Below are positions 1-64,000 of a stretch of 64,000 nucleotides of DNA, piece after piece; the first letter of the stretch is position 1, and the number at the start of each line of letters is the position of its first letter. A program made the position numbers and the translations under genes. Source of the DNA: Bilabrum cf. latius (taxonomy: Eukaryota). The stretch covers positions 744,001 through 808,000 of the forward strand of contig OZ237745.1 in NCBI GenBank assembly GCA_965178125.1, read 5' to 3'. A model generated the notes under the pieces. The model had not been told where the DNA came from and did no database searches. It saw only the letters and a list, made by a program, of their open reading frames with translations.

Positions 1-278
1 CTTGCCTCCAATTTAGAGGCGACCTCCTTGGCATCCTGCTTCTTGTAGCCCTCAAGTCTCGCCTACGGCCAATACAAGCAATACATTATGCTCAATTGAA
101 TGAATTGATTGCAAACACTACAATGCTTATGCAGTAAAATGCCAATGAAGGGGTAGAAATCAACATTGGTACAGTTCAGAAAAACGTCCCTTCTCACCTT
201 CAGTGCTGGGGGCATCGGGCTTTTCGCCTCCTCCACTGGAACTCCAAGCTTATCCCCTGATTCTGCGCTTGCTGCCAT
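1..278 (-). CDS. Partial hypothetical protein (5' end; runs off the window start)
   Basis: ATG at 278. A probable in-frame intron 197-63 (GTGAGA...CCGTAG) joins MAASAES...PPALK to ARLEGYKKQDAKEVASKLEA, which stays open to base 1. Confidence 0.5.
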
Positions 279-449
279 TGAAACAACAATACTAGTGCGC
301 CAGAAATAGACCTGTAGGAACGATATCGCCCGAATTTGAAATCACGTTGTAGCGTGCGGATTGTGCGGCAATCGGTCGCAAACCCGCCGGTCACCAGCCT
401 TCCTTTGCCGTTGGCAGGTGGCTTTGGTGAAATTAGACTGACTCATCTA

Positions 450-3400
450 ATGAAGATAACTGATGCTTCCTTCTCACCAGACGGGAAGCTGGTTGCTTTT
501 CTCGCGCAGGAACGAAGCAAGTCGCATTGCCTTCGTGTGGCTCGTTCCAACCACCCAGGCAAAGCAATCACGATTGCGAGCGCATAGACTCTCAGCAAAT
601 CCAACGAAAGTTTATCTCTCCAAGAAAAACTTCTCCGGGAGAGATAGAGGAAGCGCACCGAGGGAATTACTGAGTACTTCTGGGTGCCGAATCCTCCAGC
701 TGGGTGCCTCGGTTGCGTGATTCTACCATTTCGAGGAAACTTGTTCTGCGCGACTGTCGTTGAGGCTGCAGAAAAGCTGGAGGTCGGTACAATCGTGCTT
801 GTGTACGATAAATCTTGGCTCGCAAATGCTCTCTGCGTAGCATCCAGCGCAACAGTAGCCCAGCAGCCTCAGGCTGGACCAGATGGAAATAGGCTTGCAT
901 TTCACGCTGCAGGAGAGGTGTGGATCACCTTACTGCCTCACGCAGATGGATTTCGCTCATCAGATCGGTAGATATGGCAGATAACATACGATGATACGCG
1001 GTTGGAACTCGACCTTGGGGATTATCATTCGCAGGCCGCCGGGCCTCCCGGGACAGCACCTGGCCCTCTGGCTCGTTTGAAGCAAGCAACACCATCACCG
1101 GTTCCTGGAATTACTAGAGGGTTGGCAAATTATTTAGAGGCTGAGGAGCTTGATAGGTACGAAGGGTTTTGGTGGTCTCCAAACAGTCGATTCATATGTT
1201 TTCAGGAGTCGGACCAAACTCCAGTCCCCGAGTTCTCTATTTCGCACCCTGCTGCGGACGATCTGAATGGTAAAAGTGCAGTCGAAGTGCACAGATATCC
1301 GTTTTCTGGGTGCCGCAACCCGAAAGGCCGTCTTGGTATCGCTCGGGTGGAAGCAGCAACCATGCTTCGCGGCTTGCGGCAAATGGACCCTAAGGCTGCC
1401 AGTGGGTGCACGCTTCCTTCGAGAGAAGGCAGCATACAAAGCACCCAAGCAGCAGCGGCAGTATCGACACATGCAAGTACAGTTGGTACGAACCCGCCGA
1501 ATCCTGCGGCTGCGTTTGCTGGCATGCAAACGGATAGCGCGGCTGGAGACGATCCTTTTGCCAGCAGCACCATCCTGTCGCACCACACCAAGGACGGGAT
1601 TCACGTGCATGTGTACCCCCCTATCAATGGGCTACAATGGCTGTAGCTTGCTTCGAAATGCGGTGGAACAGGGGCTACAACTTCGGAAATTGCATTAGAG
1701 TCCGTTCGGGCTCGGCTGCCTCGCTCTTTGTCTTCAGATTCAGATAAAGCGAGCAGCAAGTATGGCAGCGGGAATGTCGAATCGAAGAAAATGGAGGATG
1801 GTTTATCGTTGCCTTTGCACGCTGAGGCGGTTGCAGCTGCTCTTGACGGCACGGTCCTTGATGGGGGCTTTCTGGCCAGGATCACGTGGAGCCCGGACGC
1901 AACTCTGTTCGTGCAAGTGCTGAATAGGGAGCAAACTACCATGGACCTCGTTCGATTTCGGGTGTTTGATGGTGCGTGCGACCTTATTGTCAGGGAGGTG
2001 GCGAGCCCGCCGGTCCCAGGGCTGCTCGGCCCACCGGGTGAAAAGTCCCAGTTGACACGGTCTTCCGGCGAGAGCAAGAGCTAGCGATCCGATGCCGCCA
2101 AATCGAAACAACCTCAAGGGTTGGCTCCAGGTAGAGACCATTCGACGAGAGAACCGCTCGCTGATGCGGCAGAGACCTACTCAGGAAGCCCTCAGCCTGG
2201 GGTCTTCCGGCCATGGATCAACATCACGGGATGCCTGGGCTTTGTTCCGTACGAAGCCCATGGGACAAAGGGTGCCGACGTTGTAGTGGATCAAGATGGT
2301 GCAGAACTCGACGAATTAGACACTGGCGACGCAGATGCGCGAGGGATGGTTGGGGCCACTGCTAGGCCCGAGACATTTCTTCTGTGGGGCAGCGAGCGGT
2401 CCGGCTTCAACCACCTGTACCTGTACAGGGTCACCTCGACCTTTTCTGCCGATGATCCTGCGTCAGTATCGCACGTGCCTCTGGCATAGGACGATCCTGC
2501 CTTGCCTGGAGAAGCAGTGGCGGAGCGGGGCCAGCTCGTCCGTCGTGTCACCCACGGTCACTGGAACGTGCTCGAGGTGCTGCAGATCGACTCTGCGGGC
2601 GGGGACGGCAGCCTCCCCTGCCGCGTCTATTTCATGGCGAACGCGAGGTCCCCCCTGGAGAGGCACGTGTACAGAGCGCCCGTTTTTGCCACCGCGGCTG
2701 CAGGGCCAGTTGTGTCGCCGAGGTCGCGCCCCCTGGGTAGGGCGGGCTCTCACCCGCCTCACCGATCGCCACCGATGAGATCGTACCTGCAATCTGCACT
2801 TGCAGCTGACCCGGGGACGGATTCGGGCGAGTCTAGCCGCAGCGTGAGCACCAACAGCATTAGCAGCAGCAAAGTGGCTGTGTCTGTCGGTGTTGGAGGG
2901 CCTTCGCTGCTCCTTGCCTCCGATGCCTCTCTCATGGAGCCAGCAGCGGATCTCAGGGGGTGGGGCCACGGTTGTTCCCTGGGCGCCATCGAAGCCGTGA
3001 CCGGCTGCGGTTTCGGGCGGTGGCACTCCTGCTGCCTGCAGCCCACTGCAGGACACAGGTCACACGATGCGCTCATGGTGCTCACTTCGTCTTCGTCGGA
3101 TGCGATGCACGAGCACCGCGTTGTAGCCGCTAGCACCATTGGACAGGTTCGCAGCGCGAAAGAGTGGGCCGTGCGCGTGCACATAGATTGTGTTGAAGCC
3201 GATGACGGCCGTGATGATGCCGCCGGGGCAGCGGCATTGAAGGCTGCTGGAGCTGCAGGCGGCAAGGCACAAGGCGATGGCGACGGCGTGCAGCTCGTGC
3301 TGGACGGTGATAGCACGTCTGCCTCTAGCCACGGCAGCTCGACCTCCCCGCACTCGCCAGCCGCACTCGGTGCGGCGATTCCTTTCGATGTGAGCGAATC

Positions 3401-4970
3401 CAACCTCACTCTCACCGAGATCGCGCGGCTTGGCGCCCCTCCCGCCGAAGGCGAGGGCAAGGCTCCGGCACGGCACGGCAGGCCGGGCAGCCGTAATTCG
3501 TCCGACGTCGACGCCGAGGGGAGCCAGACGTCAGAGAGTCAGTATTCTGGGCACACTGCAGCAGGATCAGCGACGGAGACTGGCCACGGAATCCACTCGA
3601 GGAGGAGCAGCCCAATAGCAGACAAGTTGGGAGCAGCCCACGACGATGACGAGGGGGGCGAGGAGTCGGGCCGGTACGACGATCGCGGGGAGGAGGAGGG
3701 TGGGCCGCGGGAAGGAGAAGACGAGGACGAGGGTGGGACTGGCATATCGCGAAAGGCAGATGCTGGCCAGAAGACGCAACGTGGCAAGGCGTACAGCGCG
3801 ATCGGTGGCACAGCAGCCCGTGTGCGTCCGGCGAAATTGGCCTCTCATTCAACAGAAGCCTCTGTCAGCAGCACCGATTCCGAAGGTGTCGCTGGCCAGG
3901 CTTCGCAGGCCACGGGACGCCAAGTACGAAGCGCTGGCGCGGTTGGCAAGACGGCTGCTCACCGCCCGGGTGCTGACTCGACCGATCGAAAACCCTCGTC
4001 TGGCGCTGGCTCTGGCGGTGCATCCCCGGACGGTCTTTCTCCGGAGGCATCAGAGCCGAATCCCAAACCCACCGGCCTCAAGCAAGAAGACTCGGACGTG
4101 TCCATATCGCGGTCCTCGTCAGGACAGCTCACCGCTGCCGCTGAAATGGCCACGGGGTGGCAGTTTTTCGCGTGCCCTTCCGCGGATCCCAGCGCCACTC
4201 TCTTTGGCGCAGTGCTGGTGCCCGACGCCGACAAGTTCGGCGCTGGCCCGTACCCGACTGTGGTGTCCGTGTACGGTGGGCCTCACGTGCAGCTCGTGTG
4301 TGAGAACGCCAACTACATGCTGCGGGACCGAGTGTCGGCAGCGCTCTCCAGAAGCGGCGTGGCGGTGGTGAAAGTGGACAACCGGGGCTCGGCAAACCGC
4401 GGGACTGCGTTCGAGGGCGCGATTCACCTGCGGCTTGGTGGTGTCGAGGTCGAGGACTAGCTGGCTGCTCTGCGGTTCCTGGCGGGCAAGGGCATCGTGG
4501 ATCTCGAAAACAAGGGGAGGGGCGTCGGGGTGAGGGGCTGGAGCTATGGCGGGTACATGACGCTGATGATGATGTGCAAGCACCCGACCGTGTTCCGTTG
4601 CGGCGTTGCAGGCGCACCTGTCACCTCTTGGAATGACTATGACAGCGCCTACACGGAGAGATACCACTCAACCCCAGAGGACAACCCACGGGGATACGAG
4701 GAGTCTTCGGTGCTGCACCGTGTAGGGCAGCTTCGGTCCAAGGACGGCAGCCGCCAGAGCAAGCTCCTCCTCATCCACGGCCTTATCGACGAGAACGTGA
4801 TGTTCCGTCACAGCGCCAAGCTCATGCAGAGGCTCATGGCGGCCAAAGTCAGGTACGATTCGATACTGCTACCTGGTGAACGCCACACGCCGAGGGACCC
4901 GGTCAGCCTAGAGTACATCCATTCGAGGACCACGGAGCACCTCGTCGATTGTCTTACAAAGGGGCTATGA
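450..4970 (+). CDS. Dipeptidyl peptidase IV / DPP8-9-like S9B serine peptidase (~1,500 aa, with long low-complexity inserts)
   Basis: All fragments are in one frame and separated only by TAG (585, 645, 969, 1644, 2082, 2487, 4458); the gene ends at TGA 4968. Motifs: LLRER(Q)R..GITEYFW, EELDRYEGFWWSP, SERSGFNHLY, VYGGPHVQLV, DNRGSANRG, EVED(Q), GWSYGG (Ser), HGLIDENV (Asp), PGERH (His). The start codon is uncertain. Confidence 0.9.
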
Positions 4971-5156
4971 TGGGAGCTGTAGGGGTGGCCACTGGCCACG
5001 CAGCTGCCCTCTTTGTTGCTACTGAACTGAATTTGCTACAACTGTTTGCGTTCGTGATATAGCGTGTTCTTCTTTGCAGTCAGCCGGCAACCCTGCCGTC
5101 CCATCCCATCCCGTCTCATTCAGATCGAAGGCTACGTCTGATTCATTCCGCCAGTT

Positions 5157-7316
5157 TCACAGCACCACGCCCGCTCCAGCAGCTCGTGCGCTGGCGCTGG
5201 CTTGTGCGGGCTTGCCGCCAACACCTGCCCCTGAAGATAAGGCCCTAGCACCCGCCAAACCCGCCGAGGACCCACCCCCAGCCTCGAGGTACTTGCCGAG
5301 CTCGATGCCCATCGGACGAGCAAGTGCCCTGCAGTCCGTATCGCGCAGAAGGCAAGCGAAGGACGCGCCGTCCAGCGCTGCCTCCGGTCCTGCCCGGCGA
5401 AGGTACGTGCCGCCCAGCGCAAGCGACTCGATGCACGCGCCCACGCTAGCGGCTGACACGCCCTTGCCTTCAACAGCCGCAGAGCCGTCCGTCATGGCCA
5501 CAAGCGCAATCGATATAGCAATGAGCCGCGTCTTGTCCACGGCATCACCGAGAGCGACGATTTTGGTGCTGTTTCCAGCTCCTGCAGAACTCTTGCCTGC
5601 GCTGCCGCGCCCGATGCCAGCACTAGCGCCAGCGCCCCCGGTACCGCCGCCGCCACCGCCGCCGTTGCCATTACCGCCCGCCTGCGCCCCGCGGCCGCGC
5701 CTTGCCCTCCTCCTCGCCTGTACCGTGTACTGGAACAGCCTGGAGTCTGCCACGGGCTTAACTCTAGAAGCGATGTACGCCGCAACGAGGACGTACTTCT
5801 CCAGGTAGCTGAGCCGGGAAAGCGCACCACGAGATGAATCGTCCCCAGCACGACCACTGGCGGTAACTTCGGCCGTCCACAGCCGTTCTCGCATCGCTCT
5901 CAGCGCGGGGTGGCACGCACGCATGACCCGAGCCATGGCTTGCCCATCCAGTTCCCCCACAGGAGGCATCGATTGCGCCGATACTTCGGTAGACGTAGAT
6001 GCCGATGCCGACGCCGACAATGACGATGTTGCTGCTGCTGGTTTGGATGATGACAAGATGCCGGCCTCTGCTGCTACCGCCTGGCAGTAGGTAGGCCACG
6101 TGTGCACGACAGCCTCCGCCAGCTCCTCCTCATCGCCGCCTGCTGCCCTCGCCATGGAGCCGCAGACGAAGGCTGATAGAGATTCCATGTGCTTCATGTC
6201 CTTTTTCTTGACACGAAGCTGCGCTGCCGCCATCCGAGCGACAAGCATGCCTAGCTCCCTGCCTTCGATCGGCTAAAAGTGCACCGGGATGGGGGCCCGG
6301 TGGTCACCCACAGCGGACCCCATCATTGCCCGAGGGTCCGACACACTGAAGACCACTGCGATGGGCCTCGATGCCAGCTCCGACACCCTCATGATCTGCG
6401 AGATGACGCTTGGATCTTCGGCGGCCCATCGCTCAGGCTGGTCGAACATCAGGTACGTGGTTCGGTCCGGAGGGCAGACTTTGTGAAGCGCGTGTGCGAA
6501 GCTCGCGAACCGTTCCGATCGGCTCATGGATGCAGTGGGATCGAGAAGACCGAGCTTGCTGCGCTGGGACGTCTGCAGGACTGCGGTGGCAAGGGAGGTC
6601 TTGGGGTCAGCATGCCTCGACACGTGCACAGCCCGCCTGGCCTTCTCCTCCGGCGATTCCGGGACTGGGATGCCCCACGCGATTTCCTGTCGGTCGGTCC
6701 GTGGTGTTGCAGAAGATGAGCCTGCTTTGCACCTGGCCTGCTCGCACCGAGCCAGCTGCGTCAGGCAAATCTGCAGAGCGACGCGGACGTTGGGGCACTC
6801 GAGCGAGGACACAACGGCAAGAGGTGCCTGCAGAGCAGATCTTCCTGCGATGCTATCATGCTCGTCTTCAAACTGGGATGCAGATGACAGGGCAACGTCG
6901 GCTGCAAGTGCTAGTCTCGACTTGGGAGAGCTGCCGAACAGCAGCAGCGGGGGCACCATGCCAGAGCTCTGCGGTGTTCAAAGGGATTTCAAGCACATGC
7001 AAAATTAATTCTAAATACTACACATATAGCTGCCTGCGCTCTTGTTGTGTCTCACGTCTCCGAAATAGCCGGACAGAATCGAAATCTCTCTTCGGCGACC
7101 GTGCCACCGCTGCTCGACCTGCTCAATCCCTCCGAAACCAATGGAGGCAGAACTGTCCAAGGTGTCGTTAGACTCTTCCAATTGGACCCTTTTCTCGTGA
7201 AGCACACGCCTCCGCTTGGAAGTACGAGCTCTGGAGTCCTCGGAAGCTGCAACCGAAGTCCCAATTTTGCGATCAGATTTACAAGCATTTCTACCGGTCG
7301 ATCTCGACCTTTTCAT
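5157..7316 (-). CDS. ORC5: Origin recognition complex subunit 5-like
   Basis: Exon 7316-7056, intron 7055-6969 (GTGAGA...CCGCAG, 87 nt), exon 6968-5157 with an in-frame TAG at 6273 (PVHF-Q-P), TGA stop. Motifs: GRRREI at the N-terminus, TYLMFDQPE..IMRVSEL, and C-terminal LSYLEKYVLVAAYIAS...DSRLF. Confidence 0.75.
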
Positions 7317-7479
7317 CCTATGGGATAGATATCTGGTCAATCAATCAGCTTCGACTTGTTCTTTTCTGTGATACTCGCAATTAATTGCTCTGGAGCAAGC
7401 AAAACTCAACCGGCGAAGCATGGCGTTCGGAGCCAGAATTTGGGACAGTATCTCTCTCTCTGACATTGAACTTCGCGGG

Positions 7480-8341
7480 ATGAGGGCTGTTTTTCGTAGG
7501 GCAAGGGCGTTTACCAAGTTATAGAGGCTTGGCGTGCTCCATCAACCGCTTCGTCTTGGCAGAAAAGTTGTTCTGGCAGCTGGCATTGACAAATGCAGCT
7601 AGTTCACGTCTAAAGCAGCATTGTTTCGAGGCAAAAAGAAAGGAAAGAAGGCCTAGGCTGCAGTAACTACAGACACACTTGACGATTCAGCAGCTGGTGT
7701 TGAGTTGATTGACGCAAAAGACCTTGCAAAAAAGCTTGACGGGGCCAAGCGTAGCTTTGAGACTGGACTGTCAAAGATTAGGGCTGGTGGTGCAGACCCT
7801 TGTAAGAAGCTAGCTATGGAAAGTATGTTATATTATGTTGCACGCACCATTCCGGTGTGTTCCGGCTGTCATCGCAAAATCTCTCGCAGCCATCTTGGAC
7901 GACGTCGAAGTGGAGGCGTACGGAGAGGTACAACCAATCACCGCCCTCGGTTAGGTGCAAGAGAAGGGCGCGAACTTGTTGGTAGTATCTGTGTTTGACC
8001 CAAGTCAGGGCGAGGCCGTCTCGGACGCCATCCGGGACGCCGGCCTGGGCCTGAACCCTTCCTTTGACGGGCAGGTTGTCCGAGTGCCCGTCCCCAAGCC
8101 GACCAAGGAATCCAAGCAGGAGGGCATCAAGCTGGCCGGCAAGCTCGCAGAGGCCGCGAAGGTTCGAGTGCGCAAAGTGCGCCAGACAGCGCTGGACAAG
8201 ATCAAGAAGGCGCAGAAGGCCTCGGAGCTCACCGAGGACGATGCCAGGAGAGAGAGCAAGGCCGTCGAGGAGGCCGTGGAGAAGGTGAACGGAGGGATCG
8301 CCAGCGCGCTGCAGGACAAAAAGAAGCAGCTGGAGAGCTGA
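7480..8341 (+). CDS. frr: Ribosome recycling factor, organellar (probable mitochondrial presequence)
   Basis: Arg-rich N-terminus MRAVFRRARAFTKL. In-frame TAGs at 7522, 7600, 7654 and 7952. Intron 7802-7889 (GTAAG...CGCAG). Motifs: KIRAGGADPSILDDVEVEAYG..ITALG(Q)V..VSVFDPS, AGLGLNP, VPVPKPTKE, AKVRVRKVRQ. TGA at 8339. Confidence 0.9.
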
Positions 8342-8855
8342 AGATCGGAGCGTGCTTCCTGTGGCGTTGAGCTGCTTGTCAGTGGCGATCCCCGTACGGG
8401 GTCGTCTGGTTGACACGGTGGATCGAAGGGGGGGCACACAACCCGGGCAGGTTGAGGCGGGGCGTGTGTGTGGTGAGCTGCCCGGATCAGGGATAGGATC
8501 ACCCGACCACATGCGGATGAGGGAGATAGGGGCGACGGCCACACACCCGGTCATGCATTGAGCAGCAGCCACTTCCTGACTACCTAGTATACGAATAGAG
8601 CCGCCCGACAGAAGAACGAGTCAGTTGAGACAAACGTGATTAGCAAGCTAGCAAAAGTATCGCAACAATGCAAGAAACTGCAAGGATGTGGCTCGAACGC
8701 AACGGCACGCCCTCCACCACAGTGCCGGCGCCGCAGTCCCCCCCAAATCGCATCAGCCACTGCAGCCGGCATAGAGCATCACCAAATGTACCATGCAACC
8801 AGACACACTGACGAAGTCCAGCGATAGACCACTACACCCCTGCACACCCCTTGCA

Positions 8856-11800
8856 TCACGAGATGGTGCAGCAACCATCCGACGCTGCTGACGGCGACGG
8901 AGTCACACTCGGGGTTGGCGAAGAAGAAGGCGTCTCTGAAGGTGAAGGAGTACACGATGGCGTCCCTGAAGGTGTTGCGCTAGAAGATGGCGTTGTCGTG
9001 GGAGTTGGCGTCGGCGTCGGAGTGGATGTAGGCGTCGGAGCTGGCGGGCGTAGCCTTTCGAACATGCATTCGGCCGGGAATCGCACAGCTTCGTTGATTG
9101 TTCTCGGCTCACACAGTCCTGACGGGTGCTCGGCATCGCGCCCATCTCCACCAGCGCTGCCACCAGCTGCTTTGGCGGCCTCGATTCCATTGCTTGGCAT
9201 GTATCCTAGTTGTTCCAGCGTGTTAGCAGCGCCCAGCCGGACCATGGTTGTGACGAGGGTCACCAAGCTAGTCTAATAGCTCGTGTGAGCTGCTCCGGCG
9301 CAGCCGAATGGAAGCAGCTGCTTGGCCTAGGATACTCCAGCTGTCTGAGTCGTACCAGACCTCAGTACCCTCGGATAGATCTATACCTCATCGTCGCGAT
9401 CAAAGTCGGCTGCTGCCCACTGACCGCACAGGACCCGCCCCCGGTCCTCCCGACTGAGATCCGCGAATGGATGCCGCTTCTTGTACATGTCGGTGAGGAT
9501 CTTGGCCACTGGTGCGTACAGTCTCACACCGGCCACCTCTGTCCTAGACAGGTGCCACAGCAGGCTAAGCCCTGGCTGCAGGGCTTTGAAAAGACGAGCG
9601 GCACCAGGGTCAGTCGCCCGATCTTGCTGACCGGCTCCCTTGTCGCCTTCAGGCGGGCTATAACTGTCGAATAGCACCTCTAGAAGAATTTCGATCAGAT
9701 CACAAGCCGCTGTACCGCTCGATGCATCTGCTGCGCACTTGAGGGCCCTCTGCACTGCTGCAGCCGTCATGCCATCGTGTGCGTCCTTATGGTTCAAGTG
9801 GGTATTGAACCGTCCAGTGGTAGCACGCAGCATGACCATAGCTTTCCCAGCGCGCTCCAAGTACTTGGCGCTGTGCACGATTGAGTCTAGAACATTTAAA
9901 TCAGACCCTGCCTTAGCTACCATGGCATGGTCGGTTCCGTGCCGGTTGCGTCGCGCCACGCCACCGAGACTCCGCTGGTCTACGAACCTCAACCCATCCT
10001 GCGCTGCTGCTGCGCTGGCACCACCCCCAGCCTACCTCTTATCCTCTTCAGTGGAGCCCGGCATTTGCGGCTGAGAGTCATCCTTCTCTCCAACGTGGGC
10101 GCCATGAACCTCACGAACGATGTCAAAACCAGCGTCCCCAGTGCTAGGGTCAGGATCAGCACCAGCACCCCCACCAGCACTTTCGCCAGCATCCACGCCA
10201 GCATCCACACTAGCACCACCATCATCGTGAGCATCCGACCCGATCGCGTAGTTGTCTGGGCTGATGTCGAGCGACAAACGAATCGAGTCCAAGAAGTTCT
10301 CCGCCGCGGCGGATGCGATTTCATGATTTGGCAAAGGCATCGCAACCATGCCCTGGCCCCACAGGTACACCGCTGTGTCGACGGAGCCTTCCGTGGCGTA
10401 TGCCTCTGAAGCGAGGAGAGCAGAGAGGCTTCTATAGTACAAGACCCTGCCGTACGCATGCTGTACTCTCTCGAGGACCTTCCCGTCAGTATCGCCATAC
10501 CGCAAGCTGGCAACAGCCTCGAAAACTGCCAGCTGGAAGTTCGCAATTGTGACGCCCCCGACCTGCTCCACAGGACCGGGCTCGGCTGCACCGGAGCCAC
10601 TGACTGGGCCAGCCTGAACATGAGCGCCGCGCAAGCTTGATGACCCACTGCCGCCTCCCTGCAAGGCATGCAGTGCAATTTCAAGTTCTCGCAGAGCCGC
10701 GGACCGCTCGTCAAGCGATGCCTCGTAGGCGCCCTGCCTGCAGTAGGCCGCCAACTCCTCGGGGATGGCCCGCAGCTGGCCCAGGCCCGCTGGCTCACCG
10801 AAATAGGCATGATAGCTGTCACTGCCTCCAGCAAACGTGGACGTGGTCTCATCGTTGACCACTGAGCTGCAGCGACTGAGAATCATCTAGGTCACGTCAG
10901 CCGCAATCAGTGAAGCTTCACGGAGCGCGGCGCGATTCTACTCTTTCAGCTGACCCTCCATGAAGCGCTTATCAGCAGTGTTGTAAAACGTGTCGCTTAG
11001 AACTAGTTTATCTCCAAGTCCATCTACGATCTGCTTGCAGTACTCCTCCGGAAGCAGCAGCCGTGCCTTGGCCAAGACAGCCACGAGTCAGTCCCAATGG
11101 TGCATGGTGGCAAGGCGCATCGCGAAGCCCTTGACACCCACGTGCTTCGATTGCAGTGCTTTGTAGATGCTGCCGGCGAGGATGGTGTGATAGGGGCACA
11201 TCGCGTCGTCCCCGGTGGCTGTAGGATCAGCAGCACCTCCTGCACTGTGTTGCTCCGGCCAGCACCTCTGCTGCTGTTTGTACTGTTCCATAGCTTTCTC
11301 GCCTGTCAGCTCCTTGCCACCGCTGAGCCCAACTTTCTTCTGATCGAATGCGAAGTCAGTCGCGTATAGCACGAGGTCAAAGTACCCTGAAACGGTGGTC
11401 TGCAGGGCGCTGACACGAGTCGCGGGAGTGCAGGGAGTGGAGCAGCTTGCGGTCGGCAACATCAGCAGGGCTCTGGCCCTCGTACCGGGAGCAGGCCACA
11501 TTGGCGACGCGATCACGCACTTTTTGGGTTGCGAGAAGCAGCTGCTTGACGCCCTTGCTGGCAAGTGAAAGTTGGGCCTCAGTCTTTGTACTTCCGGATA
11601 ACATGTGGTCCAAATCGGCCGACACATCGGCTTGTGTACGGCGAGTCAGCCCACGCGCGATCTCCATGGGCAGTCGACTAGAGCTAGCATCGGCATGAAA
11701 CGAGAACACGCTTTCAAGCAGATGGTTAGCCTGCTTCACGAACGCGACATCCAGAGGTTCGCCATCTCCGTCTTTGCCCACGTCCACCCGAACGTTCACG

Positions 11801-12789
11801 TCAAGATCTGCTAGGTAGTGTAGAAATAACAGCTATTCTGAATGTGGTATGCTCATGTACACATGAGCTTGATGCACTGCTTCTGTCTCACCGGAGGTTG
11901 GGTCTGTGCTGCCAACAGCATCTGCAATGATGGCACCTTGGAACTTCGGGTTGGTCTTCAAGTGAGCGGCAAGCTCTTCGAAAAACCCCTTGCGAAACAT
12001 CTAGCTGCTGATAAATGTGCTGACTCTGCACATGATTTCTTCTTTGTTGCTCGTCTCTGGAGTCGAGCCGGTGCTGCTAGCAGAGTTTAACATCGCGAAG
12101 TCCCACATGTTCTTCATGGCTTCCTGTGGCACTCTCAGTAGATCCCTCGCACCGCCAGCAGCATCATCTTCATGACTAGGTTCAATCATGTGCGTGGCAA
12201 CGATCTCTGCGCAGTAGATTGTGTTTTCTTGGAAGTAGTGTTTCAGCGATGCCCAGCCGCCAGCGGCCGATACAAACACACCGGGACAGAACTGTCCAAG
12301 ACCGGGAGGCGTAGCCACATCCGGTTTATTTTTTCCCAATGCGAATTCAAAGAACCGAATGCACGATTTCTGGTCCCCTTCTTCCTGGTACCACGAAGTA
12401 CATTTCTTCTTCAAGCGTACGATTTGGCCTTCACCAACTGCGGACACAATAGAGTACGTGTGAGCACATCTATTTTGAAGCGAGCTAAAGCATGACTTAA
12501 CTCTATAAGCTGCACCAACTTCATGGTGTCGGCCTGGCGAGAGATATACAGATAAACCCTGTATCTTGCGCCCATATCTCATAAATTAGTGGCCATAGAG
12601 AATCAAGCGAAGCAGATTATTTCAACGTTAACCATAACCCACTATTGACTCACGCGTGGGCTGTACATCTGGAACTGCGCATGTTCTCTCCTTGAAGTCT
12701 GGAACTGGACACTGCGCGAGGGCAGCTCCAGCCAAAAGGAAGGCAACAGCAGCTACAGAATGCGCATATAGCACGAGCGCAGAATGCAT
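8856..12789 (-). pseudogene. Disrupted copy A of a secreted protein of unknown function
   Basis: Paralog of 15409-19260 (signal peptide ...AALAQCPVPDF; C-terminal PT/PS linker). Relative to copy B it carries a 1-nt insertion near 11410 and an in-frame TGA at 11088 where B has GGG. These could also be assembly errors. Confidence 0.6.
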
Positions 12790-12967
12790 TCTTCTGCAAA
12801 CTTGTGATTCAGATGAATCTTGAGCTTCGAATAGACTCCTAGGTACAGCTTTGGAGGCCGTCTTCATGATAGTCTTTTCCACTGCTCGTCGCAACCGGTG
12901 GTCGCAAATTCCACCATGTGCAAAGCAATGGCAGGCCTCCCCACAAGTATAGCAGAGAGATAAAATC

Positions 12968-14584
12968 ATGCCGATCCGAACCGCTCTTGGAAACCTTTCA
13001 ATGCGTGTGGTTGCGCCCCCTCGTGCCAAGTGGACCGATGCTGACAGACGAGCAGCGTTAGTACTTTGTCAAGGTGTTCCTGTTGATTCTGCAGAGACTA
13101 TCTGCCAAACCTCATACCTATGCGTCACCACATTGCAGGCACCTTTTCATGGACCTTCTGATCAGTGTACTTGACGGGGATATTGCCCAGCTGCATGGGC
13201 TCGCATCTCGAGTGCGGTCTTGCAAGCTATTCGGCCGACCGCTTGTCAACTACCCGGCCAAACTACAGAATGATGAGCAGTCCGAAAGAATATTTGGGTT
13301 CATCAAACGCAAACCAACACGAACATTCTTGGTTAGACCCATCCACTTCGCCGCCATGCTTGGGGACGTTGCTATCTGCAAACTTCTCGTGGAAGAGTGC
13401 GGAGCTACTTTACTTTGCGGTGGACCATGGGACTTAATAGTATGGACATGCGTAAGCACCACTTGTCTCGCACCGTCCTGGCCTTCCTGGTGCTCCACTG
13501 TTGCGTGACACGCCTCGCATTTCTTGAACGCAGGACGATGATTTGGTGCCATTCGACGTGGCAGTCGAGTCTCGACAGGAGCAAGTGGCCAGGTACATCT
13601 TGCTGAAGAGTGGATTCGTCATTCCAGACATTCTCTTGGTAGACTGGATGATGCCGACATGTTTTACTGTTGGACTGCTGCACTCGCTGGACACAGGGGC
13701 CGCTCGAGTCTGCCACACTCCGAGTTCGTCGATGTTCAATGATAGAGATGGCGTAAGTTGAAGTCGACACATGAAGCTGCGATAAGATGCGAGCCGTCCC
13801 ATTCATCAGCCGCTTTTTCGTTCACGATGCAGTACAGAGTATGCTGGCGATGGCGATCAGATTAGACTCATGTCAAGCCACTGTGGCTCTCCTGCATCGT
13901 GGTGCAGATCCTATGCGGCGATCTGCAAGAGATTCCGATCTGCCCGATGTTCTCACGCGTACTCGGTTCCAGGAGCGTGGCCCTCACCGGGGCTACACGA
14001 ACCGAGTGAGAGACGCCCTCGACAAGCACGGACTCGGAGCACCCCTCGGCGACAAGGTGGTCACGCGGCAGCAAGCGCTGGACGCGATCTACGCGGAGCT
14101 GGGACCCGAGCACTTCCCCGACTTGTCCATGCTGCACCCGGACCGGCGCCGATTGGCTACACTGCTTCGGTTCCGCCACGCCCACGATGCGCAGCGGGAC
14201 GCTCGGCTGGCCGTGGTTGCCGCCAGCGAGGGCCGGCCGCTGGAGCTGGCGAAGCGTCTGAGGCTGGGTCACTTGGCCGGCTGCATGGAGCGGAAGTACA
14301 AGCGGTCTGATGATGGTCTTGCAGGCACAGAGGGCTTGCAGACGCTGGAGGAGCTGGCCCGGGAGAGGGGCCACGAAGAGTGCGCGATAGTTGTGACGGA
14401 GTGGGACTGGCAGGAGGAGTACAGGCAGAGGCGGATCGCGGTGAGGAACGGCGCCCCTGCGAACAAACCGGTCACGGATGAGGATGTTGAAAAGTAGCGA
14501 ATGAAGCAAAGGGAACAAAGAGAGGCAGAGAGGGCCAGGCAGCGTGAGCAGCTGCAGGCGGCAGGTAGTGGCCACGATGGCTGA
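12968..14584 (+). CDS. Ankyrin-repeat-like protein, copy A (spliced)
   Basis: Ankyrin-like segments RPIHFAAMLGDVAICKLLVEECGA, VPFDVAVESRQEQVARYIL, MLAMAIRLDSCQATVALLHRGADP and TLEELARERGHEEC. TAG at 14495 is read through to TGA 14582, which gives the same C-terminus as copy B. Exon borders are approximate. Confidence 0.7.
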
Positions 14585-15408
14585 CCTAGAGCATTGAAGT
14601 GTCAGGTGGGTGTAGGTAGGTACGTGTGTTCGATGGACGCGATCGTGTCGGGTATTGTTGTATTAGAAATGTAGATGCGAATCTTGCACGCTAGGTAGCA
14701 GCTGTTGGTGAGGCGAGGTTGAGGTCGCGCGTTGGGTGCAGTGCTCGTGCGAGGGTCAGGACCAGATGGATGTGATGCAGCGAAGCGGATGAGTTTGCGG
14801 TCGAGGAGGCCAGTCCAGTGAAGGACGAGCAGGAGCGGCGGCTAGGGGGTGGGCGAGTGGAATGGGGGGGGTGGGGTGAGGCAGAATAGGGAGGGGTGAC
14901 GGTACACCAAGAGGGTGAATGATCCGGATTAGTGGAGGAGATGATTGGCGGGGTCATCTGGTTGACACGGTGGATCGAAGGGGGGGCACACAATCCGGGC
15001 AGGTTGAGCCGGGGCGTGTGTGCGGTGAGCTGCCCGGATCAGGGATAGGATCACCCGACCACATGCGGATGAGGGAGATAGGGGCGGCGGCCACACACCC
15101 GGTCATGCATTGAGCAGCAGCCACTTCGTGACTACCTAAGTATAAGTGTAGAGCAGCCCGACAAAAGTACGAGTCAGTTGAGCAAAACGTGACTAGCAAG
15201 CTAGCAAAAGTATCGCGACAATGCAAGAAACTGCAAGGATGTGGCTCGAACGCAACGGCACGCCCTCCACCCCAGTGCCGGCGCCGCGGTGCCTCTCAAA
15301 TCGCATCAGCCACTGCAGCCGGCATAGAGCATCACCAAATGTACCATGCAACCAGACACACTGACGAAGTCCAGCGATAGACCACTACACCTCTGCACAC
15401 CCCTTGCA

Positions 15409-18400
15409 TCACGAGATGGTGCAGCAACCATCCGACGCTGCTGATGGCGACGGAGTCATCACACTCGGGGTTGGCGAAGAAGAAGGCGTCTCTGAAGGTG
15501 AAGGAGTACACGATGGCGTCCCTGAAGGTGTTGCGCTAGAAGATGGCGTTGTCGTGGGAGTTGGCGTTGGCGTCGGAGTGGATGTAGGAGTCGGAGCTGG
15601 CGGGCGTAGCCTTTCGAACATGCATTCGGCCGGGAATCGCACAGCTTCGTCGATTGTTCTCGGCTCACACAGTCCTGACGGGTGCTCGGCATCGCGCCCA
15701 TCTCCACCAGCGCTGCCACCAGCTGCTATGGCGGCCTCGATTCCATTGCTTGGCATGTATCCTAGTTGTTCCAGCGTGTTAGCAGCGCCAAGCCGGACCA
15801 TGGTTGTGACGAGGGTCACCAAGCTAGTCTAATAGCTCGTGTGAGCTGCTCCGGCGCAGCCGAATGGAAGCAGCTGCTTGGCTTTGACTTCTTCATCTCC
15901 CTGAGCCGCACCAGACCTCAATACCCTTGGATACTTGACCGCACTGTCGCTAGGAAACTCGGCTGCTGCCCACTGACCGCACAGGACCCGCCCCCGGTCC
16001 TCCCGACTGAGATCCGCGAATGGATGCCGCTTCTTGTACATGTCGGTGAGGATCTTGGCCACTGGTGCGTACAGTCTCACACCAGCCACCTCTGTCCTAG
16101 ACAGGTGCCACAGCAGGCTAAGCCCTGGCTGCAGGGCTTTGAACAGTTTACTAGCATCGTCCAGTTCTGTCTTGTCGGACCCCGCGTCGCCTTCCGGAGG
16201 ACCATAATTGTCGAACAGTACTTTTCGAAGAATACTGACGGGACTGCATGATGATTCGCTGATCGAAGCATCTGCTGCGCACTTGAGGGCGTCCTGCACT
16301 GCTGCAGCCATCATGCCAGCCCGTGCGTCTTCGTAGTTCAGGTGGCTATTGATTTGTCCACTAGTTGCACGCAGCATGGCCATTGCCTTCCCAGCGCGCT
16401 CCAAGTACTTGGCGCTGTGCACGATTGAGTCTAGAACATCCAAATCAGGCCTATCCGCTGCAACTTCAGCCTGGTCGGCTCGATGCCGGTTGCTTCTCGA
16501 TCCGCCATAAAGGCTGCGCTAGTCTAGCAAACGGTGTTCCTCTTCCACGGCTCCTGTCGCTGGCTGCTCCTCGTCGGGTATACCGGGCAATGATACTTGC
16601 ATACTGGCTCCTTGAGCGGAGACACCAGCTCCCTGAATGACCGCGAGATCCTCGGTACCCGATCCGATCGCGTAGTTGTCTGGGCTGATGTCGAGTGACA
16701 AACGAATCGAGTCCAAGAAGTTCTCCGCCGCGGCGGATGCGATTTCGTGAATTGGCAAAGGCATCGCAACCATGCCCTGGCCCCACAGGTACACAGCTGT
16801 GTCGACGGAGCCCTCCGTGGCGTATGCCTCTGAAGCGAGGAGAGCAGAGAGGCTTCTATAGTACAGGACCCTGCCATACGCTTGTCTGAGTTCGTTCAAA
16901 AAGTGGGGGTGAATCCCGGCTTCTGGCAAGCTGGCAACAGCCTCGAAAACTGCCAGCTGGAAGTTCGTGATCGTGACGCGGTCAACCTGCTCCACAGCAC
17001 TAGACCGGCTACTGGCAGCACCGAGCTCGCCAGCGCCGGCTCCAGTCGCTGGGCCGGCCGGAGGTAATGCGCCGCGCAAGCTTGTCGACCTACCATTGTC
17101 ATCTTTCTTCAAGGCAACCAAAGCAGTCTAAAGGTTTTGACGCGCAGCCTAAAGCTGTTGCAGAGCCGCGGATCGCTCGTCAAGCGATGCCTCGTAGGCG
17201 CCCTGCCTGCAGTAGGCCGCCAACTCCTCGGGGATGGCCCGCAGCTGGTCCAGGCCCGCTGGCTCACCGAAATAGGCATGATAGCTGTCACTGCCTCCAG
17301 CAAACGTGGACGTGGTCTCACCGGTGACCACTGAGCTGCAGCGACTGAGAATCATCTCGGTCACGTCAGCCGCAATCAGCGAAGCTTCACGAAGCGCGGC
17401 ACACTTCTACTTTTCCAGCTGCTCCTTCATGAAGTGCTTATCAGCAGTGTCGTAAAACGTGTTGCTTAGAACTAGTTTATGTCGAAGTCCTTCCACGATC
17501 TGCTTGCAGTACTCCTCCGGAAGCAGCAACCGTGCCTTGGCCAAGACAGCCACAAGCCCGTCCCATTGGTGCATGGTGGCAAGGCGCATCGCGAAGGTCT
17601 TGACACCCGCGTGCTTCGCTTGCAGTGCTTTGTAGATGCTACCGGCGAGGATGGTGTGATAGGGGCACATCGCGTCGCCCCCGGTGGCTGTAGGATCAGC
17701 AGCACCTCCTGCACTATGTTGCTCCGGCCAGCACACCTGCTGCTGTTTGTACTGTTCCATAGCTTTCTCGCCTGTCAGCTCCTTGCCACCGCTGAGCCCA
17801 ACTTTCTTCTGATCGAATGCGAAGTCAGTCGCGTATAGCACGAGGTCAAAGTACCCTGAGACGGTGGTCTGCAGGGCCCGGCACGAGTCGCGGGAGTGCA
17901 GGGAGTGGAGCAGCTTGCGGTTGGCAACATCAGCAGGGCTCTGGCCCTCGTAATTGGCGTGTGCCACCTAAGCGACGCGATCACGCACTATTTGGGCTTC
18001 GGCTAGGAGCCCTTTGATGTCTTCGCTGACAAATGGTTGCTGGTCTTCACTCCTTGTACTTCCGGATAGCATGTGGTCCAAATCGGCCGACACATCGGCC
18101 ACACTTTCGCCTTCAGAAGGGTTTTCCAGCATAGCGGTGACCTTTCTAATTGAATCGGCAGAGCTTGCATCATTGTGAAACGAGAACACGCTTTCAAGTA
18201 GATGGTTTGCCTACTTCACGAAGTAGACATCCAGGGGTTCGCCATCTCCGTCTTTGCCCACGTCCACCCGAACATTCACATCAAGATCTGCGAGGAGCTG
18301 ATAAGATGTAATATATCCAAACTGAGTGCTTCACTTTAGCCGTGCGGTCATTTCCAGTATTCCCTCTCACCAGATGTAGGGTCTTTGCTGCCAACAGCAT

Positions 18401-19260
18401 CCGCAATGATGGCATCGTGGAACCTTGGCTCGGACGTCTTGAGGTGCTCAACAAACTGATCGAAGAATCCCTTGCGGAATATCTAGCTGCTGATGTAAGT
18501 GCTGACCCTGCACATGATTTCCTCTTTGTTGCTTGACATCGAGATGCCGCTGGGGCGCATCGCTGCATCCCACATGCCTTGCACGGCTTCATGGGGGCTT
18601 TCCAGTGGATCGCTCGCGCCGCCGCCAGCCCCGTCTCCATGGCCGGCGTTGAGCATGTGTGTGGCAACGATCTCTGCGCAGTAGATCGTGTTTTCTTGGA
18701 AGTAGTGTTTCAGCGATGCCCAGCCGCCAGCAGCCGAGACAAACACACCGGGACAGAACTGTCCAAGTGCAGAATGCGCGGCTTCGTCCGATTCCCTGAT
18801 CATCATGTTCAATGCGAACTCCGAGAACTACACGCACGATTCCTTGTCCCCTTCTTCCTGGTACCACTCGGTGCATTTCGCCTTCAGTGCGTCAACTTGA
18901 ACTTGATCGGCTGCGGACACAGATCTACCTAGGTTAATAATCTCATAATGGATATCACCACATTATGTGCACCGGTTCCACTTTATCAACCAATGCCAGC
19001 CTTTCCAGAAACTTGAAGCCGGTCTCATGCGTATCTTGCGTCACATAGCTCGTGAGTGGATGGTCACGGCGTATCAAGCAGTGCCTCCCATTTCGATCTT
19101 GGACGTGATTTACTTTCGACTCACGTACAGGCTGTGCTTCCGGGACTGTGCATGATTTCTCCTCGAAGTCTGGAACTGGGCATTGCGCCTGAACAAGACC
19201 AGCCGAAAGCATGGCTGTGACGGCCACAAATCGCGCATGCCATACAGACATAGTATGCAT
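15409..19260 (-). CDS. Secreted protein of unknown function with C-terminal Pro/Thr/Ser linker, copy B (intact under UAG=Gln)
   Basis: Signal-peptide exon MHTMSVWHARFVAVTAMLSAGLVQA-QCPVPDF followed by a GTGAGT donor at 19124. The last exon (~18290-15409) is one frame broken only by TAG (18211, 17968, 17407, 17149, 17128, 16519, 15829); upstream TAGs at 18828 and 18483. TGA stop. Confidence 0.75.
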
Positions 19261-19417
19261 GCCCGTATTAACTTGTGATATCAGCTGAATCTTGCACTTG
19301 ATCCCTCTGAATGCTGGTATGCAGTCGTAGTTCGGGCCCAGACCCTCGGTGGTCGCAAATTCCGTCGCGAGAAGGTGACGAGGTCAAGGTCGCCCACTGC
19401 AGCAACGAAACAAACTC

Positions 19418-21020
19418 ATGCCGATCCAAACCGCTCTTGGTAGCCTATCAATCCGAGTGGTTGCGCCTCCTCGTGTCAAGCCGACCGATGATGATAGACG
19501 AACAGCGTAAGCATGCGGTCACAAGGTCCTGTTGATTCTGTGGAGACTATCTATTTCATTTAGTACCCTTGCACCACAATCCTGCAGACAACTATTTGTA
19601 GACCTTGTGATCGGCGTGCTACATGGGGATATTGCCCGGCTGCATGGGCTTACATCCCGTGTCAGGTCGTGCCAGCTATTCGGCCGGCCGCTTGTCGACT
19701 ACCCCGCTTAGCTGCAGAATGATGACCAGGCCCAAAAGATATTTGCATTGATCAAAAGTGGGCGTCGGCCATTTTATATGGTTCGACCTATCATCTTCGC
19801 CGCATTGCTTGGAGACGTAGCAGTCTGCAAACACCTTATTGAAGATTGTGCTGCCAACCTCCGTTGTGGAGGGCCATGGTCCTCGTTGATATTGAGGGGC
19901 GTAAGTGTTCATCATAGGCTTCCGTTTTGGCTTTCCTGGTGCTGCACTGCTGCTGATGTTTGGTACAACTTGCATTCTCGTATCGCAGTCGGATAATTTG
20001 GTGCCCTTGGACGTAGCAGTAAGAACTCAAAAGGAGCAAGTTGCCAAGTACATCTTGCTGAAGAGCGGATTCGTTGTGCTGGACAGAATTTTGTTACTAT
20101 GGATAACTCCTTCCCTGAATTTTCCCGTCGGTCTGTTGCTCTCGCTGGATACGGGAGCTGCTCCAGTCTGCCACTCTGCATATGGTAGTGTAAGTTCGAA
20201 TTTGGAACAACACCTGGACTTGAAGTCGACCAATCCAACCACTTGCTAAGCAATTCGTCATACTGTACTGCAGAGTGTGCTGGCGACAGCAATCAAACGG
20301 GACAACTGCCAAGCCACCGTGCTTCTCCTGCATCGTGGTGCCGATCCCATGCGGCAATCTGCAAGAGATTCCGATCTGCCCGATATTCTCACGCGCACTC
20401 ACTTTCAAGAGCGCGGCCCACATCGGGGCTACACGAACCGAGTGAGAGACGCCCTCGACAAGCACGGACTCGGAGCACCCCTCGGCGACAAGGTGGTCAC
20501 GCGGCAGCAAGCGCTGGACGCGATCTACGCGGAGCTGGGACTCGAGCACTTCCCCGACTTGCCCATGCTGCACCCGGCCCGGCGCCGATTGGCCACTCTG
20601 CTTCGGTTCCGCCACGCCCACGATGCGCAGCTGGACGCTCGGCTGGCCGTGATGGCCGCCAGCGAGGGCCGGCCGCTGGAGCTGGCGAAGCGGCTGAGGC
20701 TGGGTCACTTGGCCGGCTGCATGGAGCGGAAGTACAAGCGATCTGGTGATGGTCTTGCAGGCACAGAGGGCTTGCAGACGCTGGAGGAGCTGGCCCGTGA
20801 GAGGGGCCACGAAGAGTGCGCGATGGTTGTGACGGAGTGGGACTGGCAGGAGGAGTACAGGCAGAGGCGGATCGCGGTGAGGAACGGCGCCCCCGCAAAT
20901 AAGCCCGTGACAAATGAAGAAGTCCACGAGGAGCGTATGAAGCAAAGGGAACAAAGAGAAGCAGAGAGGGCCAGGCAGCGTGAGCAGCTGCAGGCGGCAG
21001 GTAGTGGCCACGATGGCTGA
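19418..21020 (+). CDS. Ankyrin-repeat-like protein, copy B (spliced)
   Basis: ATG at 19418 (MPIQTALG), GTAAG donors, in-frame TAG at 19709, the same ankyrin-like segments as copy A, TGA at 21018. Confidence 0.7.
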
Positions 21021-21268
21021 CCTAGACAGTTGAAGTGGCAGGTGGGTGTAGGCAGGTTCGTGTGTTCGATGGACGCGATCGTGCTGGGTATTGTTGCTGT
21101 TGAAGTATCCACTTGAATGCGAATCTTGCACACTCAATCAAATCCTCATGCTTGGTTCAGATGATAGCAACTGCCTAGTCCAACAAGCGAACAGCAATCG
21201 CATCGAGGGATGCCACCCAATGACTCGCAGCAGCTATCCTCTACGCCGACGAGACTCACACTCTTGCG

Positions 21269-21338
21269 CATTCACGACTCCTTCACTCCATCGCGCCCTC
21301 TCTCATTCACGACTCCTTCACTCCATCGCGCCCTCTCT
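21269..21338. repeat. Perfect 35-bp tandem duplication spanning the myosin stop codon
   Basis: CATTCACGACTCCTTCACTCCATCGCGCCCTCTCT occurs at 21269-21303 and 21304-21338. Confidence 0.9.
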
Positions 21339-24300
21339 CTCCATAAGCTGGTCCAAATGAGCCAGCTCAGCCTCACGGTCTTCGGCTGACTGCGCCCCGG
21401 ACCCACTCAGACCACCAGCCCCAACACCTCCCGCCCTGGACGCTGCTGCGATGATCCCCTCGATGTCCCCACGCCTGGATGCCTGCTCGTACGCCGCCCT
21501 GCGCTCCTCCTCGTGCATGTAGCTGCCGCCCCTGTCGGTCCTGGGATCCACGCGTGGAGGCTGCGCGCCACCAGGGCGGTCCGCGTACCCGCCTGCTGCT
21601 GACCCATCCTCCGGCAAGAAGCGACGGCTACTCGGGTCAGCGGCAGGACTAGGCATGCCCGACCGCTGGTAGGACGGCACCTCCAGCTACAGCATGTCCG
21701 CGTTGTCGGCTAGCGTGCTTCGGCCCGGGTCGGGCCCACGCGGGGCTCGCTGACTGCTGCTGCTGGAACTGGACCTGGAATCGTCCGCGTGATGCATGGT
21801 GCGACGGGCCAGCTGCTCTTCCATGCCGCGCGTGGGGTTGTCCTCATCCTCGTCGTCCTCGTTGTACTGTCCCGCACCTCCGTATTGCCTACTGCCGCCA
21901 GGGACACTGTCATTGAGCGCGGCCTCATCCAGCCCAGGATCGTACACGCCCGCGGGCGCTTCCAAAGCATTCGATGCTCTCTCTCTGGGTGGTTGGCTGC
22001 GGGGCGGCGGGGGCGGTGCCCCGGCCTCTGGCTCGCCCACAGACGCAATGCCAGAGGGCTACCCCTCCGCAGGCTCGAGGGAGCGCGCCGGACGCGCGTG
22101 ACCTGACGCATCGCTGTAGGCCGGCATGCCAGCCGTCGAGCCGGTGGCAGCATCATCGACAGAGCGAGGTCGAGGCGGGCCCGCCAGGTCCGGCGCGTTC
22201 CCTCCAAGCGCCATCTTGCTGACGTCACTCTCCCAGAGCTCTCTGGCCACCCGATCTAGCTTGTCCTGGGTCGCTTCAGAGACGCCCCTTCTCGCATCGC
22301 TGGGATCTTCGGAGCCTCTGATTGCCGGTGCGCCCTGGGAGTCACCGTGGCGCGCATCGTTCGTGCGCTCGTCTTCGTTCACGGCAGCATCCGCGTCCCG
22401 CACAGCCGCTTCGACCGAGCTTTTGACCAGCCCAGAAAGCTGCATGTCTGCCTTGGCATCGCCCTCCACGGCCTCCTCGAAAAGCTGCCGCCCTTGTTCC
22501 CCAGCTGCGGGCTCGGCCCTCTCGGCCACGTCCCGGGCCCTCGACGCCTGGCTAGGGGGCACGGCCCGGCCGTCCGGGATGCCGCTGCCGGTGGCTCGGG
22601 AGGGGGGCTGCTCCAAGGATGCGCGGTCCTGCCTGGCCGTGGGAGGAGCCGACGGGTGCAGGGCCGAAGGGCCGCCCGCCCTGCGGTCATCGACTGGGAT
22701 AACGGGAGGCGAGTGCCTCGGCAGGTTCCGCACCATGCCGTATTTGCTGGGGTCGAACTTGCGCTGCTCCCTGTAGCCGCCCCTCGAAGCGCCGGTGCGC
22801 TCGACTGCGCCCTTGCCTTGGAGCGCGGCCTCCTCGTCCTGCTCTTCCCTGGCCCGTTCAGCGTCCATCTTGTTCCCTAAAGTGTACCCCAGAGCCAGCT
22901 TCCTCTTCTCCTCTTTGGCCTTCTTCTCGTCGTGCCGCTGCTGCACCGCGTCCGCATGTGCGAGCGCCAGGATGCTCTTCCCGTACCGGCCGTCCATGGC
23001 CACGGCAGAGTCCATCTGAAGGGTGAGAGGACCGCTCGTGATCAGGCGGCCCACGGTGATGGGTCCTCCAGCAAGGATGCTGCTGCTGCTGCTGCTGCTG
23101 CCGCCAGGCGTGGACTGTCCCCGGTGCTGCTCCGCTACGACGAGCGCTTTGGAAGCGGACGAGTCCACGAACTTGGTCGGCTCTTTGGCAATTGCATCCA
23201 TCATGACTCGCCGTACGTCTGCCTGCACCCGCGAGTCGGCCATCGCGATCTGCAGGATAGACGCACTGACGAGTGCGTTTGCTTCTCTTCGGATGCCACC
23301 GCCTAGCACCCTCACGCCAACCGCCTCCACGGAAGGCCCCCCATGATCCTCCAGCTGACCAGAGGCCTCGGGGGCGAGTGCCACCTGTGGATACAAAGTG
23401 ATGCGCTCCAGTGGCGTGTACGGCGGGGGTGCGTCGGGATCCACAGCACCGGACTGCTCCTGCGGGGAGGCCTCTGCCGCCGCGTCTGGCAGCTGGTGCC
23501 GCAGGTGTTTCTTGATGGCATCGGACACCTCGGGAAGAAGGGATGGCGGGCCATTCTCGAGTAGATGCAGCCGGACCCGGTGGGCAAGCACAGCGACGGG
23601 CTCCAGCTTGAGCACAGCCTGGCTCGGCAGGAATGTCGCTTGCCTTCCCGATGCCTCAAGCAGCGTGCGAGCCACTGCATTGTACACGCGCGGCTCGACT
23701 CCAGCCGCCACGAGCGTCGACGGCTCGCGCTCCTGTGTGGGCGATGCACCGAGAGACAGCAGCATGAGTGCCCTACGCTGGTGCGCGCGAGCTCCAGCCG
23801 CCGCCTAGATAGCTGCGATCACGGCAGATGGCGGAATACGAACGGCAAGCACCTGAGCGAGCGTCTGCCTCCTCTACCTGCCCGTCACGGCACCGCGCGC
23901 ACCCCTAGCCTGCTGGCGGGCAACAGAGGCATCGCCCCTGGCAAATTCGAGAGCGATGCGGGCCCGTTCGTTCTCAATCCCAACCAGAGCAAAGTGGCGC
24001 CGTCGCAAGGACGCAATGAGGCTGATCCCCAGGTTGTCATCGTCCCCTCGCCTGAAGAAGGAGTCCTCGCTGTTTTCTAGAGCAAGGCGCTTCCGCATGG
24101 CGGACTCCTCGGGGTCCACGCGGGCCACCGGCAGGAAGCTGGCCGCGTGCACAAGCGCACTCGAAGTTGCCACGTTGCCCAAATTGTCCTGGCCCCTTTC
24201 GTACGACAATTGCAGGCGCTTCCTGGCGTCGCGGTTGCCACTGATGCCCTTGGTGGCAGCTCGTAGCACCTTCTCAAAGGCGGAGGCAAGGACAACGTCT

Positions 24301-27300
24301 TCGTATTCCGACTCGTCCTCGGAACTTGACGCCCCACGAGATCCGCGGAGCGCAGCCTGCGCCGCTCGCGCGAGACCCGCCTGCTTCCTGGCGTCAGCCA
24401 ACAGAGCCTTCGCTTCGTCCCTTTCCAGCTTAATGCCCCTCATACCTAGACCAGAGATGAGCTGATCGATGGCACCGTCCTCAGAGGCCTGCGCGGCCTC
24501 GAGCTCGTCGGATTCTCCACCAGCTCTCGTCGGGCTCTGAATGCCTACCGCTCGCGAGGCCGCGCTGACAAGCTTCACGGCATCGTCCCTGTCCTGGGGG
24601 CCCTGCGACAGGTGGCGGCCGGAGGCCGTGCGCAGCAGCTTGGCGGGCACTTCAGAGGCAGCCTGCTGGATGAGACTGAGTGTTTGTTCCCTGAGCGACG
24701 CGGCTGCGTCGGGGTGCAGGCTGCTGCGAGCTCGTCGCAGCTGTCTTCCGGCGTCAATCGCACTCATGGCTCGCTCTGCTCTTCGGGCACCCGGTGCCGA
24801 CAGCCCCTTCTTTGTGGCGGCTTCGATGGCGGTGCGCACCTCCTCGCTAGACGCCGCCTTGTCAAGCTCCTGCTGACGTCCGCTGAGTCTCCTGGACTGG
24901 TTGTACCGCAGGAAGGCACGGACAGCGGTCGTGGTTGGGGAGGTGATGCCTGCGGTCTTGACGTTCTTGGACGCTCCAGTTGGATCCCGGGTGACGTCAT
25001 CCTCGTCGTCCTCATCGCCGTCCTCAAGCCGCTGCATCCGGTGCTTTGCAACCGAGGCATCAGCGTCGAACAGGGCAGCGTCTCTCTCTCGCGCGCGATG
25101 AGCCCGGGCTTGCTTGTCTCTGCGAATGTCCTCCTCGTCCTGCAGGGCCTGCCGCGCAGTCCCCTTGCCAGAGCGGATGGCCTGACGAGTCTCCTTCAGT
25201 CGGAAGGAGTCGGAGTGAGGATCGAAGACGACCCCGTCCTTCTTGTCCTCCTCGTCATCTTCCTAGTCCGCGGCCTCTTCGTCCTCCTCGCTTTCCTCGT
25301 GGTCCACCTCAACGATCGACGGGATGCCGAGTGAGGCGCCAAAGTCCACAAGCTGCGACTGCGCCGGGCTATCAACCTTGGCGACGCTTCGCCTCGGGGA
25401 CTGCTTCTGAGGCAACGAGCCGTTCGAAAGCGTTGCCTGCAGCGTGCCCGGCGGTGCCTGTGTGGACAGAGCGCCTTCATAGGTACCAGCAAGGCCTTGC
25501 CTCACAACCAACTCCCTATACCCTGCGATTGTGACCGACAGGGTTGGGCTGAAGCCCGACATGACGTCGAACGCCATGCGGTAAGGGGTGCGGAAGGGCG
25601 CCTCCAGCGGGATGGGCGAGATGGAGTGAGTGAAATCCAGAGCGACAGAGTGACTCTCCTCCGGGCGGGGAGGCCTCACCTGTCCCGCACCGTCCTTCGC
25701 CACCTCCTTGCTTCGGGTCAGCACGGTTGGCCTGGGCTGCCCCCTCGGCGTGCTGCCGTCAGGTGCTGGCATCTCCGTTGGGTTGACCGTCGGGATGCAC
25801 GACGTATGACCCCAAGCAAGGATCGATCCGGAACTGACAGCCACCGAATGCCGCCACCCGCAAGCCACATCCTGCACCATGTGGCCAAGGAGCGCCCGCA
25901 CCAGCTACGGCTTCGACCGGTCTTCAAAGTCACCCAGACCCAGCTGGCCGAAGTGATTCGATCCCCAGGACCAGGTTACACCGCCATCCGTGTAGATCAC
26001 CACGTGCCTGCCACCCACTGCAAAGCCCTTGCACGGGCCGTAGTAGTGCTCCCGCTCCCAGGCAGCCCGGCGAGGGTCGGACGCCACAAGTGCAGACGAA
26101 GTACCCCCGCTATCGTCGCCTGTAGCGTCCTTGTAGTGCTGGTCCATCTGCTTGCGGACGATCTCCGCCTCGCGCATCGATTGCTCGCCCCAGCCCGTGC
26201 CAGCAAGATCATCGGCACGCTCGATCGTCCGCCTGGCCTTGTGCGTCTAACCAGCGACATATTGCTCAGAAAGGGGCCACCGGGGAGTGTCAGCATAGTC
26301 GGGCAACATGGCGCGGCTCCGCTTTTCGGCCTCCGCACGCGCTGCTGCCTCCGCCGCTGCCCGTTTCCTGGCCTGCGGCGAGGTCGAGAGTGGCATGTCA
26401 AGCCTTGCCGCCTCAGAGGCCGTTGGTGCCATGCTCAGCACAGCATCAGCCGCAGTCTGTCGCTGACCCACGGCAGACTCTGGGTGTCCGGCGGCACGAG
26501 CTGCCTTGTGGTCGATGTGCTGCGCCAGCTGGTGGCTCAGCATGGCCTGGCGCTACCTGCTCGCGTGATCTCTTCTAGCCGAAAAACGCACCTCGTTTGA
26601 CGGGGAGTGCATCTCATCGGCGTCGCCACCGGGTGTGGTGGTGACCATCGTGCCTGCCGTGCTGGACATGCCGGCGGTGGCACCCCCTTGGCTTGCACTC
26701 GCGTACACAAGCCCCGGAGACTGATGCGAAGCATTGGCTCTCACGAAACCGCGTGATGATGCGCGCAGCGCATGCTGTTTGGCCTTCTCTTTTGCCACCT
26801 CTTTCTCCTTTGAAACCGCCTCCTGAGGCGGCCACACGAGCGCGGGCTCCAGCACGATCCTGGATTCTCGACCGATGCCGCACTAGCCCCTCGTGTTGTT
26901 GCCCCAAGAGAACACGCGGCCCTGCAGAGTCAATGCAATAGAGAAGCCCCACCCGCACTGCACCTTCTTGACCATTTGGGTCCTCAATACGCGAATCTGC
27001 CGGGGCTCAAGCGTGTCTACCATCACGTCAGGATGGATGACGTTGTCAGTGAGCTGGCCGGGGGCGTTGCCTGCCCCCGCGTACTTGCCGAGCTCAGACT
27101 TCTTCACCTTCCTGCCAGAGTAGTCGAACCGTTTCAGCGGCGTTGTGGATGTCTTCAGCTGCTCGCGGACCATGGGCACGATCGATGACGCGGCGGTCTC
27201 GCGGGTACGAGCTCCACCATGCTTGCGCATGCGCTGCGCGGCCGAGCGGGTCAGCTTGGGGCCCTTCCAGTTCTCTACCGTCGAATCGCCCGCAAATGCA

Positions 27301-30300
27301 GCCTCTGCCATAATAGAAGCGGCCTGCTTGTCCTGCTCCAGATAGCTCTCCGTAGAAAGAGTGAATCCCGTCGACTTGGCCATGTCAGCACGGCGACCGG
27401 CGTCGCCCTGCGCGGCCGCTCGCTTGGCGATGGTGATCCTGTCTCGCCCGTGCCCGCAAGCCTCCCACGCACCCCACGAAAATACGAGGCCTTGAGCGGT
27501 CACCGCCACGGAATGCTGCGGACCGCACGCGATCTGCGTCACGTTCTTCCCCGATAGAATCGGGACAGGCTGGGGATCAAAGCAGCTTGACGTGTGCCCC
27601 ACCCCTAGTTGCCCCCTCGAGTTGGCTCCCCACGCCCACAGAACCTTATCGTCCGTGAGAGCGAGCGTGTGGTCGGAACCGGCGGCCACCTGCCTGACTT
27701 TCCTGCCCTCGCTGAGCTGGATCAGCGGAACCTTCTGTTCCCCCGGCAAGTACCGAAGCGACTCAATCATCACCGGTGTCTGGTTGCCTTCCATCCTACG
27801 GGGTTTCCACATGAACTTCGTGGAAGTGGTGGACCTTGCCTGAGGCAAAGGAGCACGGAAGCTGCGGCTGCGCTTGCCCTTTAACTGCCGGTTGCGTGAC
27901 CGTGGCTCCACGATCCCGCGCTCCTCATCTTCCAACCGCTCCAGTGCGCGGGTCTGCAGCCGTGCCGCCGTGGTAGAGACGCGCCTGCTTCGCTCACCGC
28001 TGGGACTCCTGCCACCTCGAGGCGTGACTACTCCTGTGGATGGGGTAGCACCGCTTCTTCCTCTCTTTTCCAGCATAGCCAGCCTTTCTTGCGGCGTTTT
28101 CACTACGCCGATCTCCTCTGCCCACGCCCTGTGACGATCCAGCGCCACATGGGAGAGGCCTCGGGTGGACCCATAGGACCCGTCAGCCGCCCCGCGGTTC
28201 CATGCGCCCCCACTCGGAGCAGACGCGCGGGTGAACTTCATGTGTCCGGGCCCCAGAGTCGGCTTGCGCTGCGCCTCGGCAATTTGTCTCTCAAAGGACT
28301 CAATCTCGGGGGAGATGGCCAGCCTCTGTCTTGGCCGACCCGATGTTGCCGCCGCCAGCCTGCCGCGAGGCGTAGCTAGCTCCTTCTGGGCCGAGCTGCC
28401 GAATACCCCAGTCGGTGTCATACCACCAGGTGAAGAACTCCTCCTTGTGGGAGACGTGGGCAGCGCGCCTGTCGTGAGGCCAACGGATGCGCCTCGAGAC
28501 GCCGTCAGCTCCTGCAGTGCTTTGCTCCGCATCGGGCGCCGGGAGCCCCGCCTCTAGCGCTTGCGGCTGCCGCTTCGAACGGAAGAGCCAGCTGCACTGC
28601 CAACTTCAATAGACAGTCCCAGGCCCTGCGCCTTGCGAGCCGCGGGAGACACGGGAGACCCAGCTGTCGCCGAGATCAGCTCCTCCAGACGGCTGGGTGG
28701 CGCTGCCCTCTAGCCGCCCATGCGACGTCCGGACGGACCGTCTGCCTCGTCGCTGGAGTACTTTGACTCCCCACCGGAGAGGCCATATGCAGGCAGACCG
28801 TCTTCTTCAAGCGCGACTCGCTCGAAACCCCAGCCGCATTGTCCCATGTCGTTCCAGCCGAACGAGTAGCACTGCCCCTCTGACGTCAGAATGATCGTGT
28901 GATGCACCCCGGTGGCGACCTGCAAGATGCGCTGGCCCCTCCGACGGAGCACCGCATCCAGGTCTGACACTGCCCTGGTCCACCCGTACTCCTTGTACGC
29001 GTCGTTGTCCTGCCCGATAACGTCCACGTCCAGCACAAACGCATCGGTTGACAAGTAGTTCTTGTGGGCCACGTGGTCCTCATCACGCTCGTACTTGGGC
29101 GCCATGCCAGCGAAAGGACGACCCCACTTGTCCTTCACGTCCTTGCCCTGCGCCTGCTCGGCCATCCTCTTCCTGAGACGCTTGTGCTTGGCAGCATTGA
29201 TGCGAGCGACGCGACGGAGGTGTGCAACGAGCTAAGAGGCCTCTCTCTCCCTGGCCGCCTTGGTTCGCCAGGCCTCGCGAGCCAGCAGCTTCTTCTCGTG
29301 CGACAGGCGGACTCCGCGCCTTGACAGGAAAGTCTTTGAGGCGCGTTGCACCGCGATGGCAGCCGACCGCAGCACACGAAGGCCGCGCCAGTACAGCTGC
29401 CCCTTGAACCACTGCTGCACGCGGGAGGCTGCACGCCGAAGTGCCAGGAAAGCTTCTCGAACCGCCCTACCCCGGGCCAGGGCCTGCAGCTTGATCACCC
29501 GCCCAACAACAAGTCGAGCCAACACCCGCTTTCGGACGAGTCGGACCAGGCCACGGTTGGCGGTGCGGAAACGATACCCCCTCCAAGCTGCCTGCATCAA
29601 GATCGCGCCGTGCATGTTTGACCAGTACCGGTTGAGTCGACGAAGGAACTGCCGAGCCGCGCGCTGCAAGCGAACCACGGCGCCCCAGCGCTTCAGGAGC
29701 TCTCGCCTCATGATGTAGCCGATGGCCACCGCGTGCAGCCGACGGAGCGTCCTCGCAGCGCGGTGGAAGTCGCTTCCAGCCTTCCACCGACGGAACCTCG
29801 ACTGCACTGCCTGCACCGCTCGACGTACCAGACCGAATGCGTCCCGGGTGCGCCGCATGCGCCACACCGACGCAATCCTGACCTGGGCCCCCTTCACTTC
29901 CTGCAAAGCCAGCCACGGCCCCCTGCTGCGAGCAGCAGATTGCAGCTTCACGATCGAGCCTCGGAACTGCCTGTAGCGGCGTCGCTCCACGTAGCCCCTG
30001 GCAATGGTCTGGATCGTAACTGCAGAGGCATCCATGGCCTCATACCGTGCCTCCCGCAGGGCCTCCAACTCGACGATGGCGTCGCGGGTGCAGAACACGC
30101 GCGACTTGCCGAACACCACACCTTTGGTCATGTCAATGTGGGCCAGCTGGTCCGCGTACCCGCTCCACATGGACTGCACAAGCTCGCGGCACCGCTGCCT
30201 CTGCTTTTCAAGCTCGACCTCGTCCACAAAGCCGGCCTGCGCAGCCAAATCTGACGAGACGAGCTGCGAGTCCCCGCCCGCTCCAGAGGCAGCCTGCTGT

Positions 30301-33300
30301 TTGTCGGACAGCGTGCCTCGCTCGAACGAGGCTTCGGCGAGGGCGCCACCCTTGCCTTCGTCGATGCCTGCTCCATCAGCACTTTGCGGTGCCGTGCCCA
30401 CACCACGGGCCTGCAGAGCCTTTGACATAGCCGTAAAGCGGTCGGCGTCAGACACGCGCTTGGCCTTTGAAGGTTCCTCAAGCTTGGCACTGGCAGCGGG
30501 TTCGCTCCCGGTCTCCTTCTTGCCTGCCTGCGCCTGCGCCTCCTCGAGCATTGACTGGTTGGGTGCAGCAAGCACAAAGTGCCTGAAGAAATCCTCGAAT
30601 CTGGCGTGGAAGGCGTAGCCCACGAGCGGTGCCCACAGCGCTGGCACGATGCTTTGTGCCCGCAGCTGAGCCGCAACGCTGCGCGGGTTGAAGGCACCTG
30701 GCACTCTGTTGTGGTTGGCCAGCAAGCACCTTACGAACAGAGGCCGGGCTGCCTGGTCCGCGACCGCGTCCAGCATCCGCTGCACGGCACCGCGATAGTT
30801 CCCCACGCGGTGTGACGATGATCCCTCTAGCGCGTCGTCAGAGACATGCTTGCCCTGCTCCAGCATGAAGGTCTCTGGGCCCGCGAGGAGAGATGCCACC
30901 AGTGGCGACCTCGACTGCGAGACCACAGCTCTGATGGACCGGGGGCACGTGGTACCCCGATTCGCGGCGAGCAGTCCCTGTGCGTCATACACCGTCGCAA
31001 GAGAGGTGTGACGGACGTGAAACATGAGCTTTGCCTGGTTGGCTGGGGCAGGGGGTGCCGGCAGCCCTGCTTGTTGTGCGTCAACGACGTCGCGCTGCAG
31101 CACTTCTATCACCTCCTTCTTGTGCGCGTCGTCCAATGGAAATAGCACACCGGTGCGAGAGTGGGTCTGCAGCAGCTTCCGCAGAAGCATTTCGTCCTTG
31201 TACCGGGCAAAAATGCTTTGCTCTTGCACCAGCGTAAGCAGGCCAGCCGAGCTAGCTTCGAACGCGTCAAGCACCCTGTCGTTGTCGTCCACAGCCATGG
31301 GTGTGTGCTGCACACCCTCCTCAGCGTACAGGTCCTCGTGGGTGCGGATGGTTGCATTCACGAAGCTAGACTCAATCCGTTCCGCGGCCCAGTTCGTCAG
31401 CATCTGCTGCAGGCCGTTTCGACCGAGTCCGGTCGCACCGCCAGCGGGCCACGCCTCCGGTCGCACGATCACGCTCAGCGGCGCAAAGTGCTCCTGAGGG
31501 AAGGGGCGAGTCTCGTACCCCGGAAGATCTAGCACGGCCACGGCACGGATGTTGCTGCTGAGCTTCCGAACAGCCCCGACGGAATCTCCTGCCCTCCTGC
31601 CATCGGCACCCACATCCACGCGAGACGCCGTGCTGCTGTCCACGCCCTCTGGGCTGGAGGACATGGTAGCTCTGGCCGGCTCGCTTGCGCTTGTGAGGGC
31701 AGCGCGAACCACTGGGTGAAACGCGCCCAGCGCACCATTGAGAGTGCCGATGATCTTCTCGACCAGCTCTTGATACATGGCGCGAGCCAGCCTGTCGCGG
31801 CGCTCCGAGGCGCCGTCCACGTCGAGCCTGATCCAGCTGCCATCAGAAGTCGCCTTGTGGGTCAGGCACCTTAGCAGCTGCTTCGGGTCAACGTCGAGGA
31901 GGGCGGCAGCTTCAGTGAATCGGCCCGCGTCCCTGTGCAAGCCAGCCACCTCACGTGCCACGGCCTCTGTGCGGCGCCTCTGCTCCTCAGTGGCCCCCGG
32001 TGGCGGGCTGCTCGGCGCCTGCGGTGGCTCAACACCACCGGCTTGGCTGGACAGGTCGCCACCGGGAACGAAGGCGCATGCCCTCGAAGCATCCGTGGCG
32101 GATAGCTCCCCGCCAGCGGCAGCAGCGCCTCCTCTCAGCATCGAGAACTGCCTGGCCTGCTGCTCCGTCGTGAAGCTGATGTCACCGACGGCGAGGATGG
32201 CGGCAAGCACCCTCCACACGTCGTCCATCTCACCAGCGGACATGCCCAGCTCGTGAAGGGAGCTCTGCACCGAGTGGAACAGAGCGACGTCCGAGTCGGC
32301 CAGCCTTGGCTTGCGGCCAGCCTTGGCCGCTTTGACTGCTTCTGCAATCTCAGCGTCTGTCGGCGTGCCACCGAAAGCGGCGCCGCCTCCAGGCAGGGGT
32401 GGCGCAGCGCCTTCACCACCACGGGCCGTGTACCTGCACACGGCCGGAACGCCGGGGATGCGGAACCGTTCCCGCATCTCAGCCGGTGCTCCCTTGATCA
32501 TTGCATAAAACACGCTAAAGTTTCGCTCCCCAGGCGAGCAGTGCGTCACCCGTTCAGCGTCAACGGGCGTGACTTCCACCGCGGCGCCCACAATGTCCCC
32601 GGCGCGGCAGGCGGACGACAGAGGGTGTGGCGAGAGACGGCCCATCTCTTCAGAGCCCATGCCACCGTCGAACCCATCGGATTGCAGGCCGCCCTGTCCC
32701 CTCAGCGAGGACTCGTCGATAGCCTTCATTCCACGAGTGGCAAAGAACAGGCGAACAAGAACGCCCGCCCGGGACGCATACCCATTGGACAGGGTACTGG
32801 CACCCGTGAACGCCCGAAGGACGGGTCCCAGGCAGTGCAGCCTTCGGCACAGCAGCGCTTGCCCACGAGGGGCCGACACCTTGCCTGCATGAACCATGGC
32901 TGGCAATCGCTGCAGGGCAGCATCTCGCGCCTGGGCCCGGCTCGATGCAGTCCTTGCGGAAGTCAACGGTTGCCGTAGACCACCGGCCGCCTGGGCTTCG
33001 GCCTGCTCCTGCGCTGACTGCTCCTCCAGCTTCTGCACGCGTCGGGCCTCGGCGGCTTCTGCCTCCGCTCCCAGCCGTACTCTCCCCGACTGCGTGCGGA
33101 CGAGGAGGGATCGTCCGCTGGATGACCGAAGCAGGACGCTCTTCCTGGCTTTGCGGGCGCTCTTGGCAGCGATGCGGCTGTGCTGCAGACCAAGATCGCT
33201 CCATTGTGTGGAGGACTCCGCGATCGCCTCGAGACGAGGGCTCGTCAGCTCCACCACGTCGTCGTCCTCGTCACCGTCCGAGTCGTCGCCGCCGCGGCGA

Positions 33301-34818
33301 GGCGGCGGTGGGGTGTGGCCGATGCCGAATCGGGCGATGCTGGAAGCACGGCGCATGGGGGGCTTGGTTCCGCTGGCGCCGCGCGATTCTCTCGACGACT
33401 TGGCGGCGTCTATCTCAAGCTGCTCTGCGGCAGTGGGCAGCAGCTGCACGGTGCTGCGGCCTCTTTTGAGCGTAGAGCCGCCCTGGTCCATGGCATTGCC
33501 ACTGTCTTCAGGACCAGATGACTTGCCACTGTCCTCCTCCTCCTGAAGCTTCTTTGCGGTTGCCAGCGTCGCCGATTCGATCTGCCCAGGGGCGGCTCTG
33601 TCGAGGACGGGGCACGAGGCGAGGTACTCCACGATGTGGAGCAACGCCTCTGTTTTACCCGATCCGGATTCGCCTAGCAGCACGACGGACTGGTTCATCC
33701 TATCCCGGAGGAGCCGCCGGTGGGCGTCCTCAGCCACCGTGAAGATGTGCGGGGGGTGGCTGTGGCCGTCGTTCTCCTCATCCCCGCCCTCGCTGCTGGC
33801 AGCAAACCCACCTGCTGCAGAGGTTGGTTGCCCCGTAGAGCCGTCGGCAGGGTCCTCGTGGAGTGAGCTCAGGCTCGGCCCGAGGTCCCGCCGCACGGCG
33901 AGCATCGCCAGCGGGCTGTACAGCGAACCATGCTTGTTTCGGATCGCCTGCGATTATACGAGACGATGACGCAGACAAAACTGATGCAATGCAGAGTATT
34001 CGGCAGACCAATATTCAAGCGCGGCCACCGTAAACGAGCGCCTCACCTTCCCAGGGTTGACGGAAATCAGCACAGAACCGGAGTACGTGTAAATCAAGTT
34101 GTTTGCGAAACGCGTTCCTAAGTTGTGAAGCACTCCAGCCAAATGCGGGTAGGGAAGGTCGATCATATTGTGCACGCCGGGTGCAAAGGCTTGTCCATGC
34201 TCGCGGATTGGCTCGGGGTTGCACGGGAAGACCACCTCCTCGTGGCACGTGACACTCCGTCCCCCATCAAGCAGCTCGATCACCCAGCTGTCAGATCCCG
34301 TCTTTCTCGAAACCATCCCTGGCACAAACACGGGAAGCCGAAGCTACCGTGCGAGCTCAGGATTGGCCTCTTTGACGTTGATCCGTCCAGTTGGATCACG
34401 CTCGTCTTCTGCCGGCATGATCGCGGCACCGGCAGCGGTAGGAGATGTGTAGACGGTAGAAAGCACGCGTAGTGCTGGATTCGGGATCCAGACCTGCGGT
34501 ATTGTTGGAAGATTGGTGGAAATGCTCAAACTGACCCATCTGAACGGATCGATCGAACGGATGTACCTACTAGAGAACGCGATGGCGCTGGTGGCAATGG
34601 AAGATTCAATCGTACTCAACCATGCATATCACGTACAAGAAATGGTTCATCAAAGCCTTATAGTGCTCGGGTGGGGAAGCGGCCAGGATCGCGCGACAAC
34701 AACAAAATCTATCATTGTCGCAATATTAATCAAGAAACAACCTCACATGTGCTCCAACTTTGATATGCTTGGCAAGTTCAGCTGCTGTTGAAGTAGTTAG
34801 AGGCGGAGCAGACGCCAT
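21318..34818 (-). CDS. Giant unconventional myosin: motor domain, ~10 IQ-like motifs, RCC1 repeats, long low-complexity tail (~4,380 aa)
   Basis: Exons 34818-34747, 34493-34047 and 33947-21318. Eleven track ORFs share one frame and are joined by TAGs (13 in total). Motifs: VGAHVWI, VLHNLGTRF..NLIYTYSGSVLISVNP, HPPHIF, GESGSGKTE, ERNFSVFY, LDLPGYE, PLFVRCL, FGKSRVF, IQTIARGY, WGANSRGQLG. TGA at 21318. Confidence 0.85.
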
Positions 34819-34977
34819 GACGCCCGAAAAGCGCCAATATGGTGAAGCCACGCAAAACTCGCGGTTTGTTGGTTGCGACCGCCGCGTGGCACTGGTCGCC
34901 AAACGAGGTCGCACGAACCGCTATCGCACACGATCCAGGATATGGTGATTAAGGTTCACGAAGGCCCCGAAAATCAA

Positions 34978-37623
34978 TCAAATTCCATATAAAGCCTTGG
35001 TGTTCCTGCGCGTGGCGAGCAGTACCTACTCAACCTCGATGCCAAGCACCGCCGCGATGGCGCGCCCCACGTCCATCGCGTGTCCCGGGTGTGCCAGGCC
35101 CCCGCCCCTGCCCCTACCTCGCTTTCCTTTGCCTTTGCCCCTGCCCCCGCCCCTGCCCCTACCTCTGCCCCTACCGCCTTCACCTCGTCCATCCGAACCA
35201 CCGTCGCCCCTGCCCCTACCTCTGCCCCTACCGCCTTCATCTCGTCCATCCGAACCACCGTCGCCCCTGCCCCTGCCCCTGCCCCGGCCTCGCCCTCGCC
35301 CTCGGTCTCTACCGCCTGCCGCGGCACCGGCACCGGCACCACCCCCAGCTGCAGTCGCCCTTCCCTTCCCACGCCCAGCCCCCTCCTTGGCTTCACGAAC
35401 CAATGCCTCCGCATCCAGACCCTCTGGTCTCATGTGCGGCCCGTCGGTCTCGAGCACCAGCCTGTCAAGCGGAATGGCTCCTGTCCTGAGAGCACTTCTG
35501 GTTGCAACCGCCCGATCCGATCCGAACGTGATCCAGCCGGTGAGGCCAAAGAACAGGTTCGGCAGGGCTTCAGCGAACTTTCGTGCGTCGTCGGCACCTC
35601 CCGTGTAGCAGTGCAGGTGTATCCTGTGCTCTTTCGGGACGTGCTTGATGAGGATCTCAAGCGTGTCCTCCTCGGCTTGCCCGCAGTGCACAACGAGCGG
35701 TTTATTCATAGCCACGGCCAGCTATGCCTGCCGTGCGAATGCTGCTTGCTGCGCGGCTTTGGGTGACCTCATTTTGCCGTAGTCCAGCCCGGTCTCGCCG
35801 AGCGCCACAGCTCTCGGGTGCTGCAGAGCCGCAACTATTCGAGCTTCCAATCCATCGTTGTAGTATTTCGCGTGGTGCGGGTGGCAACCAAACGCTCCGT
35901 ACACGTGTGATAGCTTAAGCTGGTCCGGGTATACGGCAAGGGACGGTGCGAAGGCAGCAGGGTCGCAAAACTGAGCGACACAAGCCTCATACCGTGGGCC
36001 AAAGTGCTTGGCGGGCTCGAGCGCGTCATACGGAGGTGAAATCTTGAGCTTCTGCAGCACCTCGTCCAAATGAACGTGCGTGTCTACGACTCCCGCTGGC
36101 TTGGACCCGCCGACTGCTGCCGCTGCGCTGCTTGCTTTACCAGCCGCGGCCTCTGGCCCTGCCCCACCTCCCGCACCCTTCGGTGGTGAGGCTGGCAGCG
36201 ACGAGGTCTGCTCAGCAGGGGCGGCAGCAGCAGCAGCCGCAGCGGCAGCAGCAGCGACACGCGCTGCGTGGCCACCGGTCTCACTCGTCGGACCGCAAGA
36301 GCCTGCACCTGCACCTGCACCTGCATCTGCACCTGCTCCCGAGCTCGGCCCAAAATCTCGCATGGAAGCCGATCCATGTGCTCCAGAGGCCGCTCCTCCT
36401 ATCAAGAACCCGCCCTCCTCGACAAGCCCAGGGCCTTTGCTACTTCCGCTTGCGATGGAACTGGCACCAGCAGGTAGCTCCAACCCTTTGATACCCTTCT
36501 CTAGACCCAGCCCGTCTGACGCGTTCAGCACGCCTGCAGCCTCGAGTGCCTCTGCAGCAGCGATGGCCAGCTCGACCCCCGTGAGTGCAGGGTCCCTTCG
36601 TCGCGCCGTCTGACCCTTGGCTAGGTCCTCGAGCGGTTGCAACCGGAAGAATTCGATGGCGTTGTTAGCAAGCGCGGTCGATGCCTCGCCCAGGCCTATC
36701 CCCTTGACTTCTGCCACGGTTGCAACCACCTTGCTGACGTGCTGCGGCAGGCAGGTGAGTCGCGCACCTTTGCCTTTGCCCTTGCTGCCCTTGCCCCCGT
36801 GCTGACCTCTTCCTTGTCCTCTACCCCTGCCCCTGCCCCTGCCCCTGCCTATGCCCCTACCGCTCCCGTGTCCCGCCCCACCGCTGGCGGGGGTCCCTGA
36901 CCCCGCGCTTGTGCCCGCAACACCATCTGTTTGCTTCTCAGTTGCATCATCCGGTTTGTGCTCCGAGTCTGGGTGCATCCAAGGCGCGTCTGTTTCAACC
37001 ATGAGCCTGTCGATCGGGATGGCGTCCAGTGCCTCGCGCACCTGGGCTCCGCGCCTGGGCATGCACACGGTTCCGGTCACGCCAACAAACAGGCCCATCT
37101 TCACGTAGGCCTCTGCTTGCTTACGAGTTCCTGTAAAGCAATGCACTACAGTGGGTGGGAGTCTGCCATCAAACTCGCCCAATACCTTGACGAAGTCTGC
37201 GTGCGCGTCGCGCTCATGCAGAAACAGCGGAAGCCCAGAGAGGCACGCTAGCTCTAGGTGGGCACGGAAGGAACGTAGTTGGGCATCTTTCGGAGAAAAC
37301 ATTCTGTTGTAGTCCAATCCAGTCTCGCCAATGGCAACGACGAGAGGATCCGTAGCCATCTCGGCAATCTCAGAAATGGCGTGAGCATTGAAGCTTTTGG
37401 CGTCGTGCGGATGTATTCCAATTGTGCAAAGCACTGATCCAGCACCTTTGTGCTATCTACATATACTCAAACTTTTCCCGGAGCTCGATAGATGCGTTCC
37501 AGTTGCAATCAAACAAACTACTCCTTCTTCCACTGCACTTGAAATGATTTTATTCTCCCTATTCTTGAACGCTTTAGCTGTAAGGTTCACACCAATGTCT
37601 ATATGACCAGTTGTTTTGGACAT
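34978..37623 (-). CDS. Tandem double TatD-family nuclease (881 aa) with RG-rich inserts
   Basis: Domain 1: DIGVNLT..GIHPH..AIGETGLDY..FLHER..VVHCFTG..ETDAP. Domain 2: DTHVHLD..AQFCDP..GCHPH..LGETGLDY..HLHCYTG..ETDGP..ATRRNTKALYGI. TAGs at 37453, 35722 and 35026; TGA at 34978. Confidence 0.88.
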
Positions 37624-38274
37624 GACTTGTCTTTGTTGCCTTCAATTGGGCCGAGAACGACGCACAGGGTCACTGTGGTGTGTGACGATTGGTGCCAAGT
37701 TCTGAAGATGAATGACAGAAAATGCGTCGCGGATCACTGCACGGCATATAGTACCTACCCCCTGCAAACATGAGTGATCAAATCATTTGGCTAATCTTTA
37801 TGTAGTTTATCAAGAAATTTCCGCGAATTTCTTTCTATTAACGTCATGCTTTGCTTCGCAAGTTCAATCGCTTTCGTCCCCACTGTCTCACGGAGATGAA
37901 ACAGATCATGTAGTATTGACCACAAATTTCGTCAAATCATGCTAATAACAATAGAATTAGGGCGCTAACAGCCGTGTCATCTTGAGTTAGCCTAATGCAG
38001 AACCCGACAAAACGAGGGATCCTCATAGTCACGGCCAAGGTACCAGAAACATGAAGATTGACTCCCTCTAATAGAACATTATGTTGTTTCTGGTTGTGTC
38101 ATGTGCCGCCACTGCATGGATCGCCAGTACTAGAGGTCTAGCCGCCTTCAAGCAGCTTCGTCCGGTTCAACCATTTTGTTCTCGTTCTCATTTCGTCCCT
38201 GCCGGTATGTTGCTGCCTCGCACACGGTCTGGTGTGTTAACTGACCAACTAACCATCCAGAACTGTAATTTATA

Positions 38275-39286
38275 ATGAGGCGAAAGAGGAAGACAGTTTA
38301 CTGCGACTACTGCGATACGTTCGTCAACGAATCTGTAAGGTCGACCTACCAGCTTTTCTCTGTTTCTGGGCATCGCGCGATAATTCAGCTCTAAAGGTTC
38401 CAATCATCCCAATGTCTCGCAGGAGAATGGTCGAAATTAGCACGCTCGCGGTGCTCATCACAGAGAAGCTGTTTTTACTTGGTATGCCTCGGTGAGTGTT
38501 TTGGCACTAGCAAGCAACCAGTGCTCCCAGCGAGATCCGGTCGAGGCTGCAATCATACTGTCACGCAAATCGACCTACCCTTTTCCCACATTTATTCCGC
38601 AGTTGGCCCGCGGTTAGGCGCCCGTGCACCCCAGCAGAGTAGGAGAGAAAGGGCCTCAGATTGCACTGGAAGACTACGGCATTGATTTGGGGCGGCGCCT
38701 GGACAGGTTCCAGAGAGACACATTTCCGAATACGTATCCCCCTAGACCACCCGGAGGTGCCCCTGCAATGGGACGTCCCGGTGCGCGACCTGGTCCGATG
38801 CCAGGCCACGGCATGCCGATGCCGATGGGCATGCCAATGGGAATGCATGGCCGCCCGCCCATGCCAGGCCCCATGGGGGCTGGATATGGCATGCCCAGAC
38901 CGTTTGTCACAGGTCCTGGCGCTCCAGCAGGTCCATTTTCCGGTCGACCGCCCATGCCCGGTGCCATGGGCCTCCACCCGACTGGCAGTGCTCGCCCGGG
39001 ACCGGGGGCAGGTGCGTCCGTTCCGCCGGCACCGCCTGCTCCGGGGGCTCCCCCCACGGGCATTCCGGCTAGCATGCCCGGTTCATCCTCGGCATCATCC
39101 GCTGCTGCAGGGGCAACAAAACCTGGAACAGGCCCTGAAGGCGGGACTGCACAAGCCGGCTCCGCCGCGATGGGGTCTCTAACCGGCGGTGCTGGGCTGG
39201 CGAGCCTCACTGGTGGCACTGGCTTGTCTGCGCTGGCAGGAGGCAGCGGGGAGGGCGGCGCTCCTGCTTCTGTTCCAATGTCTTGA
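38275..39286 (+). CDS. U1 snRNP protein C-like (matrin/U1-type zinc finger + Pro/Met/Gly-rich tail)
   Basis: YCDYCDTFV, intron 38335-38422, then ENGRN(Q)HARGAHHREAVFTWY, intron 38492-38602, then a PGM-rich tail. TAGs at 38438 and 38615; TGA at 39284. Confidence 0.75.
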
Positions 39287-39450
39287 GATCGATTCAAGTG
39301 AGAGCTTGAGCGTAGAGCGGGCGGGGTGCTAGATCCACCAAGGCTTGAGGAGAGAGATTGTGCGACGTAGCACGACCATTGATTTAAGTAAAATCTAGGT
39401 GTTTAATTAAGTAGCCGAAAGTTGTGCGGTGTACATTAACAACATGATCA

Positions 39451-42400
39451 TTATGCGTCCAGCACCATCTAGCTGCAGGCGCTGCCACCAAATCCGTCAA
39501 AGCAATCGCACATGCCCGTGTCCCGGTCGCATTGACCCCTTCCCGAGCACACAGCACCCTCGTACGAGGGATGCGCCCCGCGGACGAGCCTGGTGCTGCA
39601 CCGCGCCTGCGACACAGAGAACACGTAGGTGCCCTCCGCGATGATTCGATCGCTGGCAAAGTCGATGCGCATGCCGTAGCCGGCATAGATCCCGGTGGTG
39701 GCCCAGCCTTGGGGCACCGGCTGCCGAGGCACCACCTCCACCGAAGTGCCATCCACTGAAGGGCTCCTTGCTTCTATGCTGTAGGTTCGTTCCGATGCGA
39801 TTTGCTCCGCGCTTGCCGCCCTCACCACGACCGTGATGCGGACGTCGTGCTGCCCTTCAGGCGCGAACGAGGCCGGGGTGCTGCTGCCATCGCCACCGTT
39901 GAAGAACGACGATGACGAAAGACTGACGCCGCCGTCAGAAGGCTCCGTGCTAGTTGTGCCGGCGATAGCGGTGCCAAAGGTTGACACGGCCAGAATCGGC
40001 CTTCTTACTGGCAGGCAGCCGTGCGTGTCGCACGGTGCGTCGGGCTGGCAAGAAATCTCCTGCCGGTCACCAGAGTTGTCCGGGTGGTGAAACGTGACAT
40101 GCCACGCCCGCTGCCGCAAGTCTCGTGTCGGTTGCGACACGAGCACAGACCGAAACGTGTTCTCTGGAGCGTGCTCGATGGCATTTCTCAGCCATACCGA
40201 GCTATCCACGGACGAACGGATCCACGCATCTGGCACCACGAGAGAATCCCATTGGAACCCGTCCACAGTGTTGAGCTTCGCGGAGAGATCGAATCCAAAC
40301 GCTAGGTCGCCTGGACGGGTGATGTCCGTCCCGAATTGATACTTGATCTCCCACACTTGCCCATGCTGCTCGCCAGTGCAGCGCCCGCCCGGAATGGCTC
40401 GGTCGGAGTCGCCGCACTCCGTGACTGGGTCGTCTCCACGGGAGCAATGCCTGTGTTGGCACTGGGACCCGTAGTAAGGATAGTCGCACTTGCATGCGGT
40501 TAGCCTGTTCCCGTCCCATGAGTCCCCACCCCAGCGCGCCTCGTTGATGTGCCTGGCCAGCATGCAGACTCCGTTGCCGTTGCAAACTTTCTCGTTGTGC
40601 AGCTGATCGAGCACGTGAAAATGCCTTTCGTGGTTGATCCTGGCAAGCACAGAGGTCTCACCTGCGAGTGCTTGCAACATCGACGAAGGCACCGTGCCTC
40701 CGCATTGCAGCCGCTGACACGCGCTTCCTTCGAAGCCACGATGGCACGTGCACTTGCCCAGCTTCCTGTTGCATTCGCCTCGGCCTGCACACTCCACAGC
40801 CGGCTTACTTTCGTCTGAACCACTGCCCCACGATGGGTGCGTTGGACAAGTCCGGTCCTGGCATGCATAACCGGTGTGCGTAGTGTAGCAGAGGCACCTG
40901 CCACCATCGGCACAGATGCCGTTGCCGTTGCAGTCGTCAGGGCAGCCCCCCAGAGCCTCTCCCTTGGCTGATGCGGGTACCACGCCCCGAAACACACGAG
41001 AGGACCAGGTGTCAATATTGCGACTAGCAATCGGAATCATGCCAATTGACGGTGGAGGCAGCACGATTGGGACAAACAAGGAGAAATGAAAGACCTCGCA
41101 TCGTACCACTCCAACTGGAACCCGTTGCAACACCTCGCACGACTGCCCTGCTTCAAACCTTCCAAACGACTGATACGTACTGCTGTTTCTCAGTAGAATG
41201 TTGCTTGCATCTCCATCGTGAGCCTACTGCGCAGATTCAGGCGCATCCCTGGTGCCAATCAGCATGCTAACCAGCGTTCCAGGCTGCAGCTGGGGCACTG
41301 TGAAGGTCATGTTCGCGGGATGGCTCTGTGGAAAGCGTGCTCCAGCCGGCCCTGCGACCACGGCATTCTCCCAGAGTATTGCAGCGACCCTGCCCGACCT
41401 CGCTACCGTACGATCGATGTACTGCTCTGCTGCTTGCCTTGTCTGTGGAACGCGAGACAGGGCCTGCCCGCCGCTGAACTCGACAGCCTATGCATTGATT
41501 GGAAATGCCTGCTGTGATAGGGACACAACTGTGCTTCCATCTCCAACTTGATCGCTCAATGCGTTTCCTAGCTGTACCTGGACAAGTTCACCACTTGCAG
41601 ACGCCGGCTTCAGCACCGGTGGGTACACGCAGGATGCCTGGGGCAGAGACGCCATGGGGTTGTAGTTGCCCCTGGGGTTAGACACCACATCCCAGCGTGC
41701 CCTCTCGTCCCTGCATCCAGCCACATCCACAAAAAGAGTGAAATCTACAGTCGCAATGAGGCCAGAACTGTCCTCGGCAACAATTCTTAAAACGTATTGC
41801 TTTGGTCCTGGGGATGCAGGGGTAGATTGCTGGAGGCTGATACTCGGTCCGTATGTGGGCGTGCCAACTAGGGACCAAATCAGCTCCCCGGTGTACGCTG
41901 AGGACTCGAAAAACTGCAGCTGCAGCGGACTCGATGCCCTGAAGTCGTTCTCGGCCAAAATTGTCGCATTCTCAAAGACAAGGTCAGACTCGCGCTAGTA
42001 CAGGAGCGAAAAAGACACGCCAGCTGGTCCCTCGTCCCGAGCGTCTTGATCAACATAGAGTCTCCTCAATGGCAGCCGAACGCTATTCGGCTGCCCGTGC
42101 ATGAAGCGGACGCTAGCAACCTCTGCTGCTTCTTCCACGGTCAGCACAGCCCTTGGGCGCTCATCCATCGGCTGGATCACGAACGTAAACATCACAATTG
42201 GCGACTCGTTCCCACGTAAATCGTGCGCTTGTACGGCCACAGCAATTGCGCAAGAGTCCCCACAGCTTTCAAAGTCGAACGCTGCAGGCCCGTACCCATC
42301 TTCACCGACAATATCGCACGCGTCGAGCTGCAGCTTGTTGGCGTCAGGCATGCAGATACGTCCCATTGTGTCGTTACCGCCCTCTACGATCTTGAACTGC

Positions 42401-45400
42401 ACAACATCATTAACGTCAGAGTCAGTGACAAACCTGGTGAGGTCAGCCGTGAGCTGGTAGTGTGCCGCTGTGTGCTCCGTGACGTTAAAGATAGTTGGTA
42501 GTGCTGACTGGTTCACCTCGGGAGATCGCGTCGCGTTTAATGGAAGGCAGACCTGACCAAAGGTCGCCGTTGCGTTCTGAAAGCCAGACTGGCATGACTA
42601 TACGCAGCCGAGGCCTGGCTAGAGCACCGAAGCAGCTGATCCACAGGCATGGTCGCAACGCCTCGAGGTCGAGTTGCCCTCCCAGCCGAATGGGCATCGA
42701 AGGACGCACTCAGCATCGCCAGTGTCGGGATCTCTCCATTCGTAGTTGGGTGACAAACAGTTGAAGTTGCAGCTGCGAGTAGTTGCGGCATAGCTGCTGC
42801 CGGCAGGGCACTCAGTGCGTCCAACACAGTCGGCGACAGTACCGTTTGCTGCTGTCGCTGGCATCGCCTGCCCATCCGGACACACAGGGAGGCAGGTCCG
42901 AGACACTAGGTCAGCAAAGGTGCCAGTGGGGCACCTAGGAGCGCAGTCTAGCCTGGTTCCAGTCGGGTTGAAGAACTACCCCGGGGGGCACGCAGGCACG
43001 CACACCCTGGCTACCATATCACCCAGGACCTGCCCGAGCGGACAGGTCGATCGGCAGTCGCTTGCATTTTGGTACGCACCAAGAGGCAGAACGGTGCCAC
43101 TTCCGCATATCCGAGAGCACTGCCTGGAGACAGGATCGACAGCAAGCCCCATCTCGCAAGCACTGCTAGAACACGTGCCGTTGGACAAAAGCTGCTGTCC
43201 ATCTTGGCAGCGGGGTGCGCATGTTGCAGTTCCCTCAGGTCCCGTGGACCCTTGCAGAAAACTTGGGCATTGGTTGACGCAATAACCACTTGTCGCGCTG
43301 CCGGCCTCATCGCCGTCAATCAAGTCAAGAGTCGCTGCAAGTCCTGGGGGCATCAGCGTTCTGGGGACAAACCTGGAACCGTTCTTGCACGACTACTCGC
43401 ATCTGCGCAGTGTCTTATTCAGGCGAAACCCCGCAGCACATGGGTCTGTCGTGCAGTTCTGTACTGCGAGGCTGCTATTCGAGGCTGCTGCAGGGAGGTG
43501 GGTTCCGTTGTCGCACACCAGAGTGCAAATAGGCAAGTCCGCAGTCGATGGCAGCATCGTGGCATTCTCTGATGACATCCCTACCGTCGCATTTGCCAGA
43601 TTGACTTCCGTTGTAGAAGCGTTCACCGACCCATTCCGGGCGGTGCTCGTCCCGAAGCTGCTCGCTAGCTGCAGCTGCCTTGCTGTCGAACTCACCAGAG
43701 CTGTATCAATACCCCCACAGTATGGTGTGCAGAAACCCAGCTGGTGCTTCTGCGCGGCTTCCCACAAGATAGAACTGCTCTGATCCTCACGAAACGCACG
43801 AGGCACGAACGATTCATTCGATCGGCACACAGCTCGACACACCCCGGCAAAGTCGGGCAGATACCCCTCAAGGCACGAATCCAGAGTGCAGTTGGAAAGC
43901 GTGAGGGCAACACCAGCGGTATACTGCATGGACGGACTCGACAAGTTGAACGAAGTGTTGCCAGAAGATGTGCTGTTCATGCCGAAGGTAGCCATGGCGT
44001 CGAGGACGTCTGCTGGTGGCACAAGCCTGCTTCCTGCAGGGCATATTCGAGCGCATGCTCCGTTAGCCTCCATCATCCCGGGCGAGCACTCATCGACACA
44101 GCTGCTGATATCGGGCCCTTGATGCTGCCATAATGATCCTACTGGGCACACATCGTCACATGTGCGACCACGCGGGTTCGCCATAGTCCCCGGCGGGCAA
44201 TCCCCGACACATGCAGACTGGGATGTGTGGTACCAGTCATCTGGGGAACACCGAACCGGGTAACATGCACGGTCATCGGGATACACAAAAGTTCCAATCG
44301 GACAGCTAGACAAGCACTGACCACGTATTGCTGCAGCCTGCATTGAAGCCACTGACACAACCCCAGACTCGGGTGGAGCTATGGTTCCATTCACGGTGAT
44401 TAAAGTGCTATTTGATGCTACCAGTGCGCTGTTGTTCCCGCCAATTGGCATTTTGCTGGCACTAAACGTAGTCTGATTGCCACTGGAGCTCCTGTTCGTG
44501 CCCTGATTGCCGGCCAATGGCACATCCTCGACAAATAGGAGCGGCACATCTCCCGAGCTGGTTGAGCACGAATACTCGCAGGTTCTGGACAGCAAATTGA
44601 ACGTACTACCCAGTGGACACAATGCTACGCAGTATTCACCGTCTGTTGATCGAGCTGCGGTGTTATTTGCAGGCAAAAACTCACCGAGTGCGCAGACAGG
44701 CGCGCAGGCACGGCTGCTCTCGAGTATCACCGTGCCTGCTGGACACTGCGAAGGACTGCATACGCCCGTGCCGTTTACATGCACCTGGCGGTAATATTCC
44801 CCATGATCACACACAGGCAGACATGCCCCATCGCTGTCGACGAGCCACGGAGCGGCGTTGCTGCAAGACGCCAGGCATTCCTCAGTTGCATCTGCCCCCC
44901 GCTGCTGGTCGTACCTCGCAGATTCGTTGTACTGCAGTGATGCCTCAGCAAAACTCAACCCGCCCGTGCATCGTGGAACACATGCCCTGTACTGGTTTTC
45001 CTTTTCTGCGGCCAGGCATGGCTCAGAGCTGCATTCCGCGGCATCTTGGGGCGCCCATGATGGCAGCCTTGTTCCCGGATCGGCGCACACCGGCACGCAG
45101 TCGACCATCGCACTGCCCGTCGCATTGGATGGATCCTCAACGGATCCAAACTCAGGACACGAGTGCTGGTTGTTCCCAGCACCTGTCCCATTCCCAGCAG
45201 ATGATGAAGTTGCGTTGGCAGCAACAGCAGACATGCGACGTGCACGCGGAGCTGAGCGCCCAACCGCTGGTGGTTTCTGCTGCTCTTCTAGCGCTCGCAG
45301 CGACGCTCTCGCCATACTGATGGCAGTAACACGACTCTCTATAATTCCAAACGCGACAATGTAGTCGGCTGCAATCTCAACTGCATCTTCGTCTGCCCTA

Positions 45401-46185
45401 CCTGCCATAGGCTGGCACACAGTAGCAGACACGACTGGCAAAGGTCCCGGACAAAATGACACGCGTGCCGTGGAATCCTGACGGCTACATGTTTTCAGAC
45501 AATCGTCTGACTCTGAGGAGGAGCAGTCCCTGAGCACGTGCAGCAGGTCGGTTCGCTCGCCGCCGGACAAAGCAGGTGCCTCCGCGCCCGGTGCCCACCT
45601 GTGCACGCACTTGCCCAACGATTTCTTGCGCTTCCAAGGCGCTCTGGTGCGAGATCCCTTTGAACCCGATTCGCATGAAATGGCTCCTGGCCAAACATTG
45701 CGAGGAATGTCGACGCTGCCGCAAGACGGTGGTATTGGCAGCGCCTTCCCCGAGCAAACTCTGTATGCCGATAGCAGCTGGCCGTTCGTCTTGAGATCTT
45801 GGCGAGCGAACGGAACGGACCTCTATATCATGCGTAGAATATCACCTCCGTCATCCTGTTGGATCTGCACAGCTTCTTTTCCATTCGTGCATGCTACCGC
45901 AAGGTTCTGGCTAGTTGCTTCAATGAGCGGCCCAAGTCTTCTCGTGTTTTCAACTATTCGAATAGCGGCATAAAACGGATCCACGAACAGTGATCTAGAA
46001 GTACTGTCATCAGGTCGCTATAAATCTGCGTGAACACTTGTGGACGCATACACGCGGGAGGTAGTGGAGCAGCAAGGTCTTAGGGCCACTTGATATCACG
46101 ACATCTCACTGTGCTCGACAAATTTATGCGTTATTCCAGCTGCTATATGAGCAGTAGTCAGCAAAATCGTTGCTAATTTGATCAT
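39451..46185 (-). CDS. Giant secreted Cys-rich protein: furin-like Cys repeats, cadherin/Ig-like region, C-terminal mastigoneme(Ocm1/Sig1)-type EGF module (~2,200 aa)
   Basis: One frame from about 46095 to 39451, broken only by TAG (46018, 45823, 43393, 42976, 42619, 42598, 41995, 41488, 41224, 39469); ends TAA-TGA. A candidate signal-peptide exon MIKLATILLTTAHIAAG starts at 46185 (5' structure uncertain). Confidence 0.75.
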
Positions 46186-46357
46186 TTGCTTTGCATTGAG
46201 GCTACAAAACGCACAAAATACTAGCGTTCATGAGCAACGCTCAGCTCGCGAGGTTCCGCAGAGATTGCGCGGCGAAGGCCAAACCAGTGAAACACAAATC
46301 TTGTCCCTTGCGTTCTGCAGAATTCTATCAACTATGTGCACAGAGCAGTAATCGAAA

Positions 46358-48325
46358 ATGTTCAAGTGCTTGCAAAGATCTCAGCTTCTGCCTGGCGCCC
46401 GACGATTCGTCAAGGCATCTAAGGTAGGACGAGCTGGACTTAGCATCGAGGCAATGCGAGCAGTACCAGCTCATGACATAGCTGGAGCAGCATTTGGGAC
46501 CGATTGGAACTTGTGCATGCGAATTGCTTCGCTGCACTAGGATGAAATCACCAAGAATATGCTGTCGCAGCAGAGAGTGCTCCTTGTGACTTCGTCTGAT
46601 GCCTTAAACTAGCCTAGAATCAATGAAGTTGCGAGCTAGATACAAAGGGTAAGAGTCTTCTATCGACCTGATTCCATCCAGCAGTCGACTGCTACGCGTG
46701 CAGCTGCTCACAAGCTCCACTGTTCGGTGCACCGCAGTGCGGATCTGTAGTCGTCAATGCCTCTATTCGAAACGGAATGTGCGATGTAGAAAGCATTCAA
46801 GAGGCTGTCAACGTTGCCCGCCATGTTGGTGTCGGTGCAGTGGTAGGCTGTGGCTCTGGTGGCGTGCTTGATGCAGCGAAGGCGTTGTCGGTGCTCCTCC
46901 CGGCGCACTTGCCTGCGAGAGAGGCTCTGCTCGCCCTCGAGCGGTAGCACCAGAATCTCAGCTCGAACCAAGACAGCAGCGTCGGTGTTGCAAAAGATGG
47001 TGACAGTGACTCCCCCAAAACCACGCTGCTCGCCTCCACCCCGGGCGCCGACGCGAGCCGAGGGGGGAGCGAGCATGGCGCAGGGCGAGCGCTTCCCTGC
47101 GTGCTCGTTCCCTCCTGCCCATCGGGGGCAGAGGCAAATGATGTCGCAGTCGTCCACATCGGAGCAGGCGCCTTGATTCCAATCAGGCCGATTGCGGCCA
47201 GCTCCAGGGAACTGGCGGCTTTCATGCGCAGCACCGAAGAATCGAATCCGGACACCGACTGGACCGATCCTGGCACGCGATACCTCGCTTCACCTAGCGC
47301 CGAGCCCGTTCCTGTCATACGGCCAGATGGAAGTGTGGGTCTTTCAGACGCATCATCGGCTGCTGCAACCGCGTCGGGCGCGCAGTTCATGCTGGAGCTG
47401 CCACCCGGGCAGGCAGCAACCTCTGGTCTTGCCTGTCTTGCCCACGCCATGGAATCGTTCCTCAACCTAGACGCGGGTCCACGGACGCAGGCACTTGCCA
47501 TGTCAGCCATAGCTCGGTGCGCAGTAGCGTTACCCGCGCTAGATGCTTTTATCCGAGAGCAAGGTCCGATTCGTGCGTGGACGCGCCAAAGGGCCATAGG
47601 CACGCGGTACGAAAGAATCCTCGAGCTGCTTGCAGAGGCCTCTATTTTCTCTGGGGCTGCCATGCGATATGCACCGGCGGGTGCCACGCGCGCCCTTGCT
47701 ATGGCAGCCTCTGCTCGGTTCGAGCTGGGATACTCTGCAGTGGCAGCAGCTTGCGTGCAGCCTGTCTTCGAGACGTTGCTAGGGTGAGACGCGTACTGGA
47801 TCAGCGCAAATTTTCTTCGCGTTCAGTCTCCAGGCTTTTGCTATCGCTGCCAGCTCGTCTGCGACCGTGCCGCTGTAGTGAAACTTGGTATGCCCGATGT
47901 TGTTCCGTGTGTTTCTACCGCTGTCTCAGCTACCTGTATTTGTCTTTGTAATCCGCAGCATGGCAGAAGACGGTGCCACTGAGTTCGAGGAGGATCACGA
48001 GACTGTGTAGAGGCTTGCCGCCATCGATGCAGTCATCAAGACGATGCAATCATAGGACGTAGAGGCTATTGATACGCTTGATTCCGCATGGAAGTCCGCG
48101 GTATCTGGCGCTGGCTCGTAGCCGGGTGGCACGGTGGATGCTCTCGCAACACTGACCTCGGCTGTCGTGCCACACATTCCAAGAGACAAGCTCCGCGTGG
48201 ATCTTCTTTCGAGCAGTGACATCGATGCGATTGCCAGCGGCGCAGAGGCTACGGATGAGATGGGGCACTGCCCCGTCGAGCTGACGAGGCAGGACCTGGT
48301 GGAGTGCTTCCGTAGCTGCGCTTGA
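46358..48325 (+). CDS. Iron-containing alcohol dehydrogenase family-like protein (divergent)
   Basis: IQEAVNVARHVGVGAVVGCGSGGVLDAAKA, CVLVPSCPSGAEA, ATSGLACLAHAMESF, and C-terminal PVELTRQDLVECF. Introns ~46649-46737 and ~47784-47958. TAGs at 46538, 46610, 46637, 46945, 48008, 48053 and 48119. TGA at 48323. Confidence 0.65.
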
Positions 48326-48459
48326 TCCGGCGCACGGGGGCGTTCAATCCAGGATTGGCTCTGAATTGCAAATTGCAACACCCTGATTTGCACAGAAATT
48401 TTTTAGTATTTAGTCCGTGAGAAAGCCTCGATCAAGCACATTGCAATAAACAGTAGACA

Positions 48460-51400
48460 TCATGAGCCGTAGGACCGCCCGCTCTCTAGTCGGTCCTCGC
48501 GAAGGAACCTTTTGGCACCCTGTTCAGCTGACCCATCAGGAAGCGGATCGTCTGCGGAGGACAACTCAAAGCCGCAGCAGCATGAAGCAAAGGAGCGCGC
48601 GCAGCACCCCACTGGCTCCACGCACCGCGCTAGGTTCCCACAGCACAGCGAAGGGCACTCTGCGTCTTGGACGACAGGTCGTCCAGAGCGTAGCCCCGGT
48701 CGGCGCGCATATCGCGGGGTACAAATCGACAGCCACATCCCACCGCACGCCAGCTGGCATGCCACAATCCGCGGTCCACAAGTGTCACTGCACGCATCAA
48801 AGCACGACGCGCAGTCGTGCACGACGCAGCCCAGCGTGGTGCACCCGAGTGAGAGCTCAATCGCTACTTCGTTCTCAGAAACGAAATCCAGCCCATCCTG
48901 GGCCCCCACCACTGCATCACTACCATGCATGCGCTATCCAGGCGTCGCAGCAACCAGTGGTGTGCCAGTCGCGGGGGTCTAGTACGATGCGGCGGCAGCT
49001 GCTGGGGCCAACGTCGCAGTGCCGAGTCTGCTGGAGGTTGCGCCAATCCCATGAGAGCTCCCACTGGAAGGGGCGTTCGACTAGCTTTGAGATACGTGGC
49101 GGTGCCTGAACTTGGACACGCGACTGCACTTGCAACACAGCCAGGTGCACCTGCTTCTTCGCTCACCAGCACCTTGCCGTCCAGCTCCGCCGCCTCCGCT
49201 GGACACTCCCAGCAGAGCAGATGTCTCAGAGCCCAAGGTAGCATCCTATCCTGGGGTCCGGGTGTACATGCATGGAAAGCAGGCTTTGCAAAGGTATCCC
49301 CCGCATGCTGTTACCCCGTTGACTACTGTGTGTCCTAGGGCCAGCACAATGATCTGCCAGGCAAAAAGCGCAGCCCACAGCAGCAACGTAGCCAGCATGA
49401 TGAACTTGAGGACGTCCTGCATCATCTCAATCTTGGCGTGATCCGCCGTGGTTACACCAGCCAGGAGCGACGCCTGGCACAATTGCAGCAGTAGACCGGC
49501 AAAACAGAGAATGCAGAGGACGGCATTCATCGCAATCGCCTCGATGTTGGATGCTCTACCGCGGAATGGCCTCAGACCGACGTACAGCAAGAGGAAGATG
49601 AACGCAAGCGCAGTAGCAAGCGAGAACTGCCCGAGCTCACCCCAACTTTTCTGCCTGAATACAGCGTTGAACATGGTGGTCTTTGCGAGCTCGACACACT
49701 CCCACCAGAAGAAATCATCTGAGTAGTCGCTTGTCAAGAACGTGAGGCTACCGAACCTGGACTGCATCGTGGTCCCATCGACACTGCCTGGCACCCCCTT
49801 AGCCTTTGGTAGTCCATCTGAAGGGCTGTGGACCTTGCTTTCGCTCTCGTCTTCGTCTGAGGTGTCGTCTTCGAAGCGTCGCGGCCGCATTGCAAGCGGT
49901 GAAGCGATGGCGCCGACGGTGGACGAGACACCCTCATGCATCGGCCGCTGCATGCTCCCGTACCCGCCCCCAGAGCCAGGATCTAGATCCCCGAGCTGGA
50001 TCCCTTCGCCAGGCAGCTCTCGGCGTAACCCGAGGCGATACTCGCCTATCAGAACGACACGGGCGAAGTCCCTTGACTCTCGCGTGCAGCCGCCGTCGCT
50101 GTCGGAGCAGCAGCCTCCGGTGCCGGGCCCGCCACACATGAGAATAGACGAAATCAGCGGATACGTTAGTGCCATGTCGTGCGTTGTGTCGCCATCGCAC
50201 AGCTATGGTCGGATTGCAAAGCGTCTACCACTACGGTTCACGCCATAGTCTGGCAATTTAGACAAAGTTGGTCCATCCACCAGTCCACCTATTGACGGCG
50301 CCGGCGCCACAACCTCCGCGTCAGCCTGCTTTACACCGACCGATGCTTCGGTCCCTTTGGCACGAAGCTCCCTCGTGACAGCTCGCACCTTTGCTGCATC
50401 GACCTCGCCTGCTCTGCCTACGGTTGCGATAGCGTCCTGCTCGCTGATCTGCCGTTCAAACTCGCCGCAGCACATGCAGCACGGGCGCATTGCCGCAGTG
50501 ACAATCAGCCCAAGTCCTACCAGGCCGTGCGAGAACAGTGCTTGTAAACTGCCACAGGCACCCCAGGCTGTACAGCGGTTCGTGCTGCCGCAGTATATGC
50601 ACGGCTAGATGCAAGCATACCCGCACCGCCTGAATCCCCTGCTTCCAGTCGCGCAACCTACCCGTATGGGACCATCACGCGAGCATACTCCCGGTACCCC
50701 CATTGAGGTGCGCCCAAGCGTGGCACCGAGAAGAACAGGAATCCCCACGGTCCAGCCGGCAATCAAAGCACACGCAATCACATAGTTGAACATCCAGAAT
50801 CCGTTGGATGCGCTGCACTCGATGCGGAAATCTCGCAGCAGGTACCACTTCCCGTCATACTGGCCGGCGCCGTAATCGCATGTGATCATGTGAATGCATG
50901 CAACCGTTATCCCCGAATAGAACAGGGTGCAGATGAGCAGGAACTTGAGGCCCATCCGCTGCAGCCCGCAGGTCTTCTGCAAAGCCGTGAGGGCGAGGAT
51001 AAAAACGGCGGGAGCAGCGATAATGAGCAGAAATTGCACGTTGAAATCCGTCCCGAGTGTGCACGTTACGAGCTGAGTGAAGGTGTTGTAGGCGTAAAAC
51101 ACCACCTCGTCCGCAAAGAAAACGGCCTTGTGCATCTTGCCTGTGCTCTCCGCATTGTCGCTCACAAGCTCCTCGATGATCTTGCTGTTGAGAATAATCT
51201 GCACAAAATACACCATGAGGTGAAGGCGGTGGTAGGCGTGCTCCGCGTGAGCAACCTGATCGTGGTCGTGATCGTGGTCGTGACCATGTCCGTGCCCGTG
51301 TCCGTTGCCTCCGCCATGCGCGTGGTGGCCACCGTGTCTCTCCTGGTGTTTCCCCGTTTCTACACCATCGGAGAACTCAATCTTGCGCTTGTGGTGGTGT

Positions 51401-54400
51401 TCCTTCGCATGCGAGGTGCCATGGCGGTGCGAATGGCTTCGGCTGCCATGCTTGCGTGTGCTCTAGTGTGCGGCACGGTGAGATTCCCCCTCGGCCTCGG
51501 TGCCCGTGTCCGTGTCCTCATCCACCTCCGAGTCGTCGCTGCTGTTGTCCATCAGCAGACCACGGTCGATGCTGCCGGCTGCGATCATTCCTCGGATCGA
51601 CCTTTTCTTTGCCTTGTTGGCCTTTTGCGCCAACGACGACTTGCCGCTGATGTAAAGCCCTGCAAACAGCACGAAACCCACAATGAGCACAACCTGAAAG
51701 ACGGCCGTGATGACCCGGTGGCTCTTGCAAGGGAAGCACTCTCCACCTTCATGCAGGTAGTACCCTTGCGAGCACCTCGCGCACCTTGGGCCGTCGTAGC
51801 CATCTCCGCAGTGGTGGTCTGCGTGGACACCGCCGTGGCATGCTTCGTGGGAGTAGCACGGCAGAAACACGACGCTGGAAGTGTCGGTGGACGACGTGTT
51901 CCTCCACCACCCGTGCTGGGCTTCAAGAGAATCGTGTGGGGAACTGTTGCCGGGGCAGAACGACCCAGCCATGTCGCACAGCTCACATTTCTCGTAGTAG
52001 TCCGAGTAGAAATACCCGGGATAGCACTACGGGTCGTTGTGCGGGTCCGTGCTCCCGCAGTTGGCGTTATCGGGACACTCCACGCAGAACGGAGGGCTGC
52101 CATACGATGTTCCCACGGAGCATTTGCAGTACGAATACTGGTAGTACAGAGGATCCAGGAATACTCTGAGGTACGGACTTAACTCACTGCCGTCGTCATC
52201 TTTTTGGTTGGCCAAGAAAAAGGACGGGCAGGAATAGGTCGGCCAGCCCCCGCCGCCGACCAGGTCGTATGTGGACGAGGGCACCAGGAAGGACGGCACG
52301 CCCCTCCCCGTCCTGTTGTAGCACTGGGGATTCTGGCGCATGTCCAGGGAGCGAAGCGCGGAGAACGTTCGTAGCTCCGATGGTATCTCTCCGCTGTAGT
52401 TGGAGTTGAAGAGGTCTAGGCTCTGGAGGTTGTCCAGCCTGCTCCATCTCCAGCGATTGTCGTCGTCTGACAGTCGAGATAAGGTGCCTCGCAGGTCCAG
52501 CTCAGTGAGAGCAGGGGGGAGCTGCGTGGTGGTCAGGTGCAAGGGCCTGTTCTCTGCCAAAGAGAGGGTCTAGAGACGCTCGTACTGCGTACCCTCTTCG
52601 AACGAGACCAGCCTGTTGTACCCCGCAATGATGGACCGGAGCTCTGATGCGCCCGGAAAGAACTGCTGGTCGAACGGCACGCGGGGGTCTCTCGGCCGCG
52701 TGAAGCTCTGTAGTTGATTCACAGACAGGTCGACTTCTTCCAGCACCTGCCAGCTACCCAGGCCCAGGCAGTCGCCCGCAGAGGCGGAGGTCAGGTTGTT
52801 CTCGCTTAGCAGCAGAGTCGACAGCTGGAAGGGATAGCCCATGTAGGTGCCTGGTCCCTCGTCACATTTGAGCCTGGATATCATGTTGGCGGATGCGTCC
52901 AAATTGCGGGTTACTGTGACCACGTGGTACTGCACGCCGATGCCGACCGTGCTGCTGCCTGCTAGATGTGGCTGGCCTGCCTCCTCCTCCTGGTCCGGTC
53001 CCGATTGGCCCGACAGCACCCGACTCCTCCGCTCACCGTTTACCGGTTCCTCGAACACGCACTTGAACATGCTATCGAAATCCAGCAAGTCTATCTGATT
53101 CGACCGTATGGACACCAGTGGCGTGCGGCCAAGCAGCGGCAGCATGGGTTGGAGCGTCTCCGTCGTGAGTGTCGTCTCACTGAGGTCGATGAGAGTGGCC
53201 GAGACGTTCTCGCACTCGCGGCACGACCCTCCGGGAAGCCTCTGGAGCGGGTTATACGACACGTCCACCACGTCAAGTGACGTCATCCCGCAGATTGAAG
53301 CGGGGAGTCCCTCGATGCGATTCTGCGAGAGGTCGACCGCCTCGAGCAGTGACAGGTTCCCAACGCCGTCGGGCACCATCCCAGACAGGCGGTTGCTGCC
53401 CAGACTCAGCCTCTGCAGCTTCTCCCACTGTGCCATGCAGCTAGGCAGGTCTCCTGATAGCCGATTTCTGCTGAGATCGAGCGTTTTCAGTCCAGTTGCA
53501 GCGCACAGTGCGGTCGGGACCGGCCCCGTCAGGTCGCAGTTGCTGGCCTCAATCACCATCAGCGGCGCGCTCACCGCTGTCCCTTCGCTCACGAGCGGGC
53601 CGGTGAAATCTGAGAAGGACAATTTCACCTCTCGAAGGGCAGGCAAGCGCCACAGCCAAGCTGGCAGGTTCCCGGAAAGCTCTGTGTTTGCCAAGTAAAG
53701 TGACTGCAGCTTGCCCAGCGACTATTCCCCGCCGGCGAGCGTCGGTGGCAGTTCTCCCGTGAGAGGGTTTACAGAGAGGTCCAATAAGTTCATGCTTGTC
53801 AGCGAGGTAAATATGCACGGCGGTATTTGTCCATGCAAGATATTCTCTGCCAGTTGCAGCTGGAGGATAGCCTCGAGGCTGCAGAGCGCGGTTGGGATCG
53901 TCCCGGTGAGATCGTTGCCACTCAGGTCTAGATACTCCAATGTACCCCCTAACTCCTTAATACTCGAAGGGATGGATCCTGTCAAGTAATTGTTCTCGAG
54001 GTCAAGTATCTCGAGAGCAGACTTGCTACTAACTGACGCAGGTATTTCGCCTTCAAAACGGTTCGAAGCTAGCCTTATTTCGCGCAAATCTACGGGGGCC
54101 TGCTGTCTATCGCCTAAAAATGCAGTAATGGGTCCACTGATGTCATTCTCGCTCAGATTAATGACCTCAAGGCTTCGCAACCCAACATAATTTGGAAGCG
54201 TACCGCACAGGCCATTTCTCCGCAAATGAAGCTCGGTCACCTGGCCTCCGACGCACGTCACACCGTACCACGCAGGATTACAAGGGTCCAGACTCTCGTC
54301 GTGCTTCGACCAACCGGCTTGATTCATCCAATCAGGGCCGCTGAGGGCGTCATAGAGTGACAGCAGATCGACTGCTGCAGGATTCGCTTTTGCATCGCAA

Positions 54401-54450
54401 AGCCGCCCGCTCAGGGCTGCGAAGAGTATGATTAAAAGTGTATAATGCAT
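48460..54450 (-). CDS. Signal peptide + plant-type LRR ectodomain + Cys-rich region + multi-pass (about 7 TM) membrane domain (~2,000 aa)
   Basis: MHYTLLIILFAALSG; an LRR cap (LLSLYDALSGPDW..WYGVTC); LxxLxLxxNxLxGxIP repeats; CGDGYDGPRCARCSQGYY; VYFVQI; FLTSDYSDDFFWWECVEL; LRPF. One frame with 10 TAGs (53722, 52570, 52027, 51463, 50605, 50203, 49246, 49081, 48979, 48934). TGA at 48460. Confidence 0.8.
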
Positions 54451-54666
54451 TTCCGACTGCCGCACGGCTTCCACCCTGTGTTGTGAGGAGAAAGAAACGT
54501 CTTCGCCAGGCAGCTGCCGCGGCGTGACGAATGGCAATCAATCCTTGTGTGTTGACCACGCTTGGACGGAATTCAACGATTCGTGCTTAAACATCGCCCG
54601 TTAAGTACCGTATTACTGTGACCAAGCAGTCGTGCGCAGTGGAGCAAACTCGTGGAAAGCAGCCCA

Positions 54667-57600
54667 ATGGACACTCCTGACCAAGAGCTGCTGCTCGCGA
54701 TGCAGGCTAGCCTAAGCTCAAGACGCGCAGAGGAGTAGCGAAGAAAAGTAAGAGATAAGGAGGCTACCGAACTTGCGATTGCGCTGTCCTAGTCCTAGGC
54801 AGGACAGGGTGGCTCACAGCTGGCCATTCCAAGCGCTGGGATCGCAAGTCAAGCAACCCGTTTGGAGGATTCCTTTGCGGGCGAAGATAAAATGGATGAT
54901 CTAGAAGCTGCAATCATAGCATCGATATCAGACGTCGAGGGATAGGCCTGTGGCTCCGGAACGAAATCCAGCGGTGCACGCTTGGCCATTCCGCCGGAGG
55001 GGCATTCGTTGCGAGGCGATTCATGCTCCAATACATCTGATGCAGCTGCAAAATCCTAGCTGCAAGAATGGATGACAGTATGTTAGGTCTCTGCTGGGGC
55101 CAGATTCAGAGATGATCTCTTTCCACCAACCGAGCAGTCCCTCGGTGATCTCAGCGAATCGTCCTTGCAAGTGCAAGTCCACCACTCCGACGGAAGACGA
55201 AGCGTCCGGCGAATCAGACCAACCTGGGCGTCCCCACTTGACCTGTTTCCAACTCGTTAGGACAAGTCGAACGCGACCACATCCGACGAGATCAGGCAGA
55301 TTGCCATTGCTCACGCTGGCCGAAGCGGCAAGAGGGACACCCACGCCGGGGTGATAGAGCTGCAGGACAGGATGGGCCGAGGGATGCCTCTTGATGACAA
55401 AGATGTTGAGCTGGTGCGAGTTCTTGGGGCCTCCATGTTCCAGCTGACCCGCCCAAGCGGCGAGCCGTCAGCGATGGATGTGAGACAGGCAGGTTTGGGA
55501 ACGTGCTGGTTCGTGTCTGCAATGGCGGTTGCTTGCGAACACGAGGGGAACATCCGTAGGCTGTTCCGGCAGAAGACACTGCCTAGCCACGGTATGCTGC
55601 AGCTGCAGCTGTGTGTCGGTGGGGAGTGGCGCGTCGTCACCACGGACGACTGCCTCCCCACGGACAGGGACAACGGGACGCTCCTGTTTACGAGCGGAAG
55701 GATGCAGCAGCTGTGGCCGAGTTACCTGGAAAAGGGCATAGCGAAACTCAGCGGGTCATTCGCCGAGGCTGCAGGGGGCGGCGTGGGTGAAGGACTCAAG
55801 TACCTGACGGGGGCACCCATCGAGCACATCAACACCAAGACTTGCCTCACGGATGGGGAGGAGAAACTCAGGCGACTTGCGCTCCACGCAGCGAGCGGAG
55901 AAGGCGGCCGAAGCTGGCTCCCACGTTGGCTACAAGATCAGTGCGATGAGCGGCCAGCTACTGAGGGGGAGCTGTGGGCACGGCTCCTGAGCTGGTCGCA
56001 GGCTGGGTTCCTCGTCGGAGCGTCGTGCGGCAAGGTCGATCGCGATGAGACGCCTGACGCCGAGCTTCAGCCGCGGTACCAGGCGCGAGGGCTGGTGTTT
56101 AATCACGCCTACAGCATCTTGAAGGTTGTGGAAGTCCCGTTGCCGCTGCTCCCTGAGAGATACAGGCGCACAGTGTCAAGGTCAAGAGATCGTTCCACCA
56201 TGGCAAGTGACGCTGCAAGCCTTCGTGGCGCTAGCGCCCCAGAGAGTGGCGCCGGTACTGGCCTTGGTGGCAGCGTTGTTCTGAGGAGGCATTCGAGCGG
56301 AGAGTTAATGGAAGTAGAACGTGTCGTCGTCCTGCGAAATCCATGGAGCGACGCGAGTGAGGTTGGTTGGAACGGCAGGTACGGGAGGACGTGGGGCGGA
56401 GTCCGTGATTCGCCAGAGGTGAGTAATCTGCTCTTCGGTGACCTAACTGAGGCGCGCGATGGACTATTTTCGTCGTCTTCGATTGCGAGCGGGGCAGGTG
56501 CTGCATCAGCCCACTCCTCCACCATACCGCCAGGCGTGTTCGGGATGGCTTTCGACGATTTCAGGCAGTACTTTGGCTCTGCCGATGCGGCGTGTGCTCG
56601 GAAAGGATACAGTCACGCGAGAATGACAGCCATGATGCCTGTGTCGCTTGCAGTTGATGTGCCCATTTACCCAGCATACGTGGTGACTGACCATTCCAAG
56701 TCAATGTCTGCGACTGCGTGCGTGTCCCAGCTGTGTCAGCGCATGCGGAACGGCATGCAAGTGCGCATGGCCATTGCGCATACGCGTGGTCGCACAGAAG
56801 GTAATGGCGACTCAGTCGCAGCTTCCGCTGCTACTGCCGGGTCCGCTGTTGCCCCATTTGGTGATGACGGTGCTGGTGCAGCCAAAGTGGCAGCAGAGTA
56901 TGGTTGGGAGGTCTCGCGTTGTGAAGACGTGAGCGGCATGGCAGACGTAGGGTGCGTTGTGGTGAGGTTAGCGGGGAAAATGTCTCCACAAGCAGCTGTG
57001 AAAGCCTTGAACAGCAAGCAGTGGGAGCTGGCAGACGGCTAGCACAGCTTGCCAAACAGCGTTGGCGCAACTAGTGGTACGCTCAGTGCAGCTTCGTCAG
57101 TCTCGGCTCCTGTTCCTCCGTAGCTGCTACGCAGCTGTCCCCGCGCCATGGTGGAGTCTGTCAACACAGACTTTTACCTCGACAAGGACTACACCCACGT
57201 GATTGTACCCCTGTCACTGGGCCCGCTCACCACTGAAAGCGCGCAGAGGCTGACCACATCGCTGCACGGTCCCCACGATATGGCACTGACACCGGTCATG
57301 CTAGGGGGGCGGGAGCTGGCTCAAGTGCTGTGTGCGCGCTCGCGTGCGATAGGCAAGGCCATGCCGCTGGCACGGCTAGGACCTGGCTGTTGCGTGTGGA
57401 CGACAGGTGGAGACAGCGGCGATGTGCTTGTGGTTGAGAACAGCAACCCTAACGTGTGGCTTCAGTTGCAGGTAGACTACAGCGAGGGCAGCTCTAACGT
57501 ACACTTCAGCCGAGGCTCAGACGTGACAATGGACTACATATAGCCAAGGAGTCGTTAGGTGCTGCAAATTGCGTCGCAGGCTGACAGCAGAAGAGGATAT

Positions 57601-57735
57601 CGCCTCAGCTTCAAGTTTAGCGCAAAGTCAGTGTCTCCGGCCGCGGTGGCCCACTCCATGGCGAGTGGCACGTTTACGAGGAACTTTCCGTCCATCGTGG
57701 CTGGTTCGGTGCACGAACACGTGAGTGCGGGGTGA
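54667..57735 (+). CDS. Calpain-15/SOL-like cysteine protease with N-terminal UIM-like motifs
   Basis: FRDDLFPP, DVRQAGLGTCWF (Cys), LWPSYLEKGIAKL, NHAYSIL (His), LRNPW (Asn), and a SOH-like end SSNVHFSRGS..DYI(Q)PRSR(Q)VLQIASQ. Eleven in-frame TAGs; TGA at 57733. Confidence 0.85.
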
Positions 57736-57748
57736 ACAGTGTGTCCGG

Positions 57749-57795
57749 CCGGACTCGAGTCCGGACTCCGGACTCCGGATGCCGGATGCCGGACT
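57749..57795. repeat. CCGGA-containing 7-bp microrepeat with a 16-bp palindrome
   Basis: CCGGACTCGAGTCCGG (57749-57764) followed by CCGGACT/CCGGATG units, between convergent stop codons. Confidence 0.7.
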
Positions 57796-57934
57796 GTGTG
57801 CCGCCGAACAATAAAATCGTGTAGATCTACAAATCCACACTTAAGTATATCTTGAGATGTCATTCATTCGGTTCAGATTTGGTTGGCGGGCCAGGCCCGC
57901 CAACATAGTACACAGCCACGTTCGCGCGATCGTC

Positions 57935-60900
57935 TCACGGCATGTGCGCACCTCTACGTCGGTAGAAGAGTATGTACGCAGAGTTCGACTTGACGGCTGA
58001 TGTTCTGATCCCGTCCGACACCCGCGAATCGTCGAACTCGAGCCAAGACGCGTTGGCAGTCTCTGCGTTCCCCGAGTGCCGCTTCTCGCCGAGCCCTCCA
58101 CCCCCGGGCCCGTCTCCCGCGCCGTACCTCGCAACGTAGTGATTCGCGTAGGCAGTGTAGTGCCCAAAGCCCATGCTGCCGAAATGATTCACCACGCCGT
58201 AGCAGTCGTAGGTAGACTGCAGCTTGTCAGCAGCAGAACCAGTCGCGTCGCCATGGCTCGCGTCGCTACCGGCTGCAGCCGATCCACCGCCTGCACCACC
58301 AGTGGCAGCTCCTGCAGCGCTCGAGTCCGCGCCATCACCAGCCCCTTCCTTCTTCTTCCGCGCGAACTTTCTCTCCAGATTGTGCTTGGTCAGGTCCCAG
58401 CCCACCAGCGGGAAATCGATGTGGTCCTCCAGCTTCCTGGCATAGTAGTGGCTGCCGCTGCTGAACCGCTTCAGGTGCACCACAAGAATGTCGGGCAGCT
58501 TCCAGGGCTGCATGTGCTTGGTGGCTCTGACGTGACTCTTGCAGCCCGAGCAGTACCACTCGTTCTGGGCATCCAGCACTTCAGGAGTGCAGAATGCGTC
58601 CATGCAGTCGTCCAACGACACAGCCTCTGCTCTCTGCTTGACCTTAATCGATGGATGACTGTACTCACAGTCATAAGAGTGCGCGTCAAAGGAGCTCTTG
58701 CGAAGCTCGTCGTCGAATCGAACGCGGAGCAGCTTCACGCCGGCGCCACTCTTGTGGTACATGGGGTCGTCCGGGTCGGTGATGCCAGGTCCGAGCACCC
58801 CACCCACGGTGACACCACCTTCATCAGCGCCTGGGAACTGCACCTCGCCGATGCGAACGGGTTCCTGCTCGCGGTTGGTGGATGGGAACAGGACCACCGA
58901 CCTCGCGAAGGCCTCTGCCTCCTCAAGCAGCGCACCAGGGCTGGCTTCGTCCTCGTCCGCCTCAGGCTCGGGAACACCAGCGGCCTCTGCCGACTCACGG
59001 GCCTTCCTGAGGCCAGACACGCGCTCCGGGATGCCTCGAACCGCACCAGCCAACAGCTCTGCGTATCGCCTGCGGAACGAGAGAGGGCTGGCCCAGCCCG
59101 GGAGGGATACCACGCGGGGCAGCCCGACGTCATTGCGATGCATGGGGTTGTACAGGCGCACCTCGACGTCCACCCTGCCTGTAGCAGCATCCTCCCCGGC
59201 CTCAGCGGCGTACCTCACGGCTGCCTCGCACGCCTCGGGGGACGGATCGAACGGATCCACGCCAGCCCACGAGCCGTCCTCCTGCTTGACTGGGAGGGGG
59301 AAGCTGTCGGGACCAGTTTGCGTGCACAGCAGCCAGTGCTTGCCAGGGACGCTCCTCACGCCCTTGGTCATTGGCAGCGCCACGCCGAGGTTGCCCTTCT
59401 CCTTGTACGAGTACATCCGCACGTTAGTCTTGTCTCCATCAAGCGTTACCTCCTTGGTCGAGTCTGACAGCTACTTGATCCGGCAGCTGCGGTCCACGAT
59501 CACCCTGGCGTCGCAGTTGCGGACAAGCGAGGGATAGATCTCCTTGAAGGTTACCTTGCGTGTGTAGTAGTCCTGCTGCCTGCCTAACTTAATCTCCACG
59601 TCGTACGCCCTGTCCACCACCTCCCGCGGCCGCTTGGGCTGCGGCTGCACGGTGAGCGCCATTTTTCGCTGCCTCGGCCCGGCAATGGGCAGCGACAGGG
59701 ACGTGTACGGGTCGAACTGAACGCTGATGTTGCTGCAGTTGGGGCACGTCAGCTCACTTCGCAAGAGCCCCATCATGCAGTCGGTGACGATGCTGTCGTT
59801 CCGCTGCAGGTGGGTGGCCCAGGACTTCTCGGCCACTTCGTAGTCGTCCTCCTTGCCCTTGCCCTCCGGCTTGGTCGTCGCCGGCTTCTTCCTCACGCGG
59901 TTGAGGTCCTCGTGAACCGCGTCAAGAAGAAAGCTCAGAAGCTCGTGGGAGTCGTGCTGCTGGAACCCCGCGAAGTCGCGGCGGAAGCGCCCCACGGCAG
60001 ACTTGACGCCGGTCGGGGCCACCGAGGAGCCTCTTTCATAGTGCATGTAGTTGACGAGGAAGGCGTACTCCCTGCTGAGGTTGCACTTGGTCCCGAGCAC
60101 GTTCCCAGGGTTCTCGTCGATCTTGTGCAGGTCAGCGAGAAGGTATGCGCTCAGCGGCCAGGTCGCCTTGACGCACTGCAGCGCGCTGTTCATGAAGCAC
60201 GTGTTGCCGAGGTTACGGAGGCCCATGGCCCCCGCAATGCGGTGCGATTTCCAGTCCATGCCGAACAAGTTGCGGCTGTCAGTAGTCCGGGGGTACAGCG
60301 TGAGCACCTTGGACCGGTTGGTGAGGGAGCTCCGCTCCACGCCATCATCCATCTTCACGGCACCGCCGCCCGCCGCGCTCGCAGTCACCCCCATGCGCTG
60401 CATCTCACGCTCCTCCACCTGCTGCTTGACCCTCCTCTCGGGGAACAAATCCACCACGTTGTCGGGGAAGTGGTCCTCGGGAGGCTCGCTCCCATCCGCT
60501 GGGGCAGCACGGTCGAACACTGCCCTCCGCAGCATCGCCTTGTCTCCGTACCAAGACCGTAGGGCCTTGTACGGGTCCTCTCCCACCAGCACAAAGTGCC
60601 TGCGGAGAGAAGCCCCTGGGCGGATGCGGGGCGGCAGCAGGATGGGCTTGGGCGGGCCCGAGCCCGCGGGGGCCACGTCATCGTCAGTGCCGGGAATGCA
60701 ATCGACCACCTCGGCGGTCTGTCCGCTGTCGGCCTCATCGTCGCCGTTACCGTCGCCCTTGTCACCGTCGCCCTTGTCATCCTCCTCGTCCTCGTCCTCG
60801 TCACCCTTGCTCTCGAGTGTTCCCTGCTCCTGCGCCTTGCGGGCCTTGGCTGCAACCCTCCTGGCCAGCTCCTCCTCGTCGTACGACTCCTCCCCCTGCC

Positions 60901-61738
60901 TCAGGCACAGCCTCTCGTTGTCGATGGGACCCAGGAGAGCCAGCTCCTCTTTCCCCGCTGCGGCTGTGGCCTACGGTGCCCCATTCCCCGCTGCGGCGTC
61001 AGCTGCGGCAGCGTCACTTGCACTGCCGTTCGATGCACCCTCCACCTCCGCGGCCTGCGGCCCAAGCTGGAGCTTCCAGCCGACGGGGAACTTGGCCTTG
61101 TCCGGCCCGTCGTAACCCGTCGCAGCGCACCAGTTCCTCCACCAGCGCGCGTCCACAGCGTAGTAGTGGTCGCCGGTCTGGAGCCCCCTCGTCTCCTGCT
61201 GCTCCATCAGCTGCTGGATCATGGCTGCCTGCTAGGGACCAGCAGGCATGGGCGGCTCGCGCTTGCCATCGTGGTAGTAGTCCCTGATGTCGATCGTGCC
61301 CTCGTCTGGTTCGTCCATGCCGCCGGCTGCTGGGCCTGCTCCCCCAGCACCGGGCCGCTTGTTGAGCTTGTGGTACAGCTTGTCGACGAGGGCCTTCAAT
61401 TCTGGATCCTAGGACCCTTCCCATGCTTGTTTCGCGACCCTGTATGCTACATCAGTCCTACCCATTTCGTCATACACCTTCGCAATGTTGAACCTTGCCT
61501 TCGTGTACGTGGGATTCAATTTGAGAGCGGCTTTCAGGCTTTCCAGGGCTTCCTGCGGCCGATCTAATGTTTTAAGGGCGATCCCCCGGTTAAACAAGCA
61601 CCTTGCAGCATCTATATCGTTACCAAGCCTGTTAAAAGAGGCGGCTGCATCTGCAAAAAGGCCCTCTGCTAGCTCCAGATCGTTTTGCTTGAATGCGAAA
61701 CATGCCTCTTCGTACACATGTTGCGGCGACTAGGCCAT
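57935..61738 (-). CDS. USP4/11/15-like ubiquitin-specific protease with N-terminal TPR and DUSP-like domains (~1,267 aa)
   Basis: TPR-like CLFNRGIAL..PQEALESLKAALKLNPTYTKARFNIA; DUSP-like YYAVDARWWRNW; Cys box GLRNLGNTCFMNSALQC; QQHDSHE; LPDILVVHLKRF; His box VVNHFGSMGFGHYTAY; AYILFYRRR. TAGs at 61730, 61409, 61232, 60971 and 59471; TGA at 57935. Confidence 0.9.
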
Positions 61739-62271
61739 TCTCTGCGGCAACAAGCCAAAGTGATCGCGACTAGGAACAGACTGATCAACATGAAACATTT
61801 CGTATTAAATTGAACGCTTGTTGAAGGTCTGAAAAAAGCAAGAAGAGATCCGTGCTGTGTGGACCGAGCCAGCCCATCCAACAGCTCTAATAGGCTAAAG
61901 ACAAGAATGGAGGCCAGCTCTATTCATAACTAAAACCCTTATTATGACCTTCATCAAACCAAACACACTATGAGATGGAGAGGATGCCATAGCGCGCATG
62001 AAGAAAGAGAACCAGTCCCGAGAACGGTCGAGCAATACGATTTCCGACCTAGAGGAGGAATCTCAACATCTCTGCTCCTAGCTAACCACGCATATATTTA
62101 ATAAGATAAAATTGATAGATGCAGTCAGCAGTTTTACTCACGATTGGCCAAAGGGTGGCTCAAGAAGCAAGGACGCTGCGTTATTCAGACTGTCTCGCAC
62201 AATCGCACGCAACCCAGCATAGCCCAGCGGATCGTGCGATTCTGGTGCTCCACAGACAAGCGCGGCCGGCA

Positions 62272-64000
62272 TCACAGGTGACGGGCCACCGCTGCGCGTC
62301 GAAATTTGATGAGTGCTGCCCGGCGGGCCCCCATCATGGTGTCATCGAGCAAACGCAGCAGCCTGCCCACTGTTTGACGCTCTCCGGCAAATTGTCCCCG
62401 CACCACGCAGCGGTACGGCCGCCTGGGCAGACGCCTGGATGTGGCAGAGGGCAGATCCGGGAGGGAGCAGGGGTTGTAGTCAGCTGGAATCTCCTCCTTG
62501 ACCACTTCGTCTTTCCAATCCGCGCTCGCTAGTGCCGCCACAGCTACTTTGGGCAGGGTAGGCAGGCGCCCCCTCCAAGCAGGGGACATGGCACAGGCCA
62601 GATGCAGCTCGAGAGCCGCCACCCAAGGCTGAGCCTCGGCCGCGCACGTTGGGAAATGAACGGCCTCAGCAAGGGGAACTGTGGTGCTGCAATCATCGTC
62701 AGCATCATATGCACCTGCGCTTGTACCAGCACCAGTAAACGGGGCCTTGCGCTTGCCTTTCTTGCCCCGGCGGCGTCGCCTCTTGGTGCTCGTCTGGACA
62801 CCTGCTGCACCAGTGGCCATGGCGCCCCTCCCGCCATGGAGCCGACCCAGTCGCAGCCTCATTGCCCCATGCAACTTGTTGAAGTCGACCTGCCTCCCTG
62901 ATGCCCTGGCCCACATTCCGGGCAGGATTCCCGCGATTTCACCGACGAGAGACTTTGTGTCCGTGAACACCACGGCGGGAGGGCTAGGGATCCTCTTCAC
63001 GCTCACCCCGTTCGCAACAAAACACCACGCCGGCACTTCGATGAGGCCTACACAATCAAAATTTGGAAGCGAATTGATGCACATGGCAAGGAACCGCCCT
63101 CCCGCGGCGCTGGTGTATGGGCAGGGCGAACGGGCCGCCATCAGGGCGCCGGGGAGGAGGTACTCGGCCTCTGGGATCCACATTTTCTCGTCCGGGTCAA
63201 GCCTATTCGCCCATTCCCACTACGCGGCCGTGGATTCCTTCTCGCCGCTGAGCACGCGGTGCCTCCACACACGGACCTTGTAGAGCGCGTGTTTCTGTGC
63301 GCTCAGCAGCAGGCGCATTCCGCGGAAGAGACCATCCACGCTGCCCCGTTGCTGCTGCTGCCAGGTGCCTGCCGTCCCGTACCAAGTTGACACCCACTCG
63401 CAAGCGCCATCCGTCTCATCATTCAGTTGACTTTGGTCGTACTTGAAGTAGTCGGCCAGCACCCACTGCCTGGCCCTCTGGAAGCGGATCGCGGCTTGCA
63501 GCAGCTGGCCGAGCTGCTCGTCGATTTCAACGACTCCATCAGATGGAATCGGGAGGCGATTTTTGGATCGGAGGGACACTGTAGCCAGGGAGTGAAGGCC
63601 CATCGTGGCAGCATCCACCAGCTCCCCGATGCTTTGAATCGCTGGGAGAAGTGCCTCCTTGAGCTCTGGATTCGCCAGGCCGCTGCTCAAGTCGGCCCGC
63701 TCCTCTAGAAGCCTGCAGGCATCGTTGATTTGGCATCCCAACTTGCGAACGCACCGCATCCCGTACAATTCCAGGTGTTTAGCCAGCGGTTTAAGGCTCA
63801 AGCTCTGGGAGACGAGAACCTGCTCCAGCTGATTACGGGACTCCTTGGTGCCGCCCCCAAACATCTCTGGAGGGAAGTCAGCGCTCCACAACCAGTAAGC
63901 GCTTGCAGCGGACGCGCACAGGCGCAACCAGCGGTTAATACCGACGAGGCCCGGCCCAGGTCCAAAGCGAGCAACGTGGTCGTCCCTGTCGAGCAAGGGG
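62272..64000 (-). CDS. Partial hypothetical protein (3' part; starts beyond the window)
   Basis: Track ORFs 63220-63996 and 62272-63183 share one frame and are joined by TAG at 63220; ends at TGA 62272. No family recognised. Confidence 0.6.

What the first reader, a model, noticed from the sequence alone, without database searches (positions are those of the whole stretch)
450..63222. Non-standard nuclear genetic code: UAG is read as glutamine
Seen: about 90 in-frame TAG codons (hand count) in 16 genes on both strands; the frame continues unchanged after each. Several fall on conserved Gln positions: DPP-IV GVEVED*L (4458; family EDQ) and LRER*R (645); RCC1 WGNNTRG*CG (26883), where three sister repeats in the same protein have GQLG/GQCG coded by CAA or CAG; RRF ALG*V (7952); TatD ICR*H (37453; E. 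coli TatD LARQY); U1-C zinc finger RN*H (38438; plant-type RKQH); calpain SOH R*VL (57556); UIM-like ALS*S (54790). Housekeeping genes such as ORC5 and RRF would otherwise be truncated. Established: most nuclear reassignments change UAA and UAG together. UAG-only reassignment (translation-table-15-like) is known from very few eukaryotes, such as the fornicate Iotanema and some phyllopharyngean ciliates. Inference: a GC-rich, stramenopile-like genome with this code could be an independent, possibly undescribed origin.
Basis: partly seen in the sequence, partly recalled or inferred. Interest (0 to 1): 0.97.

Follow-up and report, generated by a model that had tools for sequence, protein, structure and literature searches.

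The report
UAG codon read as glutamine
This stretch of a GC-rich eukaryotic nuclear genome uses the normal stop codon TAG as an ordinary glutamine codon inside its genes, a rare kind of genetic-code change already known from a handful of other protists.

Summary
Fourteen gene models carry 85 in-frame TAG codons and no in-frame TAA or TGA in 17,315 codons; 13 end in TGA and one in TAATGA. Pfam domains run straight through the TAGs. Contigs from three other coded studies match the window letter for letter. Two of these runs carry spliced GT..AG joints that the DNA run lacks, so the TAGs sit unedited in mature mRNA.

The amino acid is glutamine. Fragments from close relatives show Q opposite our TAG in 4 of 5 comparisons. 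Their internal ORF ends fall on our CAA/CAG 4 times and on our TAG twice, of 6. Conserved columns agree: calpain SOH Q in 34 of 39, DPP-IV EDQ, RCC1 GQxG.

TAA is not sense here: about 28 would be expected and none is seen.

No tRNA or eRF1 gene lies in the window and no whole genome is held, so the mechanism is inferred. The organism is not identified; hints of a stramenopile are weak. This is a table-15-like code, probably a new member of a known kind.

The parts
282..4970 (+). DPP-IV-like serine peptidase ORF (DPPIV_N + Peptidase_S9, with long insertions). It has 8 in-frame TAG at 315, 585, 645, 969, 1644, 2082, 2487 and 4458, and ends in TGA. The first TAG may lie upstream of the true start.
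5157..6977 (-). ORC5 homolog. One in-frame TAG (first base 6275); ends in TGA.
7709..8341 (+). Ribosome recycling factor, downstream exon. TAG at 7811 and 7952; ends in TGA.
8856..11087 (-). Unknown protein A, a paralog of C. Six in-frame TAG; ends in TGA.
11377..12585 (-). Unknown ORF B, the upstream part of the duplicated unit. Two in-frame TAG.
15409..18330 (-). Unknown protein C, a paralog of A. Seven in-frame TAG; two of them are shared with A at aligned positions.
21318..33953 (-). Giant myosin-head / IQ-like / RCC1-repeat protein, main exon of 4211 codons. Twelve in-frame TAG (first bases 29234, 28712, 28556, 26885, 26555, 26249, 25907, 25265, 23876, 23807, 22061, 21689); ends in TGA.
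33948..34046 (-). Inferred 99-nt GT..AG intron in the myosin head. It holds the only TAA that lies in frame between two coding stretches. It is inferred from sequence and myosin homology and was not covered by the reads laid.
34978..37641 (-). Protein made of two TatD domains. Three in-frame TAG (first bases 37455, 35724, 35028); ends in TGA. The last TAG lies 16 codons before the stop.
38438..38440 (+). TAG in the U1-C-like zinc-finger exon (context RN*H). The gene was not modelled.
   Evidence: one search shows the sequence; the homology is recalled, not tested
39451..46095 (-). Cysteine-rich, EGF-like surface protein ORF. Ten in-frame TAG; ends in TAATGA. An 84-nt intron at 46026-46109 is spliced out in a contig of run X5.
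46306..48424 (+). Fe-ADH-like gene of three exons. Introns 46648-46736 (89 nt) and 47783-47957 (175 nt) are removed in contigs of runs X5 and X6. The spliced ORF has 569 codons, 7 in-frame TAG (46538, 46610, 46637, 46945, 48008, 48053, 48119) and a TGA stop.
48460..54537 (-). LRR and transmembrane protein. Ten in-frame TAG; ends in TGA. One X5 contig (48415-54467) covers it with 0 differences.
54622..57735 (+). Calpain with UIM-like motifs, a calpain core and a SOH-type tail. Eleven in-frame TAG (54736, 54790, 54796, 54943, 55057, 55084, 55258, 57040, 57121, 57541, 57556); ends in TGA.
57935..61804 (-). Ubiquitin hydrolase with TPR, DUSP and UCH domains. Five in-frame TAG; ends in TGA. One X6 contig (57845-61741) covers it with 0 differences.
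62272..63999 (-). Unknown ORF that runs off the window end. One in-frame TAG (first base 63222).

Best explanation
The window is nuclear DNA of a GC-rich eukaryote with few, short introns. In its translation system UAG has been fully reassigned from stop to glutamine. UGA is the usual terminator, and UAA is not used as a sense codon. This is a code like NCBI table 15. Three things are shown: TAG sits in frame in mature mRNA, it is evenly spread along genes with no special sequence context, and it is interchangeable with CAA/CAG between close relatives. The rest is inferred and was not testable here. A tRNA-Gln with anticodon CUA, one base away from the CUG isoacceptor, would decode UAG. A C at the wobble position does not read UAA, and this lets the two codons diverge. 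The eRF1 N-domain would have lost UAG recognition while keeping UAA and UGA. At least one more distant relative (50-60% protein identity) shows the same pattern of ORF breaks, so the code is probably shared by a clade and not by one strain only.
For: (1) Frames. There are 85 in-frame TAG, 0 TAA and 0 TGA in 17,315 codons of 14 gene models; 13 end in TGA and 1 in TAATGA. Off-frame stop counts are ordinary. Pfam domains (DPPIV_N and S9, ORC5_C, two TatD, calpain, UCH, myosin head, RCC1, LRR, RRF) are recovered across the TAGs.

(2) RNA and independent data. Four runs from four coded studies were laid on 44001-64000, and tables 3 and 4 list no other letters and no indels. X5 and X6 contigs carry GT..AG joints at 46647/46737 and 47782/47958, and X5 also at 46025/46110. 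All are absent from DNA run X1. The spliced contig holds 7 TAG. Contigs covering the LRR, calpain and USP genes hold 26 TAG with 0 differences.

(3) Relatives. Ten ORF fragments were compared. Opposite our TAG, close relatives (89-99% identical) have Q, Q, Q, Q, S, which is 4 of 5. A 50%-identical relative has Q, P, Q. Eight of the 10 fragments end inside our proteins. The next codon in ours is CAA, CAG, CAG, CAG, TAG, TAG and CAA, with 1 unaligned (by eye it falls on Q). CAA plus CAG make up 3.7% of codons.

(4) Distant homologs. Calpain SOH column X979 is Q in 34 of 39. DPP-IV X1393 is Q in 3 of 3 PDB alignments shown. TatD X63 is Q in 4 of 4 shown.

(5) Pfam score with 10 candidate residues placed at TAG. 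Q scores best for Peptidase_S9 (155.9; next is Y at 154.8) and for RCC1 (52.6; next is R at 49.7).

(6) Context and TAA. The +4 base after TAG (C30 G23 A22 T10) resembles that after CAG, and TAG positions are spread evenly along genes. The A-ending share of two-fold codon pairs is 0.16-0.29, so about 28 TAA would be expected if TAA were Gln; 0 are seen.
Against: No tRNA of any kind is found in the window and no whole genome is held, so neither the suppressor-type tRNA nor eRF1 was seen. There is no protein-level evidence. The run kinds are guesses by the tool (X5 is labelled 'RNA? (probably DNA)'), and the RNA nature rests on the spliced joints. Contigs drop rare variants, so partial editing cannot be excluded. 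I could not see the relatives' DNA, so their ORF-ending stops are assumed to be TAG. Several TAG positions face variable or non-Gln columns: RRF N/S; TatD X640 E 55 against Q 15 of 117; calpain X974 P 25 of 33; one close relative has S. Within-window paralogs show TAG opposite E, K, A, N and R as well as Q. The status of TAA rests on 64 kb only, and the single TAA terminator is immediately followed by TGA.
Confidence: 0.88

Rival explanations
1. Both UAA and UAG encode glutamine (table-6-like, as reported for Amoeboaphelidium protococcarum, ulvophytes and many ciliates). TAA is merely rare because the genome is GC-rich.
For: This is the commonest eukaryotic stop reassignment (passages in PMC5304391 and PMC11687900). 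The only TAA 'terminator' in the window is followed at once by TGA, so it need not terminate. GC3 is 0.67.
Against: There are 0 in-frame TAA in 17,315 codons, where about 28 are expected from the A-ending share of CAA/GAA/AAA (0.25-0.29). Reading TAA as sense extends only three ORFs. One extension lies in a GT..AG intron, one lies upstream of the 5' end of the transcript-type contig, and one adds a single codon.
Confidence: 0.05
2. UAG is ambiguous: sense inside genes and stop near 3' ends (context-dependent termination, as in Condylostoma or Blastocrithidia-type codes), or it is read through at high efficiency by near-cognate tRNA-Gln.
For: The EGF-like gene has a TAG 6 codons before its TAATGA, and it could be the real stop. 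Such codes exist (abstracts of PMC4967479 and 10.1101/2022.04.12.488043 in the listing).
Against: None of the 14 genes needs TAG as its terminator. In TatD the last TAG lies 16 codons before the TGA; that conserved TatD sequence continues after it is my reading of the translation, and no alignment shown covered it. In calpain a relative has Q at both late TAGs and reads on to the same end. There is no +4 or -1 context bias relative to CAG. At about 5 TAG per 1000 codons (11.6% of Gln-type codons), leaky readthrough would truncate nearly every long protein.
Confidence: 0.05
3. UAG is a sense codon but encodes another residue (Glu, Lys, Leu, Tyr, Ser or Trp), as in some phyllopharyngean ciliates, the rhizarian exLh or Scotinosphaera.
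For: TatD X640 faces E more often than Q (55 against 15 of 117). Calpain X974 faces P. Paralogs show E and K opposite TAG. One close relative has S.
Against: Close relatives have Q in 4 of 5 comparisons. Every aligned relative ORF end that is not a shared TAG falls on CAA or CAG: 5 of 5, against a 3.7% background. Q is best of the 10 residues tried in two Pfam families. Calpain X979 is Q in 34 of 39. E, K and R are the usual replacements of Q.
Confidence: 0.02
4. Artefact or decay: the TAGs are base-call or assembly errors, lie in unrecognised introns, are edited to CAG in RNA, or the genes are pseudogenes.
For: Introns do exist in this genome.
Against: Runs from four coded studies give identical letters. 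Spliced contigs keep the TAGs. No edited letters are listed. Only TAG occurs in frame, never TAA or TGA, and there are no frameshifts over ORFs of up to 4211 codons. Domain alignments pass through the TAGs without gaps.
Confidence: 0.01

Closest known systems
NCBI translation table 15 type code (UAG=Gln; UAA and UGA stop) as reported for the fornicate Iotanema spirale (PMC5304391, passages read)
   Same: UAG alone is reassigned, to glutamine, in a nuclear genome of a non-ciliate protist. UAA keeps a different meaning.
   Different: Iotanema is known from a transcriptome, and its eRF1 has a T32G change in the GTS motif. Here eRF1 could not be examined. This genome is GC-rich (0.55-0.64) and its best named hits are not metamonad. 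That table 15 is named for Blepharisma is recalled, not checked.
UAG-to-Gln lineages among ciliates: Protocruzia tuzeti and two phyllopharyngean lineages (PMC11687900, discussion passages read)
   Same: The same codon takes the same new meaning, and UAA is decoupled from UAG. The explanation proposed there, that a CUA anticodon does not read UAA, applies here too.
   Different: There is no sign of ciliate genome architecture. This is a 64-kb multi-gene contig at 59% GC with genes up to 12.6 kb and GT..AG introns of 84-175 nt. Ciliate affinity was not formally tested.
UAR-to-Gln codes (Amoeboaphelidium protococcarum, ulvophytes, Hexamita, Streblomastix, many ciliates; passages in PMC5304391, PMC11687900 and PMC6299283)
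   Same: Stop-to-glutamine reassignment that includes UAG, presumably through mutated tRNA-Gln genes.
   Different: TAA is not a sense codon in this window (0 seen, about 28 expected).
UAG reassigned to other residues with UAA kept as stop (rhizarian exLh: Leu; Scotinosphaera: Ser; passage in PMC11687900)
   Same: UAG is decoupled from UAA.
   Different: The residue here is Gln, not Leu or Ser.

Membership tests
UAG-only stop-to-Gln nuclear code (table-15-like) | UAG occurs in frame inside expressed protein-coding genes | tested here: met
   85 in-frame TAG in 14 gene models. They are kept in spliced and gene-covering contigs of runs X5, X6 and X8 with 0 differences.
UAG-only stop-to-Gln nuclear code (table-15-like) | UAG corresponds to glutamine | tested here: met
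   Close relatives have Q opposite our TAG in 4 of 5 comparisons. Relatives' internal ORF ends fall on our CAA/CAG 5 times, on our TAG 2 times, and once unaligned, of 8. Calpain column X979 is Q in 34 of 39. DPP-IV EDQ is Q in 3 of 3 alignments shown. Q is best of 10 residues in Pfam S9 and RCC1. This evidence is comparative only; no peptide data exist.
UAG-only stop-to-Gln nuclear code (table-15-like) | UAA is not a sense codon | tested here: met
   0 in-frame TAA in 17,315 codons, against about 28 expected. ORF extensions under TAA-as-sense are explained by an intron, a 5' flank and one codon. This holds for 64 kb only.
UAG-only stop-to-Gln nuclear code (table-15-like) | UAA and UGA function as terminators | tested here: inconclusive
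   UGA closes 13 of 14 ORFs. UAA closes 1, as TAATGA, so termination at UAA itself is not shown.
UAG-only stop-to-Gln nuclear code (table-15-like) | A cognate tRNA-Gln with anticodon CUA is encoded | not testable with these tools
   ARAGORN finds 0 tRNA in the window and Rfam gives 0 matches. No whole genome is held.
UAG-only stop-to-Gln nuclear code (table-15-like) | The eRF1 N-domain is altered so that UAG is no longer recognised | not testable with these tools
   eRF1 is not in the window and no genome is held.
UAR=Gln code (table 6) | TAA is used in frame like TAG | tested here: not met
   0 TAA against 85 TAG in frame.
Ambiguous stop/sense codes (Condylostoma or Blastocrithidia type) | The reassigned codon also terminates genes near their 3' ends | tested here: inconclusive
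   No gene needs TAG as its stop. One TAG lies 6 codons before TAATGA in the EGF-like gene. Only 14 genes were examined.
Programmed stop-codon readthrough | A specific downstream context at a few sites per genome | tested here: not met
   About 5 TAG per 1000 codons in every gene. The +4 base distribution resembles that after CAG.

The most novel reading that the evidence does not exclude
An independent, so far unpublished origin of the UAG-only-to-glutamine code in a GC-rich non-ciliate lineage, possibly a heterotrophic stramenopile. It would be shared by a clade spanning at least 50-60% protein divergence and already present, unrecognised, in several public data sets whose standard-code gene calls are chopped at every TAG. 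This would be one of very few known cases where UAG and UAA were decoupled outside ciliates, in an organism with genome and RNA data to hand.
Probability: 0.4. Interest if true: 0.8.

Novelty: new member of a known kind. Interest (0 to 1): 0.7.

Why it matters
Nuclear code changes that separate UAG from UAA are very rare. The passages I read name Iotanema, Protocruzia, a few phyllopharyngean ciliates, the rhizarian exLh and Scotinosphaera. Another origin, in a GC-rich genome with long multi-gene contigs and existing RNA data, would give a tractable system for two questions: how eRF1 loses one stop codon but keeps the other two, and how a tRNA-Gln(CUA) becomes fixed. There is also a practical side. 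Any annotation of this organism and its relatives under the standard code truncates most long proteins, and the public protein fragments found here are visibly cut at TAG.

Tried and rejected
Whole genome: none is held, so Codetta-style inference, tRNA, eRF1 and 18S searches were impossible.

Two other queries confirmed the families (myosin, ORC5) but gave no useful taxon.

The search for homologous proteins on full-length calpain at near lengths gave only 4 hits.

The metagenome-contig scan with the myosin head matched 589 patterns, none confirmed. I did not use the second scan.

Rfam on the window gave 0 matches.

Naming the nearest calpain homologs gave Cafeteria roenbergensis, a MAST-4 protein, animals and unnamed records. 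This is too weak for a placement.

Sequencing runs: no listed holder is on record as RNA. Parts of the laid stretch without cover in X6 and X8 are not interpreted.

Within-window paralog comparison was uninformative about the residue: TAG faced TAG 3 times, CAG 2, GAG/GAA 2, AAG/AAA 2, and GCG, AAT, CGG and TAT once each.

Literature: seven searches found no paper describing a GC-rich or stramenopile UAG=Gln organism. PMC6733595 and PMC10120064 were opened and proved irrelevant. Supplementary files were not requested.

The U1-C comparison was not tested because the exon is too short.

Full report
**What is in the window.**
The window has 55-64% GC and is packed with eukaryotic genes on both strands. 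Under the standard code these genes are broken. With TAG read as a sense codon, stop-to-stop ORFs of 4211, 2214, 2025, 1562, 1289 and 1037 codons appear. Reading TAA as sense adds almost nothing. Reading TGA as sense only multiplies short spurious ORFs and lengthens none of the longest ones. Pfam finds DPPIV_N with Peptidase_S9, ORC5_C, two TatD domains in one protein, a calpain core, TPR/DUSP/UCH, a myosin head with RCC1 repeats, LRRs, EGF-like modules, RRF and Fe-ADH. Each lies in an ORF that runs across TAG codons.

**Counts.**
- Thirteen long ORFs hold 78 in-frame TAG.
- A fourteenth gene (46306-48424), spliced as the contigs of two runs show, is a 569-codon ORF with 7 more.
- In all there are 85 TAG, 484 CAG and 164 CAA in 17,315 codons. 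Thirteen genes end in TGA and one in TAATGA.
- In the other five frames of the same DNA, TAG (98-141), TAA (35-65) and TGA (162-362) are all common. The complete absence of TAA and TGA in frame, next to 85 TAG, is therefore not chance.
- TAGs are evenly spread along the genes. The base that follows them (C30 G23 A22 T10) resembles the base that follows CAG.

I did not model the U1-C, ankyrin-like and RRF exon-1 pieces.

**Are the TAGs in the mRNA?**
One search found eight runs from four coded studies that hold most of 54600-61800. Four runs, one per study, were laid on 44001-64000. X1 holds the whole stretch in one contig and may be the source.

- X5 and X6 carry joints 46647/46737 (89 nt skipped) and 47782/47958 (175 nt skipped), both GT..AG. 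X5 also carries 46025/46110 (CT..AC, which is GT..AG on the minus strand). None of these joints is in X1. These contigs therefore derive from spliced RNA, although the tool labels the run kinds only as guesses.
- The spliced contig carries the 7 TAG of the Fe-ADH-like gene.
- Other X5 and X6 contigs cover the LRR gene (48415-54467), the calpain gene (54567-57838) and the USP gene (57845-61741) with 0 other letters and 0 gaps. Together these hold 26 TAG.
- X8 covers 52547-59368, also with 0 differences.
- No other letters or indels are listed for any run.

This removes sequencing error, hidden introns and full TAG-to-CAG editing as explanations. Contigs cannot exclude minor edited fractions.

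**Which amino acid?**
The strongest evidence came unplanned. Searches for shorter homologs returned ORF fragments from unnamed assemblies that are 89-99% identical to the window's TatD, myosin and calpain. Two further fragments are 50-60% identical. These had evidently been gene-called with a standard-type code, because consecutive fragments tile our proteins and stop abruptly.

All ten fragments were aligned to our proteins with X at each TAG.

- Opposite our TAG, the close relatives have S (TatD 63), Q (myosin 3965), Q (myosin 4089), Q (calpain 974) and Q (calpain 979). That is 4 Q of 5.
- The 50% relative has Q, P and Q.
- Eight of the ten fragments end inside our proteins. The codon in ours just after each end is CAA, CAG, CAG, CAG, TAG, TAG and CAA. 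One end was left unaligned by one residue; by eye it falls on Q.
- CAA plus CAG make up 3.7% of codons.

So TAG and CAR trade places between close genomes, as synonymous codons do. I could not read the relatives' DNA, so that their stops are TAG is an inference.

**Distant homologs.**
- The calpain SOH-tail column at 57556 is Q in 34 of 39 usable rows. The neighbouring TAG at 57541 faces P in 25 of 33 (150 calpain homologs were given, and rows were kept only if at least 10 of 12 flanking positions aligned without a gap and at least 3 were identical).
- DPP-IV 4458 faces the Q of the EDQ motif in 3 of 3 PDB alignments shown. TAG 645 faces Q in one weak stretch.
- TatD 37455 faces Q in the 4 PDB alignments shown; three of these are E. 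coli TatD. In 17 usable rows of 118 homologs it is variable (A6 Q4 T2 R2 E2 G1). TatD TAG 35724 faces E 55 and Q 15 of 117.
- RRF 7952 faces N or S in 5 of 5.
- RCC1 25907 is a variable position.
- As a Codetta-like check I placed each of ten residues (Q E K L Y W S R P A) at the TAG and rescanned Pfam. Q scored best for Peptidase_S9 (155.9; next Y 154.8, lowest E 152.0) and for the RCC1 repeat at 26885 (PF00415: 52.6; next R 49.7). It was also best in PF13540 and PF25390.
- Within-window paralogs were uninformative about the residue.

**Is it UAG only?**
No TAA lies in frame in any model. From the A-ending share of two-fold codon pairs (0.16-0.29), about 28 TAA would be expected if TAA were glutamine too. 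Reading TAA as sense extends three ORFs.
- The myosin ORF extends across a 99-nt GT..AG interval that restores the myosin NPxK region. This is an intron inferred from sequence.
- The USP ORF extends beyond the 5' end of its transcript-type contig.
- The EGF-like ORF extends by one codon, because it ends in TAATGA.

UGA is clearly a terminator. Termination at UAA is not demonstrated in 64 kb.

**Mechanism.**
What is shown is in-frame, unedited, context-free TAG that is equivalent to Gln codons. The machinery is inferred. A tRNA-Gln(CUA) would decode UAG, and its wobble C does not pair with UAA; this is the argument given for other UAG-only codes (PMC11687900 discussion). eRF1 would be altered in its N-domain; compare T32G in Iotanema (PMC5304391). 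Neither gene is in the window and no genome is held.

**Organism.**
The organism is unresolved. The nearest named calpain homologs are Cafeteria roenbergensis, a MAST-4 protein and animal calpain-15. The best eukaryotic TatD hit is Phytophthora kernoviae, among mostly bacterial hits. The RCC1 part matches Toxoplasma myosin L among PDB chains. The atlas gave no usable taxon, and JGI metagenome contigs hold no relative of the myosin head. 'Stramenopile-like' is therefore a weak lead. An alveolate or another affinity is not excluded. An aphelid seems unlikely, given these hits and the absence of TAA sense codons, but it was not formally tested.

**Novelty.**
The kind is known. UAG-only-to-Gln has been reported for Iotanema spirale, Protocruzia tuzeti and two phyllopharyngean ciliate lineages. 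Seven full-text searches found no report for a GC-rich or stramenopile organism. The library lacks most subscription journals, I did not see supplements, and the public runs date from 2025, so a description may exist or be on its way. I file it as a new member of a known kind. Confidence is high that the code change is real (about 0.9). The chance that it is an unpublished independent origin is about 0.4.

Noticed in passing
8700-12700 (-) and 15250-19400 (-): A tandem duplicated block with 84-90% DNA identity. Each copy encodes an unknown protein that ends in a Thr/Pro-rich linker and 'CCTIS', a possible CaaX-type lipidation signal (my reading, untested). The ORFs 13775-14581 (+) and 20250-21017 (+) are also near-copies of each other.
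   Followed up: partly
34978-37641 (-): One 887-codon ORF fuses two TatD nuclease domains, which are joined and tailed by long Arg/Gly-rich low-complexity runs.
   Followed up: partly
21318-34628 (-): A giant protein of more than 4200 aa with a myosin head, IQ-like region and RCC1 repeats. Its RCC1 part matches Toxoplasma myosin L among PDB chains. The architecture may help place the organism.
   Followed up: partly
39448-39453 (-): The EGF-like gene ends in the tandem TAATGA. It is the only TAA at a gene end in the window, so termination at TAA is not actually shown.
   Followed up: yes
60676-61342: The acidic low-complexity part of the USP gene has 7-50 times the contig depth of its surroundings in all four runs, with many loose ends. 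A coding repeat motif seems to be shared by many loci.
   Followed up: no
48415-48460, 54467-54567 and 57838: The genes are very tightly packed. Transcript-type contigs end 45 nt after the LRR stop codon. The divergent LRR and calpain contigs leave only about 100 nt uncovered. The convergent calpain and USP contigs abut at 57838. Contig ends are only a weak hint of RNA ends.
   Followed up: no
P0141 (protein, named): The best full-length calpain hit is filed under a moth (Heliothis virescens). It is internally duplicated and Ala/Gly-rich, so it may be a protist contaminant in that assembly.
   Followed up: no
282-4970 (+): The DPP-IV homolog is about twice the usual length (1562 against roughly 750-900 aa). 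Several long low-complexity insertions lie between the propeller and the S9 domain.
   Followed up: no
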